Virus record (IMG/VR): IMGVR_UViG_3300037042_002125
Coordinates: 124,001 to 188,000 of that record
Length of the DNA: 64,000 nt
Direction: 5' to 3' (one strand)
Shown here: one piece after another, positions 1-64,000 of the stretch
Layout of the letters: each line of letters opens with the position of its first letter
How positions within the stretch are numbered: the first letter of the stretch is position 1
Notes under the pieces: generated by a model
Told to the model about the DNA's origin: nothing
Seen by the model: the letters and a program-made list of their open reading frames with translations, nothing else
Databases searched by the model: none
Position numbers and translations under genes: made by a program

Positions 1-1863
1 GCTAAAGAAGACACAGCCAAGATGATGGCTTTGTTTAAGCAAAAGGGAAACCTGCATGAAGAAGCTTCGATGAAGCTTAAGGATGTGCAGTCTCTCCTAA
101 AAGGAAATAAGGACCCGTATGTTGCCCAGTATGCTAAGGTAACTCAAGACCTGTTGAAACAACTGATTGAAAGTTCAAAGAATCTTGGTAAGTCAGAGAT
201 TGAGACTGCTGGCGTAATGAGCGACCTTGAGAAGGTCAAAGCTTCTATGGAGAATCTCCCTGAGGAATTCTCTAAGAGGCTTGAAGAAACCACTGAGCTA
301 TTCAACACTCTAAACAAACAACAAGAGCAGCAACGTGCTAAGTGGTCAGCAGATAACAAACGCGCTCAGGACCTTCTTGACGATAGGGCAAAAGAGCTAA
401 AGGAATGGCGTCATAACCTCGGCATGGGTATTGCTGACAAAATTGGTATAGGCGGGTTCAACGTAGGCAACGCAATACGTGGGTACAAGAGCGTAAAGGG
501 CTTTGTCAACAAGCATCGCGAGCTTAGTGCGGCCAAGAAATTGGTCAGGATGACTAACCCTAAGCTTGCTGGTGTTGGCGAAGGGATGAAAGAAGACAAC
601 AAAGCTGAAAACGAAAAAGAGCTTGTTGAGCTAGTAAAAGAATACGTCAACGACAATAAGAAATTCAACCACAAAGTTGTTGATGGTATAGGCAAGAAAA
701 AATCCGGAGGCGGAGATAGCGGTCTTGGCGGCCTTGCTGCGGCTATTACAGCAGGATTGGGAACATTCTTTTCTGGGTCAGGACTTACTAGCTTACTTGG
801 TAGTATAGCTGGTAAAATTCCTCTTGGGCAAGTTGCTTCCTCGTTAGCTAGAGTTGCTGGCCCTGCTGCCCTGGTAGCAGGTGCTGGGTATGCTGGTTGG
901 CAAGTAGGAACAAAGATTTATGAAAAGTACGGCGACGAGATACAAACAGGCATAGGCAAAATAGATGACTTTGTATCTCACCTGTTTGGTCGACAATCCG
1001 TAAACGACATAAATAGGGCAGCAACTGCACCAATGCCGTTTACACCTAAGAGCGGGACAACTCGCGGACTAGGTGGAGGAGGTGGGCGAGGCTCAGTTAA
1101 TCCGCCAATGGTTACCCCAGATGACTCTCCCTCTGTAGTAAGCACAGGAGGACAGGTATCTGGATCTACTGGCACAGGAACATCAATGCCAGACACTGGC
1201 GTAGGTGGAGGTCGTGGTCGTATCAATCCAGCCAACGTAGATCCAAATTCTGTGCAGCTTAATAGTGGCGCAAACGTAAAAGGCTTGAACCCAAGTGTTA
1301 AAGCCAACCTCATGGGTATGGCTACAGAGTACCAACAACTGACAGGGAAGAAACTCCCGATCAACAGTGCTTTCCGCTCTATTGATGAACAGGCTAAGCT
1401 ATACAAGACGAAGCCTAAGGGAATGGCGGCTGCCCCTGGTAGCTCACTCCACAATTTTGGCTTTGCTGTTGATACAAATTCAGGCGTTGGTGGTGAGTTG
1501 CAGAAGAATGGCTTGCTTGCCAAGTATGGGTTTGAAAGACCTCTAAGCAAGGAACCTTGGCACATGCAACCTGCGGGCATGACTTTGGCGGCTGCCCGTA
1601 GTGGTTTGTACTCTGGAGATGCTCCAGCAGATCAAGGTGGACCTGGCGAATCTGCTGCAAGGGCAGCGCCTGCTGCTCAGGCTGTAACGGCTGCTGTATC
1701 GCCAGGAGATACTGGAAACGTATCTGGCCCAGGCGGGGGTGGTGCAGGTGGTGGATCTGGTAAAGGCTCAATGGGCGTCCCTTCACAAAGTAGCGTTAAG
1801 GATATTCCTACGTTTGACCAGTCAGACGGGATGTTCTTGGCTATGAATCTTGGAGTATGCTAA
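1..1863 (+). CDS. Tail-associated protein (tape-measure-like, 5'-truncated) with C-terminal M15/VanY-type Zn peptidase domain
   Basis: Frame is open from base 1 (AKEDTAK-MMAL), so the gene starts upstream of the window. Coiled-coil and Gly-rich N-part, then motifs SAFRS..EQ..LY, APGSSLHNFGFAVD and EPWH typical of M15 peptidases. Confidence 0.75.
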   Translation, partial: AKEDTAKMMALFKQKGNLHEEASMKLKDVQSLLKGNKDPYVAQYAKVTQDLLKQLIESSKNLGKSEIETAGVMSDLEKVKASMENLPEEFSKRLEETTELFNTLNKQQEQQRAKWSADNKRAQDLLDDRAKELKEWRHNLGMGIADKIGIGGFNVGNAIRGYKSVKGFVNKHRELSAAKKLVRMTNPKLAGVGEGMKEDNKAENEKELVELVKEYVNDNKKFNHKVVDGIGKKKSGGGDSGLGGLAAAITAGLGTFFSGSGLTSLLGSIAGKIPLGQVASSLARVAGPAALVAGAGYAGWQVGTKIYEKYGDEIQTGIGKIDDFVSHLFGRQSVNDINRAATAPMPFTPKSGTTRGLGGGGGRGSVNPPMVTPDDSPSVVSTGGQVSGSTGTGTSMPDTGVGGGRGRINPANVDPNSVQLNSGANVKGLNPSVKANLMGMATEYQQLTGKKLPINSAFRSIDEQAKLYKTKPKGMAAAPGSSLHNFGFAVDTNSGVGGELQKNGLLAKYGFERPLSKEPWHMQPAGMTLAAARSGLYSGDAPADQGGPGESAARAAPAAQAVTAAVSPGDTGNVSGPGGGGAGGGSGKGSMGVPSQSSVKDIPTFDQSDGMFLAMNLGVC

Positions 1864-3132
1864 ATGTTAGTCTCTACGGCTGCTGCCTTGATAAGCATAA
1901 TGCACAGAGACAAAAAGGCAATAAGACTAGCTGTTCATAAAGGAATAGGCAATAAGGACGATGATAAGTCTTCCTTTTCCTGGATGGGGTCTATGCTTGC
2001 AATGTCTTTTGCTGGACCTTTGATATACAAATTTATTGAACATGCTTTTGGCGCAAAATTATTTGGTGATCCAGATAGTACAGACTTAGCAGAGCAACAA
2101 GGTTTAGTAGGGGCTGCGGTGGAAGCAGTCAAGACTGGTTCCTCAAATATGTTGGACAGTCTATTGGGAAAGCCAAAGAAGGCTGAAGAAAGTGCCCCTG
2201 CACCAGATCAAGTTGAACAAGGGCCTACTACCAGAGGATTAGTACGCAAAGGTTCTCAGATTTCAAAAATAGCTTCGCCAACAAAAGATATTGACAACGC
2301 ATTAAGAGCGGTTGCTATAAGAGAGAAGATTGAATACGGCTTGCTCTATGCCTTTGCTGGGGTTGAATCAACGTTTAGCTCTGGAGCGCAAGCGAGTTCA
2401 TCTTCTGCTCAGGGGTTGTTTCAATTTACGTCTAGCACTTGGGATTACTTGACCAACAAAATTTATCCCGAGTTAGGCTATGTGTCAGCAGATAGAAAAG
2501 ATCCTGCAAAGTCTGCTACTGTTGCATCTAAATATATTAAATCGATCCAAACAACTCTTAAGAATTTCTTAGGCAAGATGCCTACAATAGGCCAAACTTA
2601 TCTTGGGTACTTTATGGGGCCCTCTGGTGCAAAGAAATTCCTTGGAGCATTGTTAAAAGATGCAAATCAGCTAGGCTCTTCAATATTTCCTAATCAAGCA
2701 AAGGCGAATCCTAACATTTTTTCAGAGGGTGGAAAACCTTTGACACTTAAGCAGATCTTGGACAAGTTGGAAGGAAAAGTAGGCGTGTATTATGCGCAAG
2801 CAGGTACAGTTTCTGGCCAAGGTAATACGCAAATGGCAACTAACTCTCCCGGCAAAGGAGACAGCGTTACACCCGTAGGACAAGGTGCCCAAGTAGCCCA
2901 GGTTTCTAAACCAACCGCACAACCTCCTAGAGTTGAAGCTACTGCCACACAAGTTGTTCAAGCGGTTACTCCTTCGCAATTGCCTTCCTCTTTTAAAGTA
3001 GAGAGGTACACTTTGCTAGAGGGTGAAAGCCAAAACTATATACTACCCCATATTGGTAGTGGTGGCAATAACAATGCGGAACTCACTTACGTTAGAGACA
3101 GTCAGAACAGAATGACTGCCGTTTACGCCTGA
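1864..3132 (+). CDS. Virion-associated lytic transglycosylase (SLT domain) protein
   Basis: AGVES catalytic motif, AQGLFQFTSSTW and YLGYFMG motifs; lies in the tail/baseplate operon. Confidence 0.8.
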   Translation: MLVSTAAALISIMHRDKKAIRLAVHKGIGNKDDDKSSFSWMGSMLAMSFAGPLIYKFIEHAFGAKLFGDPDSTDLAEQQGLVGAAVEAVKTGSSNMLDSLLGKPKKAEESAPAPDQVEQGPTTRGLVRKGSQISKIASPTKDIDNALRAVAIREKIEYGLLYAFAGVESTFSSGAQASSSSAQGLFQFTSSTWDYLTNKIYPELGYVSADRKDPAKSATVASKYIKSIQTTLKNFLGKMPTIGQTYLGYFMGPSGAKKFLGALLKDANQLGSSIFPNQAKANPNIFSEGGKPLTLKQILDKLEGKVGVYYAQAGTVSGQGNTQMATNSPGKGDSVTPVGQGAQVAQVSKPTAQPPRVEATATQVVQAVTPSQLPSSFKVERYTLLEGESQNYILPHIGSGGNNNAELTYVRDSQNRMTAVYA

Positions 3133-3157
3133 CCTGAACATTTAAGGACTATACACC

Positions 3158-4084
3158 ATGGCAGATCCAAGTACATTTGGTACTGTTGTTGACAGACAAA
3201 ACAAAGGTAGTTTCAACTCGCACAGTACAAACAACGCCAAGTCAATAAAAGAGTTGGCGTACAAGACATACATTGTCGCTTCTGAACAGAGCATTATTGT
3301 TGAGGCTTGGTTGCCTGAGACGTTCATGCTTGACGTTAACGCCAAATACGAAGCCCCTTATGAACAGGGAATAGGTGCATTAGGTGCTATGCAAGGTCTT
3401 AGCGAGATGGCTCGCTTCCTTGGCCTGAGTTTGACTACACAGGCTATGACGGCTCAGGTATGGCAAGGTGGTTCGTTTATTGATCTAAGCATACCGCTAG
3501 TCTTTCAAGCTGAGACTGACGCGGGAAGAGACGTAATGTTTCCTATCAAACAGTTGCTGAGTTTGACAATGCCTAAAGACCCTTCTGGCGGAGGTTTCTT
3601 GACTGCCCCAGGTCCGCGTATTGACATAAATAAGCTGGCATCTAATGGTCTTGAAGGTGTTACAAAGGCTTTTACTGATGTAAAAGATAGTTTAGGCAAG
3701 GTCATAGGCTCCCTAGCAACTCCAGTTGACACTGGCAAGAAGGTGGTCAATGGGAACTCTGGATTCATCCAGGGATCTGTTGATACGGCCAACAACGTAG
3801 CTCGTAGTTTATCATCTGCCCTTGTAAATAGCGTTGTCAATAACATTAGCTTGTACGTTGGAAAGTTTTTGTACTTCCCATCAGTGGTCATAACAGATGT
3901 TAGTCCAACCTATGATGTTATATTAGGACCTGACATGAACCCTCTTAGAGCAAGTGTGAACGTTGGCCTACGCACGTTCTATATGCCTACAAGTTCAGAT
4001 ATTGACTTAATGTTCCCCTCTACTCTAAGCCTTGACCCAACAGCAGGTTATGGGTATGGGACTTCTACTCGTAAGGGTTTGTGA
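3158..4084 (+). CDS. Baseplate/tail-tube initiator-like structural protein
   Basis: Position between tail hydrolases and the LysM/hub/spike genes; tube-like beta segments (IDLSIPLVFQA, VVITDVSPTYD). Inferred mostly from synteny. Confidence 0.5.
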   Translation: MADPSTFGTVVDRQNKGSFNSHSTNNAKSIKELAYKTYIVASEQSIIVEAWLPETFMLDVNAKYEAPYEQGIGALGAMQGLSEMARFLGLSLTTQAMTAQVWQGGSFIDLSIPLVFQAETDAGRDVMFPIKQLLSLTMPKDPSGGGFLTAPGPRIDINKLASNGLEGVTKAFTDVKDSLGKVIGSLATPVDTGKKVVNGNSGFIQGSVDTANNVARSLSSALVNSVVNNISLYVGKFLYFPSVVITDVSPTYDVILGPDMNPLRASVNVGLRTFYMPTSSDIDLMFPSTLSLDPTAGYGYGTSTRKGL

Positions 4085-4085
4085 T

Positions 4086-4439
4086 ATGGCATCTGCAATT
4101 CTTGACCTAAACAGAACAGCATATTTGTCTGTTGGTGGTACGCCACAAATGCCGTATGTTGATTATCTTAGTCCAAAGTATGTCAACATAAAGTACCTGC
4201 TTCCACCAACTAAGATATACACTGTGGATGCCTCTGACCATGCTAATGCCCCCGGGATTGCTTTCAATTTCTATGGTAGTGTGGACTACTGGTGGGTTGT
4301 TTGCATGTACAACGGAATCCTTGACCCAATAACAGAATTAGAGCCAGGCACATCTCTTCAGTTGCCGTCTCTTGTTGACGTAAACGCATTCCTTTCCTCG
4401 CAGGACACCAATCAGCTTGACACTGTGGTGACAATCTAA
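4086..4439 (+). CDS. Baseplate wedge protein, gp53/LysM-like
   Basis: IAFNFYGSVDYWWVVCMYNGILDP..L.PG..L.LP pattern; ATG 4086 follows the upstream stop. Confidence 0.75.
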   Translation: MASAILDLNRTAYLSVGGTPQMPYVDYLSPKYVNIKYLLPPTKIYTVDASDHANAPGIAFNFYGSVDYWWVVCMYNGILDPITELEPGTSLQLPSLVDVNAFLSSQDTNQLDTVVTI

Positions 4440-5567
4440 ATGCCGTTAGCCATAACAGACCGAATTTATTTACAGATTCGGATTAACAATGTTGAAATTC
4501 CGCTTGATCAGAATACAATTAGCTACCTACACATTGTAGAGAGCGTGCGTATCTATGTACCTATGCTGAGTTTCAAGATCAACGATATTACAAAGTTCCT
4601 TACTCGTAATGACTTGCTGGTAGACGGCTCCTTGATTGAGATAACGATTGAGATTGAAGGGTACAGGACAGTGTACGTGTTTAGATTGTTTGGTTCGTCA
4701 GAGCTTATAGCTAATGGCGCTACCTCATACATCATCAAAGGGTACTTGAATGTTCCTAGGTACTGGACACAGTCTTCTGTTGAGTCATTAAAAGGGAGCG
4801 CCAGCAAGTCCTTACAGGCAATAGCTTCGGCAGTAAACCTAACTTACACTGGGGTAACTACTACAGAGGACCAGCTGTGGGTGCCAATGAATCGCAAGTA
4901 TTGCGATTTTGCCAAGGCCATTGTAGACGGAGCGTCTATTTCTGGAACGTCGTGCATAAAATTGGCTGTTACTGCTGACAAAGAAATGCTGGTGCGAGAC
5001 ATTTCTACAGCTTTGCAGGCTGAACCAAAAGAACTATTCTCTAACAAAGATAGTTCGGCAGAATCTGCCTTTATAATAACTGACTATGAGGCGCTGAATA
5101 AATCAGGTTTCTTCAATGCAAGCACTGGTTACAAAGATTTTAAGATCCTGCAATCAGTTCTTGCTGACGATATTCAGATCAAAGACGTATCGTTCAATAA
5201 GAACAGTCGAAAGATGATGATCAACAAGGGAATACAAGCGGGTGTTGAACAAAACCGCGTGGCGTTTGCCCCTATAGATGTTGGTAATGTGAGCAGTACA
5301 TACGAGAGTGCTAAATATCAAAATAGGCGGCTGTCTAACCTGTTTGTATTTGGTCTTAATTTCCTTACACCTAGACCGGTTAAGAGTAAATTATTGGACG
5401 TAGTAGGTACAGAGATAAGTAAACCAGATCTAGACGGAGTGTCTCAGTACAGTGGCAAGTATCTTCTTACCAGCAAGGTCACGTACATCCATGGTATGAA
5501 TTTCTTTCACAAATGTGAGGTTTATAGGCATGGGCTTAACGCAATTCAAGAATCAACTCAGATCTAG
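4440..5567 (+). CDS. Baseplate hub protein (gp27/gpD-like)
   Basis: Size, and synteny immediately before the spike gene. Confidence 0.6.
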   Translation: MPLAITDRIYLQIRINNVEIPLDQNTISYLHIVESVRIYVPMLSFKINDITKFLTRNDLLVDGSLIEITIEIEGYRTVYVFRLFGSSELIANGATSYIIKGYLNVPRYWTQSSVESLKGSASKSLQAIASAVNLTYTGVTTTEDQLWVPMNRKYCDFAKAIVDGASISGTSCIKLAVTADKEMLVRDISTALQAEPKELFSNKDSSAESAFIITDYEALNKSGFFNASTGYKDFKILQSVLADDIQIKDVSFNKNSRKMMINKGIQAGVEQNRVAFAPIDVGNVSSTYESAKYQNRRLSNLFVFGLNFLTPRPVKSKLLDVVGTEISKPDLDGVSQYSGKYLLTSKVTYIHGMNFFHKCEVYRHGLNAIQESTQI

Positions 5568-5575
5568 GAATATCC

Positions 5576-6316
5576 ATGATTGATAACCTAAATGACCAAG
5601 ACAAGCCAAACTATTCTGGGTATTTCATTGGCACAGTCTTGTTCAATGAGGACCCAGACAAGATTGAGAGAATCAAGGTTACTATACCTAGTCTCCTTCA
5701 AGGTGATAAAGACAAGCTACCTTGGTTGGGTAAGAAGAAAGCTGAGCTTTTCCCTGATGCAAAGGATGGGACGTTTGGAACGTTCGGTTTAGTGCCTGCT
5801 GTAGGCACTCAGGTCATAGTCAGTTTTCAAGATGCAAACCCGTTGTACGGTATGTATGAGGCTTGCCCACACCAATCAAATGAGAGAGTAGCAGAGGCGC
5901 TCACTAATTATCTGTATAGGTATGGGTTCAAAGACCCAGCAGGTAATTTGTTCATGGTTGATACTAAACCAGGTGCTGTAGAGATTTTGGTCCAACATAA
6001 GAGCGGAACACTTATCAGAATAGTTGATAACGGAGACATGGAAGTTATAGTGGTTAAAGACTTGTCAGTGAACGTAACTGGTAATTCCACAATACAAGTC
6101 TCAGGCAATTCTGACGTAACCATATCTGGCGCTGCGACGTTGTCAGTTGCTGGAGGTATAACTTCCGATACACCTACGTGGAATCACACTGGAAACATTA
6201 ACATAACTGGCAAGGTCACTGTTACCAACGATGTTGTCGCAGCTGGCATATCGCTTAAGTCTCACCTCCATATGGGAGTAACTTCTGGTACAAGTATGAC
6301 AGGCATCCCGGTTTAA
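5576..6316 (+). CDS. Baseplate central spike (gpV/gp5-like)
   Basis: N-terminal OB-like DPDKIERIKV..P motif, beta-helix repeats, and C-terminal ISLKSHLH.GV (HxH metal-binding tip). Confidence 0.85.
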   Translation: MIDNLNDQDKPNYSGYFIGTVLFNEDPDKIERIKVTIPSLLQGDKDKLPWLGKKKAELFPDAKDGTFGTFGLVPAVGTQVIVSFQDANPLYGMYEACPHQSNERVAEALTNYLYRYGFKDPAGNLFMVDTKPGAVEILVQHKSGTLIRIVDNGDMEVIVVKDLSVNVTGNSTIQVSGNSDVTISGAATLSVAGGITSDTPTWNHTGNINITGKVTVTNDVVAAGISLKSHLHMGVTSGTSMTGIPV

Positions 6317-6332
6317 CTTAAGGTGAACATAT

Positions 6333-6758
6333 ATGGCAATTGATCCACAACGTCCAAGACTATCTGAGCAGACAGTTAACGTCGTTTGGTTAGACGTTAA
6401 CACTCTGTTGGGAACAGGTCTTAAACCCGACTTGCTTCCCGACGTGAACGCTATAAATAATAGTTTGTACAATTTGTTCCGGTGTCCAGTAGGCGCGCGA
6501 GGACCAATATTCCAACCAGAGTATGGTTCAAGCATTTTTAAGCTATTGCATGAACCTTTGGATTACATAACGGCCAACAAGGTTAGGATGTTCACAATAC
6601 AAGCCATTCAAAGATGGGAACCTCGCATTGTTCTTGACATGGCACGGTCCAGAGTAGATCCTGATCTTAATAGAAACGCTTACATGGTTTCAATCTACTA
6701 CTCTATAGTGGCTACAAAGCAACTTGGAAATGGCTCTTACATACTAGGTAAATCATGA
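6333..6758 (+). CDS. Baseplate wedge gp25/gpW-like protein
   Basis: FQPEYGS....L.EP and AIQRWEPRI motifs. Confidence 0.88.
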   Translation: MAIDPQRPRLSEQTVNVVWLDVNTLLGTGLKPDLLPDVNAINNSLYNLFRCPVGARGPIFQPEYGSSIFKLLHEPLDYITANKVRMFTIQAIQRWEPRIVLDMARSRVDPDLNRNAYMVSIYYSIVATKQLGNGSYILGKS

Positions 6759-8476
6759 CAATTGAACTATCAAACATATCGCCAGACTTCAATGACCTGG
6801 TTTCACAACTGCAAACAATCCTAGCCTCAAAGGATACCTGGAAAGATCGTCTTACCACGTCTACTGGGCAGACTTTGATTGAAATGATTGCGGCAATCGG
6901 CGCTTATTCTCAGTACAGCATAGAGAGTGCGTTCCAAGAGAACTGGCCTCAAAGTGCCAAGAATGCCAACTCCCTGTATGCAGCCAGTAACTTTATGGGC
7001 GTTCGCGTAAATCGTAAAGGTCCCTCCTCCATAACAATCAACTTTGTTGCTCCTAGTGCAGTGTCATTGCCTGCATACAGCCAGTTCACAGGCGTGGGTA
7101 GCTATTGGTTTAATCGCGACCCAATTGTCTATGACCCTGATATTCTTACTCCCCTCCCTGTTGTGTTGTATCAAGGGCAAGTAAAAACAGAAAATTTCTA
7201 CGGACTAGGCAGCAACTTTCAAGCCTTTATAACAACAGAGACAGCATTCACTGTAGCTGACCAAGACATTACGTTAGAAATAAATAACGTAAGTATACCT
7301 GTAATACAGGAGGGCCTATGGACTAAACCGACTTTACCTGGTGTTCAGGATATGACTTTGCCTTCGGGGCAAATGATGCTTCTGTTTGGTAATGCAATCT
7401 ACGGTTCCCTTCCTACAGTAAATGACCTATGCACCGTAACGTATGTGGTCACGTTGGGGGTTAACGGAGACAACATACCAACGCTTAGCCAGAAATTTAA
7501 TCTTGAGACTGATACAACTAAATACGGTATTGCTACAACGCAAGCTTCTGGTGGCGGTGATCAAACAAGTTACCTAGTGTACAAGAATATAACGCCTGCT
7601 TTGTTTGGGGCGTTTAGTTCTTCCGTAACGGGTAACCAATACAAACGTCTACCTATACAGTACCCGGGTGTTCTAGATGCCAAGACGTTCTCCCAACGAG
7701 AGATAAACCCCTTTGCATTGACCTGGATGAACGTAATCAAGGTCTGTTTGTTGACCAATACCGTCATGGATACTGCTCAGTGGCATGCTTTTGAGACATG
7801 GTACTTAGACCAAACAATGTATAGCACTAGAATCTATAGACAAGATCCTATAGCGAGCAATGTCAATGTAAATGCAAAAGTCTATTGCAAGAATTTTGCC
7901 AATACAAGCGATGTTCATGTTAACACAATAGCCGCAGTAGCCGCAGTGTTCCAACCAAGACAAGGTATCATAGGCCTTGATATCTACAGGTCAGACATAA
8001 TCAATGCAATTTTGCAAGCAGATTCAAATGTTGAGTACGTGGTATTGAATTCTCCTGCGACAGATATCATCTTGTCCTCCTTCATTGTGGACTTTCCAAC
8101 TTGCACGGTTATTCCTTCTGGGGGAACCTTGGCCGTAGGGTACTATGACTACTGCATATCTGCCACGTCATCTCTTGGCGGAGATTCTGCCCCATCTAAG
8201 TGGACTACTGTTCACATAACTGTTCCTAATTCTAGGATTGTTTTGTCGTGGGCCCCAGTTACAAATTCTGTTGGGTACAAAATATGGGGTCGTACAACAC
8301 CGACTCCATTAGGGTTGTTGGCAACCGTTAGCGTCTCTACATTGACCTGGACAGACAACGGAACAGTAGTGCCAGTAGGAAGTGTTCCAGTTGAAGGAAC
8401 AATAGAAACTTACTACCCTAGGTTGAACAGCAACGTACAGGTTATAGGTTACTCAAATCGAGATACGCTTAGTTAA
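6755..8476 (+). CDS. Baseplate wedge gp6/gpJ-like protein
   Basis: DF..L...L N-terminus, ASGG.D and A.T...Y region; synteny after gp25; C-terminal Ig/FN3-like segment. Confidence 0.8.
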   Translation: MTIELSNISPDFNDLVSQLQTILASKDTWKDRLTTSTGQTLIEMIAAIGAYSQYSIESAFQENWPQSAKNANSLYAASNFMGVRVNRKGPSSITINFVAPSAVSLPAYSQFTGVGSYWFNRDPIVYDPDILTPLPVVLYQGQVKTENFYGLGSNFQAFITTETAFTVADQDITLEINNVSIPVIQEGLWTKPTLPGVQDMTLPSGQMMLLFGNAIYGSLPTVNDLCTVTYVVTLGVNGDNIPTLSQKFNLETDTTKYGIATTQASGGGDQTSYLVYKNITPALFGAFSSSVTGNQYKRLPIQYPGVLDAKTFSQREINPFALTWMNVIKVCLLTNTVMDTAQWHAFETWYLDQTMYSTRIYRQDPIASNVNVNAKVYCKNFANTSDVHVNTIAAVAAVFQPRQGIIGLDIYRSDIINAILQADSNVEYVVLNSPATDIILSSFIVDFPTCTVIPSGGTLAVGYYDYCISATSSLGGDSAPSKWTTVHITVPNSRIVLSWAPVTNSVGYKIWGRTTPTPLGLLATVSVSTLTWTDNGTVVPVGSVPVEGTIETYYPRLNSNVQVIGYSNRDTLS

Positions 8477-8490
8477 CTCTAGGACACATA

Positions 8491-9237
8491 ATGTCAAACA
8501 TTGTTAGAAGCACATTGCTTCCTCCTTATTTAGAAGACAGTCCTGCGTGGGCAGACCTAACCGACTCTATCGACGCAGTGTTTGGATCTAAGATTGACGA
8601 TCCAACTCACTGGTTGGCTCGGTTAAGAGATACTTGGATTCTCACTGCCACAACAGAAGGACAACTAGCTGACGCTTCCTTGATGATCCAAAACAGCGAT
8701 TTTGAAGCTATAGAAAAGAACATCTTGATACGTCAAGCTAACATGATAGGTTTTGATCTTGTCGATTCAAACACAATGACTAGCGATCAATACCAACGCA
8801 TGGCTAGATACTTGGCCAAGTATTGGTATGGCAAAGGTACATTCCAGGTACAGAACTTTTTAGGGTTCATAATAGACGCATTGATTACGTTCACGAACAT
8901 GTGGTCAATACAAGGTCTAACATATGACACATACGGACCACTTCTCCCAGAAGGGGATCCTGGTATAGGTGCTCCTATCTGGGAAGGTGGAATTTGGTTT
9001 CCTACAACACACATTGAAGTAGGCATTGATTTGACAAACTCTTATCAAGGTTGGCCTGTTGGATCAACGGCTAGGCTTGCAAAGCTTGTCTATTCTCTTG
9101 CCAACTACAACCTAGTTATCTACAATGTAATCTTGAACATTGGTATTTGGGTACACTCAGTTGATGATCCAAAGATAGGCATAATTGTTACTGCCTGTCC
9201 TTGGGAAGAGATCATAGAAGAGATCGAAACGGTTTAG
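8491..9237 (+). CDS. Baseplate wedge gp7/gpI-like protein
   Basis: LLPPYL N-terminus and GKGT motif; synteny after gpJ-like gene. Confidence 0.6.
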   Translation: MSNIVRSTLLPPYLEDSPAWADLTDSIDAVFGSKIDDPTHWLARLRDTWILTATTEGQLADASLMIQNSDFEAIEKNILIRQANMIGFDLVDSNTMTSDQYQRMARYLAKYWYGKGTFQVQNFLGFIIDALITFTNMWSIQGLTYDTYGPLLPEGDPGIGAPIWEGGIWFPTTHIEVGIDLTNSYQGWPVGSTARLAKLVYSLANYNLVIYNVILNIGIWVHSVDDPKIGIIVTACPWEEIIEEIETV

Positions 9238-9263
9238 CATACATTAATCTAGCTGTGGGTATT

Positions 9264-9272
9264 TAATTTAAT
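9264..9272 (+). promoter_or_regulatory. TAATTTNAT motif (putative late promoter), in the loop of a hairpin at 9250-9279
   Basis: TAATTTAAT in the intergenic gap, upstream of the AAGGAG RBS and TTG start. Confidence 0.55.
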
Positions 9273-9293
9273 ACAGCTACAAGGAGAAGAATT

Positions 9294-11003
9294 TTGAACT
9301 CAGGCTTTCTAATAACAGACGCAGGTTTAGCAATTGCGACTGCTGCCCTCCCTGGTGGCCCTTACATTCACATTGCAGAGTTTAGAGTAGGTTCGGCTTA
9401 CGGCTATACACCCACCCGTAGTCAAAGTGCTCTAGTTGGATCTACTTTGTATGCTAGTGCTGCTACTGCCTACACCATCATTGATATAAACATCTCTCAA
9501 GTTATGTTCATTATGCCTAACACAATAGGCTCTTGGAACTTTGGCGAGGTTGGCATATATTTGCAAGACGGAACTTTGTTTGCTATTTGTGTGTGGGATG
9601 TACCACAAGAAAAGATCAAGGCAGTTGGTTCACAGTTTGGCAATACGTGGAAGATCAAGAGTTTGCTTAAGCTGGCACAAGCGCCTGCGATTGTAGAAGT
9701 GAATTTGATCAATAGTCAAAACATTCTTGAAGTTCCCAATTGGGAGTCCTTGCTCGCACCGTCTGACCAGCCAACAAATTCAAACATAGCGATTGTTCAT
9801 GCTGATGACGAGAATGGTAAACCTGTTCTTGTTGTTCGTGATGAGGATTATGACTGGGGATTAATAGCTTACGCAAAGGTTTTTGCAGGTTCTGTTTCTG
9901 ACCCTGGAGCAAGTGCTACAGCTGACACGTTCACAAACCCAGGTATCATACCATTGTGGTTTGGTGTTCCCAATGCTACGTCACGTTACCTAGTTAAGTT
10001 TTCAAATGGGCAAATCAGAATTCTGACAAATAGGTTGTCTGATGATACCATACAGTGGGCAACTGCTCTTGGTGCCCCACCTGTTGGGGCTATCAGCATA
10101 TGGCAAGACATAAGTTTCTCAGATGCAATATACTGGGCAGATACCTACGAATACAACAAGATGATCTTGAACTTCAATCCGTATTGGGCTACTCCCAATG
10201 GAGTTTATCCAGGATCTAATCGTGGTTTCAACGAAACGGCTTTTCCTGTATTGGCAAGAAAAACTACGTCTACAGATTGGACAATCTTACTTAATGCTAT
10301 TCGTAATACTAGCAAGACGTTGGGCGTCGACCCTGCCCCAGTTACTGGTTTCAATGATTTCATCTACCACGCAGACAACGCAGAGCTAATAGGTCTTGAA
10401 ACCGTAAGGGAACGTTGGGATGCTACGGTTGCTCAAATTGTCAGCCTGTACGCTAATCGCAACGTTGTCAACTTGCTGTACCAAGCTCTTACTGCGTATG
10501 CTCCTGAAACGTATTCTTTGTATTGGGGTGGAACAAAGAATCACTACTTTGATTTTACCTACGCAGATGCTAATATGCGTCAAGGTATGCTTAATAGTGG
10601 ACATGCGTTGAACATAACGCCGTCAGTGACAAGTCCTACCTCTGCCGCTTGGGTAAAACTGCAAACAGATTTTGCATCCTTCGGTGCCATTAGTTTGACG
10701 CCAACTGGCGTAACTGCCTCAGCGTCTTGGCACCCAACCAGTATTGGCCTACAAAACTTGACTGGAACAGATCAGTTGCTAGCCTCTTTTGTTAACCAAC
10801 TGTCTTGGACAGTCTACGTGTATGGCAAGATCGTCGGTAATGCAATACGCATAACCTTCAGTATGATAAATTTAGGTGGGGCATACTACTACTACTACTA
10901 TGCGTCACCTGGTACAATAAATTTTGCATGGTCTTCTAGAAAGGCTAGCTTACTTGCTTCTCCGATTCAACCAACTCCTTTGCTAACGTACACTACGGGC
11001 TAA
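9294..11003 (+). CDS. Tail-collar/fibre attachment protein
   Basis: TTG start with AAGGAG RBS; N-terminus (ITDAG...FGEVGIY) resembles tail-collar fibre anchors and the N-termini of both fibres. Confidence 0.65.
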   Translation: MNSGFLITDAGLAIATAALPGGPYIHIAEFRVGSAYGYTPTRSQSALVGSTLYASAATAYTIIDINISQVMFIMPNTIGSWNFGEVGIYLQDGTLFAICVWDVPQEKIKAVGSQFGNTWKIKSLLKLAQAPAIVEVNLINSQNILEVPNWESLLAPSDQPTNSNIAIVHADDENGKPVLVVRDEDYDWGLIAYAKVFAGSVSDPGASATADTFTNPGIIPLWFGVPNATSRYLVKFSNGQIRILTNRLSDDTIQWATALGAPPVGAISIWQDISFSDAIYWADTYEYNKMILNFNPYWATPNGVYPGSNRGFNETAFPVLARKTTSTDWTILLNAIRNTSKTLGVDPAPVTGFNDFIYHADNAELIGLETVRERWDATVAQIVSLYANRNVVNLLYQALTAYAPETYSLYWGGTKNHYFDFTYADANMRQGMLNSGHALNITPSVTSPTSAAWVKLQTDFASFGAISLTPTGVTASASWHPTSIGLQNLTGTDQLLASFVNQLSWTVYVYGKIVGNAIRITFSMINLGGAYYYYYYASPGTINFAWSSRKASLLASPIQPTPLLTYTTG

Positions 11004-11059
11004 GATTAAATAGCCATAACCCCTTCTCAATCCACACCCACTTACTTTAGGGATACGTC

Positions 11060-18991
<7,932 letters not shown>

Positions 18992-18992
18992 A

Positions 18993-19253
18993 ATGCTCAA
19001 GACAAAATCTCAACCCCTTCCAGTAGTTACTTCTGAACAAATTGCATCTCATTACAAAGCGGCAATTGATTCTGTTAACACTATAACTGAATTAGTTGCC
19101 CTTACAGATAGAACAGAATCTGATGCATCAGCTATTGAGCGCAACAAGGCACACTTGCGGATTATGGTTGCTAAACCTTTTTGGACTACAGAAGACTTGA
19201 GTCCACTTAATGCCGCAATCTCAATTGAGGTACCTGCATCTACACTACAGTAG
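18993..19253 (+). CDS. Small protein downstream of the fibre, probable fibre assembly chaperone
   Basis: ATG 18993 directly after the fibre stop; 86 aa; function inferred from position only. Confidence 0.5.
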   Translation: MLKTKSQPLPVVTSEQIASHYKAAIDSVNTITELVALTDRTESDASAIERNKAHLRIMVAKPFWTTEDLSPLNAAISIEVPASTLQ

Positions 19254-19272
19254 GACGTAAAGTACTCGTGAC

Positions 19273-19313
19273 AACGCCGGGACCAATTAAGTTTGGTTAC
19301 CCGGCGTTTTCTT
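19273..19313. terminator. Rho-independent terminator between convergent genes
   Basis: AACGCCGGG-ACCAA...TTGGT-TA-CCCGGCGTT followed by TTCTT. Confidence 0.75.
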
Positions 19314-19325
19314 ATGCCTTATGCC

Positions 19326-20447
19326 TTACGGCTTAGCAACATCTATTTGGCTAAGAATCTCTCTTAATTTTGTGCTAGTTGAGTCTATTTCTAGACCTTG
19401 GTGCACCAACATCTCTGCTTCACTAAGGCGATCCAAATTGAAGTTAGCCTTTGCGCCTAACTCGTATGGCACAGCAGACCAAGATTCAGGCTCATTGATA
19501 TAATGAGAAGGTCTTTCCTTTATATCTAATGCCCTGTTGATTGCGAACAGCATACCCGCCCAATCACACTGTATCTCCAACACTTTTGCCAAGTGTACCC
19601 ATGGCTCACGTGCCGTAGCATCTTCAGCGCAGGCTTTGAATGCCCATTCAAGAGAGTTTATACGGTTTCCCTTGCCTACAAAACACCTACTGATGTATCT
19701 CATAGACGCAGCGCGTTCAGCTAGCCACTTTGCTCTTGGCAAACTAAGGTGACGTACCAACTCGTCTATTGCTTTATCGAATTGACCATAATACATCAAC
19801 TCACGCCCGTAGTAATGAGAATTTCGATCGTCTTCTGGTTCTTCTTCTACAGACATTTTCAGCAATGGCAAGTAAGATGACCTCGACTTGGTGCTGTCTG
19901 GAAAGTGGTGCAACTGGAACCCATGGCAATAAATTGGCTGCTCTGACTCTCCATTTAGATATGAGTTAGTGATTTCATGCACAGGTTTCACCCAACGATA
20001 ACCATCTCTTGTATGAATCTTTTCATACCAGAAGGTTGTCCCGGGTGTACCATCAGGGTTGAAGTTCCACGTGTACAGATATTTTACACGCAGATTCTTT
20101 CCAACTCCACCGATCTTCCCTCCGTTCTCAACCCAGCACTTCTCCAATGCTGCTCGCCAGCCTGGCGTCAAGATTTCATCTAGATCTGTACAGACGCATA
20201 TGTCAACGTCAGCAGACACGAGGTGCATGGATGTGTTTCGCGGCAAGTCAAACCGCCAAGGTTTGAACACACCAACTTCAACATGAACACCACGGGCCCG
20301 TAATTTATCAACAGTGTCGTCTTTGCTGCCTGTATCTAAGACAACAATTTCGTCTGCCTCGTGCATACTATCCATCCAACGATCAACGAACTGTGCCTCG
20401 TCTTTGCATATAGCGTACACTGCTATCTTAGGTCTTGCTTGCGTCAT
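19326..20447 (-). CDS. GT2-family glycosyltransferase with C-terminal TPR repeats
   Basis: KIAVYAICKDE, VLDTGSKDDT, WRFD..RN, DLDE (DxD) and VHE motifs; helical TPR-like C-terminus. Confidence 0.88.
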   Translation of the reverse strand: MTQARPKIAVYAICKDEAQFVDRWMDSMHEADEIVVLDTGSKDDTVDKLRARGVHVEVGVFKPWRFDLPRNTSMHLVSADVDICVCTDLDEILTPGWRAALEKCWVENGGKIGGVGKNLRVKYLYTWNFNPDGTPGTTFWYEKIHTRDGYRWVKPVHEITNSYLNGESEQPIYCHGFQLHHFPDSTKSRSSYLPLLKMSVEEEPEDDRNSHYYGRELMYYGQFDKAIDELVRHLSLPRAKWLAERAASMRYISRCFVGKGNRINSLEWAFKACAEDATAREPWVHLAKVLEIQCDWAGMLFAINRALDIKERPSHYINEPESWSAVPYELGAKANFNLDRLSEAEMLVHQGLEIDSTSTKLREILSQIDVAKP

Positions 20448-20578
20448 TTCTTTGCCTCACATTTGTGTTTCAATAAAGGGATACGAAGGACTGTGAACAG
20501 CCAGCCTAAGTACCCTACATTTTCTTGGCAACCACTACAGATGTACCGAGTGGTTGTTACTACTCGTAAAGGTTCCAT
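20444..20578 (-). CDS. 44-aa putative Zn-binding protein (not in ORF track)
   Basis: Manual translation MEPLRVVTTTRYICSGCQENVGYLGWLFTVLRIPLLKHKCEAKK; CxxC...HxC; its stop overlaps the GT2 start (ATGA). Confidence 0.6.
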   Translation of the reverse strand: MEPLRVVTTTRYICSGCQENVGYLGWLFTVLRIPLLKHKCEAKK

Positions 20579-20582
20579 TGTC

Positions 20583-20792
20583 CTACTCTCTTATCTCAAG
20601 TAGACGCCTAAATTCTGCCGCTTTATGTCTCATACCATACTCGTAGGCAGTGTTCATCAAGTGTGCAACTTTCCACGCAGGGATAGGCATATCTTCTTTT
20701 GGAACAGACACTGTGCGACACCCGCCTGTGTCATCGTGTTCGCAAATAACTTGGCCCTCTGCTTCTAACCATAGAAATTTAGGGTGGCTCAT
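20583..20792 (-). CDS. Hypothetical protein (69 aa)
   Basis: Fills the gap in the operon with an ATGA overlap. Confidence 0.6.
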   Translation of the reverse strand: MSHPKFLWLEAEGQVICEHDDTGGCRTVSVPKEDMPIPAWKVAHLMNTAYEYGMRHKAAEFRRLLEIRE

Positions 20793-22387
20793 ATTGATTT
20801 ATCTCTCAATTCTTCGTACAGTGCGTCGAAACCAGGGCCCCAGCACCATGGGTTATTGTCATAACCGCTGCTCTGAGTAGTACATTGTTTTGCCTTTTCA
20901 ATCGCGTAGGTTGCTTGGTTTGCAGGACCAACCTCTTTGAAAAAGAGTGCCAGTGTTACCCACCGTTCCCTAGATGAAGGTGCTAAGGAGCACGCCTTTC
21001 GGTAGTGCATCTGAGCTTCCATTATATCAATCGGTTTCCAATACCCACCGAGAATTAGATGAATGTACGACGTGTCGCAGCCTGGGATGTCTATGGCACT
21101 TGCAAGAGCCTCAATTCCATCCATACGGCGACCTGCTTTGACCAACTCATCAGCGTAGAAGAACCACGACTTCCAGACTTTAGGATCTTCCTTTAGTGAT
21201 TGTTCAAGCAGTGGTAAGTACGTGTGCTTACCTTCCTTCATATCGGGTTTTTGTGTCATCAGGAAACCACCAAGCCATGCCCATTGCTCTGCATGATCTG
21301 TGCCTGTGTAGACTAGAATCTCATGCACAGGCAGCTTCCATCTCCAGTTGTGGCGAGTGTGGATTCGTTCATGCCAATGAGAAGATTTGTTGGTACTTTC
21401 TGCATCACTGGCAATGGTACGCCAGTCCCATATGGTCTGGAAACGACAGTTGTATTTGTCGTACAGACGACCTCTAGTCCTGTAGTGCATCTGAATCTCA
21501 CCGTACAGAATGTCGTACCACCCATCTTGGAGGTATTCATCTAGATCAAGAGAGATACAGAGATCAACATCTTGAGGCACAAGCATCAACGCATTGTTAC
21601 GAGCGTCATCGAAGCGCCACGGTGCAACGTGTGTCTGGTAGACGTTAGTTACCCCGCCTTTTAGAAGTATTTCTTTAGTTGCGTCCTTACTTCCCGTATC
21701 GCAGATCACACTGTGATCAGCGTACACCACAGATGCGGCAAAACGAGCGGCAAACTGTTCTTCGTTCTTGCATATACCATAGACAGCAATCTTTGGGCGA
21801 AGCAGATTCAGAAGTTCTCTTTGGTATATGTCTGACGCCATGAAGTAAACCCCTATCTCATTCTCAATCCCGTACTCCACAATGAGATTTCCAAAGGTAG
21901 ATATAACTTCTTCGTGTGTCCAATCATCTTTGACGTGCTTCTCGAATGGGTTTCCATCATATTCATCTTGTGGGTAGTGACCAAGGGGGATGCTCATAAC
22001 AAGATACTTACAAGAGTCACTCAGAGTATTAAGAAGATAGACTGCCTTTTCTTTTTCCATGTGCTCTGCGACGTCGCCAACAAAACAGATATCAATCTTT
22101 TGTGGCGTGTAGATGCCAATGAAATCTCTAGCAACCAGTACAGCATCTTTTTCGTACAGTTTGTCATATTTATCTGGTAGACTATATTTTTCGATGTAAG
22201 GTCTCCAAATTTCTATTCCAATCCACTCTGTTCGAGGTTTAGGCAGCAGCCCTTTTCCGTACCTGTCGTAATAGGTACCGCTACCAACACCTACGTCTAA
22301 GACACGAAGATTGTTGTTGTGAGCGCCAGCAATCCGCTGAACTGCTCTGTCAATGAGATGTTTTCCTGAGTTTGAACTAAATGGCAT
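20789..22387 (-). CDS. Fusion: class I SAM methyltransferase + GT2 glycosyltransferase + TPR
   Basis: VLDVGVGSG motif I and GDVAEH; then KIAVYGICKNE, DTGSKD, WRFDDARN, DLDE and VHE motifs. Confidence 0.85.
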   Translation of the reverse strand: MPFSSNSGKHLIDRAVQRIAGAHNNNLRVLDVGVGSGTYYDRYGKGLLPKPRTEWIGIEIWRPYIEKYSLPDKYDKLYEKDAVLVARDFIGIYTPQKIDICFVGDVAEHMEKEKAVYLLNTLSDSCKYLVMSIPLGHYPQDEYDGNPFEKHVKDDWTHEEVISTFGNLIVEYGIENEIGVYFMASDIYQRELLNLLRPKIAVYGICKNEEQFAARFAASVVYADHSVICDTGSKDATKEILLKGGVTNVYQTHVAPWRFDDARNNALMLVPQDVDLCISLDLDEYLQDGWYDILYGEIQMHYRTRGRLYDKYNCRFQTIWDWRTIASDAESTNKSSHWHERIHTRHNWRWKLPVHEILVYTGTDHAEQWAWLGGFLMTQKPDMKEGKHTYLPLLEQSLKEDPKVWKSWFFYADELVKAGRRMDGIEALASAIDIPGCDTSYIHLILGGYWKPIDIMEAQMHYRKACSLAPSSRERWVTLALFFKEVGPANQATYAIEKAKQCTTQSSGYDNNPWCWGPGFDALYEELRDKSI

Positions 22388-22407
22388 GAGGTTGTCCTTT
22401 CATAGTT

Positions 22408-22415
22408 TATTTACA
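22408..22415 (-). promoter_or_regulatory. TGTAAATA motif (putative phage promoter)
   Basis: About 20 nt upstream of the MTase-GT start, in the sense orientation. Confidence 0.6.
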
Positions 22416-22428
22416 ATGTGGCATAGGC

Positions 22429-22442
22429 TAATTTAATTTAAT
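22429..22442 (+). promoter_or_regulatory. Two overlapping TAATTTAAT motifs
   Basis: TAATTTAATTTAAT upstream of the PKD remnant and endolysin. Confidence 0.5.
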
Positions 22443-22469
22443 TTATAATTATAAGTACAGATTTAATAA

Positions 22470-22640
22470 CCTAGTTCTGTAGGCGTAGTGTCAACTTGGA
22501 GTTGGGATTTTGGTGATTTGACTACGTCTACTCTTCAGAATCCAAGTCATACCTATAGTACCCCAGGAGTCTATTCTGTATATCTATTCCATGGTACTGG
22601 GTCAACCTTGTTCAAACCTCTTTTGATTACAGTGACTTAA
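22470..22640 (+). pseudogene. PKD (Ig-like) domain remnant with no clear start codon
   Basis: Manual translation [39 protein letters not shown]...TVT*; in-frame TAA TAA at 22464-22469 immediately upstream. Confidence 0.75.
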
Positions 22641-22666
22641 CCAAACAACCTTAGAGAGAAATAAAA

Positions 22667-23293
22667 ATGACCTCCTTTAATCTGATACCAAAATTGACGC
22701 TTGACCACGAAGACTTCGAAGCTTGCGCCAAGCTTTTGGGTTGTTCAGTAGACGCGGTTAAGGCAGTATCTCTTGTTGAGACAAACGGCGGCGGTTTCAA
22801 TCCAGATGGGTATCCTAAAACATTGTTCGAAGGTCACTACTTCTCTCGTTTGACTGATCACAGGTTCGACAAAGAATATCCAACTATTTCCTACCCCAAG
22901 TGGACAAAACAATTCTATTGCAAGAATTGGAAGGACGAACATGCAAGGTTGGTACTTGCCTCGACGTTAGATCAGGAGGCTGCTCTTAGGTCTGCGTCTT
23001 GGGGCATGTTCCAAATCATGGGTGACAATTACAAACTTTGCGGATTCTATGACGTAGTTCAGTTTGTAAATGCTATGTGTGAGGGGGCATCCCATCACTT
23101 AGAAGCTTTTACACACTACGTCATAAACCGACACCTCAACGACGAGCTACAAAATCTTGAGTGGGCAGACTTTGCACGTCAGTACAACGGACCAGGACAA
23201 GTAGCTGTATATAGCAAGCTTTTAAGTGATGCCTATGAGAAAATAGTACATGCGCCTGGCGCAGATCAGGAGGATGCCAAGAACGAAACTTAG
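22667..23293 (+). CDS. Endolysin, N-acetylmuramidase (DUF3380-like), catalytic domain only
   Basis: AV..VE..G.GF, LFEGHYF, SASWGMFQIMG.NY and FARQYNGP motifs. Confidence 0.88.
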   Translation: MTSFNLIPKLTLDHEDFEACAKLLGCSVDAVKAVSLVETNGGGFNPDGYPKTLFEGHYFSRLTDHRFDKEYPTISYPKWTKQFYCKNWKDEHARLVLASTLDQEAALRSASWGMFQIMGDNYKLCGFYDVVQFVNAMCEGASHHLEAFTHYVINRHLNDELQNLEWADFARQYNGPGQVAVYSKLLSDAYEKIVHAPGADQEDAKNET

Positions 23294-23302
23294 GATATTA
23301 CC

Positions 23303-23653
23303 ATGTCAAATCAAGATCAAAATCAAAAACCACCCCAGCAAGATCCATCATACACCTTCGCAAGAATTGCGTATGACCAGAATTGTATCTTTGTATTCAA
23401 TCGCAAATGCTTAAAGGCTAGTTCCGAAAATCTTTACGGTCTGACCTTAGGGTTTGCCTATGATTCCAAGGGCTACCCAATCTGCACAGCTGGCATTGAC
23501 ATACGAGAATTGCATAGACAAATGACGCAAGTTCTATTCGATGCACGTACTATTTATTTTTCAACAATTGACTCAATAGATCAGCGGTTAAAAACTCAAA
23601 TAGCTGACGCTGTCATAGCCTTCGATGCACAGGCAGCTGAACATGTCGAGTAG
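23303..23653 (+). CDS. Hypothetical protein
   Basis: 116-aa ORF with AGGA RBS. Confidence 0.6.
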   Translation: MSNQDQNQKPPQQDPSYTFARIAYDQNCIFVFNRKCLKASSENLYGLTLGFAYDSKGYPICTAGIDIRELHRQMTQVLFDARTIYFSTIDSIDQRLKTQIADAVIAFDAQAAEHVE

Positions 23654-24437
23654 CAAAGGCGTTCTACTCTTCTCCTTCAACAATGAGGCAATGCGGTATG
23701 ACTTGATGGCCCTAGAATGTGCTAGGCGTGTAACACTACAGCTAAACTTACCAGTTGTAGTTGTTACTGATGCACCCATCAAAGGTCTTGACTGTATATT
23801 AGTTGAAGCACCTGCAAAAAACTCTAGGTACTACCCAGATGCCAAAGCAAACCTTAGCTTCCTAAACGGGGCTAGGGTTAACGCCTATGACCTATCCCCT
23901 TTTGATGAGACACTTGTAATTGACACTGACTATCTTCTACAGACGCCTACTCTTCTAAAAGGGTTTGACTACCCTGGATTGAAACTGACTAAGAGAGCCG
24001 TAAACGTAGGTCTAAAGACAATGACGGATGATATGCGTATCATAGGATCATCTGGCATAGAGATGTATTGGGCTACAGTGTTGTACTTTGATCGTTCAGA
24101 TCTATCAAAACTATTCTTCCAATATTGGCGTAAGGTACTAGACAACTGGCAATTTTATGTATCTTATTTTGGCCTTCCAAATGGGTTGGTTCGTAATGAT
24201 TTTGCAGCCACATTGGCTCTCTATAAAATCTATGGGAAACTAGGAATCCCTAACGACATTGATACAGGGTTAGGCTTAACTTTGTGTACGCTACCTATGG
24301 ATTGGGTCATAACGTCTATTGATCCCATTGCGGTAAAAAGTCATACAGGTACAGTAGCACAATTAGAAAATATTGATGTTCATGTACTTAACAAGAAGTC
24401 TCTATTAGGATTGCTTTCAAATGAATACCAACAATAA
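23643..24437 (+). CDS. GT-A fold nucleotide-diphospho-sugar transferase-like protein
   Basis: GVLLFSFN, AYDLSPFDETLVIDTDY (DxD), MYWATVLYF and RNDFA motifs. Confidence 0.65.
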   Translation: MSSSKGVLLFSFNNEAMRYDLMALECARRVTLQLNLPVVVVTDAPIKGLDCILVEAPAKNSRYYPDAKANLSFLNGARVNAYDLSPFDETLVIDTDYLLQTPTLLKGFDYPGLKLTKRAVNVGLKTMTDDMRIIGSSGIEMYWATVLYFDRSDLSKLFFQYWRKVLDNWQFYVSYFGLPNGLVRNDFAATLALYKIYGKLGIPNDIDTGLGLTLCTLPMDWVITSIDPIAVKSHTGTVAQLENIDVHVLNKKSLLGLLSNEYQQ

Positions 24438-25212
24438 TCTCACTAGAGGAGTGTTGACGTTTGCCTACGGGTATGAATATCAACGCATGGCATACGCACA
24501 AGCTTTGACTTTAGCTGATCTAGATACGCCACTTACTGTGGTTGTCCCATACTTAGAGTACCCAAAACTTGCCGAAGTGGCGGTAGTTATAGAGTTCAAA
24601 GAACCTATGGCTAAATTTGAGTGGGAAGCCTACGCTTACGATTTGTCACCGTATGACGTAACCATAAAGACAGACTGCGATGTAATTTTCCCTTTAGGAT
24701 TTGATATCCAACACTACTTCGACCAAGTAGAAAAGATTGGTCTAGTATCTGGACAATCTTGTGACTTAGAGTCTGAGGCTGTTGATTGTTCTTGGTACAG
24801 GAAGAAAGAACTTGAGTTAGGTTGGCCTAGTTTTTACGTTGCAATATATGGGTTCACAAAAGACAGAAGCTTGTCTTTCTTCGAGTATGCAAAGAACCTG
24901 TTTATAATCTGGTGGAAACTCAAACCTATATTAGGTTCCCTTCCTCCAACAACAGACTCTGTGTTCAGCTTAGCTTACAGAGACATAGTTGGCACAAACC
25001 AAATTGAAAACGGGCTAAACTTCATTCACGCCAAACAAGGCGTATGTGGAGATATGTTTTTAGACAACTGGTCCGCTAGTGTTCCTCATCACATTAGTCA
25101 AGAAGGTACATTGTATGTCAATGGGCATAAAGTTTTCTTGCCCTTTCATTACGTTGATAAAGACTTCCTATCAAAAACAATTATGAGTGGCATAAGAAAT
25201 GTTCTACGTTAA
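24421..25212 (+). CDS. Second GT-A fold transferase-like paralogue
   Basis: GVLTFAY, AYDLSPYDVTIKTDCD (DxD), TDSVFSLA and FHY..K motifs; aligns with the preceding gene. Confidence 0.62.
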   Translation: MNTNNNLTRGVLTFAYGYEYQRMAYAQALTLADLDTPLTVVVPYLEYPKLAEVAVVIEFKEPMAKFEWEAYAYDLSPYDVTIKTDCDVIFPLGFDIQHYFDQVEKIGLVSGQSCDLESEAVDCSWYRKKELELGWPSFYVAIYGFTKDRSLSFFEYAKNLFIIWWKLKPILGSLPPTTDSVFSLAYRDIVGTNQIENGLNFIHAKQGVCGDMFLDNWSASVPHHISQEGTLYVNGHKVFLPFHYVDKDFLSKTIMSGIRNVLR

Positions 25213-25699
25213 TTACCACCCTCGCTCTGGGTTAATCTTAAGTGTTAGCCAATGCAAAGAACAGGATGCTCTTGAGATCACACAAGAAGAGTACCTAGAT
25301 TTTATGACTAACCCAGGAGCCATTACGAGCTATTGGGTGTTAGTAGACCAAACTACCGGTCAGGTTACTCTTGTTAAGCAAGTGCAAAATAACTTTTCAC
25401 CAAACCCAAGTATCTTTTTGAAACAGAGTACTACTCTACATGAGGACTTTGTGTTCTATGCTGACATAGATTCCGGTGAGATTACTTTGAAGGTCAAAAA
25501 TCCTTTGGATGTAAACAGAACAGATATTCGCATCCATGGAATGCTTAATGGTGATATATGGCAGGAGGTTCAGACAGTGGTGTTTAAACCAGGTGTCTTC
25601 ACATCTACTACAAAGGGAGAATACTCTCTGGAAAGCTATATGTGGTATGTTGAGAGACCGCTTTTGGACAAGACTTATGGAATCACCTATACAAAGTAA
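25199..25699 (+). CDS. Hypothetical protein co-transcribed with the GT-A pair
   Basis: Overlapping start; 166 aa. Confidence 0.6.
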   Translation: MFYVNYHPRSGLILSVSQCKEQDALEITQEEYLDFMTNPGAITSYWVLVDQTTGQVTLVKQVQNNFSPNPSIFLKQSTTLHEDFVFYADIDSGEITLKVKNPLDVNRTDIRIHGMLNGDIWQEVQTVVFKPGVFTSTTKGEYSLESYMWYVERPLLDKTYGITYTK

Positions 25700-25705
25700 T
25701 TTGAT
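25697..25705 (+). promoter_or_regulatory. TAATTTGAT motif upstream of the prohead protease
   Basis: Overlaps the upstream stop codon. Confidence 0.5.
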
Positions 25706-25742
25706 ATAACGTGCCTAGGAGCACAATTGATAAGGTTAGATC

Positions 25743-26540
25743 ATGCAAACATTCAACAGCGATAAAACCAAAAGAGCCGTCTATGCTTTCGCAGAACAAA
25801 GTCTGTCTCCAATTGACGTCTACAAAGAGTCAAAACGCTCTGGGGTTCTTACGTTGGCGGGTCCAGCAGCCGCACCAGCAATTGTCTTAGACAACGGGGA
25901 TGTGAGAGACCAGGGAATTAGCGAAGGCGTCCCAATGGACTTTGCTCAGTGGCTGCCCTACTGCGCTCCGGTTTACCAAGTTAGCTCTGATCCTCGGGAC
26001 TACGTGATGGTACCAGTGATCATCATGCCGTCTGATTTGCCGAATCGCAATGGCGTTGCGTTTCCCCTTCGTGAGCTGATAAAGTTCAACCCTGAGTTAG
26101 GGCAGCAAGCCTACAAAACTTGGAAGGGCAAGCCTACGCATTTGGATCATAAGAACGAAGATATCACAAAGGCGTACGGTGTGATCGCCGATACGACTTT
26201 GCGGAAGCTCGTGGGGTTTAACGAAGGTCGTTTGTGGAAGGTCTTGTCCTTCTTGGCCTTCGATAGGAGCAAACATGCTGACGTATGCCAGCGCATCTTA
26301 GATGGTGACATAAACAGTTACTCGATGGGTGCCTGGATTGCCCAGTACACCTGTTCATATTGTGACGCAGAACTTGGCAAGTGCGATCATTTGGCTAAGA
26401 ACAAGCCTGGTGAGATGTACCAGAAGGACAACCGCTTAGTGTTCCGCAACTGTGCTGGCATCGAAGGTTTTGAGACCTCCGCTGTTGAAACGCCTGCATA
26501 CATCAGCGCCATTTCCGACGAAGTGTCTGAACTCGCCTGA
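25743..26540 (+). CDS. Prohead (capsid maturation) serine protease
   Basis: NRNGVAFP, GKPTHLDH and SYSMG catalytic-type motifs; CSYC...CDH segment. Confidence 0.7.
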   Translation: MQTFNSDKTKRAVYAFAEQSLSPIDVYKESKRSGVLTLAGPAAAPAIVLDNGDVRDQGISEGVPMDFAQWLPYCAPVYQVSSDPRDYVMVPVIIMPSDLPNRNGVAFPLRELIKFNPELGQQAYKTWKGKPTHLDHKNEDITKAYGVIADTTLRKLVGFNEGRLWKVLSFLAFDRSKHADVCQRILDGDINSYSMGAWIAQYTCSYCDAELGKCDHLAKNKPGEMYQKDNRLVFRNCAGIEGFETSAVETPAYISAISDEVSELA

Positions 26541-26657
26541 AGGTAGATCACATCATGCCAATCAAACCCCTTCAAGTAATCCCCCAAAAATATTCTTCGT
26601 GAGTACCCTAAGGGAAAGCTGTGGCCCACTAAAGGGAAACGGTCAAAGAAGGGGATT

Positions 26658-27185
26658 GTGAACCAATGCCATCGTAATAGTTCAAAGCTGTGGTTCAACC
26701 ATCAGAGCGACTACTCAATTGTGACAGGGTATGTGTGCGTTGCCGACCGTTGGTATGAGCATACGTGGCTACTTGATAAGGACAACCGCATAGTCGATAC
26801 CACTCTCAAGAACGGTTCTGCTTACTACGGAGTTCTTTTGTCTCGCAAGGAGGCGAAAGAGTTTGCAGCCAACGAAGGCGTGGGTGCAGACTATAGGGAT
26901 TGGTCTAAACAAGAATGTGAAAACGCTCAAGAAACTTTGCTGAAAATACTAATGTCCCAGCTGTCTCAAGATGATGCAAAGACAAGAGATCGCATACTCA
27001 AAAAGAAAGGCTGGTCAAGCAAGGACCAACTTGACATGGCAAGAATCAACAGCGACATTGCCCATGTGGAGTATGCAAATTGGTGGTCACGGTACAAAGG
27101 TGATACAAAGATACTCTTGAAAGAACTTGAACTATGGTTGGACAAACCAACTCTCAAAGCGTTCAGGGCCAAAGTTAATCTTTGA
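26658..27185 (+). CDS. Hypothetical protein (possibly extends to ATG 26555 via a +1 shift)
   Basis: CHRN...TGY...W.EH.W motif; GTG start. Confidence 0.6.
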   Translation: MNQCHRNSSKLWFNHQSDYSIVTGYVCVADRWYEHTWLLDKDNRIVDTTLKNGSAYYGVLLSRKEAKEFAANEGVGADYRDWSKQECENAQETLLKILMSQLSQDDAKTRDRILKKKGWSSKDQLDMARINSDIAHVEYANWWSRYKGDTKILLKELELWLDKPTLKAFRAKVNL

Positions 27186-27447
27186 TGTTAAGCGCCTTTT
27201 TAATCTCCACGTTCTCTTGTGCCTTGAACGTTGCACAGCTAGAGTAGAGGTCAAGTACAGTCTTTGTCCAGGCGTGTACATCCTCTTCTCTAGCGGACTT
27301 TATATCAGGAACTTTTTCACAGTCTGCAAGAAGCCTTTTGTCGAACTTCACCTCCCGCGTCTGATCAATTGCTGATTCAGGCTTCTGTGGCAAGTGGTTG
27401 CAGCCAGCAACTAGCATAGCCAAGATAATGCCAATCAATCTCATCAT
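27175..27447 (-). CDS. Outer-membrane spanin (Rz1-like lipoprotein)
   Basis: Signal peptide with lipobox LVAG-C; two further Cys; near an i-spanin candidate. Confidence 0.75.
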   Translation of the reverse strand: MMRLIGIILAMLVAGCNHLPQKPESAIDQTREVKFDKRLLADCEKVPDIKSAREEDVHAWTKTVLDLYSSCATFKAQENVEIKKALNIKD

Positions 27448-27891
27448 TTAATTTGCCTTCTTTCTTGATATTTCTGTCATACCCATCCACCCAGTGTTTG
27501 GTCGGTTGCCTGTTGGGTCCAATTGCTCATCAATTTGTGCTTGAGCATCCTTAACTTCATCAATAGACTCAGATCCAGACTCAGACTCAGAATCAGAGCC
27601 ATCTTCGTCTATATCATCAACAGGACCTTCATCACTATCGTCATCTTCGTCGAAGATAGCTGCCACTATGGCATACGATTGAGTCATTAGGTCTGTGGCG
27701 ATAACCGGCTGGAAGGTCCCGTCATCTAATTCGTAGCCGTTGATCACTGCGTTCAGTCCTGAGAGAACGCCATGTGCTACAGCCGCAGAAACCATTTCCA
27801 CCATTTCGTCTGATAAAGTATCATCACGAGCTAGAAACTCTTCAATGAAGGTTGCGACTGTTATTTGAACTTTTGCTTTACTGGAGGTCAT
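27448..27891 (-). CDS. Highly acidic hypothetical protein
   Basis: DEDDDSDEGPVDDIDEDGSDSESESGSES tract. Confidence 0.65.
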   Translation of the reverse strand: MTSSKAKVQITVATFIEEFLARDDTLSDEMVEMVSAAVAHGVLSGLNAVINGYELDDGTFQPVIATDLMTQSYAIVAAIFDEDDDSDEGPVDDIDEDGSDSESESGSESIDEVKDAQAQIDEQLDPTGNRPNTGWMGMTEISRKKAN

Positions 27892-28631
27892 ACAAGAGGT
27901 ACCTTTAGAACAGATTTGGGTTTTGTTTCGTTATCAGGAGTAACTGGCGGAATTGGAATAGCTGGTTTTGCTTTTTCTACTTCAATCTCTTTGTCGGGTA
28001 AATTGCCGTTAGCTGCTGGTGGTTCTACACTACTCTGCGGCGTGTTTTTAGCAGGGGCTGTATTTGGCACTGCTGGAATAGAAACAGGCGTATTTGCTAT
28101 CTTTATCATGTCTTTGACGCTAATAAAGAACGCATCATGGAAACGGCTGCATATCACTTCATCCTTGTCCAACGTTACGGTTACAGGCTTATGCGTCTCG
28201 GGACTTTGGATAACTACTGACGTCGTAGCAGACGACCCACGTAGCTTGCGTTCTTCGGCCAACTTACGAGCAAACTCTTTTGCGGCTGCATTTAACTGAT
28301 CAGATTTCTTCAAGACCTCACCTACAGCTAGGTCAGCGGCTTTCTTTGAATCAGCTTCAACCTGCAAGATCTTTGTATCGCGTTCCTTGATATCATCCTC
28401 ATACTTTGTTATCAGCCTGTCTTTGTCCTTGATGATCTGTTCGTAATGGGCAGTCAATTTGTTTGTGGCCCATGTATAGCCTGCCCAAACAGAAGCGGCA
28501 GACAGTATGGCAAGGCAAAGGATAGTCGCTGCCAATTTTGGGTTCGCTTTTATCCAATCGAAGATACCTTTGAACAAGGCGGCGAAAAATGATCGGATGA
28601 TGCCTAGGAATTTGAGTATAGCGAGTATCAT
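27888..28631 (-). CDS. Inner-membrane spanin (Rz-like)
   Basis: N-terminal TM helix, long coiled coil, Pro-rich tail. Confidence 0.7.
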   Translation of the reverse strand: MILAILKFLGIIRSFFAALFKGIFDWIKANPKLAATILCLAILSAASVWAGYTWATNKLTAHYEQIIKDKDRLITKYEDDIKERDTKILQVEADSKKAADLAVGEVLKKSDQLNAAAKEFARKLAEERKLRGSSATTSVVIQSPETHKPVTVTLDKDEVICSRFHDAFFISVKDMIKIANTPVSIPAVPNTAPAKNTPQSSVEPPAANGNLPDKEIEVEKAKPAIPIPPVTPDNETKPKSVLKVPLV

Positions 28632-28642
28632 GGTGTATGTCC

Positions 28643-29692
28643 TTAAATGAGATTCTTTTTAACTTGGCGCAAAAACTTCTTGGGGCAGTTGAACGGGTCG
28701 TACTCCATCATCTTGGGACGCCCTTTGTCATCTAGTATTTCTCGTCCTTTCTTGTCCAACAATGGCTCTGCGTATTTCCACAGCGACATGTATTTGGTGT
28801 TGAAGTGCTGTTTGATGTCCTTGTAGATGACCTTGGTTGCAAGCTTACCTGCGTCGTCACCATCCATGAAGATGATTATGTTCTCTGCTCCAGTTTTTTC
28901 CAACTGGAACCGCTTAAGCTCATTCCAATTACCTGCACCTAACACTGCCATTGCAGGAATTCCAAATCGCAATAGCCGTATTACATCGCGCGGCCCTTCA
29001 CACAACACAATTGTTGACAAGTCCTTACGCTCCATCAACTCCACTGCGTAGTCATAGAACAGTAAACCATATTCTCGTGACCATTTGCCAGGTGCGTTGA
29101 TGTACGAAGGGGGTGTAACAGAGTAAAGCTCTCCTGTCTTAGGATCCTTCTTGACTACCTTATCTGGCTTCTCCAACTCTGCTTTAACGTAACCCCGCAG
29201 TTCGCCTTTGATTAGCACAGGCATGAACACGTAGAAGTTGTCGTTGTATTTCTTGTGAACAAACTCACAGCCTATCTTTGTCAAGAACGAACAAGGGATA
29301 GTACGCCACTCATCTTGAGTAAGATCAAAGAACTCTAGGTCGGCATGATCTCGCTCAAACCCCTCTTCTTCTTCATCATCGGTTTGATTCAACAGACCGT
29401 TTCTGTACGTAGATGGGTTGACGTAGTCCTCATCTGTCCTCTTCTTGTTGCTGTACTTGCGTAGGCCCAATGTGTCAGCTAAGTCGTCCCATGGAACAGA
29501 CTTCTTGCACGACCAACATCGGAACCACCCTAACGGTGCCCGTGCCTCTTCTAAATCCAAGTTGACGTTACCACTTGGGTTTGAGTCATTGTGATACGGA
29601 CAGACGATCTTGGCGCCTTGCCTTTCAATCTCTTTTATCTGTAGACTTGATATCTCTCCGAGTATAAAGTCTCTTTTCTTTTCATTGCTCAT
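28643..29692 (-). CDS. dnaG: DNA primase (Zn finger + TOPRIM)
   Basis: CPYH...C..C zinc finger; LCEGPRD and FMDGDDAG TOPRIM motifs. Confidence 0.88.
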   Translation of the reverse strand: MSNEKKRDFILGEISSLQIKEIERQGAKIVCPYHNDSNPSGNVNLDLEEARAPLGWFRCWSCKKSVPWDDLADTLGLRKYSNKKRTDEDYVNPSTYRNGLLNQTDDEEEEGFERDHADLEFFDLTQDEWRTIPCSFLTKIGCEFVHKKYNDNFYVFMPVLIKGELRGYVKAELEKPDKVVKKDPKTGELYSVTPPSYINAPGKWSREYGLLFYDYAVELMERKDLSTIVLCEGPRDVIRLLRFGIPAMAVLGAGNWNELKRFQLEKTGAENIIIFMDGDDAGKLATKVIYKDIKQHFNTKYMSLWKYAEPLLDKKGREILDDKGRPKMMEYDPFNCPKKFLRQVKKNLI

Positions 29693-29711
29693 AGTATTGC
29701 TACCTCGTTTG

Positions 29712-29719
29712 TATTTACA
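29712..29719 (-). promoter_or_regulatory. TGTAAATA motif upstream of primase
   Basis: 19 nt upstream of the start codon, sense orientation. Confidence 0.6.
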
Positions 29720-29751
29720 ACATACCCAGCAATGTAACTTAGTTGGCGCTG

Positions 29752-29760
29752 TAATTTAAT
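29752..29760 (+). promoter_or_regulatory. TAATTTAAT motif
   Basis: In the divergent intergenic region. Confidence 0.45.
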
Positions 29761-29790
29761 ACGTGGGCTTGTCCGCACTTGGATGCAAAG

Positions 29791-29798
29791 TGTAAATA
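29791..29798 (+). promoter_or_regulatory. TGTAAATA motif upstream of the rightward operon
   Basis: 36 nt upstream of ATG 29835. Confidence 0.55.
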
Positions 29799-29834
29799 CT
29801 TTTGATGGTGCAAAACACCAGGAAGGAATATACC

Positions 29835-30182
29835 ATGATAGACGAAGTTGTTATCAGCAATCAGTTGCTTGCCAACTTGACCAACCTTGATGAGACCAAA
29901 AATTTCATCTTTGAGGTCTTAAACGAGTACATCCAAGGCTCGTATGCTCCATTGCAAAATGGAAGGATTGATGGAGGACGAGTTAAACGTCACCTCGAGT
30001 GTATGCTTGAGGACTCAATCAAGAAAAAGAACCCTACATTCAACAGCACCGTCCAGATAAATGTTGAATGGGGTCTGCGATCAGTGTGCGGATTCTCCTG
30101 CAGGATCTTTGTTGGCATATCTGATTTTGACTTAACCCCCTTTGGACACTCAGCCGTTGAGGCTGTTCCCCTATGGCAATAA
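29835..30182 (+). CDS. Hypothetical protein
   Basis: ATG 29835 with AGGAAGGA RBS. Confidence 0.6.
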   Translation: MIDEVVISNQLLANLTNLDETKNFIFEVLNEYIQGSYAPLQNGRIDGGRVKRHLECMLEDSIKKKNPTFNSTVQINVEWGLRSVCGFSCRIFVGISDFDLTPFGHSAVEAVPLWQ

Positions 30183-31222
30183 TAACATCAAGCACAACAA
30201 GACTTTCCAAAGCCATAGCAAAGGCTGATAAAGAAACAATAACAGGGACTGACAAAGGAAACGTAAGTAAGATCATACGGACGTTCAACACTTACCTAGA
30301 TTCCTACGAAGATAACTTTCAAGAGGAAGAAGTTGACCCAAAGCGGTACTTCTTCCTCCGTCCGTCTTCCTTCCCTTACTGCGGGTTCAAAAAACTCCTT
30401 AGTGCTCCTACAGATATTGATGCACCTCGCCTCAATACATTCGCGTCTACCTACTTTACTCAAATAGGTCACGCTACTCACGAAGTGTTTCAATTGTTCG
30501 GTGGGCGCGGTGGTAAGTTTGTAGGTGATTGGGTGTGCAACACTTGCGGTAATATCTCAAAGTTCACAACCGACAATATGTGTGAGTGTGGCTGCCCAAA
30601 GGGAATGAGCTATCTTGAGCTAGAGATACGCTACCGAGGGATCATACTAGGTCACATTGACGGGCTGTTCCGTCTTGATCCTAAGAAGGGTAACAAATCT
30701 GCCCACGTCTTAGTTGACTACAAGACAACCTCTAGCAAGAACGTTAAGCTTCCTGCTAAATCCTCTCCCTTCCCCTACAAGTACAACGTTGCCCAGATAG
30801 AAGCCTACGTCCCACTGATTGAAGAGCAGTATGGGGTAAACATCGACTACTGGTTACTAGCCTACCTAGCAAGAGATGCCCCTTTCAAATATGGTAGGGT
30901 ACTTCGCGCTAAGTATCTATCTGTAAATGATAAGGCAGCTATACTTAAAAAACTTGATCGTTGGGTCAAGACTCATAAGCTAGTCCTAACTGCCTCTACT
31001 ACTGAGGAATTCGAACGCATTGACAAGCGTAAGCTGTGCAAGAGTGCTCAGGACTACAAAGACAATTATAAGGAAGAATACAACGTGTGCCCATACGTCA
31101 AAGATTGCTTCACTAAACCAGAAATCTTGATCAAGAAGGCCCTCAAGCACAAGATCTTTCCAATCATAGACCATGCACCTAAAAAAGTTCAACGTTCACT
31201 AAGAGAAATAATACAATCATGA
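30173..31222 (+). CDS. Cas4-like / PD-(D/E)xK exonuclease
   Basis: RPSS..YC, G...HE, GHIDG, VDYKT and Q..AY motifs, C-terminal C...CPY..DC cluster; internal CxxC...CxC insert. Confidence 0.8.
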   Translation: MAIITSSTTRLSKAIAKADKETITGTDKGNVSKIIRTFNTYLDSYEDNFQEEEVDPKRYFFLRPSSFPYCGFKKLLSAPTDIDAPRLNTFASTYFTQIGHATHEVFQLFGGRGGKFVGDWVCNTCGNISKFTTDNMCECGCPKGMSYLELEIRYRGIILGHIDGLFRLDPKKGNKSAHVLVDYKTTSSKNVKLPAKSSPFPYKYNVAQIEAYVPLIEEQYGVNIDYWLLAYLARDAPFKYGRVLRAKYLSVNDKAAILKKLDRWVKTHKLVLTASTTEEFERIDKRKLCKSAQDYKDNYKEEYNVCPYVKDCFTKPEILIKKALKHKIFPIIDHAPKKVQRSLREIIQS

Positions 31223-31623
31223 ACAGACAAGAATTCCTATTGACGCAACTAATTACAGACTGTTCCGCAGTTACGTCTAATACAGCTCAAGCATTGCAAT
31301 TTGGTTTGCATGAATCTGTCCAAATTGGCAATAGCAGTCGCATTAACCGCCACCTCCTTGAATCAAAGATACAAGATTTGCTTGGCACACTAGCATTACT
31401 ATCTGACGAAGACATTATCCGTCTAGAGATGGATGACGAAACAGAAAGGGACATACAGGACAAGAAAACAGAAGTGCTAAGTGATATGGAGTACGCGCGA
31501 AAGTTTTGCAAGACCGTCATTACTCCAAAAGCAACCCAAACTCGCAAAATAACTGTGGTAGTCAGACATGAAAAAAGCAACGTTCGCCCCGATGTATGTA
31601 GCCATATTCCCCCAGCTGTCTAG
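31219..31623 (+). CDS. Hypothetical protein, degenerate all-alpha NTP-PPase-like
   Basis: LL..L..DC..V...AL.FG pattern; the acidic motif is poorly conserved. Confidence 0.35.
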   Translation: MNRQEFLLTQLITDCSAVTSNTAQALQFGLHESVQIGNSSRINRHLLESKIQDLLGTLALLSDEDIIRLEMDDETERDIQDKKTEVLSDMEYARKFCKTVITPKATQTRKITVVVRHEKSNVRPDVCSHIPPAV

Positions 31624-31903
31624 GATTGCTCAAGAACATGGGTACGCATTAGCTGCCCACGGAAGTGTCAATACTGATTTCGATCTGATTGCCATCCCTT
31701 GGATTGAGAAAGCAAGTGAGCCCAAAGACTTTGTGAAAGACATAGCGGCCTATCTCAAAGTCCTTGAAGGTACATTCGGTACAGGCATAGATTGTGGCCC
31801 TATTGGGGATAAGCCACATGGTCGTATTGCTTGGAAACTCCATCTAAGTTGTGGCGCCGCCATTGACTTGAGCGTAATGCCTATGGTGAAGAAAAATGAG
31901 TAA
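31568..31903 (+). CDS. Minimal nucleotidyltransferase-like protein
   Basis: HGSV..DFDL (GS-x-DxD) motif plus a distal IDLS. Confidence 0.5.
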   Translation: MKKATFAPMYVAIFPQLSRIAQEHGYALAAHGSVNTDFDLIAIPWIEKASEPKDFVKDIAAYLKVLEGTFGTGIDCGPIGDKPHGRIAWKLHLSCGAAIDLSVMPMVKKNE

Positions 31904-32777
31904 AGCTTTTGTTGCAGATGGCAACTTCTATTTGTGGCGAGCCATGTCAGTTGTCCTAAAACGGAAAAACCCAGAGAAGCTTGTCAAGAATACGCTGACT
32001 ATGTTCTTGAACATGGTAGCTGGTGACGCGGTTATGCACCACTCCTCTCATGTACTGGTATGCTTTGATGCCAAGCGGTCGTTTCGGAATGACATATACC
32101 ACGCATACAAGGCTAACCGAACGCATGGAGAGACCACAGTAATACTTGCAGATGGCAGAGAATTCCGCACTGATATAACGCCAGGGTCGTTAGTGAAACC
32201 TGCAAAAGAGATGCTAGACCTAGCAGGCTTGGCGCATTCTCAGGTCAAGTTAAGAGAGGCTGACGACCTAATGGGTAGCGCGGCCATTAGCTTGCCGTGT
32301 AGGATAGTCATTGGTACGCGGGATAAGGACATTGCCCGATGTGTAAATGAGAGAGTGAGCTTGTGGTGGCCTATTGAGAAGAGGCTAATAGGGCCCAAGG
32401 AAGTACTCAAACACTTTGGTGTCAACCCTATTCAGATCACTGACTACCTGTCTCTGCTAGGTGACAAAGTAGATAACATCCCAGGCGTCCCTGGTTGTGG
32501 CCCTAAGACAGCGTGTGCGATCTTAGCCAAGTTTGGTTCGCTTGATGATGCGATAAAGGACAAGGCATTTAGACTTAAGTACCATGAGCACAGGACTACA
32601 CTTGCGATGGCGCGTAAACTTGTGACGTTGAAGCCTGATACCAAGTACAACCTAGATGATTTGGTACCTCAGAAAATTGATAGGGCGTTGGGTAACATGG
32701 TATGGGCCATACCTAACACCCTCAAGGACTTAGCTGAATCTCGCAAGATGAGTAAGATGAAGGGCCTGTTTGGATAG
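31896..32777 (+). CDS. 5'-3' exonuclease / flap endonuclease (PolI N-domain or T4 RNase H-like)
   Basis: DGN, FR..IY..YKANR, EADD, RDKD and GDKVDNIPGVPGCGPKTA motifs. Confidence 0.92.
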   Translation: MSKAFVADGNFYLWRAMSVVLKRKNPEKLVKNTLTMFLNMVAGDAVMHHSSHVLVCFDAKRSFRNDIYHAYKANRTHGETTVILADGREFRTDITPGSLVKPAKEMLDLAGLAHSQVKLREADDLMGSAAISLPCRIVIGTRDKDIARCVNERVSLWWPIEKRLIGPKEVLKHFGVNPIQITDYLSLLGDKVDNIPGVPGCGPKTACAILAKFGSLDDAIKDKAFRLKYHEHRTTLAMARKLVTLKPDTKYNLDDLVPQKIDRALGNMVWAIPNTLKDLAESRKMSKMKGLFG

Positions 32778-32781
32778 ACAT

Positions 32782-32976
32782 ATGAAAGTAAAATTTTCAC
32801 TTACCGTGGGAAACTTCTACGTAGAAGAAATAGTGCGCTTCAAAGAGGAAATGTCTGATGTAGAGCTCGATGAAGCCTTTGCAGACTGGCAATCAAACTA
32901 TTTGGATGGGCACTGGGCAAGAGTGAAGCCCGAGCCTAAAAAGAAACCCTCAACATCAACAAGAAAGAAGATATGA
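32782..32976 (+). CDS. Hypothetical protein
   Basis: Operonic, with an ATGA overlap. Confidence 0.55.
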   Translation: MKVKFSLTVGNFYVEEIVRFKEEMSDVELDEAFADWQSNYLDGHWARVKPEPKKKPSTSTRKKI

Positions 32977-33992
32977 AAGAAAAAGACTATCTGATCTGCA
33001 AGATCAAAGGCAATGAAGACGAGAAGCCATTTGTTGCCAGAGTCAATAGCCTAGGCAAAGAAACGATAGAGGTGACGTTGGAGAAGAACGTTCACCACGA
33101 ACGTAAGGTTATTGAGATCACCAAGAAAGACATTGTGGTACGCCTTGGACCAACGCCAGCACCTGGTACAGTCTACGGCTGCGATGTATCCAACCTCTAT
33201 CGCAAGACACTTAGCCACGATTTCTGGGGTACGCTCTATTGCTTTGTTAGCCTGCCACCAGAGACGTTGAAGGTCCTTCGTAATAGCTTGGACCGCACCG
33301 CAAAGATCGTCGAGAAACTTGGCTTAGAGGATTTCGTTGACCTGTTCACAATAGAGATACGCGCCAAGAAGGGCAAGTGGGCAGGTATGTACAAGCATAA
33401 CAAAGAAGGCTTGCATACCGTTTGGTTTGCTCCTGAGTGGGCACAGAACGCCGCTGAGTTCATGGACTACGTTATCCTCCATGAGTTCGGCCATGTTCTA
33501 CGGTACAATGGGCTGACCAGCAAGAAGGCACAATCGCGCTGGCTCAAACTGTTTCACCAAAGCATCAAGCCTGATCTGATCGACCACAAGGATTTGATGA
33601 AAATTCTCAAGGGAATAAAGGCGGCCAAGAAAGAGGATGACCTTGTTGGGTTCAGTGAAGCTCTTAGAGGGCTTGCAGATGATGACGAAGAGATGCTGCA
33701 CCGCACCAAGATTCTTCTGCGCTGGTTCAAACAGATCCACCACTTAAGTGTAAAGGATTTGAACATCATGTGGGCTGCAGAAGCGTTTGAACAGCTTGAG
33801 GCCTTGTGGCCTACTGTTAGCATTGATAGTTCTAAGCTTGATCCTCTAGTCAGCGAGTACGGTACAGTTAGCTCAGAGGAATTGTTTGCCGAGTCATTTG
33901 CACTACACGCTCAAAAGAAAAAGCTGCCCAACTCTGTAGTAACCCTTATGGACAAATCCCTATCACTTATCCGGGCTAACAAGCCAGCGTGA
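32973..33992 (+). CDS. Putative zincin metallopeptidase-like protein
   Basis: ILHEFGH motif and distal EELFAESF. Confidence 0.55.
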   Translation: MKEKDYLICKIKGNEDEKPFVARVNSLGKETIEVTLEKNVHHERKVIEITKKDIVVRLGPTPAPGTVYGCDVSNLYRKTLSHDFWGTLYCFVSLPPETLKVLRNSLDRTAKIVEKLGLEDFVDLFTIEIRAKKGKWAGMYKHNKEGLHTVWFAPEWAQNAAEFMDYVILHEFGHVLRYNGLTSKKAQSRWLKLFHQSIKPDLIDHKDLMKILKGIKAAKKEDDLVGFSEALRGLADDDEEMLHRTKILLRWFKQIHHLSVKDLNIMWAAEAFEQLEALWPTVSIDSSKLDPLVSEYGTVSSEELFAESFALHAQKKKLPNSVVTLMDKSLSLIRANKPA

Positions 33993-34039
33993 CTTTATGA
34001 CCGGTCCTACAAAAGAATACAGCGAGTCATGCAAGTCCC

Positions 34040-34234
34040 TTGTTAAAAAAAGGCCGGTTGCTCTTAACAGTTGATGTGCGTACAGAAGAAGAAGCAGATC
34101 AAATTCTTACCTGGATGTACGGCACCCAAAAGCCAATGTCTGCTGCTCTACAAGAGATAGCTTGGGATAAGGCGACAGTGACCCAAGCTGTGGCTGATGC
34201 CGTTGAGACTCTTAAGAAGGCGTTACAACCATGA
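34040..34234 (+). CDS. Hypothetical protein (possibly starts at ATG 33997 via a +1 shift)
   Basis: ORF track; TTG start has no RBS. Confidence 0.5.
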   Translation: MLKKGRLLLTVDVRTEEEADQILTWMYGTQKPMSAALQEIAWDKATVTQAVADAVETLKKALQP

Positions 34235-34566
34235 CAGAAGATATAGACAGAATAAACGTCAGGAGTATGCTTGATCGTATCCAGAGAGCTGTTGACGAAA
34301 CAATGGCCAGTCCTCTTAGGGTACTACCAACACAATACTCTATTACGCAACTAAACGCCCTACCAAACAGGCAAAAAATTGCGATCATAAATATGTCGGG
34401 TAACAACCTGCCTGACCTTGAAGATTTGAAAGCACAAGGGCGCATACATGACTTCAAGATAGAGTTCACAAAGGCCGGCATGGCTGACATATACATCAGC
34501 CCTATCCAGGCAATTGAATACATCAACGTATCCATTAAGTCTCAAAAGAAAGGTAGTGAGCAATGA
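34231..34566 (+). CDS. Hypothetical protein, C-terminus resembles the tail-sheath C-terminal domain
   Basis: LEDLKAQGRIHDFKI...IYISPIQAIEYINVSI pattern. Confidence 0.4.
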   Translation: MTEDIDRINVRSMLDRIQRAVDETMASPLRVLPTQYSITQLNALPNRQKIAIINMSGNNLPDLEDLKAQGRIHDFKIEFTKAGMADIYISPIQAIEYINVSIKSQKKGSEQ

Positions 34567-34856
34567 TTGTAGAAGAAGTAAGACCCGGCGTAAAACAGTA
34601 TAGGATGATGGCAAACAATAGTGACCTAAGTCCAACTAGGAAACGAACAAGCTACAAGAGACTATCTAAAACAGAGGAAGAGCTATTAACTTTTTTAGCT
34701 AAACCAAAGACTGTTCTAGAAGTAGGGAAGTTTGCCGAAGCAAATCTTGAAACTATACGCTACCACTTGCGAAAGCTTGTTACCCAAGGCAAGATAGAGT
34801 ATTCTGCATCATCTGGAGAATCTGGAACATATCATCAGTATTGGACAAAAAAGTGA
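34563..34856 (+). CDS. Winged-helix DNA-binding protein
   Basis: LLTFL..PKTV.EV......TIRYHLRKLV.QG.I pattern. Confidence 0.6.
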   Translation: MIVEEVRPGVKQYRMMANNSDLSPTRKRTSYKRLSKTEEELLTFLAKPKTVLEVGKFAEANLETIRYHLRKLVTQGKIEYSASSGESGTYHQYWTKK

Positions 34857-35269
34857 ACAAGAAAATTAACAACCCTATCATATGCGTTGACTTCGACGGA
34901 GTGATCAATAGCTATACCTCAGGCTGGATTAGCATTGATGTAATACCTGATGATCCTGTCCCTGGCGCTATCGAATGGCTTATGGATCATCTTCCAACAC
35001 CAGAAGGTCTCGGTCACATGGATGAATACAAAGGCCCTATCGTCTGCATCTATTCGTCGCGCTCGAAGGAGAACCGTGGCATCAAGGCTATGCAGCGGTG
35101 GCTGGTCAAGCACGGCTTACCTCGTCAGTACATCACTGACAATGTGCTTCAGTTCCCTACTCAAAAGCCAGCGGCGTTCTTGACTCTTGATGATCGCGCT
35201 ATATGCTTCACAGGCACGTTCCCTACCACGGAGCAAATGATGGCGTTTAAACCTTGGAACAAGAGGTGA
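34853..35269 (+). CDS. HAD-superfamily phosphatase/nucleotidase-like protein
   Basis: CVDFDGVI motif I and LDDR motif IV; likely GTG start at 34853. Confidence 0.75.
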   Translation: MNKKINNPIICVDFDGVINSYTSGWISIDVIPDDPVPGAIEWLMDHLPTPEGLGHMDEYKGPIVCIYSSRSKENRGIKAMQRWLVKHGLPRQYITDNVLQFPTQKPAAFLTLDDRAICFTGTFPTTEQMMAFKPWNKR

Positions 35270-35272
35270 GTT

Positions 35273-35521
35273 ATGAGCAACTTGTTGATGCAGACGATAG
35301 GCAACGACGATTGGATGAAAGCCAATGCTCCAAAGATTAAAAATATCTTGCCTGATACGTGGACGCACATAGCCAACTTGAATGGTTTACAATTAGGTTA
35401 CCAGCTCAAACTACTTGGCATCGACTGGCGTTCAGAGGATGAGTTCGGTAAGTGCATGATATATCTTGAGCGTATAGGTATTATGAAACGAGACGGTATG
35501 TTGATCAAGAGGGCCTTATGA
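35273..35521 (+). CDS. Hypothetical protein
   Basis: GAGGTGA RBS; 82 aa. Confidence 0.6.
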   Translation: MSNLLMQTIGNDDWMKANAPKIKNILPDTWTHIANLNGLQLGYQLKLLGIDWRSEDEFGKCMIYLERIGIMKRDGMLIKRAL

Positions 35522-35745
35522 CAACAGTATTTGTCGTGACAATAAGAGACGTTGTCACTATCATCTGCGTAGTAGTTGTTCTCATTGCATGTGTTACACC
35601 ATTGCTTTTGACATTGATGAGGCAACGTCGTTGCCTGCACAACGAAGGGGTTACTGAAACGTCTACTTGCGATGCAATCTGCCGCAAGTGTAGAAAGAAT
35701 CTGGGGGTTCATAGGAACCTGGATACTGAAAAGGGATCACAATGA
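35518..35745 (+). CDS. Small membrane protein with Cys/His cluster
   Basis: Hydrophobic N-terminus; CxH...CxxC. Confidence 0.55.
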   Translation: MTTVFVVTIRDVVTIICVVVVLIACVTPLLLTLMRQRRCLHNEGVTETSTCDAICRKCRKNLGVHRNLDTEKGSQ

Positions 35746-36023
35746 AATTTATTCGGCAAGCACCTATTGATCCTAACTCCAAACTAGGTAAGGCACGCTA
35801 TCAGGTCACCAACGCAAAATCAGCTCTACATCGTGGTGAAGAAGCTAGAGATGAAGCACAAATTATTGACGCAATAAACAGTGCAAACCTATTCATCAAG
35901 CTTGCCAAGTCTGCTTTGGATGGATCTGATGAAGCAAAACTCAAAGTGTCTACTAATAGGTTTGGTAAAACAACCGTTCACTACCAAACGCCTGCAATAC
36001 AACCTCCTCCAAGGAACCCTTGA
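35742..36023 (+). CDS. Hypothetical protein
   Basis: Operonic ATGA overlap. Confidence 0.55.
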   Translation: MKFIRQAPIDPNSKLGKARYQVTNAKSALHRGEEARDEAQIIDAINSANLFIKLAKSALDGSDEAKLKVSTNRFGKTTVHYQTPAIQPPPRNP

Positions 36024-36026
36024 CGT

Positions 36027-36035
36027 TAATTTCAT
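36027..36035 (+). promoter_or_regulatory. TAATTTCAT motif
   Basis: Intergenic, upstream of the SWIM and sigma-like genes. Confidence 0.45.
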
Positions 36036-36055
36036 GTAACTATTAGGAGCAGGCT

Positions 36056-36466
36056 ATGACGATGACAGCCAAACAGTTGATGAAATTTACGCCGCGGAAT
36101 AGAAAAGATGCTTCTCTATCTGCTCGCATCAAGGAAATAAAAAAGGGCACTTTGTCAAATGGATCTACGATCTACAAGGCAAAGATTATGACTACCCGCA
36201 CACCAGCGGGTGCTCGTAAACCGCCTCCGCCTATGTACACCTATGTGACTACAGTAGAGGTTAGTCCAAAGGAAAAATGCGTGGTATCCTGTTCTTGTGA
36301 AGACTTTTTGTTCACGTGGGAGTACACCTTGAACAAGAAAGGTGCAGCCCGTATTGAATACTCCAATGGAGAGTCGTCTAAGGACAGGAATCCTCAGCAA
36401 ATTCCTGGAACGTGCAAACACATCTATTCATTCCTAACACGTTTGATCGACAAAGGAAAACTATAG
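36056..36466 (+). CDS. SWIM zinc-finger protein
   Basis: CSCEDF...CKH motif. Confidence 0.8.
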   Translation: MTMTAKQLMKFTPRNRKDASLSARIKEIKKGTLSNGSTIYKAKIMTTRTPAGARKPPPPMYTYVTTVEVSPKEKCVVSCSCEDFLFTWEYTLNKKGAARIEYSNGESSKDRNPQQIPGTCKHIYSFLTRLIDKGKL

Positions 36467-36507
36467 GTCAGGTTTAGCACAGACTAAATCTGGCAGTTTG
36501 GTACATC

Positions 36508-37578
36508 ATGACAACCCCAACATCAACATCGTCTAGATCAGATCCAAAATCCCACCCAAAATCTTCAAATGGCAAGGCAACAATAAACAACTACAACCAC
36601 TCAAAGTTGTTTGCCAAGCTGAAATCAATTGAAGAGACTATACCAAACAATCTCACCTCCTATCAGTACCTAAGTGTCCTTGACGAATTGATCTACCGTG
36701 GTCTGTATCCTATAATTGAAGGTACAAAATTCTTCGAGAACTTCTTGGCACAGATTCTTGGGTGGCAAACAATAAATTCGAAGCGCAAGGTCGTTGGGGT
36801 TGGAAGACAGGCCTTTAGTTCATACACCACATTGTATCTTCTCCTTGATGACCCAAAGCAACGCATAAAGCTTATCAAGAAGATGAAGATTGATAGGGCG
36901 GTCTTATTTGAGGCAATGCGTAGGTGGACATCGATCTCAGAGGAAATAGTTTCTATATCTGAGACAGACGTAATAACCTCTGATGCCTTAACACAAATTG
37001 CAGACCTTAGCGAAAGGGCTTCAATACGAGATGGGTATCATGTGATAGCCCTTTACAATCAAGTACACTACTGGCATAACCAAGCAGTAGCTTTTAAATC
37101 TCAGATCTTAGAAAAGTACACTCGCCTGTGCCTTACCACTGCCCAACGTGATTACGTGCAGATGGATTGCCAGGGAGATTTAGATGACATAATTCAAGTT
37201 TACTTCATGAGCGCAGGCAAGGCCATTGATAAATGTGACACCGAGAAGGGTGTTCTTACCACACATATTCAAAACTGGCTGCTCAGCGCCAAGAACGTAG
37301 TCATAGCTACCTATGTAAACGGGGCAGTTACGCAAACCAAGGCAAGTACCGCAGGTGCTTCTATCATTCGTACAATGGTAGATCACGTTAGCCTAGATGA
37401 AATCGAAAACATGATTGCAGAGGAATTAGATGACCCAGCAGAAAAAGAAGAGACGGTCTATCAGGTACGGAAAGTAACACGCTTCTTTGACAAGACAGGT
37501 ATAGGTCGAATCCTTTTGGGCATACAAGACGTTCTATCAAAAGAAGATGTACAGGCACTGAGGGCTCACGCACTGTAA
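36508..37578 (+). CDS. Sigma-70-like phage transcription factor
   Basis: DLDDIIQ.....KAIDKCD.EKG.LTTHIQNW resembles sigma region 2.2-2.3. Confidence 0.6.
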   Translation: MTTPTSTSSRSDPKSHPKSSNGKATINNYNHSKLFAKLKSIEETIPNNLTSYQYLSVLDELIYRGLYPIIEGTKFFENFLAQILGWQTINSKRKVVGVGRQAFSSYTTLYLLLDDPKQRIKLIKKMKIDRAVLFEAMRRWTSISEEIVSISETDVITSDALTQIADLSERASIRDGYHVIALYNQVHYWHNQAVAFKSQILEKYTRLCLTTAQRDYVQMDCQGDLDDIIQVYFMSAGKAIDKCDTEKGVLTTHIQNWLLSAKNVVIATYVNGAVTQTKASTAGASIIRTMVDHVSLDEIENMIAEELDDPAEKEETVYQVRKVTRFFDKTGIGRILLGIQDVLSKEDVQALRAHAL

Positions 37579-37581
37579 ATA
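37574..37581 (+). promoter_or_regulatory. TGTAAATA motif upstream of the replication operon
   Basis: Overlaps the stop of the sigma-like gene. Confidence 0.55.
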
Positions 37582-37629
37582 CAATAGTTAAGTGTAAGCA
37601 TCTCTTTCTCAAGAATAGGAAAAACAAAC

Positions 37630-38700
37630 ATGCAATTCTCAATCGACTCTGAACTACTGGGCGGCACAATCCGTACTTTGCAGCGTATAGCCCAAGCCGT
37701 TTCTATCTCACTTGAGGTCGCCAAGGGCAACGTTCTTATCACAGGCACTGGCAACGGGAACTCTTGTTCCATCAATTTGCCTTGCAAGATACTCGAGAAG
37801 TCCGCGCAAAACAAATTCAGCATTGCCGCTGAAACGTTAGCTAACGCAATTGCAAAACGCAAGGACATGAAGATCACAATCAAGGACACGTCCATTGAGC
37901 TGGCGAGTTCTCGGTATGCGGTTGAGCTCTTGATCAACCAGTTTGAACAGATTGAAGTTATCCCAGAAGCTGTCAAGCAAGACAAGAGCTTGAAGCTCAG
38001 TACAAAATTCCTTGATGCTATACGGGCCAACTTGAGCAAGATAGAGTTGAAGCCTTTGTTAAGTCTCTATGATTACATTCCTATTGGTATCAAGAGCACT
38101 GACGAAGGTACGTTTGTTGCTTGCTTTGATACTTGGCAGTCGGCGTTTTTCTTTGACAAAGAAGTTACTGGCAAACTAGAGTTCACGTTGCCTAGCAATA
38201 TCTTCATGACGATTGCCAAAGAGTTCAAGAACCAAAGCTACAAACTTTGCATCACCGACAGCACGGTATACGCCTACAATGATTTCTTTGAGTTGGGCAT
38301 TGCGCTGACGCAAACTGAAGGTGAGCAGGTTACGTTAGGTCACATGCTGGCTCTCTACAACAGTCTCAAGAAAGATAAAAGCGGCGTAAAGATCAAATTG
38401 AAGACAGAAGGCATAAACCAACTGATCGAAAATGCCAAAGCTGTCTACGAAAAGGATAGCACATTTACGTTCACTACCAAAGGTGACAAATGCAAACTTG
38501 TGCTCAAGAGTTCATTTGGCTCCATGAGCACGTTGGTCATGATGGAAGAAGCGCCCGCAAAGGACGTCAGCTTCTCTTGCGACTTCTCATTCTTTAGCAC
38601 ACTGCTTGCTAAAGCACCACCCACCCTTGAACTCAGAGTAAATGATAGGATGATGTTGTTTTCCAACAAGCCTGTCACGTACCTCTTGAGTCTGGTATAA
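37630..38700 (+). CDS. DNA sliding clamp, beta-clamp-like
   Basis: 356 aa, MQFSI..ELL start, three-domain alpha/beta periodicity, located in the replication operon. Confidence 0.65.
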   Translation: MQFSIDSELLGGTIRTLQRIAQAVSISLEVAKGNVLITGTGNGNSCSINLPCKILEKSAQNKFSIAAETLANAIAKRKDMKITIKDTSIELASSRYAVELLINQFEQIEVIPEAVKQDKSLKLSTKFLDAIRANLSKIELKPLLSLYDYIPIGIKSTDEGTFVACFDTWQSAFFFDKEVTGKLEFTLPSNIFMTIAKEFKNQSYKLCITDSTVYAYNDFFELGIALTQTEGEQVTLGHMLALYNSLKKDKSGVKIKLKTEGINQLIENAKAVYEKDSTFTFTTKGDKCKLVLKSSFGSMSTLVMMEEAPAKDVSFSCDFSFFSTLLAKAPPTLELRVNDRMMLFSNKPVTYLLSLV

Positions 38701-38710
38701 GGGCTAGTCC

Positions 38711-39169
38711 ATGTCTACAGTAATTGAAGAATCCTCTCCAATGCCGTTGACGATGGACTTAGACATAGCAGAGTCCTTCAACAAGCGTCTAATAACGAGC
38801 TACATCTACCGAGGCCGGACATACTTCCTATTGTTCTACAAGAATGGGACGCCTGGCCCTTTTTACGTTGAGGATGCACCCTACGCAGAGAACTCCTTGC
38901 TCTCAATTGGAGAAATCAAATGCAAGGCAGACGATCTTGTGATAGGTAACATCTTCTACACTAATGTAAATTACAGATGTGAAGGCAGCTTTCTGCTAGT
39001 CTACAGCGGGGTGTTCAAACATTCCATCAACAAGAAATTGCCAAGGGACTTGAACATGTCCTTGTGGGCTAAGACTCCTTACATGCAAATCTTCCAAGAG
39101 AAGAATAGAGCAACGTTAGTAATTAGTCCTATGCTCAAGAATAGTATCAAACAGAATCTGGAGATCTAA
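38711..39169 (+). CDS. Hypothetical protein
   Basis: ORF track; operonic. Confidence 0.6.
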   Translation: MSTVIEESSPMPLTMDLDIAESFNKRLITSYIYRGRTYFLLFYKNGTPGPFYVEDAPYAENSLLSIGEIKCKADDLVIGNIFYTNVNYRCEGSFLLVYSGVFKHSINKKLPRDLNMSLWAKTPYMQIFQEKNRATLVISPMLKNSIKQNLEI

Positions 39170-39733
39170 ATGGCTAACAAAAAAGAACAGAGTAGAAAAA
39201 CCAAAGAGGTTGGCGGTGAGAGCCTTAAGAGATCTCTGCTTGAGGACGATACGTACAAACGTTACCGTAACATTGTCAAGGCTATCAAGGACAAAATTAT
39301 TGTGGATGATATGGACGATGAAATAAATCGTCTGCATAGCGGGCGTATATCACGCACGTTGTATGGTACCACACCGGGCGGTGACAAGATCATGAACGCG
39401 GCGCTGCAAGATGCTTCCCACAGGTCCCGCATGGCTGAAATACGGGTGCGGGTATCTAAGCAAGCTGACCTGCTGGACATTACGTTGGAAGCTACACGCA
39501 TCTACTTGGCTCGCCAGTTTGCAGACGAGGTGCCAGACATACGGACTAAAGGCGAACGCATGGCCTACTTCGATGCTCACCTCACCAATGGAATTGTCAT
39601 GCACTCCAAACTCAAATCATTGATATCTCGCATTGACGTGCTGATCAAAGACGTTGACCAAACTGGTTTTTCTTTGAAACATTGCGTGGACATCCTTGAG
39701 CTGGTATACCACAACTCGGGGGCGAAGCAGTGA
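39170..39733 (+). CDS. Helical hypothetical protein (possible UvsY-like recombination mediator)
   Basis: All-helical and immediately upstream of the UvsW-like helicase; synteny only. Confidence 0.35.
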   Translation: MANKKEQSRKTKEVGGESLKRSLLEDDTYKRYRNIVKAIKDKIIVDDMDDEINRLHSGRISRTLYGTTPGGDKIMNAALQDASHRSRMAEIRVRVSKQADLLDITLEATRIYLARQFADEVPDIRTKGERMAYFDAHLTNGIVMHSKLKSLISRIDVLIKDVDQTGFSLKHCVDILELVYHNSGAKQ

Positions 39734-41238
39734 AAGTGTTCTGCAGGGATGCCTTGTACATCCCAATACACAAAGTAAATGACGAGGAATATTCTGCTGT
39801 AGAGAGAAAATTCGAAAGAGATTCTTACGTAGATGAAGGTCAATGTGAAAAATGTGACTACTTCTCAGAGCGACCTTGCGATATCTGTACCGACTGCCCC
39901 AATTATGAGGGCAAGGTCAAGATGCACAGCATTGTCAAGAAGGACAGTGGTAAGAAATTCCTACGACTGCCTTTTGGATCTAGGGCTGCTGTAGAGAAAA
40001 TCTTTGGGCCCGTAACGTTTGTGAACAAGAACGAAGATGTGCCTATGAAGAAGGCAATCGAGTTCACTGGTGAGTTGCGAGAGGACCAAGTACGTGCTAC
40101 CAAGAAGATGTTCAACGCAGAGTTCGGTGTGTTGAAGTCTCCGCCTCGCAGTGGTAAGACCGTCATGTGCGCCTACCTTGTGTGCAAGCTTAGCCAGAAG
40201 ACTTTGATACTTGCGTCGCAAAAGGACTGGCTGGATAATTTCCATGAGACGTTTGTAGGTAGTGATACACAGACGCCACTGACAAACATTAAAGGTAAAC
40301 GTATTGGGTTCCCTAAGACGTTGGCTGACTTTGAGAAGTACGACATATGCTTAGTAACCTATCAGAAGTTTCTGTCAGCTAAGGGTAAGAAGCTACTCAA
40401 GGCCATTAGCAAGATGTTTGGTATCCTCTTAATTGACGAGGTGCAGGCAGTTGGTGCCAAGGAGTTTGCGACTGTAGTGAGCAAGATTCATACACGCTAC
40501 AAAATCGGAGTTAGCGGAACACCTCAGCGGAAGGACAGCAAGGAATACATCATCTACAGTCTGCTTGGCCCTATCTTCTACGAGAACCACGTAGAGAAGT
40601 TGAGGCCTCGCCTTGAGTATGTTCGAACAGAGTTAGCAGGTAAGATGCCTCAGACGTGGACATACATGGTCAACAAGGTAGAGGAAGATCCTAAGAGACT
40701 TAAGCTAATAGCAGAGACGGCTATCCAAGATGTTAAGAACAAACATTTGGTATTCATACCTTTGGGCCGTGTGAATGTGATTAAGGCTCTTGTCAAAGCC
40801 ATCAACATACTGTGTGGTAAGCAAATAGCCGCAGCGTTCTATGGTGGCATAACCAAAGAGAAGCGGATTAGCGTGATACAAAAGGCGCGTGACTACAAAT
40901 ACAAAATCATTGTAGGTAACACGAGGCTGTTAAGCACTGGCATAAACATACCTCGGGCTAGTATGCTCTATCAGGTCACCCCTTCGGCTAACTTGCCCAA
41001 GGCTCAGCAGAGATTTGCGCGTATCCTAACGCCGTACGATGGGAAACCTGAACCTGTGTTCAAGTATTTCCTTGATGATGTAGACGTGATACGCTCGTGT
41101 ATGCGTAAGGAACATTGGCAATGTGTCATACCAATGTTCAGGCCTAAGATGACCGGGCACGTCAAGGAGACCCTTGACGCCTATTTCAAGAACAGTAAAA
41201 AAGCAAAACAGGACGCTTATACAGGCGGCTACATATGA
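39730..41238 (+). CDS. Superfamily 2 DNA helicase (UvsW-like)
   Basis: SPPRSGKT, LIDEVQ, SGTP, TGINIP and QRFARI motifs; N-terminal Cys4 cluster. Confidence 0.88.
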   Translation: MKVFCRDALYIPIHKVNDEEYSAVERKFERDSYVDEGQCEKCDYFSERPCDICTDCPNYEGKVKMHSIVKKDSGKKFLRLPFGSRAAVEKIFGPVTFVNKNEDVPMKKAIEFTGELREDQVRATKKMFNAEFGVLKSPPRSGKTVMCAYLVCKLSQKTLILASQKDWLDNFHETFVGSDTQTPLTNIKGKRIGFPKTLADFEKYDICLVTYQKFLSAKGKKLLKAISKMFGILLIDEVQAVGAKEFATVVSKIHTRYKIGVSGTPQRKDSKEYIIYSLLGPIFYENHVEKLRPRLEYVRTELAGKMPQTWTYMVNKVEEDPKRLKLIAETAIQDVKNKHLVFIPLGRVNVIKALVKAINILCGKQIAAAFYGGITKEKRISVIQKARDYKYKIIVGNTRLLSTGINIPRASMLYQVTPSANLPKAQQRFARILTPYDGKPEPVFKYFLDDVDVIRSCMRKEHWQCVIPMFRPKMTGHVKETLDAYFKNSKKAKQDAYTGGYI

Positions 41239-41858
41239 AAGAGCAAGAGGAAGATCCCCGTTTCAAGAACAGGGGCAAGTTGAAGATACGGCTTGCTGAA
41301 AAGTACATTACGATAATGAAGAACAGAGGTGTCAACGGTGGAGTGTTCAGACAGAACCCCTTTGTGTTGATGCCTACGTCCTTCACTTCCGACGTTGAGG
41401 GTCTCAAGCCCAAAGTGTTTAGCCGTCAGAAGCAGTTCGAGATGTTTGACAAGTTCATGGAGTCTCCTTTTGAGCCTATGAACTGTTGCATTGTATCTGC
41501 TCCTGATGACGGGAAGGCCAAGCTAATGGCAGCCTACATGATGCAGCACGCCATAGCCCAGCACAATAGCTACACGTCCTTGCCTATGTGGATTGATCTA
41601 ACTGGCGGCTTTGACAATCCGCTCGTTGTAAATAAAGTGAAGCCCTCCTTGCTTGTAATAAACAATGTAGGAGTAGCATCAACTCAATCCAAGATGGAAA
41701 AGCTTAGGGACATACTGGAAGTGTATAGTGACATACCGCGCATTGTAGTAGCAACTGGTTGTGACCCCTACTACTTCTTCATGCGTCACTTGTATCTGCC
41801 CATACACTCGCTGATGTACCTAACCAATTCATCTGTCAAAAAATCTATTGAACTCTGA
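41235..41858 (+). CDS. Degenerate DnaC/IstB-like helicase loader candidate
   Basis: Eroded P-loop (SAPDDGKA), LLVINNVG in place of LLILDD; directly upstream of DnaB. Confidence 0.4.
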   Translation: MKEQEEDPRFKNRGKLKIRLAEKYITIMKNRGVNGGVFRQNPFVLMPTSFTSDVEGLKPKVFSRQKQFEMFDKFMESPFEPMNCCIVSAPDDGKAKLMAAYMMQHAIAQHNSYTSLPMWIDLTGGFDNPLVVNKVKPSLLVINNVGVASTQSKMEKLRDILEVYSDIPRIVVATGCDPYYFFMRHLYLPIHSLMYLTNSSVKKSIEL

Positions 41859-41919
41859 GGCCTATTTGCGTCAGTAGTCAAAGGGGAATATCATCAAGTT
41901 AGTTGCAACAAACTCTGAG

Positions 41920-43320
41920 ATGTCGGTACTTAGGGCAGCCGCCTCTAAGAATCCAACAATCGCAGGGACAGTCCTACAAGGTATTGATGAGTCTTACTTT
42001 CACAACGAGTTTGCGAAAGAAGTCTTGGCACGGATACTTAAGGTTAATCAGAAGTCAGGAACTCCTCCTACTTGGCGTGAGTTATGCGACGACCCTCATA
42101 TCCGTGAGGAGACAAGAAAGAAGTTACGCACCTCTGAGATTGACAAGATCAAAACCCCAGAGGAAGCACTGCGTAGCATAAAACTTCTGCACGGCTACAG
42201 GCAGTTGCGTGGAATGTTCCAGCTGGCAGAAGATACGGTGGTATCACTGCGTAAGAAGAAGGTCAACCCAGATCGGCTGTTGACTACAATGGCGGATACG
42301 ATCATCCAGCTAAGACAGAACCGAAGCGAAGGTAACCAAGTCCTTACGTTCGGCAAAGGTAACAACACCACTGACATAGTGAAGAACCTGCTGCTCGATG
42401 AAGAGAAGAATTTCCTACCAACAGGCTTTAAGGATTTTGACGACGAGAATGGTGGCATTAGCTTTGGCAATTTGTTCTTGTTAGCTGGTTCAACAGGTGG
42501 TGGCAAGAGCGCATTGGCAGCACAGTTAGGAATTAACTGGGCGGACATGGGTGAGGACGTAACAGTCATTCCACTTGAAATGTCCGAGGACGAAATGACA
42601 GCACGGTTAATGGCTAATGCAGCCAAGTTGGACGTGCGAAAGATTCTGTTCCGCAGGCTTAGTGAAGACGAGAAGAAGATCTACTGGAAACGCTACAAAC
42701 GATTTGTGATGCGTAAGAAGAAGGTAGAAGGTTCCTTCAGAGTGTTCAAGCCTAAGAGTGACATGAACATCCAAGAGATAATGGCTACGGTCTATCCCTT
42801 GGGCAGTAGAGTTGTCATCATCGATTACGTGTCGTTGTTGAAGGACGTTGATGGTGATGACGCATGGCAAAAGCTTGGTGCTGTCGCCCGCTATTGCAAG
42901 GTCTATGCCGAGACTCACAACATCATTATCGTCTTGCTGGCGCAGGTTAGCGATGAAGGTATTGTCAGGTACGCAAGGTCACTTGTTGAACATGCCAACT
43001 ATGCTTGGAGATTTGTTGCAACGTCTGCAACTCGGGAACATGAGATCATAAACATAGACCAGCTTAAGGCGCGTAATGGTCGCATGTTTGAGTTTACGCT
43101 CCGGGCACAGATGGCCTACATGCGGATACGCAACCTCGACATAGAGGAGAAAGAAGAACTTATGTCCAGGATTAGCGGGTCGTCTGAAAACAAGGACAAG
43201 GGTGCTATTAAGGGCAAGCGGTTTGACAAGACTCGGAAGCACAGTGACAAAGAAGACAAACCTAAGAAGACTAACCCAGGCAAGGACTACTTGAAGGATT
43301 TGTCGGATGACGAAGATTAA
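41920..43320 (+). CDS. dnaB: Replicative DNA helicase DnaB-like (start may be ATC 41893)
   Basis: AGSTGGGKS, LEMSEDE, IIDYVSL, LAQ and KARNG motifs. Confidence 0.9.
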   Translation: MSVLRAAASKNPTIAGTVLQGIDESYFHNEFAKEVLARILKVNQKSGTPPTWRELCDDPHIREETRKKLRTSEIDKIKTPEEALRSIKLLHGYRQLRGMFQLAEDTVVSLRKKKVNPDRLLTTMADTIIQLRQNRSEGNQVLTFGKGNNTTDIVKNLLLDEEKNFLPTGFKDFDDENGGISFGNLFLLAGSTGGGKSALAAQLGINWADMGEDVTVIPLEMSEDEMTARLMANAAKLDVRKILFRRLSEDEKKIYWKRYKRFVMRKKKVEGSFRVFKPKSDMNIQEIMATVYPLGSRVVIIDYVSLLKDVDGDDAWQKLGAVARYCKVYAETHNIIIVLLAQVSDEGIVRYARSLVEHANYAWRFVATSATREHEIINIDQLKARNGRMFEFTLRAQMAYMRIRNLDIEEKEELMSRISGSSENKDKGAIKGKRFDKTRKHSDKEDKPKKTNPGKDYLKDLSDDED

Positions 43321-43328
43321 AGGAGCGT

Positions 43329-43931
43329 ATGCTCATGGCTAACTTAACCAAAAAACCTTTACGAAGCTCTGGGGCTGCCTCGGCCGCCAGGGCTTTCTTG
43401 CCTCAGACAAAGGCCCCTAGTTCCATATGGGACAATGCAAAGCTATCTGACATTGGGAACAACTTTGAGATCATTAGGGAAGCGCCTATCCTCGAGGAGT
43501 ATTCTTTCCATAACCCTTTCCTAAGAGGGCAATCTGAGTTCATATTCTTTGTAGTTAAGCCTAAATACAAGGTCAAAGAGAAGAAGAAGGTAGTTACACC
43601 CTTAAACTTGAACAGCAAGTTGAGCAAACCTCAGAAGAGAAAGATAGCTAGAGCCATTGGCGATAACATTGAGGATTTTTCTACGTTCTTCATGGAGGAG
43701 ATTTTGCCAGTTAGTCTGGCAATATCGTCTGCTGGTCAGAAGGTAGACGAATTGATCCAACAATTGATAGACGATAAGGCAAACCTGCCAATGTCATTCA
43801 TCCAAGCTAAAGCTACGCAAGCCGTTTGCTTGCGGATCATTAGACGTATATCACAAAAGTTCAAGCTGACTAAAGACGAACAGCGTATGATGTTTAGGGA
43901 GTATCTACGTGAAAACGTTTTCAAAATCTAG
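43329..43931 (+). CDS. Hypothetical protein (possible terminase small subunit)
   Basis: Position immediately upstream of the large terminase only. Confidence 0.35.
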   Translation: MLMANLTKKPLRSSGAASAARAFLPQTKAPSSIWDNAKLSDIGNNFEIIREAPILEEYSFHNPFLRGQSEFIFFVVKPKYKVKEKKKVVTPLNLNSKLSKPQKRKIARAIGDNIEDFSTFFMEEILPVSLAISSAGQKVDELIQQLIDDKANLPMSFIQAKATQAVCLRIIRRISQKFKLTKDEQRMMFREYLRENVFKI

Positions 43932-46900
43932 TAGTGGGAGTGGGATAATCCTACCTCACTTTGCAAGCAAGAGTAAAAACTATGTTGACTCTCTGTTCAA
44001 CAATCCTGGTTCCGCATCTTTACCTTGGGAGGCTTTCCCTGATGACTATGATCCACTCGATCTTATAGCAGCAGACGGAGAGTTTGATCTTGCTAAAATG
44101 ATGGACAAGGCCGTAGACAGCATAACAGGTCTACCTAGAGATATCCGCCTACCAGAAGGTGATTTTCCAGAGGCTAAGAACTACTTTGATTATTGCGAAA
44201 ACTTTGTAGGTCCTGACACAAAATTTCCTTTCTCCCGTCAGATGTGGGCAGCTATTCATCTGCTTGCCGAATACTGCCCTAGGTGTTCTCACCCTAAATG
44301 GGAAAATATTTTCAACGTAGGCGTTGACGTTGACCCTCGCAACATACCCAACAACGTCCGCCTTCTCCACTATGGGAAATGCCCCAAGTGCAAGACAACA
44401 AAGGCTGAACTGTTTGCTAACAAGGAGCTAAACCTATACGTTGAAGCCGCTTGGTTATGGGGACAACGTTCTGGCAAATCAATCTTGACCGCTAGTCTCA
44501 CGAACTACCTTCTCCACAAGTACCTCAAGTTTCCAAAGATGAGTGCTATATGTGAGGGTATTCAATCCAGCACACCATTGACAGCTACATTCGTTGGCGT
44601 TCGTTTTGCGGACGCCATTGCTACCTTGTGGGAGCCAATCACTAAAGGTATACATGATAGCCCTTGGTTTAGGGAATATCATGCGATGATGGATCAATAC
44701 GGTACCAAACTTGGCATTGAGTTTTACAGATTTAAAGATCAGTACCTAAAATACGGCCACAAGAATTTAGAAATCTATCCAGCAGGCCCATCCAAACGTG
44801 CCCTACGTGGTCGTACTCGTTTCTTGTGCCTTACTGGCGATACTTTGGTAAATACAGACAGGGGTTTGGTAGAGATCAAAAACAATTTGCAGGGTCAGTC
44901 TGTAGACGTTTACATGACTAAAAATGCAGATATTACTTACCATGCATACTCGGGTAAAAAGGAAGTCTTTGAAGTAACTCTTGGTAACGGCTTATCTGTT
45001 ACTGGGTCTTCGGTGCACCCTCTCCTAACGTTAGACTTAGAGACATACAAACCTAAATGGACAAAAATCGAAAACTTGACCGTTAACGACTACGTCGTCT
45101 GTGGATTAGGTGGCACGTTTCCAGATGAGTTAACCTTGCCTTCCGGCGATCTACCGTCTAAAGCCAAGTATGAAGTAGCTATTGAGGAAATGGTAAAGCG
45201 TAAGACGTTCTATCTTGCAGATATAACTAAAGTATGTGGGTTGTCTCCAAACGTGTTAAGCATAACAACCTGCCAGTACACTAGGCTAGGTTTACTGACA
45301 AAACGTAAGATGTCACAGACTGGGACCTCTTTATTCTCAGTAGCTAAAGGCGTGACGGTCAACCAACTACTTGCAGCAAAGAAAAAAGGCTCTCAGCGTA
45401 TAACTCAAAACAGGAACAAGACACAATTCCCGCTATCAATGACCACAGAACTAGCAAGTGTTCTGGGGTACTTGGTAGCTGATGGGAAATATACAGAACA
45501 AGGGTTTGCTCAAGAACTAGGTTTTGGCACAACCTCAATACTTAAGGCTGAGGACTTTGCGGCCAAATTCCAAGATACCTTTGGGTGTGCACCTCGTAGG
45601 CGTACAGGTTATAAATCTGATGTAAAACTAGGAAAGGTGTATGGTTGTAGGATTGCGTACTCTGCGGTCAAAGACTTCTTAAAAACTATAGGACTAGTCC
45701 CCGCCGTTGCAAAGACAAAAGAAGTACCTTGGTCTATTCTACAGGCTGACCGAGACAGTGTGGTAGCTTTCCTGTCATCTGCTATTAGTTGCGATGGCCG
45801 AGTTCCTAATACTTTCAATAAAGGCCTAGGTAGAACGGTTAGTTATACGTCAACTAGCTTAAAATTGCTGCAACAGATGCAAATTTTATTCTTTAAACTT
45901 GGGTACCCGTGCCATATAAAACAGAATACTGACGGTACGTCTAAGGTCGTCCTTAAAGCCTACACTGCCAGCAAGTTTCTTGATGAGTACACTGGGCTAG
46001 AAAAACGCGACTGGCATATTAACCGAGAACGTACCGTACGTAGAAACTCTATGTCGTATTCAGAGTACCGTATCCCAGGTTTAGAACTTCGCAATACAAG
46101 TATGGTGTACTTTGTTCATACTCTAAAAGAGTTAAATGCTCACAGCCGAATAAATACTTCTGGACTAGGTCATCTTATAGACAAAAATTTTGTCTTTTCA
46201 AAAGCGAAGACCATTAAGTCAAAAGGTGTTAAGAAAACCTACGACATTAGTGTTGATAGTAAAAGTCACGCGTTTGTTGCCAACGGGATTGTTGTCCACA
46301 ACACAGGTCTCGATGAATTAGGTTGGTTCCCTATCTCAGGCGAGAACAGAGACCTTGAACGTGCAGACGCAGACGAAGTTCACACAGCACTTGACCGCTC
46401 CTTGCTTACGATGCGGCGCGAAGTGCGTACCTTGTACCGAAAGGGGTACAGCAATTTCATACCTGGTATCGCAATCAACATTTCCAGTCCTGCAGACGAG
46501 ACAGATAAGATGTGTAGGCTGGTCGAGGAGAATAGATCGAGCACTCGTGTGTTGGCGCTTCAGCTTGCTACGTGGGAAATTAGTCCTTTGTTTACCAAGG
46601 ACAACGAGGAAATTGCAGATGCATATTCTAAGAATCCAATAGATGCCGAGCGTGACTATGGGGCTAAACCTCCAATGAACGCGCGGTCGTTTATGGATAT
46701 GTCTGTGGCGGCCCGAGGGTTTAACGGACGTAATGCTGCTCACGTTACGCCTTTTGAGAAGACTATAAACGAGAAGGTCAGACGTGCGGCAGCTCTTGAT
46801 AGTTGGTCACCCTCAACTCCTCAGCCAGCGTCGGTGTTATCAATGGATGCAGGTCTGACAAACAATTCGTTTGCCATAACCATTATGAACTTGAACCAGA

Positions 46901-47625
46901 CTAAAGTTGGTGAGTTGATAAACACTAGAGTTCAAGTGCAGGTGGCGGTTGAGATTCAGCCGCGACCAGGGGTAATGCTTCACTATAGCAAAATCTACAG
47001 TGACGTTATCAAACCAATGATAAAACATTTCAACGTCCGCTTCATGTTCGCAGATCGTTGGAATTCTGTTGCTTTATTAGACACAGCAGAAGAAGATTTC
47101 AAACACATTGGATTAGTCGCCAAGCAGCACAGTGTCAAGTACCCCGATTTCTTGACCACCAGGTCATATTTAGAGGAAGGTAAACTTATCCTTCCTAAAC
47201 TTGAAATGGAATATGAGAAGATTCGACAAATTGATAGCTACCCCTCTTATTTTGAAGGTAAGCCAGCCGCTCATCTATTGTTCCAGTTTGCCACTGTACG
47301 TGATATGGGTAGTACAGTTATCAAAGGTGGACCTTACACAGATGACATTTTTAGGGCCTTGGTTCTAGGTGTAGGTCGTATTCTCAATCCGAAGATCATG
47401 GAAGAGATTCTAAAGATGGGAGTTGTCCTCAACCAAAGGAATTTCGGTGCCGTAACAATGGGGAGATCTTTTGGTATGTCTAGTCCAATAAACTACCTTG
47501 CGAATAGGGACCCGTCTAAACCCAATGTAGGTTCTACAATCCTATCTGGGTATTCTACTATTAGTCCTGTTGGGGGTTCTAACTTTGCAACCTCACAAGT
47601 TGTAAGAAGTTCTAGGACAAGGTAG
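43909..47625 (+). CDS. terL: Terminase large subunit with intein
   Basis: GTG start with AGGGAG RBS; WGQRSGKS Walker A; Walker B reconstituted as RFL/TGLDE; RNase H-like nuclease motifs (SMDAG, ADRW, TDDIFRA). Confidence 0.88.
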   Translation: MKTFSKSSSGSGIILPHFASKSKNYVDSLFNNPGSASLPWEAFPDDYDPLDLIAADGEFDLAKMMDKAVDSITGLPRDIRLPEGDFPEAKNYFDYCENFVGPDTKFPFSRQMWAAIHLLAEYCPRCSHPKWENIFNVGVDVDPRNIPNNVRLLHYGKCPKCKTTKAELFANKELNLYVEAAWLWGQRSGKSILTASLTNYLLHKYLKFPKMSAICEGIQSSTPLTATFVGVRFADAIATLWEPITKGIHDSPWFREYHAMMDQYGTKLGIEFYRFKDQYLKYGHKNLEIYPAGPSKRALRGRTRFLCLTGDTLVNTDRGLVEIKNNLQGQSVDVYMTKNADITYHAYSGKKEVFEVTLGNGLSVTGSSVHPLLTLDLETYKPKWTKIENLTVNDYVVCGLGGTFPDELTLPSGDLPSKAKYEVAIEEMVKRKTFYLADITKVCGLSPNVLSITTCQYTRLGLLTKRKMSQTGTSLFSVAKGVTVNQLLAAKKKGSQRITQNRNKTQFPLSMTTELASVLGYLVADGKYTEQGFAQELGFGTTSILKAEDFAAKFQDTFGCAPRRRTGYKSDVKLGKVYGCRIAYSAVKDFLKTIGLVPAVAKTKEVPWSILQADRDSVVAFLSSAISCDGRVPNTFNKGLGRTVSYTSTSLKLLQQMQILFFKLGYPCHIKQNTDGTSKVVLKAYTASKFLDEYTGLEKRDWHINRERTVRRNSMSYSEYRIPGLELRNTSMVYFVHTLKELNAHSRINTSGLGHLIDKNFVFSKAKTIKSKGVKKTYDISVDSKSHAFVANGIVVHNTGLDELGWFPISGENRDLERADADEVHTALDRSLLTMRREVRTLYRKGYSNFIPGIAINISSPADETDKMCRLVEENRSSTRVLALQLATWEISPLFTKDNEEIADAYSKNPIDAERDYGAKPPMNARSFMDMSVAARGFNGRNAAHVTPFEKTINEKVRRAAALDSWSPSTPQPASVLSMDAGLTNNSFAITIMNLNQTKVGELINTRVQVQVAVEIQPRPGVMLHYSKIYSDVIKPMIKHFNVRFMFADRWNSVALLDTAEEDFKHIGLVAKQHSVKYPDFLTTRSYLEEGKLILPKLEMEYEKIRQIDSYPSYFEGKPAAHLLFQFATVRDMGSTVIKGGPYTDDIFRALVLGVGRILNPKIMEEILKMGVVLNQRNFGAVTMGRSFGMSSPINYLANRDPSKPNVGSTILSGYSTISPVGGSNFATSQVVRSSRTR
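44827..46302 (+). mobile_element. Intein (492 aa) with LAGLIDADG homing endonuclease
   Basis: Starts CLTGDTLV, ends ANGIVVHN followed by Thr; LGYLVADG and FLSSAISCDG motifs. Confidence 0.93.
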
Positions 47626-47627
47626 TT

Positions 47628-47636
47628 TAATTTAAT
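47628..47636 (+). promoter_or_regulatory. TAATTTAAT motif upstream of the portal operon
   Basis: Immediately after the terminase stop. Confidence 0.55.
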
Positions 47637-47656
47637 TGCATGTAAAGGGGTACCTA

Positions 47657-47917
47657 ATGTCTAATTCCACCACACCAATCCAGAGAATCATTCCTCGCGT
47701 CATGCAAGCTCAGCCACATTCTGAAACGACAGTGGCTAAGACTACAGTGACAGTGGGTGCAGATGGTAAGGAAAAAGTCACGTCAAGAGTTGAAAACATC
47801 AACGAAGGTCAATGTCCAATATGCGGAACTCAGTTACGACCAACCGAAGCTAATGGAAATACTGTCCTGTATTGCCCCGCTCACAACATTGTGATGCCGG
47901 TTCGAGATCAAAATTAA
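47657..47917 (+). CDS. Small Zn-ribbon protein
   Basis: CPICG...YCPAH; AAGGGG RBS. Confidence 0.65.
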   Translation: MSNSTTPIQRIIPRVMQAQPHSETTVAKTTVTVGADGKEKVTSRVENINEGQCPICGTQLRPTEANGNTVLYCPAHNIVMPVRDQN

Positions 47918-47929
47918 AGGTAGAACAAT

Positions 47930-49795
47930 ATGTTCGGTACTGACAGAAGAATATCCGTTAATGGCAGCACATTGCGTTCAACAAAGCTAGGTCAACTGTC
48001 CGCCACAAAGACAATAAAGTCTCGGACAACTGAAATGGCAAACCTGTTCGGTGGTGGCCCATTAGGAGGAGCAGGAAACTCCTCAATGAACGTCTACGCG
48101 TCTGGTCCTCTTGCATCTGTATCCATGCTAAACGGATTGGTACCAGAGCAGGAGGATTATCTACGACGTTACTACAGGGACATCTACTACCTCGATGCCG
48201 TAGCTGGTACCACAGTGGACTTGATGTCCACGTTTCCATTTTCAGAGTACACTCTCACTGGTTGCGACACAGACAAACTTGAGAAGTATGCAGAGTCGTT
48301 GGAACGTCTTAACATCCGTTCGCTGATGCCTGAGATTAGCACAGCCTACTTGGTCGAAGGTTCCTCAATCTCCAGTCTGATCTTTAACCAGAGAGAAAAG
48401 ATCTTCATCGACCTGGTTATGTTCGGCGTTGACAACTGCACCATCCAGCAACTGCCGTTCTACTCGACCGACCCAAGCATTACGGTCAAGAACACTCAGG
48501 CGATGATCGAGTTCATGCGCTCGAATGACAAGCAGGCAAGGGCAATCCGTTCTTTGCTTCCACCGCAGTTGGCAGCAACGTTCGCCAGCAATGCGTTCAA
48601 GCTTGACCCATTGACGACCTTGTATTTGTCCCGCAAGACGCTCCCAGGTTCAGAGCCTATCTCGTTCTTGAAACGCATGTTGCCTATCTACCTTCTTGAG
48701 AAAACTCTGTTCCGCGGAACGATTGTTGAAGCCAACAAACGCCAGCGCAGTATGTTGCACGTCACAATGGGCGACGACACTCACACGTTCACACCAGAAG
48801 AAATGGCAGAGACTGTCAACCAATTCCAATTGGCAGATTTGGATCCACTAGGCGCCGTCATTGGCACACGTGGTACTGTCGCAGCTTCTGAAATCCGCCA
48901 AGGTGGTGATTTCTGGAAGTGGACAGACACTATCGACACGATGACTCCCTACAAACTTCGCGCCTTGGGGATAAGTGAAGCATTCCTAAGCGGCGACAGC
49001 AATTTCAGCAACACAGAGACGGCCTTGTCAGTGTTCCTGGAAAACCTCGATGCGTACAGGTCATACTTGACGTACGAAGTGTTCACTAACAAGATCTTTC
49101 CGATTGTCGCTATTGCCAACGACTTCTTCAAGAAGGGTAAAGAAATAGATACGTCAAAACGAAACAAGATGACGTACCAAGCCAACAACCATAAGGACTT
49201 GGACATTCCGTTGATGCACTGGCACAAACGTCTTGAAGCAAAAGACGAAGACAACATCATAGAGACTCTCACTACGTTACAAGAAAAGGGATTCCCCATT
49301 CCTATGCGTATGTGGGCAGCGGCTGCTAAGGTAGACCTCGGCGCATACTACCACGACCTGCAACAGGACAAAGAAGTTCGAGAGTTGATTGCCAAATACA
49401 GCGGCCAAAAGCCAGAAGATATTGGGGCAGCCAAAGACGGTGAAGGCGATGAAGAGGATGATGGAGAATTTGCATCTTTGCACAACATCACTCAGCCTGT
49501 TCGCTCACAGAATCTGTTGGACCGTGACTTTGGGCCTAACGCAGGCGAAGTTGTTGGTCGTACAAAGACCGGCAAGGCCACGTACATCTTAAATCAGAAG
49601 CGCGCCAATGATGAAGCCAATCAAAACATTGCAAAGGCAATGACAGAGTTGAACAAGCCTGAGGTGAGGGCAGCCGCATTGAAACGTGTTCGCTCTGCTT
49701 TAGGCGCAATTCCAAACATCATTGGTGAGCCACTTCGCAAAGCAGAAAAATCTGCGTCTCTTGCACGAGCAAGAGCATCTGGTTCACAGCATTAA
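47930..49795 (+). CDS. Probable portal protein
   Basis: 621 aa, downstream of the terminase; helical portal-like organisation (YYRDIY..D, LGISEAFL.G). Confidence 0.65.
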   Translation: MFGTDRRISVNGSTLRSTKLGQLSATKTIKSRTTEMANLFGGGPLGGAGNSSMNVYASGPLASVSMLNGLVPEQEDYLRRYYRDIYYLDAVAGTTVDLMSTFPFSEYTLTGCDTDKLEKYAESLERLNIRSLMPEISTAYLVEGSSISSLIFNQREKIFIDLVMFGVDNCTIQQLPFYSTDPSITVKNTQAMIEFMRSNDKQARAIRSLLPPQLAATFASNAFKLDPLTTLYLSRKTLPGSEPISFLKRMLPIYLLEKTLFRGTIVEANKRQRSMLHVTMGDDTHTFTPEEMAETVNQFQLADLDPLGAVIGTRGTVAASEIRQGGDFWKWTDTIDTMTPYKLRALGISEAFLSGDSNFSNTETALSVFLENLDAYRSYLTYEVFTNKIFPIVAIANDFFKKGKEIDTSKRNKMTYQANNHKDLDIPLMHWHKRLEAKDEDNIIETLTTLQEKGFPIPMRMWAAAAKVDLGAYYHDLQQDKEVRELIAKYSGQKPEDIGAAKDGEGDEEDDGEFASLHNITQPVRSQNLLDRDFGPNAGEVVGRTKTGKATYILNQKRANDEANQNIAKAMTELNKPEVRAAALKRVRSALGAIPNIIGEPLRKAEKSASLARARASGSQH

Positions 49796-49804
49796 GGACA
49801 TGTC

Positions 49805-50533
49805 ATGTCAATACTTAGCTTAGCCGCAAAAGATAACAGGAAATTCCTCGAAAGATTTATCTCTCAGTATTGCAGTGAAGATCCTGGGCAATTTCTTTTC
49901 TTGCCTATCAATGTAGGTGCTTGGTATAAAGGCATTACTGGAATGAGTTCCAAGGACAAAGAGCCAAAGGGACTTAAAACCTTAACGAAGGCTATTTTGG
50001 CTATTGGCAAACCTCCGGTTATTGGTACCACTGTATACAGAATGGCAAACGTAAAAGTTCCGCCATCTGGAATTGAGACGCTGATGGGTAGACCTAGGAA
50101 ACTGCAGGTTGGCCCACGACCAATACTGTCCTTTTCCAGAGATAGGGAATACACAAAGAAGTTCTACAAAAAATTCTATACCCGAGGTGGTGGTACCCCT
50201 ATCAAAAGGGGAGACGCTAGGTTTGCCTACGTGGTGCTAATGACAGAAGTGTCAATAAAAAATTATGTGTTGGACACACATACAATCACAGAACTGTTCA
50301 AGTTGATACTGACAAACTGGGAGTTTACGTTGTCATTAGTAGAGCAACTAGACCCAAATGAATGGCAAAAACTAAGAAAACAAATAACCAAATACCCCTT
50401 CACGGCAACGTACAAAGAGATATCTACTGTATTCATACAACAGCAGCAAGAGGTTATCCTGAGAAGTAAAACCTCTACATTTCCAAATGTCGAAGTAGTA
50501 GATGTACTTTGGCATAGTGGTAACAAGGACTAA
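49805..50533 (+). CDS. Putative ADP-ribosyltransferase-fold protein
   Basis: R-S-E-type motifs in order: VYRM, LSFSRD, QQEVIL. Confidence 0.55.
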   Translation: MSILSLAAKDNRKFLERFISQYCSEDPGQFLFLPINVGAWYKGITGMSSKDKEPKGLKTLTKAILAIGKPPVIGTTVYRMANVKVPPSGIETLMGRPRKLQVGPRPILSFSRDREYTKKFYKKFYTRGGGTPIKRGDARFAYVVLMTEVSIKNYVLDTHTITELFKLILTNWEFTLSLVEQLDPNEWQKLRKQITKYPFTATYKEISTVFIQQQQEVILRSKTSTFPNVEVVDVLWHSGNKD

Positions 50534-50539
50534 CAAATC

Positions 50540-50992
50540 ATGCAACCACCATTCAAAGTAGCTGCGTTCTGGAACTCGTTTAATTCCCAGGTAGCAACTC
50601 GCGTTCTTCGAGATAGCTTGGCCATCCAACGGCTGGCAAAAGCCAATCGCGCTGACTTTGTTATCGCGTGTGACCCCGAACTTCACCACACGTTGTCTGC
50701 AATGGGCATTCCTGTTACGAGCGATTTTGTTAGCCCCAATATGGTTAGGGCTTACTTGATGAGAGATGACTTAACAGATGACCTAACTGATCGTCTACCT
50801 GAGTGTGAGGATACTGAGTTGATCACCTTGACTCCAATGCCTGCACTAGGTGATGGGCACAGTGAACAGACAGTTGACCCTTATGCCGGTGTCAAGTTGT
50901 TCAAGGATTGGAAGGCAATTCCGGAGACACTTCCTCTGGACAAGGCGCCGCCTAAGGGACCTTCGGACCCCATGTGGTCACCTTGGTTGTAG
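50540..50992 (+). CDS. Hypothetical protein
   Basis: ORF track; operonic. Confidence 0.6.
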   Translation: MQPPFKVAAFWNSFNSQVATRVLRDSLAIQRLAKANRADFVIACDPELHHTLSAMGIPVTSDFVSPNMVRAYLMRDDLTDDLTDRLPECEDTELITLTPMPALGDGHSEQTVDPYAGVKLFKDWKAIPETLPLDKAPPKGPSDPMWSPWL

Positions 50993-51001
50993 GGGTGTAA
51001 G

Positions 51002-52870
51002 ATGGCAACACTCGACCAACTCAAAGATCAATACCTTGCCGCAAAAGAAAAATACTACAACGATAAAAACGGCAAGAACCTTATGTCGGACGCAATGTTC
51101 GATAAGCTTGAAGACAAGATACGCAAAGCCGACCCTAAATGGAAAGGGTTTAAGGCAGGGGCACCCGTCAACAAAAAGACGAAGGTGAAGTTGCCTATCC
51201 CTATGTTCTCGCTCGATAAATTGAAGGCACCAACTGTACAGGCATGGCTAGACAACCAAAACCCAAATGACGACGTAACGTTGAGCGATAAGCTTGATGG
51301 GTCCTCCCTTGAGATCGTCTACACTCGTGGTGTACCTACATTTTGTGCCACCAGAGGCAATGGCGTCATTGGTGGAGAGGTTAGCTTCTTGATACCTCAC
51401 CTGAGGATTCCACAGAAGGTAGGGACCGCAGACTTCACTATCCGCTGCGAAGGCTTGTTCTCTAAGGCAGGTTTCCTCAAGTACAAAGCTGAGTTTGACG
51501 CAGCCCGCAATGCAGCCAGTGGTATCTTGAACAGGCAAGACATTCACCACAGCATGAAGGACCTCAAGGTAGTGGTGTTGCAGGTCATGAAGCCTAACGT
51601 TCAACCTAGTAAGGGCTTGCGTTGGGCAAAGCAAAAGGGCTTCACTGTCGTCCCGTTCAAAGTGTTTAAGGTGCGTGATCTTAATGCACACAACCTAAGC
51701 ACCCTTCTGGCCCAGCGTAAGGTCGCATCTAAATTTGACATGGATGGGCTTGTCCTTACGCTTGACAAGGTCAACAAACTGCCAATGAACGGCAACCCCG
51801 ACTGGGCAAAGGCCTTCAAACAAAACATTGATACTGATAGTGCGCCTGTCACCACAGTAAGAGCAGTAGAGTGGGAAGTGTCATCTCACGGCCTTATCAA
51901 ACCAGTGATTGTGTATGACGCGATAAATTGGGACGGTAGCACTCTAACTAGAGCAAGTGCCTACAACGCCAAATTCGTCAACCTGAATGGCATTGGTATA
52001 GGGTCGAAAGTTGCCTTGATACGCTCAGGAGAAATAATACCTAAGGTTGTCAAGGTTTTGAAAAAAGCAGCAAGGACAGCTATCCCTGATCCTAAAGTGT
52101 TCGGTGACTACCACTTAACCAAGAATGACACTGACTATGTGCTGAGCGCACCCCTTGAGAATGAGGATTTCCGGGTCAAGAAGATTGCCCGCTTCTTTGC
52201 TAACCTCGAAGTTGATTACCTACGTGAGCAGACAGTTCGCAAGATGTACGAGGTAGGCTTTGACAACGTCAAGAGCATAACACGGGCGACAGTCAAAGAC
52301 TTCATGGGCATCCCTGGCATACAGGCCAAGGGCGCCAACAAACTCTATGAGGCTATCCATTCCAAAATAGACCAAGGCGTTCCTGTGGTAAAACTGATGG
52401 ACGCTAGTGGTGTGTTTCCCAGTGGTATGGGCGAGACACGTTTTGAAACCATTGCCAAGTACCATGACTTATTGGACCTGTGCGCTTTGCCCGAGTCTGA
52501 ACAATTGGCTATTCTGTTGAAAATTCCTGGGTTCAAAGACTTGACTGCTGACTTCTTTATCAGAGGCAGTAAGAAGTTTCTCAAGTGGGTTAAGCTAGTA
52601 GGTATAACCCCGGTTAAGCCAAAGAAAGTGAGGGTAAAACTTGACAGCCAAAAACTCGCAGGAATGGGAATCAGTTGGACTGGGTATCGCAGCGATGAAC
52701 AAGAAAGCACCGTCAAAGCAAACGGCGGAACAGTTGAGAGCTTCGGAGGACGGACGAAAACTTTGCTGGTTAGTCCAACCGGAAAGGCAAGCTCAAAAGC
52801 CCAGAAAGCAGAACAAAAAGGAATCCCAGTCATGACATGGGAAGCCTTTGCACGCAAGTACAAACTCTAG
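51002..52870 (+). CDS. ligA: NAD-dependent DNA ligase
   Basis: Y..G...MSD..FD domain Ia, SLDK, KLDG, TRGNG, RN.ASG, DGLV, OB domain, HhH and BRCT. Confidence 0.93.
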   Translation: MATLDQLKDQYLAAKEKYYNDKNGKNLMSDAMFDKLEDKIRKADPKWKGFKAGAPVNKKTKVKLPIPMFSLDKLKAPTVQAWLDNQNPNDDVTLSDKLDGSSLEIVYTRGVPTFCATRGNGVIGGEVSFLIPHLRIPQKVGTADFTIRCEGLFSKAGFLKYKAEFDAARNAASGILNRQDIHHSMKDLKVVVLQVMKPNVQPSKGLRWAKQKGFTVVPFKVFKVRDLNAHNLSTLLAQRKVASKFDMDGLVLTLDKVNKLPMNGNPDWAKAFKQNIDTDSAPVTTVRAVEWEVSSHGLIKPVIVYDAINWDGSTLTRASAYNAKFVNLNGIGIGSKVALIRSGEIIPKVVKVLKKAARTAIPDPKVFGDYHLTKNDTDYVLSAPLENEDFRVKKIARFFANLEVDYLREQTVRKMYEVGFDNVKSITRATVKDFMGIPGIQAKGANKLYEAIHSKIDQGVPVVKLMDASGVFPSGMGETRFETIAKYHDLLDLCALPESEQLAILLKIPGFKDLTADFFIRGSKKFLKWVKLVGITPVKPKKVRVKLDSQKLAGMGISWTGYRSDEQESTVKANGGTVESFGGRTKTLLVSPTGKASSKAQKAEQKGIPVMTWEAFARKYKL

Positions 52871-52880
52871 GAAGTACAGT

Positions 52881-53393
52881 ATGGAAGCACACACCTACGC
52901 AAACATTAGGGAATCTATTCGATCTGGAGATTTGCTGGCCTTTTCTCATGGAGACTTCAAGTCGTTTAATGGCATGCTTGTCAAAGGGGTCCGTGTGTTT
53001 ACAACATCCACCTATAGCCATGTGGCAGTAGCGTGGGTTGCAAAAGATAGAGTGTTTGCTCTTGAGGCAGTTGTGCCTAAGGTACGGATATTTCCCTTGA
53101 GCTTGTTAGGCGATTTTGATCTTATTCCGCTAGAAGCGCCTTGGACAGCAGACACAGAACAGTATGCTTTGTCAAAGGTAGGCGCTGACTACTCGAGGTG
53201 GACAGCAATACAAGGCTTCTTCAACCCTCTTGCTGATGGTGACGTTTCAGAATGTGCAGCCTATGCTCGTGAGGTTTTGAAGCGCGATGGAATTGATTTA
53301 GGGAAAATGTCCCGACCGGATACTGTCATTCATGCTGCCCAAGATTTGGGTGCCACTTTGATTCATGTCGCCAACGGCGGCTATGTAGCTTAA
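52881..53393 (+). CDS. Permuted papain-like amidase (YaeF/YiiX-type NlpC/P60)
   Basis: GDLL, YSHVA (His first), then Y, then ECAAY (Cys last). Confidence 0.75.
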   Translation: MEAHTYANIRESIRSGDLLAFSHGDFKSFNGMLVKGVRVFTTSTYSHVAVAWVAKDRVFALEAVVPKVRIFPLSLLGDFDLIPLEAPWTADTEQYALSKVGADYSRWTAIQGFFNPLADGDVSECAAYAREVLKRDGIDLGKMSRPDTVIHAAQDLGATLIHVANGGYVA

Positions 53394-53410
53394 TCTTTAG
53401 AAAGTTCACT

Positions 53411-55363
53411 ATGATATTCCAAGTAACAGACGCAGGTCGGCTCCTCCTAGATTCAATGCCAGATGGTGTTGTAATAACACGAGCAGACTTTGGGGATGCT
53501 TTCAACTACTCCTTGCCACCTAACCCAACTGGCCTAACTGGTGCATTGGTTTATAGCGCCAACGTAGTGTGGAATCCACAAATAGTTGATGTGAATACTC
53601 TACGCTATTCTATTCTACTGGCTAACTCTTTACCAAGCTTTGCCTTTGGCGAAGTTGCTCTCTACAGTGACACCACGTTGTTGGGAGTTGCCGTTAATGC
53701 TGTTATGCTTAACAAAATTGGTCCAGTTAGTGGATCAAGTGGACAAACCTTCAAGCTTGATTTCTTTATTGGTAACGCTCCAGGTCAGCAATATGCTGTA
53801 GGTGACGTTATAGGAGATCAACGTGCCTTTGCGCGTCTGCCAGTTCCAGACCTTCTCAAACCTCCTGCTCTCAATGAGACAAATGCCTATGTCATCTATG
53901 GTATTGGTGAGAATGATATTCCGTATTTTGCATTCTCTGATCCAACAGGCAAGTGGAGTTTCAGTTCAAAACCGTCAATCTACATAACAGGTACAATAAG
54001 TGATGTTGGTACGTATGGCCTACAAAGCTTTGATATTACTGGTAGCTACCCAGGGCCAGTAACTGACCTAGTTCTTCAATTTGTATCTGGCACAACTCGC
54101 GGCTACTGCCGTCAAGTATCTTCTATGGTGACAGATGGAATTGTGTGGACAACTCCGATGACTTATCTGCCGTCTGTTGGGGACAGTTTCATAATCCTAG
54201 GTCCCCAAGTGTCTAGTGGCGGTACCATAACCGCCACAGCGGACGACTACGCAGCGTTCTCTTTCAATGGTTCGGCATTGGTAGTACCACAAACCTTTGG
54301 TCACTATGTAAATACCTTTGAGAGTGGTACTAGCACTAGGTTGAGTCATACTAGCCTAACTTCTGCACACTACAATGGAGGAGGTAATACTGCTCTTGGG
54401 TATAGCTCCTTGGCACAAATATCTGTTGGTAACAACAACACAGCAGTTGGCGATCAAGCAATGAGAGATACAGGCGGTGGCGATAACAATACTGTCGTTG
54501 GTGCACAATCGCTTTCTTCTGACGCCTCTGGGGTATCAGGTAATTCTACTTTGGGTTACAACACTTTAAGTTGGTTAACACAGGGCAACAATAACGTTGC
54601 CATAGGGCACTCTGCATTAGCCACAGCAGGTTCCCTTATCGATAACGTTGCAGTTGGGGCGTTTTCCTTAACCAATTTGTTGGGTCAAGGTGCAGGTGCA
54701 GGCAATGGACATCGTAATGTGGCCGTTGGCGCATACTCTTTAACAGGTAGCACTATAGGGGATGACAATACTGCAATAGGTCATAGTGCGGCATACAGTT
54801 CCACCAGTGGGGTTAGAAATACGGCCGTAGGTGGTAAGGCTATGTACAGCGTAACTGTCGGGTATAACAATACTGCCGTTGGTTACTATGCAGGTCAAAA
54901 CCTTACAACAGGTACTAACAATACGTTCCTGGGGTACAATGCTTTGGCGTTAACAGGAACCGCATCTAATACAATTACGTTGGGCAACAGTGCCATAACG
55001 ACGTTGCGTTGCCAGGTTACAACAATTACCGCACTGTCTGATTTTAGGGACAAAACAGACATTATGCCGTTGCAGCAAGGTATAGATTTTGTCATGGGCC
55101 TTAAGCCCGTTAGCTTCACTTGGAATACTAGAGATGGTTCCAAGGTAGGCATTAAAGATAGCGGATTCATTGCACAAGACCTTAAGCAGTCTCAAGATGA
55201 AGTAGGGGCCCAGGACATTTTAAAGTTAGTCTGCGAAGACGACCCTGAACATCTTGAAGCATCTGCTGGTCGCTTGTTGCCAGTCTTGGTAAAGGCTATC
55301 CAGGACCTTACAAACCAAGTCAATAGTCTTAAGGCCGAGTTAGCTATTCTTAAGGGGGCCTAA
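53411..55363 (+). CDS. Second tail fibre / RBP with the same anchor domain and S74-type chaperone, no collagen region
   Basis: First ~265 aa align closely with the long fibre; NNTAVG repeats; SDFRDK...GFIAQD. Confidence 0.88.
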   Translation: MIFQVTDAGRLLLDSMPDGVVITRADFGDAFNYSLPPNPTGLTGALVYSANVVWNPQIVDVNTLRYSILLANSLPSFAFGEVALYSDTTLLGVAVNAVMLNKIGPVSGSSGQTFKLDFFIGNAPGQQYAVGDVIGDQRAFARLPVPDLLKPPALNETNAYVIYGIGENDIPYFAFSDPTGKWSFSSKPSIYITGTISDVGTYGLQSFDITGSYPGPVTDLVLQFVSGTTRGYCRQVSSMVTDGIVWTTPMTYLPSVGDSFIILGPQVSSGGTITATADDYAAFSFNGSALVVPQTFGHYVNTFESGTSTRLSHTSLTSAHYNGGGNTALGYSSLAQISVGNNNTAVGDQAMRDTGGGDNNTVVGAQSLSSDASGVSGNSTLGYNTLSWLTQGNNNVAIGHSALATAGSLIDNVAVGAFSLTNLLGQGAGAGNGHRNVAVGAYSLTGSTIGDDNTAIGHSAAYSSTSGVRNTAVGGKAMYSVTVGYNNTAVGYYAGQNLTTGTNNTFLGYNALALTGTASNTITLGNSAITTLRCQVTTITALSDFRDKTDIMPLQQGIDFVMGLKPVSFTWNTRDGSKVGIKDSGFIAQDLKQSQDEVGAQDILKLVCEDDPEHLEASAGRLLPVLVKAIQDLTNQVNSLKAELAILKGA

Positions 55364-55366
55364 CAC

Positions 55367-55375
55367 TAATTTTAT
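55367..55375 (+). promoter_or_regulatory. TAATTTTAT motif
   Basis: Intergenic, after fibre 2. Confidence 0.45.
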
Positions 55376-55407
55376 TGGTAAACGGGAAACACACTAAGGC
55401 GGTATTT

Positions 55408-55968
55408 ATGGTAACTAAGAGAGACAATGGTGACCCCATAGATACTGGGGATTTCCCAGAGGACTTTGTTCCTTCACAACTAAAACTTGAAGCACTTGTC
55501 TCTCATCCAAGTAGATTTGGAAAAGGGCACGAGCGAGAGTACGAATATGAATCAGACAGCAGGTTCAGATTAGATGCGGAAAACTCTAATACAGAATACT
55601 TGAATGGTGCTGCACCTAATTTTTCTGACCGCAGAGTTGCCAATGATGAAGCTGCTATCTTTCATTTGGTAAAACAAATTCATTCAGACGTAAAACATCT
55701 AGATGGGAAATTAAGCTCTCACATCATAGACGAACCTAAGGATACGGCTAAAGCAATACAAAAGGCAATAACCGAATTGGTTCCTAACGGTGATGTGTCA
55801 AAACACTTTAATAGTCACAAGAGTGCTTTTGATTCTGATGATGCTAATAAAAAAATGTGGCGGGGCATAATAGAAAAAACAGTTGGGGGAGTTATTTGGG
55901 CTGCTTTAGGTTTATTAGCTCTTGCCATATGGGAATACGTAAAGAAGCAATTGGGAGTATCAAAATGA
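55408..55968 (+). CDS. Protein with single C-terminal TM helix (possible holin/antiholin)
   Basis: GGVIWAALGLLALAIWEYVKK TM segment; function is a guess. Confidence 0.45.
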   Translation: MVTKRDNGDPIDTGDFPEDFVPSQLKLEALVSHPSRFGKGHEREYEYESDSRFRLDAENSNTEYLNGAAPNFSDRRVANDEAAIFHLVKQIHSDVKHLDGKLSSHIIDEPKDTAKAIQKAITELVPNGDVSKHFNSHKSAFDSDDANKKMWRGIIEKTVGGVIWAALGLLALAIWEYVKKQLGVSK

Positions 55969-55993
55969 GAAGCAATTGGGAGTATCAAAATGA
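55944..55993 (+). repeat. Perfect 25-bp tandem duplication across a stop/start junction
   Basis: GAAGCAATTGGGAGTATCAAAATGA x2. Confidence 0.95.
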
Positions 55994-56133
55994 GTAGGCA
56001 ATTTAGATATGCGTTGGCAATTTGGCCGTTTGTGCTAGGTCTTTTGATCATATTTGGGTTGTACGAGGAGAACATTATTTCTTCCTTGTTATTGGAGATA
56101 CCTAGCAATATATCAAACGTTATCTCTAAGTAA
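55990..56133 (+). CDS. 47-aa membrane protein (not in ORF track)
   Basis: Manual translation MSRQFRYALAIWPFVLGLLIIFGLYEENIIFSLLLEIPSNISNVISK; GGAG RBS. Confidence 0.55.
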   Translation: MSRQFRYALAIWPFVLGLLIIFGLYEENIISSLLLEIPSNISNVISK

Positions 56134-56139
56134 TTTAAT
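56131..56139 (+). promoter_or_regulatory. TAATTTAAT motif upstream of the small collagen-like gene
   Basis: Overlaps the upstream stop. Confidence 0.5.
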
Positions 56140-56175
56140 GTGTAAATTGTTTTCAACGCCTACAAAGGACAAATC

Positions 56176-56790
56176 ATGCTAATGCTGTTGCAAAAGACTT
56201 TCATGGATGACACAGGTACGCCATATGCGAATTACCCTGTTGTTATCACTGAGTGTGGTTCAAACAATCCTGTTCGCCTGTACACCCAATCAGGGTTGTT
56301 GATGGAACGTTTTGGAAATACAAAAACAGATTCAGACGGAATCATTTCTGTGTATGTGTCAGATGAAAAATTCTATGGCGCAAATCTTTTTAATCCCTCA
56401 AACGGGTTGAAGGTACAAAGTGTATACCGTCTTGACGTTGGTAATGGCGCTGACGTTCGCGTTGGCCCAACTGGCGCAGCCTCTACTGTTACTGGACCTA
56501 CAGGACCGTCTGTCACAGGACCGTCTGTCACAGGTCCCACTGGCGCAGCCTCTACTGTTACTGGACCTACAGGACCGTCTGTCACAGGACCGTCTGTCAC
56601 AGGTCCCACTGGTGCTGACTCAACTGTTCCTGGACCTACAGGTCCTCAAGGTGACTCGTTGACGGGACCCACTGGTGCTGACTCGTCAGTCACGGGACCT
56701 ACAGGTGCCGCAGGCAACGATGGGGCTACTGGCCCGACCGGTGCAGACGGTGTGGCTGGCCCAACAGGCCCAACAGGCGCAGCACCCTGA
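56176..56790 (+). CDS. Small collagen-like (GPT-repeat) virion-type protein
   Basis: ~95-aa beta-rich N-domain, then [18 protein letters not shown] repeats; exact 69-bp tandem repeat at 56470-56612. Confidence 0.8.
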
Positions 56791-56800
56791 TCTGATGTGA

Positions 56801-56808
56801 TGTAAATA
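56801..56808 (+). promoter_or_regulatory. TGTAAATA motif
   Basis: Upstream of the SprT/TopIB operon. Confidence 0.5.
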
Positions 56809-56883
56809 CTAGGTGGGGTGCAGTTAACTACTGTACTCCACCTTTGTGCGTTATTTGTCGTATACCAACTCAGGAACAATATC

Positions 56884-57747
56884 ATGTCTATACAGGCTTT
56901 ACAGAGAGATGCTGAAGAAGCTTCTTTAAGTCATGGCAGACTGACTGTTGACTCAAGTTCTGGTATCACCCTTCCTCCAGACATAAAATTCAAAACACCT
57001 TTTGCGTTCTGCAAGATATCCCAAGGCAGCACGTTCAAGATGAAATACCTATCTGAGAGGTGGCACTTCTTTAACAAGGAGTTGTTTGGTGGGTCAATGA
57101 CAGAGCCAAAGTTGATTATAACCAAGGCATTTAAGCACATGAAGACCTTGGGGTTCTGGAGACCTTACACAAAAGAGTTATCCATACATCATAAGCTTTT
57201 CACTCTTGATAGTGACAAACAAATTTTAGGTACCCTTGTGCATGAAATGGCACATGAGTACGATTCTGATATCTTGCAAACCCCAATTAGAGAGCGAATG
57301 ATCAAAAAGGGTCATGGTCCTAGCTGGGACGGTATCATGCGGTCTATTGGTCTGCCTGCAGATGCAATGTTTGCAGGGGACTCTGACGAATTGATTGATG
57401 AAGAACAAAAAGAAAATTTGAATATTCGTAGGGGTAAAATCGAGTCACATAACCAAATAACACCCGCGTCCTTTGACGGCAAGCCTTACATACCAGTTAT
57501 GTTCATCAAGGGCAGCGGGACCTTGGAGCCAATGCTACTCCTAGATTCTCAGCTTGTACATGGCGATCCTAATTCAAGCTACAGAGGGTTTACTAAGAAA
57601 GACTTACGGACAGGTTCTTGCTGGTACGTAGACATAGATAACTGTCTTAAGCCTACATCTGCTCAACTTAAAAAGTTCCCTCCTGAGTTTGACACTATAC
57701 GCACTCTTGAGATAGTTAACTACACGTATGAACGGTATAAGCCTTGA
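56884..57747 (+). CDS. SprT-like zinc metalloprotease
   Basis: N...F.G N-motif, TLVHEMAH and HGPSW motifs. Confidence 0.8.
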   Translation: MSIQALQRDAEEASLSHGRLTVDSSSGITLPPDIKFKTPFAFCKISQGSTFKMKYLSERWHFFNKELFGGSMTEPKLIITKAFKHMKTLGFWRPYTKELSIHHKLFTLDSDKQILGTLVHEMAHEYDSDILQTPIRERMIKKGHGPSWDGIMRSIGLPADAMFAGDSDELIDEEQKENLNIRRGKIESHNQITPASFDGKPYIPVMFIKGSGTLEPMLLLDSQLVHGDPNSSYRGFTKKDLRTGSCWYVDIDNCLKPTSAQLKKFPPEFDTIRTLEIVNYTYERYKP

Positions 57748-57786
57748 TAAAGTGCAGGCGAACTAATTCCACTCACTGGAGAGTTT

Positions 57787-58275
57787 ATGTCCAAAGCAAA
57801 TTCACAACCTGAGACAAGTAAATGGGTCCCACCTTTCCAAAGGGCAGACAGCATAACACTTGACGGGTGTCATTACCTTCTAAGTAGGTTCAATAATAAA
57901 TGGGCAGTATTGCACGATGGTGATTGGGCTATTCTCCCCGAAGAAAAGTACATTTTTGTCTACATGGGAAGAGAGACTAATGGACGGAATTCCAAGTGGA
58001 AAGTTATCCGTAAACAAGGTACACCCAGGCTTACATCTAGTAATGACGAAGAAGCAGAACTTAATACCGAAACCTCAGATGGTCTTAAGGACTTCCAAGT
58101 TGTGGCCAACATCAACAAACACAAAGATACCTTGCACATTAGGGCACACAATGCTCGCCATGCTGAGATGATTGCGTTCTGCGAGTTAAGCACTAGAATA
58201 AAATTGTCTGTGGCTACTCTACGGTCTATGTGCCTACCTGATTCGCTAAACATACAATTACAACCAGAAGATTGA
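57787..58275 (+). CDS. Hypothetical protein
   Basis: GGAGAG RBS; 162 aa. Confidence 0.6.
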   Translation: MSKANSQPETSKWVPPFQRADSITLDGCHYLLSRFNNKWAVLHDGDWAILPEEKYIFVYMGRETNGRNSKWKVIRKQGTPRLTSSNDEEAELNTETSDGLKDFQVVANINKHKDTLHIRAHNARHAEMIAFCELSTRIKLSVATLRSMCLPDSLNIQLQPED

Positions 58276-58280
58276 CCATC

Positions 58281-59957
58281 ATGTCCAAAAAAGCTTTTTC
58301 TCGTATCGCAACACTGGCTCGCGTAAAGCCGAAAAGCTTAGATAGTTTCATCTACCTTCTGTATGCAGCATCTGCAGTATTGGCAAAAGACGAGACATTG
58401 CCTAAGCTGGCACAGAACGTCACAGCTAAAGCAAAAGACGCGGCAGAGGTAGATGCAGAGCTTGGAACTAAAATTGTCCCAATGTTGGTTAAGATCGTTA
58501 AGTCAAACGACTATGATGAAGAAGAGCTGTCTAAAGATGTTCGCGAACTGAGAAAAGCAATTCGGCGTGACGTTGATACTGATGCACAGGTCAACCATGA
58601 TCACATTGATATGCTAAAGGCCCTTACTGCCTACATATCAAGCCGTGCTGAAGGTGCTCTGCGTAAGTTAATCAGCTTGGCTCCCCTTACCGAGGCAAAC
58701 GAGCTTATAGATGCTTTGACATTCAAGCCAAACTCGCAAAAGGAATTTCTCAAACCACTCGAAAAGATTGTCAATGCGTTTCACCGCAAGGGTACTACAC
58801 TTACTTCCGAAGAGCAGAAAGTACTCAAAGTCAAGTCTCCGAAGGTGCATAAGGAATATCTGCGGCTTCGCAAGGAGTTCAACAACGTCTGGAAAGATGA
58901 GCTACGCAACCTTATTAACAAGGCAGGTCGGCCAATGACTGACTTCCAGTATGCCCTTGACTACTTGAAAAGCCAAGGCATACATAATCCTTTGCCGCCA
59001 GATTTTGAGGGTAACGTAGATGCCAACGGCAAGTTCTATACCAAGACAGGCAAGCTAATTGCTAACGTACCTGGTGTAGGCTTCAAGATCGTAATGAATC
59101 CGGATTACGATCCCAAAGAAGATAACACCTACGTGTTTACTACTGTCAATGCCGAAGGAAAGGTAAGCCAGCATGTCTACACTACCGAGTACCGCAAGAA
59201 GACAACAGACGTTAAGTTCAAGAAGGTAGACGAGCTAGACGCTGTTATTGATAGCGTCCGCAAGAAGTGGATGAAATACGTCAAACAAGGTGGATCAAGT
59301 GTTCAGGCTGTAGCCAGCACGGTATTAGAGTTGATCTATCAATTTAGTGCTCGTGTAGGTTCAATGGGTAATTCTACTGCTGGTCAAGACACTTATGGCA
59401 TAAGCACGTTGCTATACAAGCAAGTCAAAGCAGGAAAGACTGGTATTCTTATAAAGTACCCAGGTAAGAAGGGCGTTGTCCAGTCTCACCTGTTGCAAGG
59501 CTCTACCGTTGAAGCTAAGTGGTTGATCCGTAACATTAAAGAATGTCTTGTTGATAAAGACCCAACAGACAGAGTGTTTACGTTTGATAACAACGGTAAA
59601 TTGTACCCAGTAACAGGCAATATATCTAACAAGTGGTTTGCCAAACTGGGTTCACCCGTTACAGTACACAAACTTAGGCACGTCAAAGGATCTAGATTGT
59701 TTGCCCAAGAGATTGCTGACAATGACAAGGTTATAAACAACCCCAACAAGCCGTTGAACCAATCTCAAGCAGATGCGTTGTTCAAACAAATGGCTACTAA
59801 GGTAGGTGAGTTGTTAGGTCACGTTACTGGCATTGGTAAACAACAGAAAGTTACGCCAATGACTGCGGTGCAGAACTACATATCACCTGCACTAATGATT
59901 GGTTACTATCAAAGACTCAATTTGAGACCGCCAAAGTTCTTGTCCAAATTTGAGTAA
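58281..59957 (+). CDS. DNA topoisomerase IB with long N-terminal extension
   Basis: Catalytic residues in order: ARVG (R), YGISTL, GKKG (K), HKLRH (R,H), QNYI (Y). Confidence 0.85.
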   Translation: MSKKAFSRIATLARVKPKSLDSFIYLLYAASAVLAKDETLPKLAQNVTAKAKDAAEVDAELGTKIVPMLVKIVKSNDYDEEELSKDVRELRKAIRRDVDTDAQVNHDHIDMLKALTAYISSRAEGALRKLISLAPLTEANELIDALTFKPNSQKEFLKPLEKIVNAFHRKGTTLTSEEQKVLKVKSPKVHKEYLRLRKEFNNVWKDELRNLINKAGRPMTDFQYALDYLKSQGIHNPLPPDFEGNVDANGKFYTKTGKLIANVPGVGFKIVMNPDYDPKEDNTYVFTTVNAEGKVSQHVYTTEYRKKTTDVKFKKVDELDAVIDSVRKKWMKYVKQGGSSVQAVASTVLELIYQFSARVGSMGNSTAGQDTYGISTLLYKQVKAGKTGILIKYPGKKGVVQSHLLQGSTVEAKWLIRNIKECLVDKDPTDRVFTFDNNGKLYPVTGNISNKWFAKLGSPVTVHKLRHVKGSRLFAQEIADNDKVINNPNKPLNQSQADALFKQMATKVGELLGHVTGIGKQQKVTPMTAVQNYISPALMIGYYQRLNLRPPKFLSKFE

Positions 59958-59977
59958 TAAGACTTGACGTTGCAATA

Positions 59978-60022
59978 GAAAAAGGGGCTGTAGACTAAAA
60001 ATCTACAGCCCCTTTGTCGTTT
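59978..60022. terminator. Bidirectional rho-independent terminator
   Basis: Perfect 14-bp stem AAAGGGGCTGTAGA / TCTACAGCCCCTTT with a 7-nt loop, between convergent genes. Confidence 0.88.
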
Positions 60023-60032
60023 GCTTTTCTTG

Positions 60033-60140
60033 TTATGTGACAGCATCTCCAGACAATTTGTTCTCCCACTTGACTATCCTGTACGACAAATATATGGGAA
60101 GCCATACAAGGAGAGCCATGTAAATGTATTCACTCATCAT
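60033..60140 (-). CDS. 35-aa membrane peptide (not in ORF track)
   Basis: MMSEYIYMALLVWLPIYLSYRIVKWENKLSGDAVT; ATGA-coupled to the upstream ORF. Confidence 0.5.
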   Translation of the reverse strand: MMSEYIYMALLVWLPIYLSYRIVKWENKLSGDAVT

Positions 60141-60286
60141 TTCTTTTTCTCATAGAACTGGCGATTCCACATGTCGTAAGCATATCCTGCTATACGTGCC
60201 AACACGTACAGAACAATCAAGACACATACAACGATTATTAGACCGTTATCAAGCATCTCGATGATTCTGGTGAAAGTAGTTCCCAT
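60137..60286 (-). CDS. 49-aa membrane peptide (not in ORF track)
   Basis: MGTTFTRIIEMLDNGLIIVVCVLIVLYVLARIAGYAYDMWNRQFYEKKK; starts 1 nt after the upstream stop. Confidence 0.55.
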   Translation of the reverse strand: MGTTFTRIIEMLDNGLIIVVCVLIVLYVLARIAGYAYDMWNRQFYEKKK

Positions 60287-60287
60287 G

Positions 60288-60650
60288 TCAGGCCTCCTCT
60301 TTACCCTCTACCCCACGCACCATACGCCGTGCAGTCCTTACTTCGAGGTTCACCAACGCTTCTTCCATGTGTTGGATGGCTCGCTGGTTCTCATCGCAGC
60401 CAAATTTAGCATCCAAAAACTTTGTGCGGTGAATCAAGATCGCCAGCAAAGCCTCGTTGGTTAAGCCATTTACTCCAGATTTTGGAACTGGGCCGTATTG
60501 AAACTTGATCAGACATGAATCTTCGCCTAAAGCAACTTCGTAATAGTGTCCAGTTACGTTCGAAATAATCCCACTAGGGAAGAAGGTTCGTCCTGCAATG
60601 GCTGTTACGGTCACCCCATTGTGGTCTTTGTAAATTTGTGGATCTGGCAT
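60288..60650 (-). CDS. tad1: Tad1-like anti-defence sponge protein
   Basis: ATG 60650 with AGGAG RBS; GH.Y.V...IKFQ.GP.....NG...EALL.I...R......F...EN..A..H.EEAL..L..R...R..R.V.G matches the Tad1 pattern as I recall it. Confidence 0.72.
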   Translation of the reverse strand: MPDPQIYKDHNGVTVTAIAGRTFFPSGIISNVTGHYYEVALGEDSCLIKFQYGPVPKSGVNGLTNEALLAILIHRTKFLDAKFGCDENQRAIQHMEEALVNLEVRTARRMVRGVEGKEEA

Positions 60651-60663
60651 GGTGTAGGTTCTC

Positions 60664-61356
60664 CTATTTCTTTCCCATTGATACAAGTGATAAAAATTCA
60701 GCTTTAGCAGTGGTAGTCTTGAACACACCACTCAACTTGGATGTAACCGTATCTGAGCAGGCATCTTCTACCCCACGAGTACGGACGCACATATGTTCTG
60801 CCTCTATCAAGACCGCAACGTGTTCTGTTCCAAGAACAAACTTTAGTGTCTCACATATTTGGCTAGCAAGACGCTCTTGTATCTGCGGACGCCTGCAGAA
60901 AAACTCAACGATACGGTTGATCTTACTCAGGCCCAACACCTTGTCTTTGGCTATGTACGCCACGTGGGCGCAACCAATTATAGGAAGAATGTGATGTTCG
61001 CACGTGGAGTTGACAGTGATATTGCGTTCGAGAACCATCTCGTCTACTTGCATCTTGTTCTCGACAACAGTAGCCTTTGGGAAATTGTCGTAATCTAATC
61101 CCCAGAAGATTTCGTTGAGATACATCTTGGCAACACGCTTGGGAGTATCAGCCAAAGAGTCATCAGACAGATCCATACCTAAAGCCTGCAAGATACCAGT
61201 TACGTGATCTTGGATTGCCTGTAGCTGAACAGATTTTGTAACCTCTGCATTATTGCTCGGAAGCCTTGTCATTGGCGTTTCGATGCCTAGGCTTTTCAAG
61301 TGAGCCTCGACTCTGCCACCCAGGAATACATCTGCTTTTGCGTCGTCAGTTTTCAT
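60664..61356 (-). CDS. folE: GTP cyclohydrolase I
   Basis: [28 protein letters not shown] and HMCVRTRG motifs. Confidence 0.96.
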
Positions 61357-61373
61357 TGTTATCCTTGTTTAGA

Positions 61374-62294
61374 TTAGGCCATTGAGGCGTATAGATGCAT
61401 TTGGAGACACAGCCGGTAGCCCATATGCAAGGCGTAGTTGGCAGCGTACTCATGGTTTATTTGGTTCTCTTTCTGGTTGAGCAACCCTGGTGTCCAGAAA
61501 CTAATCACTTCGTCTACAGTAGAACGCTCATGCAGGCTAGGTGTGTATGTACCGTCTGCACCCTTCTTTGTAAGCCGCAGGATTTTCGACTGTTGTGGCA
61601 CATCGTTGTAGATGTTCATTGGGGATATATAGATTTCCCTGCCAGTGCGAGCCTTCCATTCTTGAGCCCATTGAGGTACGTTCCAGTACGGGCTGTCAAA
61701 ATCTTGCTTGACAACGAATTTCAAACACTGAACAGAATCTAGAACCTTATCGTTTGGTTTGAGGTACTCAGTAGGTACACCATTCTTCTCGCCACACTTG
61801 GGACTACATACAAACGTAACAAAGTCTGGCACTCTCGTGTTGAGCAAACCATTGCTTTCGATTTGGACATGCTTGTATGCAAACTGTTGCCGCATCAAGA
61901 ACTCATACAAGTTATCTTGCAGCAAAGGCTCTCCACCAGTGACGACCAATATGCAGCCGTAAGGCCCAAGCTTTCTGTCAAACTTTGTTTCCTTATCAAA
62001 GCTCTTAGGCAATACCCAAAGAGGTGCAGGAGTCCCGCCTTCATTCCAGTGATCGCATATGGTAGCGTAGGCTTTCGCCTCTATTTGCTCGTAGGTAAGC
62101 CAGTCACCTTGGTCAAAGAACGTGTCGCAGAAGTGACAATTGAGATTGCACTTAGCAAGACGTATGAACAAGGCAGGCATTCCTGCATAAGGTCCCTCGC
62201 CTTGTATTGTGAAAAACATGCTCGTCACGTACAGGGAATTCGCGGGTGCGTCTTTGAAGAACTTCTTGCCAGTTATTTCGTTAGTTCCAAACAT
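61374..62294 (-). CDS. queE: 7-carboxy-7-deazaguanine synthase (radical SAM)
   Basis: FFTIQGEGPYAG, CNLNCHFCDT, TGGEP, ESNG, SPK and QMH motifs. Confidence 0.93.
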   Translation of the reverse strand: MFGTNEITGKKFFKDAPANSLYVTSMFFTIQGEGPYAGMPALFIRLAKCNLNCHFCDTFFDQGDWLTYEQIEAKAYATICDHWNEGGTPAPLWVLPKSFDKETKFDRKLGPYGCILVVTGGEPLLQDNLYEFLMRQQFAYKHVQIESNGLLNTRVPDFVTFVCSPKCGEKNGVPTEYLKPNDKVLDSVQCLKFVVKQDFDSPYWNVPQWAQEWKARTGREIYISPMNIYNDVPQQSKILRLTKKGADGTYTPSLHERSTVDEVISFWTPGLLNQKENQINHEYAANYALHMGYRLCLQMHLYASMA

Positions 62295-62302
62295 GGTTCA
62301 TC

Positions 62303-63103
62303 CTATACAGCATCTTTGCTTGTCTCATATCGACCCTCAAATGCCTTGAGAGAGTTTGCAAGGGCGATCTCGTAGTTGTCACTTAGCCACTGTTTGATCG
62401 TTGCCAGATCAGGCGGCGTGGTTTGTTTGTCCAACCAGGCAGTAAGGAAGTAGTTGTCTTGGTTAGCCCCATCCCACAGCTTGAGATACCGATCTACGGC
62501 ATAGTACCCATACTTGAACGTACCTGCCTTGTACCCTTTGTCTTGGCGGAATTGATTCAGCAAAGCCTTTGCCATGTAGCGGGTGTAGAGGTTACGCAAG
62601 TCAAAGTCAATTGATCTTGAAAGGCTGAACAACAAAGACCAAGGGTTAAGGCCAAGCAACCCGTGTGCTTCCACGTACTCACTTGCGCTGTTCAAATTCA
62701 GGCTAGCCATTAGCATCTTTGCCAAAGACAAAGTCTTAACTTTATCCACAGACAAATCTGCAGACATTTGAAGGCTTCGGTAGATGCTCTCAATTGCTTC
62801 ATCGGCGTCTTGGCTATCAATCACTGATTGGCTGAGCATGAAGTGAACTGCGTCTACTATCTCCATTTTGCAGTTACCTAGGTCTTGCTTATCTCCTGAC
62901 CACCACTCGTAGCCGTAGCTGTTAACGAACTCACCGATCTCTTGAGAGGCTGCTAGGCTGTAATCAAACTCCTGGGTGCGGCCTTTGTTAAGCCAATCCT
63001 CGTTGTAGGCTTTGGTGTTCAAAGCAATCTGGTTAAATACCATTTCACGTATCATCGAATACGCTGGTGAGGTTTTGAAATCTTCGCCGAAGAGGTTAAC
63101 CAT
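62303..63103 (-). CDS. Dimeric (all-alpha) dUTPase family
   Basis: EIGE, WW, MEIVDAVHF, Y.AK..LN.FRQDKGY motifs. Confidence 0.8.
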   Translation of the reverse strand: MVNLFGEDFKTSPAYSMIREMVFNQIALNTKAYNEDWLNKGRTQEFDYSLAASQEIGEFVNSYGYEWWSGDKQDLGNCKMEIVDAVHFMLSQSVIDSQDADEAIESIYRSLQMSADLSVDKVKTLSLAKMLMASLNLNSASEYVEAHGLLGLNPWSLLFSLSRSIDFDLRNLYTRYMAKALLNQFRQDKGYKAGTFKYGYYAVDRYLKLWDGANQDNYFLTAWLDKQTTPPDLATIKQWLSDNYEIALANSLKAFEGRYETSKDAV

Positions 63104-63105
63104 GG

Positions 63106-63648
63106 TCAGTCCTTGTTGGTGTTTGAGATAAATGAGCTACGGCTCTTTGGAGTCTCCCACCAATCGACACGAGAGCAGGTAACCCCCAAAGCCTTCATCT
63201 TTATTGAGACTAAAGTGTGCATCCACTTTGCAAAATTCTCGCTCGTTGGTACAAAGTCTACAACTAGCATACCACCATACAGCTCTTGCAATAAAGGGGA
63301 CATTGAATCGTTTTCAACAGTCCATGCTACCTCCACTCCTTCCAGCTCTACTGGTTGTAATCTAGATGTTTCTGGGAATAGAATTAACCTTAGTGGATCA
63401 TTTCTGTCAATGACAAACTTGTGATCAATAAAAGTATTTAGCCACTTCTTAAGCCACTCCAAGTGCCTAAAATCTGTAACCATACCTCGCACCAACGTGT
63501 CTGAGCTTAAAAAGACTTGAACTTTTGCTTCATGGCCGTGCAGATGCCTACAGGCGCATTTCAAGTCTTCTGAAAATCTACCGTCTAATTCTTGACTCCA
63601 AACTCTATGGCCATAACAGAACTCAAAAGTCTTATCAATGTTGAACAT
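63106..63648 (-). CDS. queD: 6-carboxy-tetrahydropterin synthase
   Basis: F.YGHR, C..LHGH, DF, DH.F, PTSEN and WET motifs. Confidence 0.93.
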   Translation of the reverse strand: MFNIDKTFEFCYGHRVWSQELDGRFSEDLKCACRHLHGHEAKVQVFLSSDTLVRGMVTDFRHLEWLKKWLNTFIDHKFVIDRNDPLRLILFPETSRLQPVELEGVEVAWTVENDSMSPLLQELYGGMLVVDFVPTSENFAKWMHTLVSIKMKALGVTCSRVDWWETPKSRSSFISNTNKD

Positions 63649-63670
63649 GGTTTCTTCCTTTATATCAATG

Positions 63671-63684
63671 TAATTTTATTTACA
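63671..63684. promoter_or_regulatory. Overlapping divergent motifs: TAATTTTAT (+, 63671-63679) and TGTAAATA (-, 63677-63684)
   Basis: Divergent gap between queD and the next ORF. Confidence 0.55.
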
Positions 63685-63710
63685 CTCTAAGTTACTACAT
63701 GGTGTAAACT

Positions 63711-64000
63711 ATGAACCTAAATACCGCAGTAAAAAAATTCCTATCTTATGCAGATAAAAATGGCATACGTAGACTTTATGAAGTCCTACCTGGTTGGTTG
63801 AAAGCTAATTACCCGTCTGTTTATTTCTCTACTCCTGAGTTCAAATTGTTAGAACACCTGCCACACAAGAACGATCACGCATACAGGGATATGTCTAAAA
63901 AAGACAAGGCTAAAGTAAAGGCCTCACGTACACAACTATATAATGCTATTGCTAAACAGGCTTTGAAAATCCGACATTGCTACGGTTGTGGAGTCGAACT
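63711..64000 (+). CDS. 3'-truncated ORF ending in CxxC (possible HNH/Zn-finger protein)
   Basis: Manual translation MNLNTAVKKF...RHCYGCGVE, open to the window end. Confidence 0.55.
   Translation, partial: MNLNTAVKKFLSYADKNGIRRLYEVLPGWLKANYPSVYFSTPEFKLLEHLPHKNDHAYRDMSKKDKAKVKASRTQLYNAIAKQALKIRHCYGCGVE

What the first reader, a model, noticed from the sequence alone, without database searches (positions are those of the whole stretch)
19326..22415. Methyltransferase-GT2-TPR fusion heading a small GT operon with two microproteins
Seen: an N-terminal SAM-MTase (VLDVGVGSG) fused to a GT2-TPR paralogous to the stand-alone GT2 downstream. Between them are a 69-aa ORF and an unlisted 44-aa CxxC/HxC ORF coupled to the GT2 start. 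The operon is preceded by the TGTAAATA box rather than the putative late box. Inference: sequential glycan extension plus O-methyl capping, expressed before substrate synthesis. The early-type promoter also leaves open a DNA or host-envelope target.
Basis: partly seen in the sequence, partly recalled or inferred. Interest (0 to 1): 0.6.

Follow-up and report, generated by a model that had tools for sequence, protein, structure and literature searches.

The report
Phage operon likely glycosylating collagen-like tail fibre
A freshwater jumbo phage carries a conserved pair of SunS/SgtA-type protein glycosyltransferases, one fused to a methyltransferase, beside its giant threonine-rich collagen-like tail fibre, so it most likely coats that fibre with methylated sugars, which has not been described for a phage fibre in the papers I searched.

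Summary
On the minus strand, 22387..19326 carries four tightly packed genes:
- a 532-aa class I methyltransferase + GT-A + TPR fusion;
- a 69-aa ORF;
- a 44-aa CxxC/HxC ORF;
- a 373-aa GT2-TPR paralogue (36% identical).

A TGTAAATA box lies 20 nt upstream of the first ATG.

The fusion is not unusual. More than 2,000 full-length relatives exist, and in all 10 contexts read it is followed by the stand-alone GT2-TPR.

This GT2-TPR family is tightly linked to GPT-rich collagen-like genes:
- directly upstream in 59 of 80 Bacillota species;
- in 13 of 20 viral loci, against 0 of 80 control loci;
- next to the fusion pair in the related phages.

Here the neighbour is a 2,643-aa fibre with 119 GPTG motifs. 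The biochemical precedent is C. difficile SgtA, which glycosylates BclA3.

Relatives of the methyltransferase domain sit inside glycosyltransferase cassettes, which favours sugar O-methylation.

Both small ORFs are real genes but are variable inserts, not part of the conserved module.

TGTAAATA precedes replication genes, so it looks early or middle. No expression data exist. No biochemistry was done.

The parts
22408..22415 (-). TGTAAATA promoter-like box, 20 nt upstream of the fusion's ATG
   Evidence: Genome-wide, 18 of 32 copies are intergenic. The motif precedes DNA polymerase, SSB, primase and QueD genes.
20789..22387 (-). 532-aa fusion of a class I SAM methyltransferase (aa 1-190; nt 21818-22387), a GT-A/GT2 domain (aa 199-385; nt 21233-21793) and a TPR-like domain (aa 391-531; nt 20795-21217)
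20583..20792 (-). 69-aa ORF, start overlapping the fusion's stop (ATGA); function unknown
   Evidence: phrog_14051, E 1e-5. 61% identical to a 71-aa ORF at the same position in L026. 5 of 5 strain substitutions are synonymous. Absent from L023, L024, L025, L030 and L031.
20444..20578 (-). 44-aa CxxC...HxC small ORF, stop overlapping the GT2 start (ATGA); probable zinc-binding microprotein, a mobile small phage gene
   Evidence: Homologues P0123-P0125 lie in unrelated phage contexts. No counterpart in any related GT operon.
19326..20447 (-). 373-aa stand-alone GT2-TPR protein glycosyltransferase, the proposed initiating O-glycosyltransferase
   Evidence: phrog_13126, E 2e-98. Weak hits to SunS, ThuS and GmaR. 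67-76% identical to phage orthologues and 50% to Brevibacillus. Orthologues directly follow collagen-like genes in 59 of 80 Bacillota species.
19273..19308 (.). Strong hairpin between the convergent fibre and GT transcription units; likely terminator
   Evidence: Free energy -27.5 kcal/mol, z -3.7, with a U-run on the + strand.
11060..18991 (+). 2,643-aa tail fibre, the proposed substrate: N-terminal fibre domain, GPTG-rich collagen-like region (aa 289-1676; 119 GPTG; 24% Thr), beta-helix-like repeats and a C-terminal Peptidase_S74 chaperone
23625..25212 (+). Two distantly paralogous ORFs (270 and 263 aa) with a GT-A fold like retaining glycosyltransferases; possible further members of a glycosylation island
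   Evidence: Model with pLDDT 82.5. Foldseek hits to alpha-1,3-GalT, UGGT and glycogenin at E about 1e-6. Atlas lead. D85 and D87 invariant. Conserved next to the muramidase in relatives.
22429..22441 (+). TAATTTAATTTAA, the second promoter-like box, pointing away from the GT operon towards the muramidase
   Evidence: The same box precedes the fibre-like gene at 9294 and the collagen-like gene at 56176.

Best explanation
The operon encodes a two-enzyme protein O-glycosylation system for the phage's own collagen-like virion proteins, chiefly the neighbouring 2,643-aa GPTG-repeat tail fibre.

Proposed mechanism, all steps inferred:
1. The stand-alone 373-aa GT2-TPR binds the extended Thr-rich repeats through its TPR-like domain. 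It transfers a first sugar from a host nucleotide-sugar to Thr (or Ser) hydroxyls, as C. difficile SgtA does on BclA3.
2. The fusion enzyme, an ancient paralogue, extends the glycan with its GT-A domain.
3. Its N-terminal SAM methyltransferase O-methylates a sugar, capping the chain.

Both enzymes are soluble and cytoplasmic. They are probably made from an early/middle promoter (TGTAAATA), so they would be present when the fibre is translated late.

The 69-aa and 44-aa genes are independently acquired small phage genes lodged between the two enzymes. They are not needed for the chemistry.

Shown here: the domain architecture, intact catalytic motifs, the fold relationship, the conserved gene pair, and the strong linkage to collagen-like genes.

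Inferred: the substrate, the order of action, the sugar, the methyl acceptor and the timing.
For: Fold and sequence relationships:
- The profile hits GmaR at 1.3e-13, SunS at 3e-8 and ThuS at 2e-7. All three glycosylate proteins or peptides.
- The DxD and DTGS motifs are invariant.

Linkage to collagen-like genes:
- 59 of 80 bacterial species have a collagen-like ORF ending a median of 86 nt upstream of the orthologue on the same strand. Only 5 other collagen-like ORFs occur elsewhere in those loci.
- 13 of 20 GT-anchored viral loci have a collagen-like ORF, against 0 of 80 muramidase-anchored control loci covering 1.14 Mb (Fisher p 1e-11).
- 10 of 20 distant (24-30% identical) Clostridia homologues are also linked, in most of them with the collagen-like gene directly downstream of the GT, as for sgtA-bclA3.
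- Collagen-like genes flank the fusion pair in L023, L025, L233 and L030, and lie 7 kb away in L024. The cultured phage DSL-LC01 shows the same arrangement.
- Some partner proteins carry Pfam Collagen and BclA_C domains.

Conserved gene pair: the fusion is followed by the stand-alone GT in 10 of 10 contexts read.

Precedents:
- SgtA (GT-A + 4 TPR) adds beta-O-GlcNAc to Thr of GPT repeats in vitro (PMC7157674).
- C. difficile flagellin GT2, a GT plus methyltransferase domain, adds and is proposed to methylate rhamnoses (PMC5207246).

Methyltransferase domain:
- Stand-alone relatives lie inside GT cassettes: Phrappuccino gp142-145, and a GT25-methyltransferase-GT25-epimerase cassette.

Other:
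- No membrane segment and no DNA-methyltransferase motif.
- The substrate is rich in acceptor sites: 119 GPTG and 24% Thr.
Against: - There is no biochemical, proteomic or expression evidence for this phage.
- The complex prediction of GT2-TPR with a fibre 45-mer gave no answer.
- The phage fibre is only imperfectly collagen-like: its longest Gly-X-Y run is 10 triplets.
- The two bacterial genomes with the fusion pair (Brevibacillus, Desulforamulus) show no collagen-like gene within 8 kb. The pair can therefore serve other substrates.
- The methyltransferase fold does not discriminate between sugar, protein and small-molecule acceptors.
- Orthology to SgtA itself was not tested.
- The GTs and the fibre appear to use different promoter classes.
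Confidence: 0.6

Rival explanations
1. The enzymes glycosylate a different protein. Candidates are another virion protein, such as the 204-aa or 760-aa collagen-like proteins, the capsid or the tail tube as in mycobacteriophages, or a host protein such as flagellin or pilin, as GmaR does. On this view the proximity to the big fibre is only partly relevant.
For: - GmaR is the best profile hit in the PDB.
- The genome has two further collagen-like ORFs.
- Bacterial fusion pairs occur without a collagen neighbour.
- The early/middle-type promoter would suit action on host proteins.
Against: - The GT-collagen adjacency is conserved across hundreds of genomes and in the related phages.
- The other collagen-like proteins would be the same kind of substrate, so this is partly a variant of the main explanation.
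Confidence: 0.17
2. The enzymes build or modify a glycan that is not protein-linked, namely host LPS/LOS, capsule or cell-wall polymer. This is what database names such as 'beta-1,4-glycosyltransferase' and 'LOS glucosyltransferase' suggest. The effect would be to alter the host surface and block superinfection.
For: - phrog_13126 and GenBank annotations carry these names.
- Structural similarity of the GT-A core alone to TarS, RmlT, WrtF and SpsA.
- The genome has other sugar genes: an epimerase, a UDP-Glc dehydrogenase-like gene and another GT.
Against: - The names are inherited, not tested.
- There is no membrane anchor.
- The full GT+TPR match is to peptide glycosyltransferases.
- Linkage to collagen-like genes is unexplained by this reading.
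Confidence: 0.1
3. The adjacent microproteins are the substrates. The SunS-like enzymes would S- or O-glycosylate the Cys-containing 69-aa or 44-aa peptide, making a glycocin-like product.
For: - SunS and ThuS are the closest folds.
- Both small ORFs contain Cys and lie between the GTs.
Against: - Most related operons have no small ORF, or unrelated ones, between the two GTs.
- The 44-aa homologues lie far from any GT.
- One Cys of the 69-aa ORF is not conserved.
- There is no leader peptide, transporter or thiol-disulfide genes.
- The NCBIfam SunS score is 28.6 against a cut-off of 350.
Confidence: 0.03
4. The operon modifies phage DNA, by base glycosylation and/or methylation, to evade restriction.
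For: - The promoter box is shared with replication genes and QueD.
- Phage GTs commonly modify DNA (cited in PMC12619734).
Against: - No (D/N/S)PP(Y/F/W) motif.
- No thymidylate-synthase-like hydroxymethylase or TGT in the genome.
- Homologues abound in bacteria beside collagen-like genes.
- The fold is that of peptide glycosyltransferases.
Confidence: 0.03

Closest known systems
Clostridioides difficile SgtA acting on BclA3 (spore-surface collagen-like glycoprotein)
   Same: - About 360-aa GT-A + TPR enzyme.
- Encoded next to a GPT-repeat collagen-like protein.
- Transfers sugar to Thr of the repeats (PMC7157674).
- The same adjacency is seen here and in most homologues.
   Different: - Here the genes are in a phage and the partner is a tail fibre with an S74 chaperone, not an exosporium protein.
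- There is a second, methyltransferase-fused paralogue.
- Sequence orthology to SgtA was not tested.
- The donor sugar is unknown.
SunS / ThuS glycocin S-glycosyltransferases (PDB 7msn, 7msp, 7msk)
   Different: - Only 12-18% identity.
- Far below the NCBIfam cut-off.
- No glycocin precursor, transporter or disulfide genes.
- The acceptor here is probably Thr-O rather than Cys-S.
Listeria GmaR flagellin O-GlcNAc transferase (PDB 22ao)
   Same: Best sequence-profile hit for the GT domain (E 1.3e-13). It is a GT2 + TPR protein O-glycosyltransferase.
   Different: GmaR also acts as an anti-repressor and targets flagellin. There is no methyltransferase domain.
C. difficile type B flagellin GT1/GT2 (CDR20291_0241/0242)
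   Same: An initiating GT2 plus a second GT2 carrying a methyltransferase domain, proposed to add and methylate rhamnoses (PMC5207246). This is the same division of labour as proposed here.
   Different: - The substrate is flagellin.
- The domain order and homology of that fusion were not compared here.
- Methylation by that domain is itself only proposed.
Mycobacteriophage virion glycosylation operons (Freeman et al. 2023, seen here only as cited in PMC12619734 and PMC12801897)
   Same: Phage-encoded GTs decorate virion proteins. A stand-alone relative of this methyltransferase domain (35% identity) ends the GT operon of phage Phrappuccino.
   Different: - Those glycans are reported on the capsid and tail-tube C-termini.
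- The GTs are of other families.
- No TPR and no collagen-like substrate.
Mimivirus L230 collagen glucosyltransferase
   Same: A virus-encoded enzyme that glycosylates the virus's own collagen-like proteins (PMC9614988).
   Different: - L230 hydroxylates Lys and glucosylates hydroxylysine.
- Different fold family.
- The fibre region here has almost no Lys: 6 in about 1,390 residues.

Membership tests
GT2 / GT-A inverting glycosyltransferases (Pfam PF00535) | GT-A alpha/beta fold | tested here: met
GT2 / GT-A inverting glycosyltransferases (Pfam PF00535) | DxD metal/nucleotide-sugar motif and N-terminal nucleotide-binding motif | tested here: met
   DTGS plus DLDE are invariant in both paralogues: D230-S233, D281/D283/E284 in the fusion, and D38-S41, D88-E91 in the stand-alone GT.
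GT2 / GT-A inverting glycosyltransferases (Pfam PF00535) | Score over Pfam's gathering threshold (23.3 bits) | tested here: inconclusive
   18.8 and 21.1 bits by hmmscan. 23.0 bits, counted as 23.3 with neighbouring matches, for the stand-alone GT in the genome search.
SunS-family peptide S-glycosyltransferases (TIGR04195) | GT-A domain followed by a helical TPR-like substrate-binding domain | tested here: met
SunS-family peptide S-glycosyltransferases (TIGR04195) | Equivalog score (cut-off 350 bits) | tested here: not met
   28.6 bits, N-terminal 72 residues only.
SunS-family peptide S-glycosyltransferases (TIGR04195) | Adjacent glycocin precursor with paired Cys, plus transporter and thiol-disulfide genes | tested here: not met
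   None in the window. The small ORFs are not conserved with the GTs.
SgtA-type collagen-like-protein O-glycosyltransferases | About 360-aa GT-A + TPR architecture | tested here: met
   SgtA's architecture is taken from PMC7157674.
SgtA-type collagen-like-protein O-glycosyltransferases | Gene adjacent to a GPT-repeat collagen-like protein gene | tested here: met
   Window fibre. 59 of 80 bacterial species. Phage relatives.
SgtA-type collagen-like-protein O-glycosyltransferases | Sequence orthology to C. difficile SgtA | not tested
   No reference sequence of SgtA could be obtained through the tools.
SgtA-type collagen-like-protein O-glycosyltransferases | Transfer of a sugar to Thr of GPT peptides | not testable with these tools
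   Needs an enzyme assay. The complex prediction gave no answer.
Class I SAM-dependent methyltransferases | Seven-stranded Rossmann-like fold | tested here: met
Class I SAM-dependent methyltransferases | Motif I (GxGxG) and acidic residue after strand 2 | tested here: met
   VLDVGVGSG and E59 are invariant in 49 homologues.
Class I SAM-dependent methyltransferases | Pfam methyltransferase model over threshold | tested here: not met
   13.9 and 12.7 bits against a cut-off of 27 for the window's domain. Homologues carry PF13649, PF08241 or PF13489. The profile hits 3cc8 at 2.7e-7.
DNA N6-adenine / N4-cytosine methyltransferases | (D/N/S)PP(Y/F/W) catalytic motif | tested here: not met
   No such motif in any of the four proteins.
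Bacterial collagen-like (BclA-type) glycoprotein substrates | Gly-X-Y repeats rich in GPT | tested here: met
   121 GPT; Pfam Collagen matches in the fibre frame. The runs are short, at most 10 triplets.
Bacterial collagen-like (BclA-type) glycoprotein substrates | BclA C-terminal (C1q-like) domain | tested here: not met
   The window fibre ends in Peptidase_S74 instead. BclA_C is present in the partner of L013.

The most novel reading that the evidence does not exclude
A phage of a probably Gram-negative freshwater host densely O-glycosylates and methyl-caps more than 100 threonines of a 2,643-aa collagen-like tail fibre with its own enzymes, making a mucin-like bottlebrush fibre. The same GT2-TPR clade would then be the general, so far unrecognised, glycosylation partner of collagen-like surface proteins across hundreds of Bacillota species and many phages. 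That would make glycosylated collagen-like fibres a widespread class of phage and spore surface structures.
Probability: 0.45. Interest if true: 0.7.

Novelty: new variant of a known kind. Interest (0 to 1): 0.55.

Why it matters
Virion glycosylation in tailed phages is, as far as the papers found here show, documented experimentally only for mycobacteriophage capsid and tail-tube proteins.

Collagen-like tail fibres are common in phages, but whether they are glycosylated like BclA-type spore fibres is unknown.

This locus offers a compact, testable system of two soluble enzymes plus a repeat peptide. The comparative data suggest that the GT2-TPR and collagen-like gene pairing is a general rule.

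If confirmed, it would explain:
- how such fibres resist proteases or recognise hosts;
- why annotations such as 'beta-1,4-glycosyltransferase / LOS glucosyltransferase' in jumbo phages are probably wrong;
- where to find enzymes for site-dense Thr glycosylation and sugar methylation.

Tried and rejected
- Near-identical DNA search against cultured phages: no match.
- Complex prediction of the stand-alone GT2-TPR with a 45-residue fibre segment: score 0.01, 'no answer'. This is neither support nor evidence against.
- phmmer of the methyltransferase domain alone against the PDB: nothing. The profile was needed to find 3cc8.
- Sigma-70-type promoter and simple terminator scans found nothing meaningful in the intergenic regions. 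The hairpin at 19273-19308 was found by folding.
- The search for related loci cannot take the 44-aa ORF because it is too short. With the 69-aa ORF it found only two 15-residue matches.
- Alignment A3 wrongly mixed prohead-protease homologues (L023:7059-7868, L025:4991-5788) with the GT-A-like ORFs. It was redone as A4.
- No RNA run holds the phage, so timing could not be tested.
- Freeman et al. 2023 (PMC10527164) is not held.
- The idea that the fusion is a unique invention of this phage is rejected.
- The idea that the paralogues arose by local duplication is rejected. The same ordered pair exists in Brevibacillus, Desulforamulus and a 395-kb phage contig.


Full report
**Setting**

The window is bases 124001-188000 of a 222,078-bp IMG/VR virus record, estimated 93% complete. 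The genes around the finding are those of a tailed jumbo phage:
- baseplate wedge, tail-fibre-like proteins, prohead protease and primase;
- an N-acetylmuramidase.

Its DNA polymerase is closest (36-39% identity) to the jumbo myoviruses Burkholderia BCSR5, Achromobacter Motura and Ralstonia phiRSL1. This hints at a betaproteobacterial host but is only a lead.

Near-identical DNA occurs in lake-water and sediment metagenomes from about ten independent studies. None of these runs is RNA.

**Anatomy**

The minus strand carries four tightly packed genes:

| Coordinates | Product |
|---|---|
| 22387..20789 | 532 aa, fusion |
| 20792..20583 | 69 aa |
| 20578..20444 | 44 aa |
| 20447..19326 | 373 aa, stand-alone GT2-TPR |

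- The fusion/69-aa junction and the 44-aa/GT2 junction are both ATGA overlaps.
- A hairpin at 19273-19308 (-27.5 kcal/mol, z -3.7) separates the operon's end from the convergent unit on the plus strand.
- That convergent unit is the 2,643-aa fibre gene (11060..18991) plus a 100-aa ORF.
- On the other side, a 279-nt divergent intergenic region leads to the muramidase (22667..23293).

**The enzymes**

An alignment of 49 full-length homologues gave a confident model of the fusion (pLDDT 94.6, pTM 0.90). It has three domains:
- a Rossmann methyltransferase (about 1-190);
- a GT-A domain (about 199-385);
- TPR-like helices (391-531).

Structural and profile matches of the GT-A plus TPR part:
- Foldseek's best hits are the glycocin S-glycosyltransferases ThuS and SunS, E 2e-15.
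- GT-A-only matches (WrtF, TarS, SpsA) are lower.
- The family profile hits Listeria GmaR (1.3e-13), SunS and ThuS.

All of these act on proteins or peptides.

Both paralogues keep the DTGS and DLDE motifs. Neither has a hydrophobic segment that could span a membrane; the maximum hydropathy is about 1.05.

The methyltransferase domain:
- It falls below Pfam thresholds.
- It keeps motif I, the strand-2 acidic residue and a conserved G-D-x-x-E-H segment.
- Its nearest solved relative, by both profile and fold, is the uncharacterised B. cereus protein 3cc8.
- It lacks the (D/N/S)PP(Y/F/W) motif of DNA amino-methyltransferases.

**The fusion is common and always paired**

- The word-indexed search returned more than 2,383 hits. 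The best 120 mostly cover 97-100% of the query at 34-68% identity, and they include a Brevibacillus fluminis protein.
- In every context I could read, the fusion is followed on the same strand by a stand-alone GT2-TPR. These contexts are P0007's contig, L023, L024, L025, L026, L030, L031, Brevibacillus L027, Desulforamulus L119 and a 395-kb phage contig L233.
- The two window paralogues are 36% identical.
- The stand-alone enzyme is 67-76% identical to its phage orthologues and 50% to the Brevibacillus one.

The pair is therefore ancient and presumably divides labour.

**The small ORFs**

What lies between the two enzymes varies:

| Context | Genes between the two GTs |
|---|---|
| L023, L024, L025, L030, L031 | none |
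| L026 | 74 + 71 aa |
| P0007's contig | 52 + 84 aa |
| L233 | MazG + 73 + 91 aa |

The 69-aa ORF is a real gene:
- it is 61% identical to L026's 71-aa ORF;
- all five substitutions in a 98%-identical strain variant are synonymous;
- it hits phrog_14051, of unknown function.

The 44-aa ORF is also a real gene:
- three homologues conserve CxxC...HKC;
- they sit among small genes near a DNA polymerase A gene or near RusA in unrelated phages, with no glycosyltransferase nearby.

Both are best read as mobile small phage genes that landed between the enzymes.

**Linkage to collagen-like genes**

This is the main result.

Phage and viral loci:
- The fibre next door has 119 GPTG motifs, 24% Thr over residues 289-1676 and a C-terminal Peptidase_S74 chaperone.
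- Of the loci fetched through the GT, 13 of 20 IMG/VR loci carry a GPT-rich collagen-like ORF.
- The control was 80 muramidase-anchored loci covering 1.14 Mb, and none of them does (Fisher p 1e-11).
- Redundancy among the viral loci weakens that p-value but not the pattern.
- The related phage contigs place a collagen-like gene right beside the pair in L023, L025, L030 and L233, and 7 kb away in L024.
- The cultured Actinomycetia phage DSL-LC01 has two annotated collagen genes just upstream of its homologue.

Bacterial genomes:
- A scan of one genome per species found more than 563 hits.
- The 80 best are all Bacillota: Oscillospiraceae, Flavonifractor, Lawsonibacter, Desulforamulus, Brevibacillus and others.
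- In 59 of these 80 species a collagen-like ORF ends a median of 86 nt upstream of the GT on the same strand.
- Only five other collagen-like ORFs occur anywhere else in those loci.
- Among distant homologues (24-30% identity) from a sample of 301 Clostridia genomes, 10 of 20 are again linked, in most of them with the collagen-like gene directly downstream.
- Partner proteins carry Pfam Collagen and, in some, BclA_C.

**Precedents**

- C. difficile SgtA is 358 aa, with a GT-A domain and four TPRs. It is encoded next to bclA3 and adds beta-O-GlcNAc to Thr of GPT repeats in vitro (PMC7157674).
- In C. difficile type B flagellin modification, GT1 initiates. GT2 carries a methyltransferase domain, adds two rhamnoses and is proposed to methylate them (PMC5207246).
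- Stand-alone relatives of the window's methyltransferase domain lie inside glycosyltransferase cassettes:
  - after gp142-144 in mycobacteriophage Phrappuccino;
  - between two GT25 genes and an epimerase in a metagenomic contig.

Together these favour a sugar as the methyl acceptor. This is guilt by association.

**Proposed mechanism**

- The stand-alone GT2-TPR is sufficient next to collagen-like genes in most bacteria. I therefore take it to initiate O-glycosylation of Thr in the fibre repeats.
- The fusion would extend the glycan and methylate it.
- The order of action, the donor sugars and the acceptor hydroxyl are inferred, not shown.
- The genome offers little donor biosynthesis: one epimerase/dehydratase, a UDP-glucose-dehydrogenase-like gene, another GT and no nucleotidyltransferase. 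Host nucleotide-sugars are presumably used.

**Promoters**

TGTAAATA:
- It occurs 32 times in the genome. Eighteen copies lie in the roughly 4% of sequence that is intergenic.
- It precedes DNA polymerase, SSB, primase, QueD, a UDP-Glc-dehydrogenase-like gene and another GT.

TAATTTAAT:
- This second enriched box precedes the fibre-like gene at 9294 and the collagen-like gene at 56176.
- It also appears on the plus strand at 22429-22441, facing the muramidase.

The enzymes could then be in place before the fibre is made. No transcript data exist to test this.

**Rival readings**

- DNA target: unlikely. There is no DNA-methyltransferase motif and no hydroxymethylase or TGT gene, and bacterial homologues sit beside collagen genes.
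- Lipid-linked or envelope glycan: database names suggest it, but the enzymes are soluble and SunS-like.
- Glycocin-like role for the microproteins: contradicted by their absence from most related operons.
- Another protein substrate remains possible, including the two other collagen-like proteins of this genome.

**Novelty**

The architecture, the enzyme superfamily and collagen-like Thr glycosylation are all known. Two things appear undescribed in the papers I could search:
- the pairing of this GT2-TPR clade, and its methyltransferase-fused paralogue, with collagen-like tail fibres in phages;
- the breadth of the same pairing in Bacillota.

I rate it a new variant of a known kind.

Noticed in passing
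window 23625-24437 and 24421-25212 (+): Two distantly paralogous ORFs with no Pfam or PHROG hit. The 263-aa one folds (pLDDT 82.5) like retaining GT-A glycosyltransferases (alpha-1,3-GalT, UGGT, glycogenin) and has an invariant D-x-D. Both are conserved beside the muramidase in relatives. With the operon this makes four GT domains within 6 kb.
   Followed up: partly
window 22429-22441, 9264, 29752, 47628, 56131 (+) and other genome sites: A second intergenic motif, TAATTTAAT, is enriched upstream of genes (12 upstream regions; about 15-fold). It precedes fibre-like and collagen-like genes, so it is a candidate late promoter box.
   Followed up: partly
window 63106-63648 (-), TGTAAATA at 63677-63684: A QueD-like 6-pyruvoyl-tetrahydropterin synthase gene (phrog_2389, E 6.5e-34) hints at 7-deazaguanine metabolism. 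No TGT/DpdA family match was found in the genome with PF01702.
   Followed up: partly
window 56176-56790 (+); genome C1:~25200-25550 (-), outside the window: Two further collagen-like ORFs in the same phage: 204 aa with 11 GPT, and a 760-aa frame with Pfam Collagen hits. These are additional candidate substrates.
   Followed up: no
window 20796 and 19335-19336 (strain variant in run X5): A 98%-identical lake-water variant has a stop two codons before the fusion's normal stop, which removes the ATGA overlap with the 69-aa ORF. It also has an 8-nt insertion at the extreme 3' end of the GT2-TPR gene. Substitutions elsewhere in the four genes are mostly synonymous (34 of 40 listed).
   Followed up: partly
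L204:6001-6141 and L205:725-901: Homologues of the 44-aa CxxC...HKC microprotein occur in clusters of small genes of unrelated phages, near a DNA polymerase A gene and near RusA. This suggests a widespread small zinc-binding phage protein of unknown function.
   Followed up: partly
L013-L015 (IMG/VR contigs), 6592-10066: A collagen-like protein with a bona fide BclA_C domain (E 1e-18) is followed by a roughly 2-kb GT2-TPR match, possibly two tandem GTs. These 'viral' contigs may be prophage or bacterial fragments.
   Followed up: no
L030:4537-5547; L023, L026 and P0007's contig: One relative carries a DnaJ homologue just downstream of the GT pair. DnaJ/DnaK genes and four core glycosyltransferase orthogroups were reported for the aquatic 'moraphage' lineage (PMC12619734). 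Several relatives also carry an Acb1 (anti-CBASS) gene a few kb from the operon. The window ORF at the corresponding place (26658-27185) was not tested.
   Followed up: no
window 11060-18991 (+): The fibre's Gly-X-Y register is repeatedly broken by short inserts of the types ASTVT, SLT and SVT. The longest uninterrupted run is 10 triplets. A classical long triple helix is therefore doubtful despite the 'collagen-like' label.
   Followed up: partly

What the first reader, a model, noticed from the sequence alone, without database searches (positions are those of the whole stretch)
22408..63684. TGTAAATA box oriented toward non-structural operons on both strands
Seen: exact copies at 22408(-), 29712(-), 29791(+), 37574(+), 56801(+) and 63677(-). 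They sit upstream of the GT operon, primase, nuclease operon, clamp/helicase operon, SprT/TopIB operon and deazaguanine operon, always in sense orientation. I also saw copies inside CDSs (3823, 54307). It differs from T4 late TATAAATA by one base, yet precedes replication and metabolic genes. Inference: an early/middle phage promoter class.
Basis: partly seen in the sequence, partly recalled or inferred. Interest (0 to 1): 0.6.

Follow-up and report, generated by a model that had tools for sequence, protein, structure and literature searches.

The report
Jumbo-phage middle-gene promoter box TGTAAATA
TGTAAATA is a real, conserved promoter-like box that sits in front of the DNA-replication and nucleotide-metabolism operons of a 222-kb jumbo phage related to Ralstonia phage RSL1 and Pseudomonas phage Lu11; the same box is already annotated as a putative promoter in Lu11, so it is a well-supported new example of a known kind, not a new kind of element.

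Summary
The window has 10 exact copies against 2.65 expected. The whole 222-kb phage has 32 copies, and 15 of them lie in the 2.5% of positions just upstream of a same-strand gene (P about 3e-16).

The box is conserved at the same places in three metagenomic relatives with 39-57% GC. More distant cultured relatives carry variants before the same genes: RSL1, BcepSauron and Motura have GTAAATA, and Lu11 has AAACTGTAAATA. The Lu11 GenBank record already calls this box a "putative middle/late promoter".

No -35 element accompanies the box. The genes it precedes are primase, clamp, helicases, SSB, DNA polymerase, nuclease, dTMP kinase, and deazaguanine and sugar enzymes. A second box, TAATTTAAT, precedes portal, protease, tail fibres and endolysin. 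A few canonical sigma70-type promoters precede other operons, including the one that encodes a second sigma-like protein.

I read TGTAAATA as the middle promoter class of a three-tier programme, used by host core RNA polymerase with a phage sigma. Which of the two phage sigma-like proteins reads it is unresolved. No start-site data exist: no RNA run was listed.

The parts
22408..22415 (-). TGTAAATA box, 20 nt before the start of the glycosyltransferase gene 20789-22387
   Evidence: gene family
29712..29719 (-). TGTAAATA box, 19 nt before the primase gene 28643-29692; left arm of a divergent 142-bp intergenic region
   Evidence: conserved in L010 (4518-) and L011 (5201-); Lu11 has the box before its primase
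29791..29798 (+). TGTAAATA box, 36 nt before ORF 29835-30182, which opens the operon holding the nuclease (30173-31222), the 5'-3' exonuclease and, farther on, the sigma gene
   Evidence: conserved in L010 (4596+) and L011 (5238+, TGTAAATT); RSL1 has GTAAATA before its Cas4-like nuclease ORF170
37574..37581 (+). TGTAAATA box overlapping the stop codon of the sigma gene, 48 nt before the beta-clamp-like gene 37630-38700; helicase and DnaB follow
   Evidence: same place in L010, L011 and L012; RSL1 has GTAAATA before its clamp-like ORF157; clamp homology E 2e-23
56141..56148 (+). One-base variant TGTAAATT, directly after a TAATTTAAT box, 33 nt before the tail-fibre-like gene 56182-56790
   Evidence: the same tandem arrangement occurs in L011
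56801..56808 (+). TGTAAATA box before the SprT-like gene (56884-57747) and TopIB (58281-59957); a strong hairpin follows it
   Evidence: RSL1 has GTAAATA before ORF107, the gene just upstream of its TopIB
56812..56845 (+). 14-bp-stem hairpin starting 3 nt after the box (dG -29.7 kcal/mol with flanks, z -6.5). It may be a terminator of the upstream operon or a 5' stem-loop of the new transcript
63677..63684 (-). TGTAAATA box, 28 nt before QueD 63106-63648; dUTPase, a radical-SAM (QueE-like) gene and GTP cyclohydrolase I follow
41627..41634 (+). Intragenic sense copy inside the 207-aa DNA-polymerase-like gene, 285 nt before DnaB. Status uncertain: internal promoter or coding coincidence
   Evidence: kept in L010 with changed flanking third-codon bases but absent from L011 and L012
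36508..37578 (+). Phage sigma factor 'sigma-I'. It has regions 1.2, a non-conserved region and region 2 like primary sigma70, and no recognisable region 4. Candidate reader of one of the two phage boxes
   Evidence: phrog_17569 E 3e-43; weak Sigma70_r2 hit; no Sigma70_r4 hit; profile against PDB; AlphaFold model residues 28-277 match E. coli sigma70 94-456, Z 12-15
29752..29760 (+). TAATTTAAT box, the contrasting presumed late class, in the same intergenic region, 30 nt upstream of the 29791 box. Other copies in the window: 9264, 22429/22434, 25697 (TAATTTGAT), 36027 (TTAATTTCAT), 47628 and 56131, all on the + strand
   Evidence: invariant in own, L010 and L011; genes behind these boxes are tail fibre, endolysin, head protease, portal and tail-fibre-like

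Best explanation
TGTAAATA is the single-box, -10-like core of a phage-specific promoter class without a -35 element. It drives the 'middle' operons of a jumbo phage of the RSL1/Lu11 lineage: replication, recombination, nucleotide metabolism, and deazaguanine and sugar modification of DNA.

Inferred mechanism:
1. Host sigma70 holoenzyme first transcribes a few operons that have canonical TTGACA-N17-TGnTATAAT promoters.
2. Those operons supply a phage sigma-like factor. It redirects host core RNA polymerase to TGTAAATA boxes, with transcription probably starting 5-8 nt downstream of the box.
3. A third box, TAATTTAAT, then switches on head, tail, portal, protease and endolysin genes.

What is shown: the box exists, it is enriched and oriented, it is conserved at orthologous positions, it has no -35 partner, it separates by gene class from the other two promoter types, and two sigma-like genes are present.

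What is inferred: that the box is a promoter, its timing, the start-site position, and the identity of the factor. My split for the factor is about 0.4 for the early-expressed second sigma-like protein (genome 53948-55057, minus strand, outside the window), about 0.35 for the 36508 sigma, and about 0.2 for host sigma70 with a phage modifier.
For: - Enrichment and orientation.
- Divergent primase/nuclease intergenic region: one box faces each gene, and only these boxes plus TAATTTnAT stay conserved among three phages.
- Same box before the same genes in relatives spanning 39-58% GC. The gene after sigma has it in L010-L012. The SSB gene has it in RSL1, BcepSauron, Motura, PaBG, NCTB, Lu11 and this phage. 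The clamp, Cas4-like nuclease, thymidylate synthase and dCMP deaminase genes of RSL1 have it.
- GTAAATA or TGTAAAT is the top upstream 7-mer in this phage, in Lu11 and in RSL1, each analysed independently.
- The Lu11 GenBank record marks these sites as 'putative middle/late promoter'.
- Distance to the start codon varies (5-101 nt, median 45), and there is no information content upstream of the box.
- Gene classes separate: TGTAAATA goes with replication and metabolism, and TAATTTAAT goes with virion and lysis genes. RSL1 shows the same split with AATTTGAT.
- Sigma-I lacks region 4, which fits promoters without a -35 element.
- A second sigma-like protein has sigma2-like and sigma4-like domains, occurs in the same phages as sigma-I, and lies behind a conserved sigma70-type promoter in this phage, in L058 and L059, and in RSL1.
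- A TAATTT-type box precedes the sigma-I gene pair in this phage, L010, RSL1, BcepSauron and Motura. This fits sigma-I as the late factor with positive feedback.
Against: - No transcription start site or expression timing is available for this phage; no RNA run was listed. No paper in the searched library describes the box.
- Several boxes are followed within 1-10 nt by strong hairpins, some of them terminator-like (window 56812; genome 80364, 207508, 217385). That is an unusual place for a promoter. In RSL1 the box sometimes sits in the loop of a perfect inverted repeat.
- The box does not match a sigma70 -10 hexamer, and the expected A(-11)/T(-7) register cannot be assigned.
- Gene-class separation is not absolute. 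TGTAAATT precedes a tail-fibre-like gene (56141). The clamp/helicase transcription unit runs without a large gap into terminase. The giant helicase has TGTAAATA here but AATTTGAT in RSL1.
- Some replication genes (clamp loader, dCMP deaminase) lie behind sigma70-type promoters instead.
- The second sigma-like protein is supported only by middling structural Z scores (7-10) and has no sequence-family hit.
Confidence: 0.7

Rival explanations
1. The box acts in RNA (UGUAAAUA in the 5' leader) as a processing, stability or translational-operator signal. The true promoters lie elsewhere.
For: The box is strand-specific and lies in leaders, as an RNA signal would. Strong hairpins directly follow several copies. 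In RSL1 the box can sit in a hairpin loop. Ten sense against three antisense copies inside genes would also fit an RNA-level signal.
Against: - In the divergent primase/nuclease region the minus-strand box is the only conserved element upstream of primase. No other candidate promoter is conserved there in three phages.
- Distance to the start codon is highly variable, 5-101 nt, which argues against a translational operator.
- The box is confined to first genes of operons of one functional class.
- In Lu11 a further conserved GTA lies 4 nt downstream, where a start site would be expected.
Confidence: 0.1
2. The box is an operator for a phage DNA-binding regulator (activator or repressor) that modulates nearby promoters. 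It is not itself the element a sigma factor reads.
For: It is an 8-12 bp conserved box with no second element. It often lies next to the other box (29752/29791, 56131/56141; genome 70811/70836 and 31537/31550). Phages of this group carry several predicted transcription factors (PMC7824862; Lu11_0140 is annotated 'putative transcriptional regulator').
Against: - Most boxes have no other conserved promoter-like element nearby.
- The box is asymmetric and strictly oriented with the gene, whereas most operators are dyads.
- Its spacing to start codons matches that of the presumed late box, as expected if both are core promoters.
Confidence: 0.1
3. The box is a T4-type late promoter (a TATAAATA relative) read by a gp55-like factor and coupled to replication.
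For: It differs from TATAAATA by one base, has no -35 element, and a clamp-like gene lies next to the sigma gene.
Against: The genes behind the box are replication and metabolism genes. Virion and lysis genes carry TAATTTAAT instead. TATAAATA itself occurs only 4 times in the genome. The G at position 2 is kept in this phage and in RSL1, BcepSauron, Motura, Lu11, PaBG and NCTB. The sigma resembles sigma70 regions 1.2 to 2; no gp55 comparison was made.
Confidence: 0.03
4. The copies are a chance or base-composition effect in AT-rich intergenic DNA.
For: Intergenic DNA is AT-rich, and four window copies inside genes are about the chance number.
Against: TGTAAATA ranks first of 280 same-composition words, with 15 upstream copies against a mean of 0.375. 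It is conserved at orthologous sites across 39-58% GC genomes.
Confidence: 0.01

Closest known systems
'Putative middle/late promoter' features of Pseudomonas phage Lu11 (GenBank JQ768459; 16-nt sites beginning CTGTAAAT)
   Same: The core is the same, CTGTAAAT(A/G). Lu11 has 48 copies against 6 for the control word. The sites lie before the same kinds of genes (primase, topoisomerase/gyrase, DNA polymerase I, the sigma operon, SSB/RecA). Neither phage has a -35 element. Both encode a homologous sigma factor.
   Different: Lu11's box is longer and more uniform: AAACTGTAAATA, then four free bases, then GTA. In this phage only the sites at genome 69-107 kb carry the AAAC prefix and a GTG/GTA about 4 nt downstream; the window's sites keep just the 8-mer. 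The sigma proteins are only about 22% identical. The Lu11 sites are predictions too. The genome announcement was not held in the library.
GTAAATA upstream box of Ralstonia phage RSL1, Burkholderia phage BcepSauron and Achromobacter phage Motura (found here; I know of no published description)
   Same: GTAAATA is the top upstream 7-mer in RSL1, with 20 of 35 copies upstream. It lies before the SSB, clamp, Cas4-like nuclease, thymidylate synthase and dCMP deaminase genes. A separate AATTTGAT box precedes virion genes.
   Different: The leading T is not conserved (GCAGTAAATAG). Those genomes are GC-rich and TGTAAAT itself is rare in them.
Phage T4 late promoters (TATAAATA, read by gp55 with gp33 and the gp45 clamp)
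   Same: Both are single 8-bp AT-rich -10-type boxes without a -35 element, and they differ by one base. Both are read (here presumably) by host core polymerase with a phage sigma-like protein.
   Different: The gene class is opposite: replication and metabolism here, virion genes in T4. The G at position 2 is conserved. The candidate sigma resembles sigma70 regions 1.2 to 2 in fold; gp55 itself was not searched for. The T4 details rest on general knowledge (Geiduschek and Kassavetis review, from memory).
Extended -10 (TGn) bacterial promoters and the -35-independent middle/late promoters of Thermus phage P23-45
   Same: Both have a TG dinucleotide at the upstream edge of an AT-rich box, and both are independent of a -35 element.
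   Different: The TG abuts the hexamer with no spacer, and the hexamer (TAAATA) lacks the conserved T at -7. True extended -10 promoters (TGTTAYAAT) exist in this phage as a separate class. The P23-45 comparison is from memory, not tested.

Membership tests
Lu11-type phage promoter box (CTGTAAAT...) | Core sequence CTGTAAAT(A/G) on the coding strand | tested here: met
   The TGTAAATA core is exact. C at -1 occurs in 11 of 25 upstream sites and the full AAAC prefix mainly at genome 69-107 kb.
Lu11-type phage promoter box (CTGTAAAT...) | Located in intergenic DNA just upstream of operons, in sense orientation | tested here: met
   15 of 32 copies lie in 2.5% of the position space, P 3e-16.
Lu11-type phage promoter box (CTGTAAAT...) | Occurs before orthologous genes (primase; the gene after sigma; SSB) | tested here: met
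Lu11-type phage promoter box (CTGTAAAT...) | Phage encodes the lineage's sigma factor | tested here: met
   Window 36508-37578 matches phrog_17569 at E 3e-43. tblastn finds Lu11, PaBG, RSL1 and others.
Bacterial sigma70-family promoter (functional definition) | A primary transcript 5' end lies a few nt downstream of the element | not testable with these tools
   No RNA run was listed for the window, and no start-site data were found in the searched library.
Bacterial sigma70-family promoter (functional definition) | -10 hexamer of TATAAT type with A(-11) and T(-7), usually with a -35 TTGACA | tested here: not met
   There is no -35 information, and TAAATA or GTAAAT matches TATAAT at only 3 of 6 positions. 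Canonical sigma70 promoters are a separate set in this genome.
T4 late promoter | Sequence TATAAATA | tested here: not met
   G at position 2 is strongly preferred: TATAAATA has 4 copies in the genome and only 1 in intergenic DNA.
T4 late promoter | Precedes late (virion, lysis) genes | tested here: not met
   It precedes replication and metabolism genes; virion and lysis genes carry TAATTTAAT.
T4 late promoter | Read by gp55 with gp33 and the sliding clamp | not tested
   I made no dedicated search for gp55 or gp33 homologues. The candidate sigma has a sigma70 region 1.2-to-2 fold.

The most novel reading that the evidence does not exclude
The RSL1/Lu11 jumbo-phage lineage runs a conserved three-tier transcription cascade. 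Host sigma70 promoters come first, then TGTAAATA, then TAATTTAAT. The last two tiers would be driven by two different phage sigma-like proteins, each reading a single-box promoter without a -35 element. One factor is a truncated primary-sigma look-alike (regions 1.2 to 2, no region 4). The other has a sigma2 plus sigma4 architecture and is made early from a host-type promoter. In this reading TGTAAATA is read by the early factor, not by the annotated sigma. Neither the cascade nor the promoter specificities have been described experimentally for this lineage, as far as the searched library shows.
Probability: 0.35. Interest if true: 0.65.

Novelty: new member of a known kind. Interest (0 to 1): 0.45.

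Why it matters
Phages of this lineage encode no RNA polymerase of their own; a comparative study reports this for the group (PMC7824862). They must therefore reprogramme the host enzyme, and how they do so is untested. This analysis gives a concrete promoter map: a middle box, a late box and host-type early promoters. It also names two candidate sigma-like proteins. Because the boxes are conserved in cultured relatives (Lu11, RSL1), the predictions can be tested there directly. The box also helps to annotate operons and gene timing in uncultured relatives. Short promoters with no -35 element and a matching factor could become orthogonal expression parts.

Tried and rejected
- A nucleotide search of 20 kb of the window against 50,697 phage records found nothing. 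The phage is known only from metagenomes.
- The search for related loci with the sigma protein in viral contigs found no relatives. The word-based protein search was needed instead.
- The closest relative's contig (P0004) had no DNA on file.
- The look-up of sequencing runs listed no RNA run (my first attempt was one base over the length limit). Read laying was therefore not used, and no start-site test was possible.
- Literature searches for the word, the lineage and promoters found no description of the box. The Lu11 announcement is not held.
- TGTAAAT is not enriched in RSL1, BcepSauron, Motura, PaBG or NCTB. This first looked like non-conservation. Reading the intergenic DNA upstream of the SSB genes showed one-base variants, and GTAAATA proved to be RSL1's top upstream word.
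- A weak second Sigma70_r2 hit at genome 51963-52076 is a 91-aa ORF with no convincing features. I dropped it.
- I looked for a fixed -35 partner for either box and found none.
- TTAAATTA upstream of two window boxes first looked like a -35-like element. Its spacing varies (15, 32, 36 nt) and it is the reverse strand of the TAATTTAA box, so I rejected that idea.
- The idea that promoter-initiated transcripts escape the 56812 hairpin by starting inside its 5' arm is weak. A transcript starting at 56815 still folds a 10-bp stem.
- Complex prediction was not used, because no specific protein pair was claimed to bind.

Full report
**Context.** The window is bases 124,001-188,000 of a 222,078-bp IMG/VR virus record (about 93% complete, 46% GC). 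There is no nucleotide match among 50,697 phage records. Protein matches place the phage with the jumbo myoviruses Ralstonia phage RSL1, Burkholderia phages BcepSauron and BcepSaruman, Achromobacter phage Motura, Pseudomonas phages Lu11 and PaBG, and phage NCTB, at 20-31% identity for the sigma factor. Many metagenomic relatives sit at 40-85% identity.

**Observation.** That makes 10 copies against 2.65 expected, and none of 100 shuffles reached 10. The six intergenic copies each point at the next gene and lie 19-75 nt before its start.

- glycosyltransferase, primase, PD-(D/E)XK nuclease, SprT-like, TopIB and QueD;
- dUTPase, radical SAM and GTP cyclohydrolase I behind QueD;
- the 37630 protein is a full-length homologue of RSL1 ORF157, annotated 'beta clamp domain-like' (E 2e-23).

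Genome-wide there are 32 copies, against 9 for the reversed word. Fifteen lie in the 2.5% of strand-specific positions within 150 nt upstream of a start (binomial 3e-16). Ten lie inside genes in sense and three in antisense. The word ranks first among all 280 words of the same composition. It is also the most enriched upstream 7- or 8-mer. Single-base variants are far rarer. Only TGTAAATT is also mainly intergenic, with 6 of 11 copies there.

**Conservation.** I fetched three metagenomic relatives around their sigma genes: L010 (74% identity, 39% GC), L011 (56%, 47% GC) and L012 (52%, 57% GC). Each has TGTAAAT(A/T) just before the clamp-like gene downstream of sigma. L010 and L011 also have it on both strands of the primase/nuclease divergent spacer. 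In an alignment of that spacer, only the two outward-facing boxes and a central TAATTTnAT survive.

In distant cultured relatives the spacer before the SSB gene holds these variants:
- RSL1: GCAGTAAATAG
- BcepSauron: TAGTAAATA
- Motura: TCGTAAATA
- PaBG: CTGTCAATA
- NCTB: CTGTAAAA
- Lu11: AAACTGTAAATG

This phage's own SSB gene (genome 201270-202706, minus strand) has TGTAAATA 45 nt upstream. An unbiased upstream k-mer count gives the same family as the top word in three genomes: TGTAAAT here, CTGTAAA/TGTAAAT in Lu11, and GTAAATA in RSL1, where 20 of 35 copies are upstream. The Lu11 GenBank record already annotates these sites as 'putative middle/late promoter'. So the element class is not new, although I found no paper that describes or tests it.

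**Anatomy.** There is no information content between -45 and -6 relative to the box, so there is no -35 element. Distance to the start codon runs from 5 to 101 nt, median 45. In Lu11 the box extends to AAACTGTAAATA, then four free bases, then GTA. In this phage the sites at genome 69-107 kb share the AAAC prefix and a GTG/GTA about 4 nt downstream, whereas the window's sites keep only the 8-mer. The conserved G-T-purine lies where a start site would fall if the box is a -10-like element.

Several boxes are followed by strong hairpins. After 56801 there is a 14-bp stem (dG -29.7 kcal/mol, z -6.5). This is the main oddity for a promoter reading.

**Three promoter-like classes.**
- TGTAAATA precedes primase, nuclease/exonuclease, the clamp-helicase-DnaB unit, SSB, the 1087-aa DNA polymerase, a 1527-aa helicase, dTMP kinase, a weak queuine tRNA-ribosyltransferase (DpdA)-like match (E 5e-4), a UDP-glucose-dehydrogenase-like gene, glycosyltransferases, SprT and the Que operon.
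- TAATTTAAT (consensus gTAATTTaAT, also without a -35 element) precedes a tail fibre (9294), a head protease (25743), the portal (47930), a tail-fibre-like protein (56182), a weakly head-closure-like protein (E 7e-4), a Holliday-junction resolvase and, at longer range, the endolysin (22667). The equivalent words are TAATTTAA in Lu11 and AATTTGAT in RSL1. In RSL1, 19 of 25 copies are upstream, before TopIB, the connector region, sheath, tail fibre and a giant helicase.
- Canonical sigma70-type promoters form a small third set. Examples are TTGACA-N17-TGCTATAAT at genome 797-825 and TGTTAYAAT sites at genome 58135, 73592 and 81400.

The T4 late word TATAAATA occurs only four times.

**Factors.** The protein at 36508 is a phage sigma factor (phrog_17569, E 3e-43). 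Its profile matches SigA regions 2 to 3.0. Its AlphaFold model (pLDDT 79) superposes residues 28-277 on E. coli sigma70 residues 94-456, covering region 1.2, a shortened non-conserved region and region 2 (Z 12-15). After that comes a disordered acidic stretch and three short low-confidence helices. No region 4 is detectable. This suits a promoter that consists of a -10-type box alone.

A second candidate lies outside the window at genome 53948-55057 (minus strand). It is homologous to PaBG gp112 (tblastn 4e-7), which the PaBG paper tentatively called a second sigma (PMC7412058). Its model (pLDDT 72) aligns residues 130-220 with sigma domain 2 (sigma28 1rp3, Z 9.9, rmsd 2.8 over 86 residues) and residues 283-369 with domain 4. 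Nearly all of the top 50 matches are sigma factors. The Z scores are only middling, and no sequence family matches. This protein occurs in the same phages as the first sigma.

Its operon is preceded by a conserved host-type promoter in this phage and in two relatives (TAAACA, TTTACA or TTGACA at the -35 position, then TGTTATAAT or TGTTATACT) and by TTTACT-N17-TATACT in RSL1. By contrast, the first sigma and the conserved 136-aa gene before it are preceded by a TAATTT-type box in this phage, L010, RSL1, BcepSauron and Motura. They also lie downstream of the 29791 TGTAAATA box.

**Interpretation.** The simplest model is a cascade. Host sigma70 transcribes early operons, including the one for the second sigma-like protein. 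TGTAAATA operons follow, covering replication, metabolism and the first sigma. TAATTTAAT operons come last, covering virion and lysis genes and giving feedback on the first sigma. In this model TGTAAATA is read by the second factor.

That cannot be excluded: the protein lacks region 4, and its gene sits among TGTAAATA operons. But it would need another source for its first expression. I put the promoter-class reading at about 0.7 and leave the factor open.

The RSL1 paper reported two transcription patterns by microarray. This is my recollection of its abstract, the paper was not held, and I use it only as a lead.

**Rivals.** An RNA-level signal or a regulator's operator each keep about 0.1. 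The hairpins, and the RSL1 cases where the box sits in a hairpin loop, are what keep them alive. A T4-type late promoter and chance are effectively excluded.

**Limits.** Gene calls outside the tool's ORF list come from my own codon-usage caller, and some start codons are uncertain. No experimental data were available. All statements about timing are inferred from gene content.

Noticed in passing
window 9264, 22429/22434, 25697, 29752, 36027, 47628, 56131 (all +); genome-wide 14 copies of TAATTTAAT: A second conserved upstream box, gTAATTTaAT, also lacks a -35 element. It precedes tail-fibre, endolysin, head-protease, portal and tail-fibre-like genes, and the gene pair ending in the sigma factor. 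The equivalents are TAATTTAA in Lu11 and AATTTGAT in RSL1. It is probably the late promoter class.
   Followed up: partly
genome 53948-55057 (-), i.e. L047:13948-15057:-, outside the window: A 369-aa protein, homologue of PaBG gp112 and RSL1 ORF011. Its predicted fold has a sigma2-like and a sigma4-like domain joined by a disordered linker. It occurs in the same phages as the annotated sigma and lies next to a small topoisomerase-like gene.
   Followed up: partly
genome 797-825 (+), 58135 (-), 73592 (-), 81400 (-); L058 and L059 near 1800-1830; RSL1 about 3040-3070: Canonical host-type promoters (TTGACA-N17-TGnTATAAT) are conserved in relatives and often followed by ...ACGG. They are probably the earliest class. 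The one at genome 58135 heads the operon with the second sigma-like gene.
   Followed up: partly
genome 69717-106713 versus the rest: Most upstream TGTAAATA sites at genome 69-107 kb (9 of 11) carry the prefix AC, usually as AAAC or GAAC, and many have GTG/GTA about 4 nt downstream, like Lu11. Elsewhere only 2 of 14 sites carry the AC prefix. This may mark a stronger or earlier subclass. The genes behind these sites are mostly small and of unknown function.
   Followed up: partly
window 43909-47625 (+): The terminase large subunit gene is interrupted by an intein with a LAGLIDADG homing-endonuclease domain (Pfam Intein_splicing and LAGLIDADG_3; phrog_17415 matches in three pieces).
   Followed up: no
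window 11060-18991 (+): A 2643-aa ORF lies in a stretch of 51-57% GC, against about 44% around it. I did not analyse its function.
   Followed up: no
window 22388-22666: An unusually long (279-bp) divergent intergenic region lies between the glycosyltransferase and endolysin genes. It holds tandem TAATTTAATTTAATTTA repeats next to the 22408 box. It may be a regulatory hub.
   Followed up: no
RSL1 (NC_010811) 44797 and 195473: In RSL1 some GTAAATA boxes sit exactly in the loop of perfect inverted repeats (for example a 10-bp stem on either side). I have no explanation. It could be a terminator and promoter packed together, or a structured signal.
   Followed up: no
genome 57494-57601 (-); L058 2429-2538; L059 2357-2506: A conserved hairpin followed by GGGGTATA, with no U-tract, lies between the first and second genes of the early operon in three phages. 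It may be an RNA processing or regulatory structure.
   Followed up: no
window 32342 (+); L010 6844; L011 7297: TGTAAATG is conserved inside the 5'-3' exonuclease gene in three phages. It reads Val-Asn-Glu in frame, so it is probably kept by protein constraint.
   Followed up: partly
L058 1541-1777; L059 1451-1690: Relatives carry a small Hfq-like gene (weak Pfam hit) next to a ThyX-type thymidylate synthase gene in the early region.
   Followed up: no

What the first reader, a model, noticed from the sequence alone, without database searches (positions are those of the whole stretch)
60288..60650. Tad1-like immune-signal sponge co-transcribed with DNA-modification genes
Seen: motif-level match to Tad1 (IKFQ.G, G...E.LL.I...R, F...EN..A..H.EEAL, R..R.V.G). 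Established: Tad1 from Bacillus phage SBSphiJ7 sequesters Thoeris gcADPR, and homologues also bind CBASS cyclic nucleotides. Inference: this operon layers anti-restriction (deazaguanine) with anti-Thoeris/CBASS activity in a phage of a Gram-negative host, and pocket substitutions may change ligand range.
Basis: partly seen in the sequence, partly recalled or inferred. Interest (0 to 1): 0.7.

Follow-up and report, generated by a model that had tools for sequence, protein, structure and literature searches.

The report
Tad1-family immune-signal sponge gene
This 120-residue gene of an uncultured freshwater jumbo phage is a genuine member of the known Tad1 family of proteins that soak up bacterial immune signals; it is an ordinary new member, but it lacks the family's usual site for cyclic trinucleotides.

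Summary
Window 60288-60650 (-) is a 120-aa ORF with its own Shine-Dalgarno site.

Evidence that it is a Tad1 homologue:
- It matches solved CmTad1 (E 1.6e-11) and SBSphiJ7 Tad1 (49% identity over 73 aa).
- A family profile matches CbTad1 and CmTad1 over their full length (E 4e-18 and 6e-24).
- An AlphaFold model (pLDDT 92) finds only Tad1 structures (Z 11.7, 2.2 A over 109 residues).
- A homodimer is predicted (ipSAE 0.81, controls 0.00).

The gcADPR/cyclic-dinucleotide pocket residues N88, R105 and R109 are near-invariant. The pocket Phe is Leu. The two cyclic-trinucleotide contacts (CbTad1 R90, T97) are D86 and Q93, and the hexamer-interface Trp is N101. All these states are conserved in its clade.

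The gene is packed into queD-NTPase-queE-folE-tad1-49aa, which ends at one strong terminator. This order recurs only in the phage's closest relatives. Homologues 61-67% identical sit in unrelated phages and in proteobacterial prophages, so the link to the que genes is incidental.

A divergent DpdA-like transglycosylase lies 73 kb away and no QueC was found.

Verdict: a new member of a known kind, with ligand binding untested. Interest is low to moderate.

The parts
60288..60650 (-). Tad1-family gene (120 aa, P0001). N-terminal antiparallel beta-sheet (about residues 5-50) and a helical hairpin (65-82, 86-112).
   Evidence: ORF and translation. PDB sequence matches. tblastn to SBSphiJ7 Tad1. 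Model pLDDT 91.9. Foldseek top 20 hits all Tad1. VIA Z 11.7. Predicted dimer.
60661..60665 (-). Shine-Dalgarno AGGAG, 10 nt upstream of the ATG. It overlaps the folE stop codon (TAG, 60664-60666).
   Evidence: Read directly from the sequence.
60664..61356 (-). FolE (GTP cyclohydrolase I), the gene immediately upstream.
   Evidence: Pfam PF01227, E 4.6e-62.
61374..62294 (-). QueE-like radical SAM enzyme (7-carboxy-7-deazaguanine synthase).
   Evidence: Pfam Radical_SAM. It is 42-48% identical to annotated phage QueE proteins.
62303..63103 (-). All-alpha NTP pyrophosphatase (dimeric dUTPase/MazG type) inside the que cluster.
   Evidence: Pfam PF08761, E 2e-17. phrog_173, NTP pyrophosphohydrolase.
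63106..63648 (-). QueD (PTPS family), first gene of the cluster. The catalytic Cys motif C-x3-HGH is present.
   Evidence: Pfam PF01242, E 8e-24. The motif is read from the translation.
60137..60286 (-). 49-aa ORF with one hydrophobic helix. Its ATG lies 1 nt after the Tad1 stop. Function unknown.
   Evidence: The ORF is conserved at the same place in a relative and replaced by a 71-aa ORF in another.
59981..60015 (-). Intrinsic terminator: 16-bp G+C-rich stem followed by a U run. It ends the cluster and faces the convergent topoisomerase IB gene.
   Evidence: Terminator scan. RNA fold z-score -5.4.

Best explanation
The gene encodes a free-standing Tad1-family sponge protein. It most likely forms at least a homodimer. 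It most likely captures a TIR-made ADP-ribose-derived signal (3'cADPR/gcADPR of type I Thoeris), and possibly cyclic dinucleotides, in the pocket lined by N88, R105, R109 and the C-terminal RGVEG lid. This would keep the host effector silent.

Unlike the Firmicute-phage Tad1 proteins that have been studied, it should not bind cyclic trinucleotides in the canonical way, because the two phosphate contacts are replaced by Asp and Gln.

It is made from the same transcript as the phage's queD-NTPase-queE-folE genes. It is an independent, mobile accessory gene that happens to sit at the variable 3' end of that cluster.

Shown here: homology, predicted fold, predicted dimer, residue states, gene order and the terminator. 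Inferred: ligand, oligomer above the dimer, anti-defence phenotype, co-transcription and host.
For: - **Sequence:** CmTad1 E 1.6e-11, phiKZ gp184 (Tad1) E 3e-9, CbTad1 E 0.005. SBSphiJ7 Tad1 is 49% identical over 73 aa. The family profile matches CbTad1 residues 3-124 and CmTad1 at E 4e-18 and 6e-24.
- **Fold:** pLDDT 91.9. The Foldseek top 20 are all Tad1, and the next hit has E 0.4. VIA gives Z 11.7 and rmsd 2.2 A over 109 residues to gcADPR-bound CbTad1.
- **Dimer:** ipSAE 0.81 against a best control of 0.00. The mark was reached by 20 of 30 solved homodimers and 1 of 23 monomers. The interface includes residues 78-79, 85, 87-88 and 104-106.
- **Pocket:** the equivalents of CbTad1 N92, R109 and R113 (mutations that abolish gcADPR and cGAMP binding; PMC10680739) are N88, R105 and R109. 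These are found in 150, 149 and 147 of 150 representatives and in all 120 close homologues.
- **Mobility:** close homologues lie in unrelated phages and prophages, as expected for an autonomous accessory gene.
- **Family function:** diverse Tad1 homologues inhibit type I Thoeris and CBASS (PMC12393519).
Against: - No binding or phenotype data exist for this protein or its clade.
- The pocket Phe (CbTad1 F82) is Leu here and in 129 of 150 representatives. Its effect is unknown.
- The residues that build the hexamer and the trinucleotide site are all changed (D86, Q93, V100, N101, V104). The oligomeric state may therefore differ.
- About a quarter of the sponge homologues tested in PMC12393519 (19 of 84, all three families pooled) inhibited none of seven systems.
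- The host is unknown, so it is also unknown whether it carries Thoeris.
- The local Pfam scan does not report the Acb2_Tad1_hairpin family for this protein, although a precomputed table lists it.
Confidence: 0.65

Rival explanations
1. The protein has the Tad1 fold but a shifted specificity. It would sequester a different nucleotide signal (another cADPR isomer, His-ADPR, N7-cADPR, a cyclic mononucleotide or an unknown signal) rather than canonical gcADPR or cyclic dinucleotides.
For: The Phe-to-Leu change in the pocket and the complete replacement of the second site are both strongly conserved within the clade: D86 or E86 in 109 of 120, Q93 in 86 of 120, N101 in 118 of 120. Helix 2 is almost invariant across unrelated phages. 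Sponge families are known to shift ligands, and a quarter of tested homologues hit none of seven systems (PMC12393519).
Against: The three polar pocket residues essential for gcADPR and cGAMP binding are invariant. phiKZ gp184, which also lacks the R/T/W residues (E86, N93, A101), is still described as blocking Thoeris and CBASS (PMC13282480).
Confidence: 0.2
2. The protein is an accessory factor of the 7-deazaguanine pathway. It would, for example, bind or carry a pathway intermediate, which would explain its conserved place after folE.
For: The order queD-NTPase-queE-folE-tad1-like is kept in relatives about 70% identical.
Against: Homologues 61-67% identical lie in contexts without que genes: beside HicAB in a lambda-like prophage, in an early small-gene block of a marine phage, and between tail-fibre genes. 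In Shewanella phage Thanatos-2 and Acinetobacter phage ABMM1 the homologue is also away from any que genes. In one relative another small ORF separates it from folE.
Confidence: 0.04
3. The protein is a virion-packaged protein, as suggested by 'putative structural protein' annotations in Bacillus phages and by capsid-borne phiKZ gp184. On this reading it is delivered with the DNA rather than made from this transcript early in infection.
For: phiKZ gp184 is a minor capsid protein whose Tad1 domain is released and injected (bioRxiv 10.1101/2025.11.23.690004). Several homologues are annotated as structural. Many representatives carry long N-terminal extensions.
Against: This protein is 120 aa, the bare Tad1 domain, with no N-terminal extension to anchor it in a capsid. 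It sits among nucleotide-metabolism genes, not head genes.
Confidence: 0.05

Closest known systems
Tad1 of Bacillus phage SBSphiJ7 (founding member; sequesters 3'cADPR/gcADPR)
   Same: 49% identity over the helical hairpin. Same domain size class. Conserved N, R, R pocket residues and RGVEG C-terminus.
   Different: SBSphiJ7 has F79, R86, T93, W101 and K104 in query numbering. The query has L, D, Q, N and V at these positions. The N-terminal sheet is barely alignable pairwise. The host is Gram-positive.
CmTad1 and CbTad1 (Clostridial prophage Tad1; PDB 8kbb-8kbh, 7uav, 7uaw, 8smd)
   Same: Full-length profile match and the same predicted fold. The equivalents of the gcADPR/cGAMP pocket residues N92, R109 and R113 are kept.
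   Different: These proteins are hexamers that bind two cyclic trinucleotides through R90/T97 (CbTad1) or R88/T95 (CmTad1) (PMC10680739). The query has Asp and Gln there, and the interface residues Q/E/M/W/K are E/E/V/N/V. CbTad1 F82 corresponds to Leu in the query.
phiKZ gp184 (Tad1 of a Pseudomonas jumbo phage; PDB 8y6v chain I)
   Same: A Tad1 domain in a jumbo phage of a Gram-negative host. It has an acidic residue at the R90 position and no Trp at the hexamer position (E86, N93, A101).
   Different: gp184 is 230 aa. [quoted passage not shown] The query is the bare domain, encoded in a metabolic gene cluster. gp184 has Tyr at the pocket aromatic position, and the query has Leu.
[quoted passage not shown]
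   Same: FolE, QueD and QueE plus a PF08761/MazG-type NTPase and a distant TGT/DpdA, with no QueC (bioRxiv 10.1101/2023.04.13.536721). QueE is 42% identical to that of ACP17.
   Different: Here the DpdA-like gene lies 73 kb from the synthesis genes. No DpdL was identified. The modification itself is unknown. The annotated stretches around queE that were inspected in ACP17 and in Dinoroseobacter phage R5C list no Tad1 gene; phiST was not examined here.

Membership tests
Tad1 (Thoeris anti-defence 1) sponge family | Significant sequence homology to experimentally characterised Tad1 proteins | tested here: met
   CmTad1 E 1.6e-11, phiKZ gp184 E 3e-9, CbTad1 E 0.005. SBSphiJ7 Tad1 tblastn E 6e-13 and BLASTP E 8e-21. 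Profile E 6e-24 and 4e-18 over the full length.
Tad1 (Thoeris anti-defence 1) sponge family | Fold: N-terminal antiparallel beta-sheet packed on two long C-terminal helices | tested here: met
   Predicted model only, pLDDT 91.9. Foldseek top 20 are all Tad1 (TM 0.69-0.78, probability 1.00), and the next hit has E 0.42. VIA Z 9.9-11.7 over 103-114 residues, against Z 7.4 or less for hairpin-only matches.
Tad1 (Thoeris anti-defence 1) sponge family | Homo-oligomer with ligand pockets formed in the dimer | tested here: met
   In silico only. ipSAE 0.81 against a best control of 0.00. The mark was reached by 20 of 30 solved homodimers and 1 of 23 monomers. The pass may partly reflect memory of solved Tad1 dimers.
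Tad1 (Thoeris anti-defence 1) sponge family | Polar gcADPR/cyclic-dinucleotide pocket residues (CbTad1 N92, R109, R113) | tested here: met
   N88, R105 and R109 in the query. They are present in 150, 149 and 147 of 150 representatives and in 120 of 120 close homologues. The role of these residues comes from PMC10680739.
Tad1 (Thoeris anti-defence 1) sponge family | Aromatic pocket residue (CbTad1 F82) | tested here: not met
   The aligned residue is L79; F78 is adjacent. Leu is found in 129 of 150 representatives, so it is the common state of this part of the family. This is a pocket detail of the solved proteins rather than a criterion of the family.
Tad1 (Thoeris anti-defence 1) sponge family | Hexamer (trimer of dimers) with a cyclic-trinucleotide site (CbTad1 R90, T97; CmTad1 W103). 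This is an accessory property, said to be altered in 6% of homologues. | tested here: not met
   D86, Q93 and N101 in the query. Only 13 of 150 representatives have R plus T/S, and 12 of those also have Trp (PMC10680739). phiKZ Tad1 also lacks these residues. The hexamer itself could not be modelled.
Tad1 (Thoeris anti-defence 1) sponge family | Sequestration of gcADPR and rescue of phage from Thoeris | not testable with these tools
   Needs ITC or gel shift and plaque assays.
Tad1 (Thoeris anti-defence 1) sponge family | Match to Pfam PF24729 (Acb2_Tad1_hairpin) | tested here: inconclusive
   A precomputed table lists PF24729.3 for this protein and most homologues. The local hmmscan and the six-frame search with PF24729.2 find nothing.
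Phage 7-deazaguanine DNA-modification system | CDG synthesis genes FolE, QueD and QueE | tested here: met
   Pfam matches. QueD keeps the C-x3-HGH motif. QueE is 42-48% identical to phage QueE proteins.
Phage 7-deazaguanine DNA-modification system | DpdA-family DNA transglycosylase (the signature protein) | tested here: met
   Met at the level of the TGT superfamily, and outside the window. The candidate is a 435-aa ORF at G000:C1:110541-111848. Its family alignment has invariant DSGGFQ, GxDS and CxCxxC...H motifs. The profile hits archaeosine TGT at E 1.3e-6. phrog_887 matches at E 1e-4, and atlas features score 0.95 to viral TGT clusters. The Pfam TGT and DpdA models themselves do not match. 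The subfamily was not determined.
Phage 7-deazaguanine DNA-modification system | QueC (needed for preQ0-type bases) | tested here: not met
   No PF06508 match in the 222-kb record, which is estimated 93% complete. This implies a CDG-derived base if DNA is modified at all.
Phage 7-deazaguanine DNA-modification system | Modified base present in virion DNA | not testable with these tools
   The phage is uncultured. LC-MS/MS of DNA is needed.

The most novel reading that the evidence does not exclude
The clade to which this protein belongs may be a functionally distinct Tad1 subfamily. Its members occur in phages and prophages of freshwater and other Pseudomonadota, carry L79/D86/Q93/N101, and have an almost invariant helix 2. 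The clade would have given up the cyclic-trinucleotide site and the canonical hexamer contacts. It would use the conserved acidic/polar surface for a different assembly or a second ligand, possibly an immune signal not yet described.
Probability: 0.15. Interest if true: 0.6.

Novelty: new member of a known kind. Interest (0 to 1): 0.3.

Why it matters
The gene adds one more Tad1 homologue from an uncultured freshwater jumbo phage, so its practical value is mainly annotation.

Two points go slightly beyond that. First, residue mapping predicts that this proteobacterial-phage clade keeps the gcADPR/cyclic-dinucleotide pocket but not the cyclic-trinucleotide site. That is a clean, cheap biochemical test of how far the dual anti-Thoeris/anti-CBASS role of Tad1 extends.

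Second, the phage seems to combine a CDG-type deazaguanine system (FolE, QueD, QueE, an NTPase and a distant DpdA, with no QueC) with a signal sponge on one transcript. This illustrates how counter-defences accumulate at variable ends of phage operons.

Tried and rejected
- **Nucleotide similarity:** megablast of 6 kb around the gene against 50,697 phage records found nothing.
- **Pfam on the Tad1-like protein:** the local Pfam scan gave no family even at E 10. The PF24729.2 six-frame search also found nothing.
- **DpdA and QueC by Pfam:** the TGT (PF01702), DpdA (PF23859) and QueC (PF06508) models did not match the record. tblastn with the DpdA-like protein of Dinoroseobacter phage R5C found nothing. 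The DpdA candidate emerged only through PHROG 887, atlas features and its own family profile.
- **Other sponges:** no Tad2 (PF11195) was found in the record.
- **Transcription:** the sigma-70 promoter scan gave fewer hits than shuffled sequence, and none upstream of queD. No promoter was assigned.
- **RNA evidence:** one metatranscriptome run holds a single 151-nt contig inside folE and nothing over the Tad1-like gene. This neither supports nor refutes transcription.
- **Phylogeny:** a tree of 166 Tad1 domains (109 columns) was largely unresolved (7 of 163 branches well supported). The history of the trinucleotide-site states could not be read from it. Only the five-member group holding the query is supported, at 99.
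- **Literature gaps:** the supplementary tables of PMC12393519 and the 2022 Tad1 paper are not held. I could not check whether this protein or a close relative was among the 20 tested Tad1 homologues.
- **Gene start:** the longer GTG start at 60731 was rejected because it overlaps folE and has no counterpart in homologues.

Full report
**What is there.** The minus strand of window 60288-60650 carries a 120-codon ORF ending in TGA. An AGGAG lies 10 nt upstream of its ATG and overlaps the TAG stop of the preceding gene. A longer GTG-started version would overlap that gene, and its extension has no counterpart in any homologue, so the 120-aa form is the gene. The gene evolves under purifying selection: dN/dS is 0.12 and 0.45 against two relatives, and synonymous sites are saturated against the rest.

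**Family.** The local Pfam scan is silent, and PHROG 2428 carries no function (E 7e-31). A direct sequence search of PDB finds Tad1 and nothing else of note:
- CmTad1 (8kbb), E 1.6e-11
- phiKZ gp184 (8y6v chain I), E 3e-9
- CbTad1 (7uav), E 0.005

tblastn against phage genomes hits the gene annotated Tad1 in SBSphiJ7, the founding member, at 49% identity over 73 residues. The family is large: 3,201 50%-identity clusters at E up to 1e-3. A profile of 110 members matches CbTad1 over residues 3-124 and CmTad1 at E 4e-18 and 6e-24. Homology therefore covers the N-terminal sheet as well as the helical hairpin.

**Fold and assembly.** An AlphaFold2 model built on that alignment is confident (pLDDT 91.9). 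It shows six strands followed by helices 65-82 and 86-112. The 20 best Foldseek matches in PDB are all Tad1 chains (TM 0.69-0.78), and the next match has E 0.42. VIA-align gives Z 11.7 and rmsd 2.2 A over 109 residues to gcADPR-bound CbTad1; unrelated hits match only the hairpin. A two-copy prediction passes its controls: ipSAE is 0.81 against 0.00, a mark reached by 20 of 30 solved homodimers and 1 of 23 monomers. The pass may partly reflect memory of solved Tad1 dimers.

**Binding sites.** Li et al. (PMC10680739) showed two things for CbTad1. It binds gcADPR and 2'3'-cGAMP in one pocket (F82, N92, R109, R113), and it binds cyclic trinucleotides at a hexamer-dependent site (R90, T97; CmTad1 R88, T95, with interface residues Q98, E99, M102, W103, K106). 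The mapping below uses the gap-free helix-2 alignments.

| Site | CbTad1 / CmTad1 residue | Query residue | State in the family |
|---|---|---|---|
| gcADPR/CDN pocket | N92 | N88 | 150 of 150 representatives; all 120 close homologues |
| gcADPR/CDN pocket | R109 | R105 | 149 of 150 representatives; all 120 close homologues |
| gcADPR/CDN pocket | R113 | R109 | 147 of 150 representatives; all 120 close homologues |
| gcADPR/CDN pocket | F82 | L79 | Leu in 129 of 150 representatives |
| Trinucleotide site | R90 | D86 | D or E in 109 of 120 close homologues |
| Trinucleotide site | T97 | Q93 | Q in 86 of 120 close homologues |
| Hexamer interface | W103 (CmTad1) | N101 | N in 118 of 120 close homologues |

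Only 13 of 150 representatives combine R with T/S at the trinucleotide site, and 12 of those also have the Trp. SBSphiJ7 Tad1 is canonical (F, R, T, W). phiKZ gp184 reads Y, E, N, A. I therefore predict that the cADPR/dinucleotide pocket is retained and canonical trinucleotide binding is lost. The helix-2 surface is nevertheless almost invariant within the clade, so it is doing something. A tree of 166 domains was too poorly resolved to trace these changes.

**Context.** Five further ORFs on the same strand flank the gene:
- QueD (63106-63648), upstream
- a dUTPase_2/MazG-type NTP pyrophosphatase (62303-63103), upstream
- a QueE-like radical SAM enzyme (61374-62294), upstream
- FolE (60664-61356), immediately upstream
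- a 49-aa hydrophobic ORF (60137-60286), downstream, starting 1 nt after the Tad1 stop

Gaps between these genes are 1-17 nt. The only strong terminator is a 16-bp hairpin with a U run at 59981-60015, shared with the convergent topoisomerase IB gene. Co-transcription is thus the simplest reading, but public RNA data are too thin to show it, and no promoter was recognised.

The same gene order recurs in metagenomic relatives whose Tad1-like protein is about 70% identical. The small ORFs around it vary. Homologues 61-67% identical lie elsewhere:
- beside HicAB in a lambda-like prophage
- in an early block of small genes of a marine phage
- between tail-fibre genes of a 266-kb phage

In Shewanella phage Thanatos-2 and Acinetobacter phage ABMM1 the gene is likewise unrelated to que genes. 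The gene is therefore a mobile accessory cassette, and its position after folE is a lineage accident rather than a functional coupling.

**The phage and its host.** The window is bases 124001-188000 of a 222-kb IMG/VR record estimated 93% complete. The record is found in lake-water and sediment metagenomes. It encodes a myovirus-type baseplate wedge subunit. Its portal is 35-40% identical to those of jumbo phages of Ralstonia, Vibrio, Achromobacter, Xanthomonas and Pseudomonas. Prophage copies of the same Tad1 clade occur in Polaromonas, Ferribacterium, Hydrogenophaga, an uncultured betaproteobacterium, Acinetobacter lwoffii and a Piscirickettsiaceae MAG. A Gram-negative host, probably a proteobacterium, is therefore likely but not shown.

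**Is the operon a DNA-modification operon?** FolE, QueD and QueE make 7-carboxy-7-deazaguanine (CDG). QueC is absent from the record, and the Pfam TGT and DpdA models find nothing. However, a 435-aa ORF 73 kb upstream (G000:C1:110541-111848) belongs to a family with several TGT hallmarks:
- invariant DSGGFQ, GxDS and CxCxxC...H motifs
- a profile match to archaeosine tRNA-guanine transglycosylase at E 1.3e-6
- a weak match to the phage DpdA PHROG
- language-model features of viral TGT clusters
- a 54%-identical homologue in Burkholderia phage BCSR5

The gene kit (CDG synthesis, a PF08761 NTPase, a distant DpdA and no QueC) resembles the phiST, ACP17 and Campylobacter-phage type described by Hutinet et al. 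(bioRxiv 10.1101/2023.04.13.536721). Deazaguanine modification of the phage DNA is thus plausible, but the base is unknown.

**Comparison with what is known, and novelty.** Tad1 homologues are numerous: 1,587 non-redundant ones in IMG/VR v3, of which 20 were tested (PMC12393519). AntiDefenseFinder detects them, and one is already known in the Gram-negative jumbo phage phiKZ. This protein is a new member of a known kind. Its modest points of interest are the predicted loss of the trinucleotide site, which the literature says is altered in only 6% of homologues but which is missing from most of its own neighbourhood of the family, and its co-location with a CDG-type deazaguanine cluster. Binding, oligomeric state above the dimer, phenotype, host and transcript structure all remain to be measured.

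Noticed in passing
G000:C1:110541-111848 (outside the window; L011:6541-7848): A 435-aa ORF belongs to a divergent TGT/DpdA-like family with invariant DSGGFQ, GxDS and CxCxxC...H motifs. It is the likely DNA transglycosylase partner of the FolE/QueD/QueE genes. The Pfam TGT and DpdA models miss it. Its neighbours are homologues of Acidovorax phage ACP17 gp124 (a glycosyltransferase) and gp125.
   Followed up: partly
window 62303-63103 (-): A dimeric-dUTPase/MazG-type NTP pyrophosphatase sits between queD and queE. A similar gene sits in the deazaguanine cluster of Cellulophaga phage phiST. Its substrate is unknown.
   Followed up: partly
whole record G000: No QueC homologue was detected. The deazaguanine pathway would therefore stop at CDG, or a derivative made by an unrecognised enzyme.
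   Followed up: partly
window 60137-60286 (-): A 49-aa ORF with a single hydrophobic helix starts 1 nt after the Tad1-like stop. It is conserved in one relative and replaced by a 71-aa ORF plus a 159-aa AAA_33/APS-kinase-like ORF in another. This marks the 3' end of the operon as a variable spot.
   Followed up: partly
window 58272-59957 (+): A eukaryotic-type topoisomerase IB gene (PF01028) lies convergent to the operon and shares the hairpin terminator at 59981-60015. The arrangement is conserved in relatives.
   Followed up: no
window 43909-47625 (+): A 1238-aa ORF contains an intein splicing domain and a LAGLIDADG homing-endonuclease domain. The host protein of the intein was not identified.
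   Followed up: no
window 11060-18991 (+) and 56176-56790 (+): A 2643-aa protein has collagen triple-helix repeats and a C-terminal S74 intramolecular chaperone, so it is a giant fibre. A separate 204-aa ORF is made of GPTG-type collagen-like repeats.
   Followed up: no
L015/L016 6001-6339; L022; L025: Close homologues of the Tad1-like protein (about 50-64% identical) lie in prophages of Betaproteobacteria and of Acinetobacter lwoffii. One of them sits directly beside a HicA/HicB toxin-antitoxin pair upstream of the terminase gene.
   Followed up: partly
window 60288-60650 (protein P0001): A precomputed annotation lists Pfam PF24729.3 (Acb2_Tad1_hairpin) for this protein and its relatives. The local PF24729.2 model finds nothing. 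This looks like a difference between model versions and could cause the gene to be missed by routine annotation.
   Followed up: partly
window 60904-61054: A single 151-nt contig from a sediment metatranscriptome matches folE exactly. It is too little to tell transcription from carried-over DNA.
   Followed up: yes
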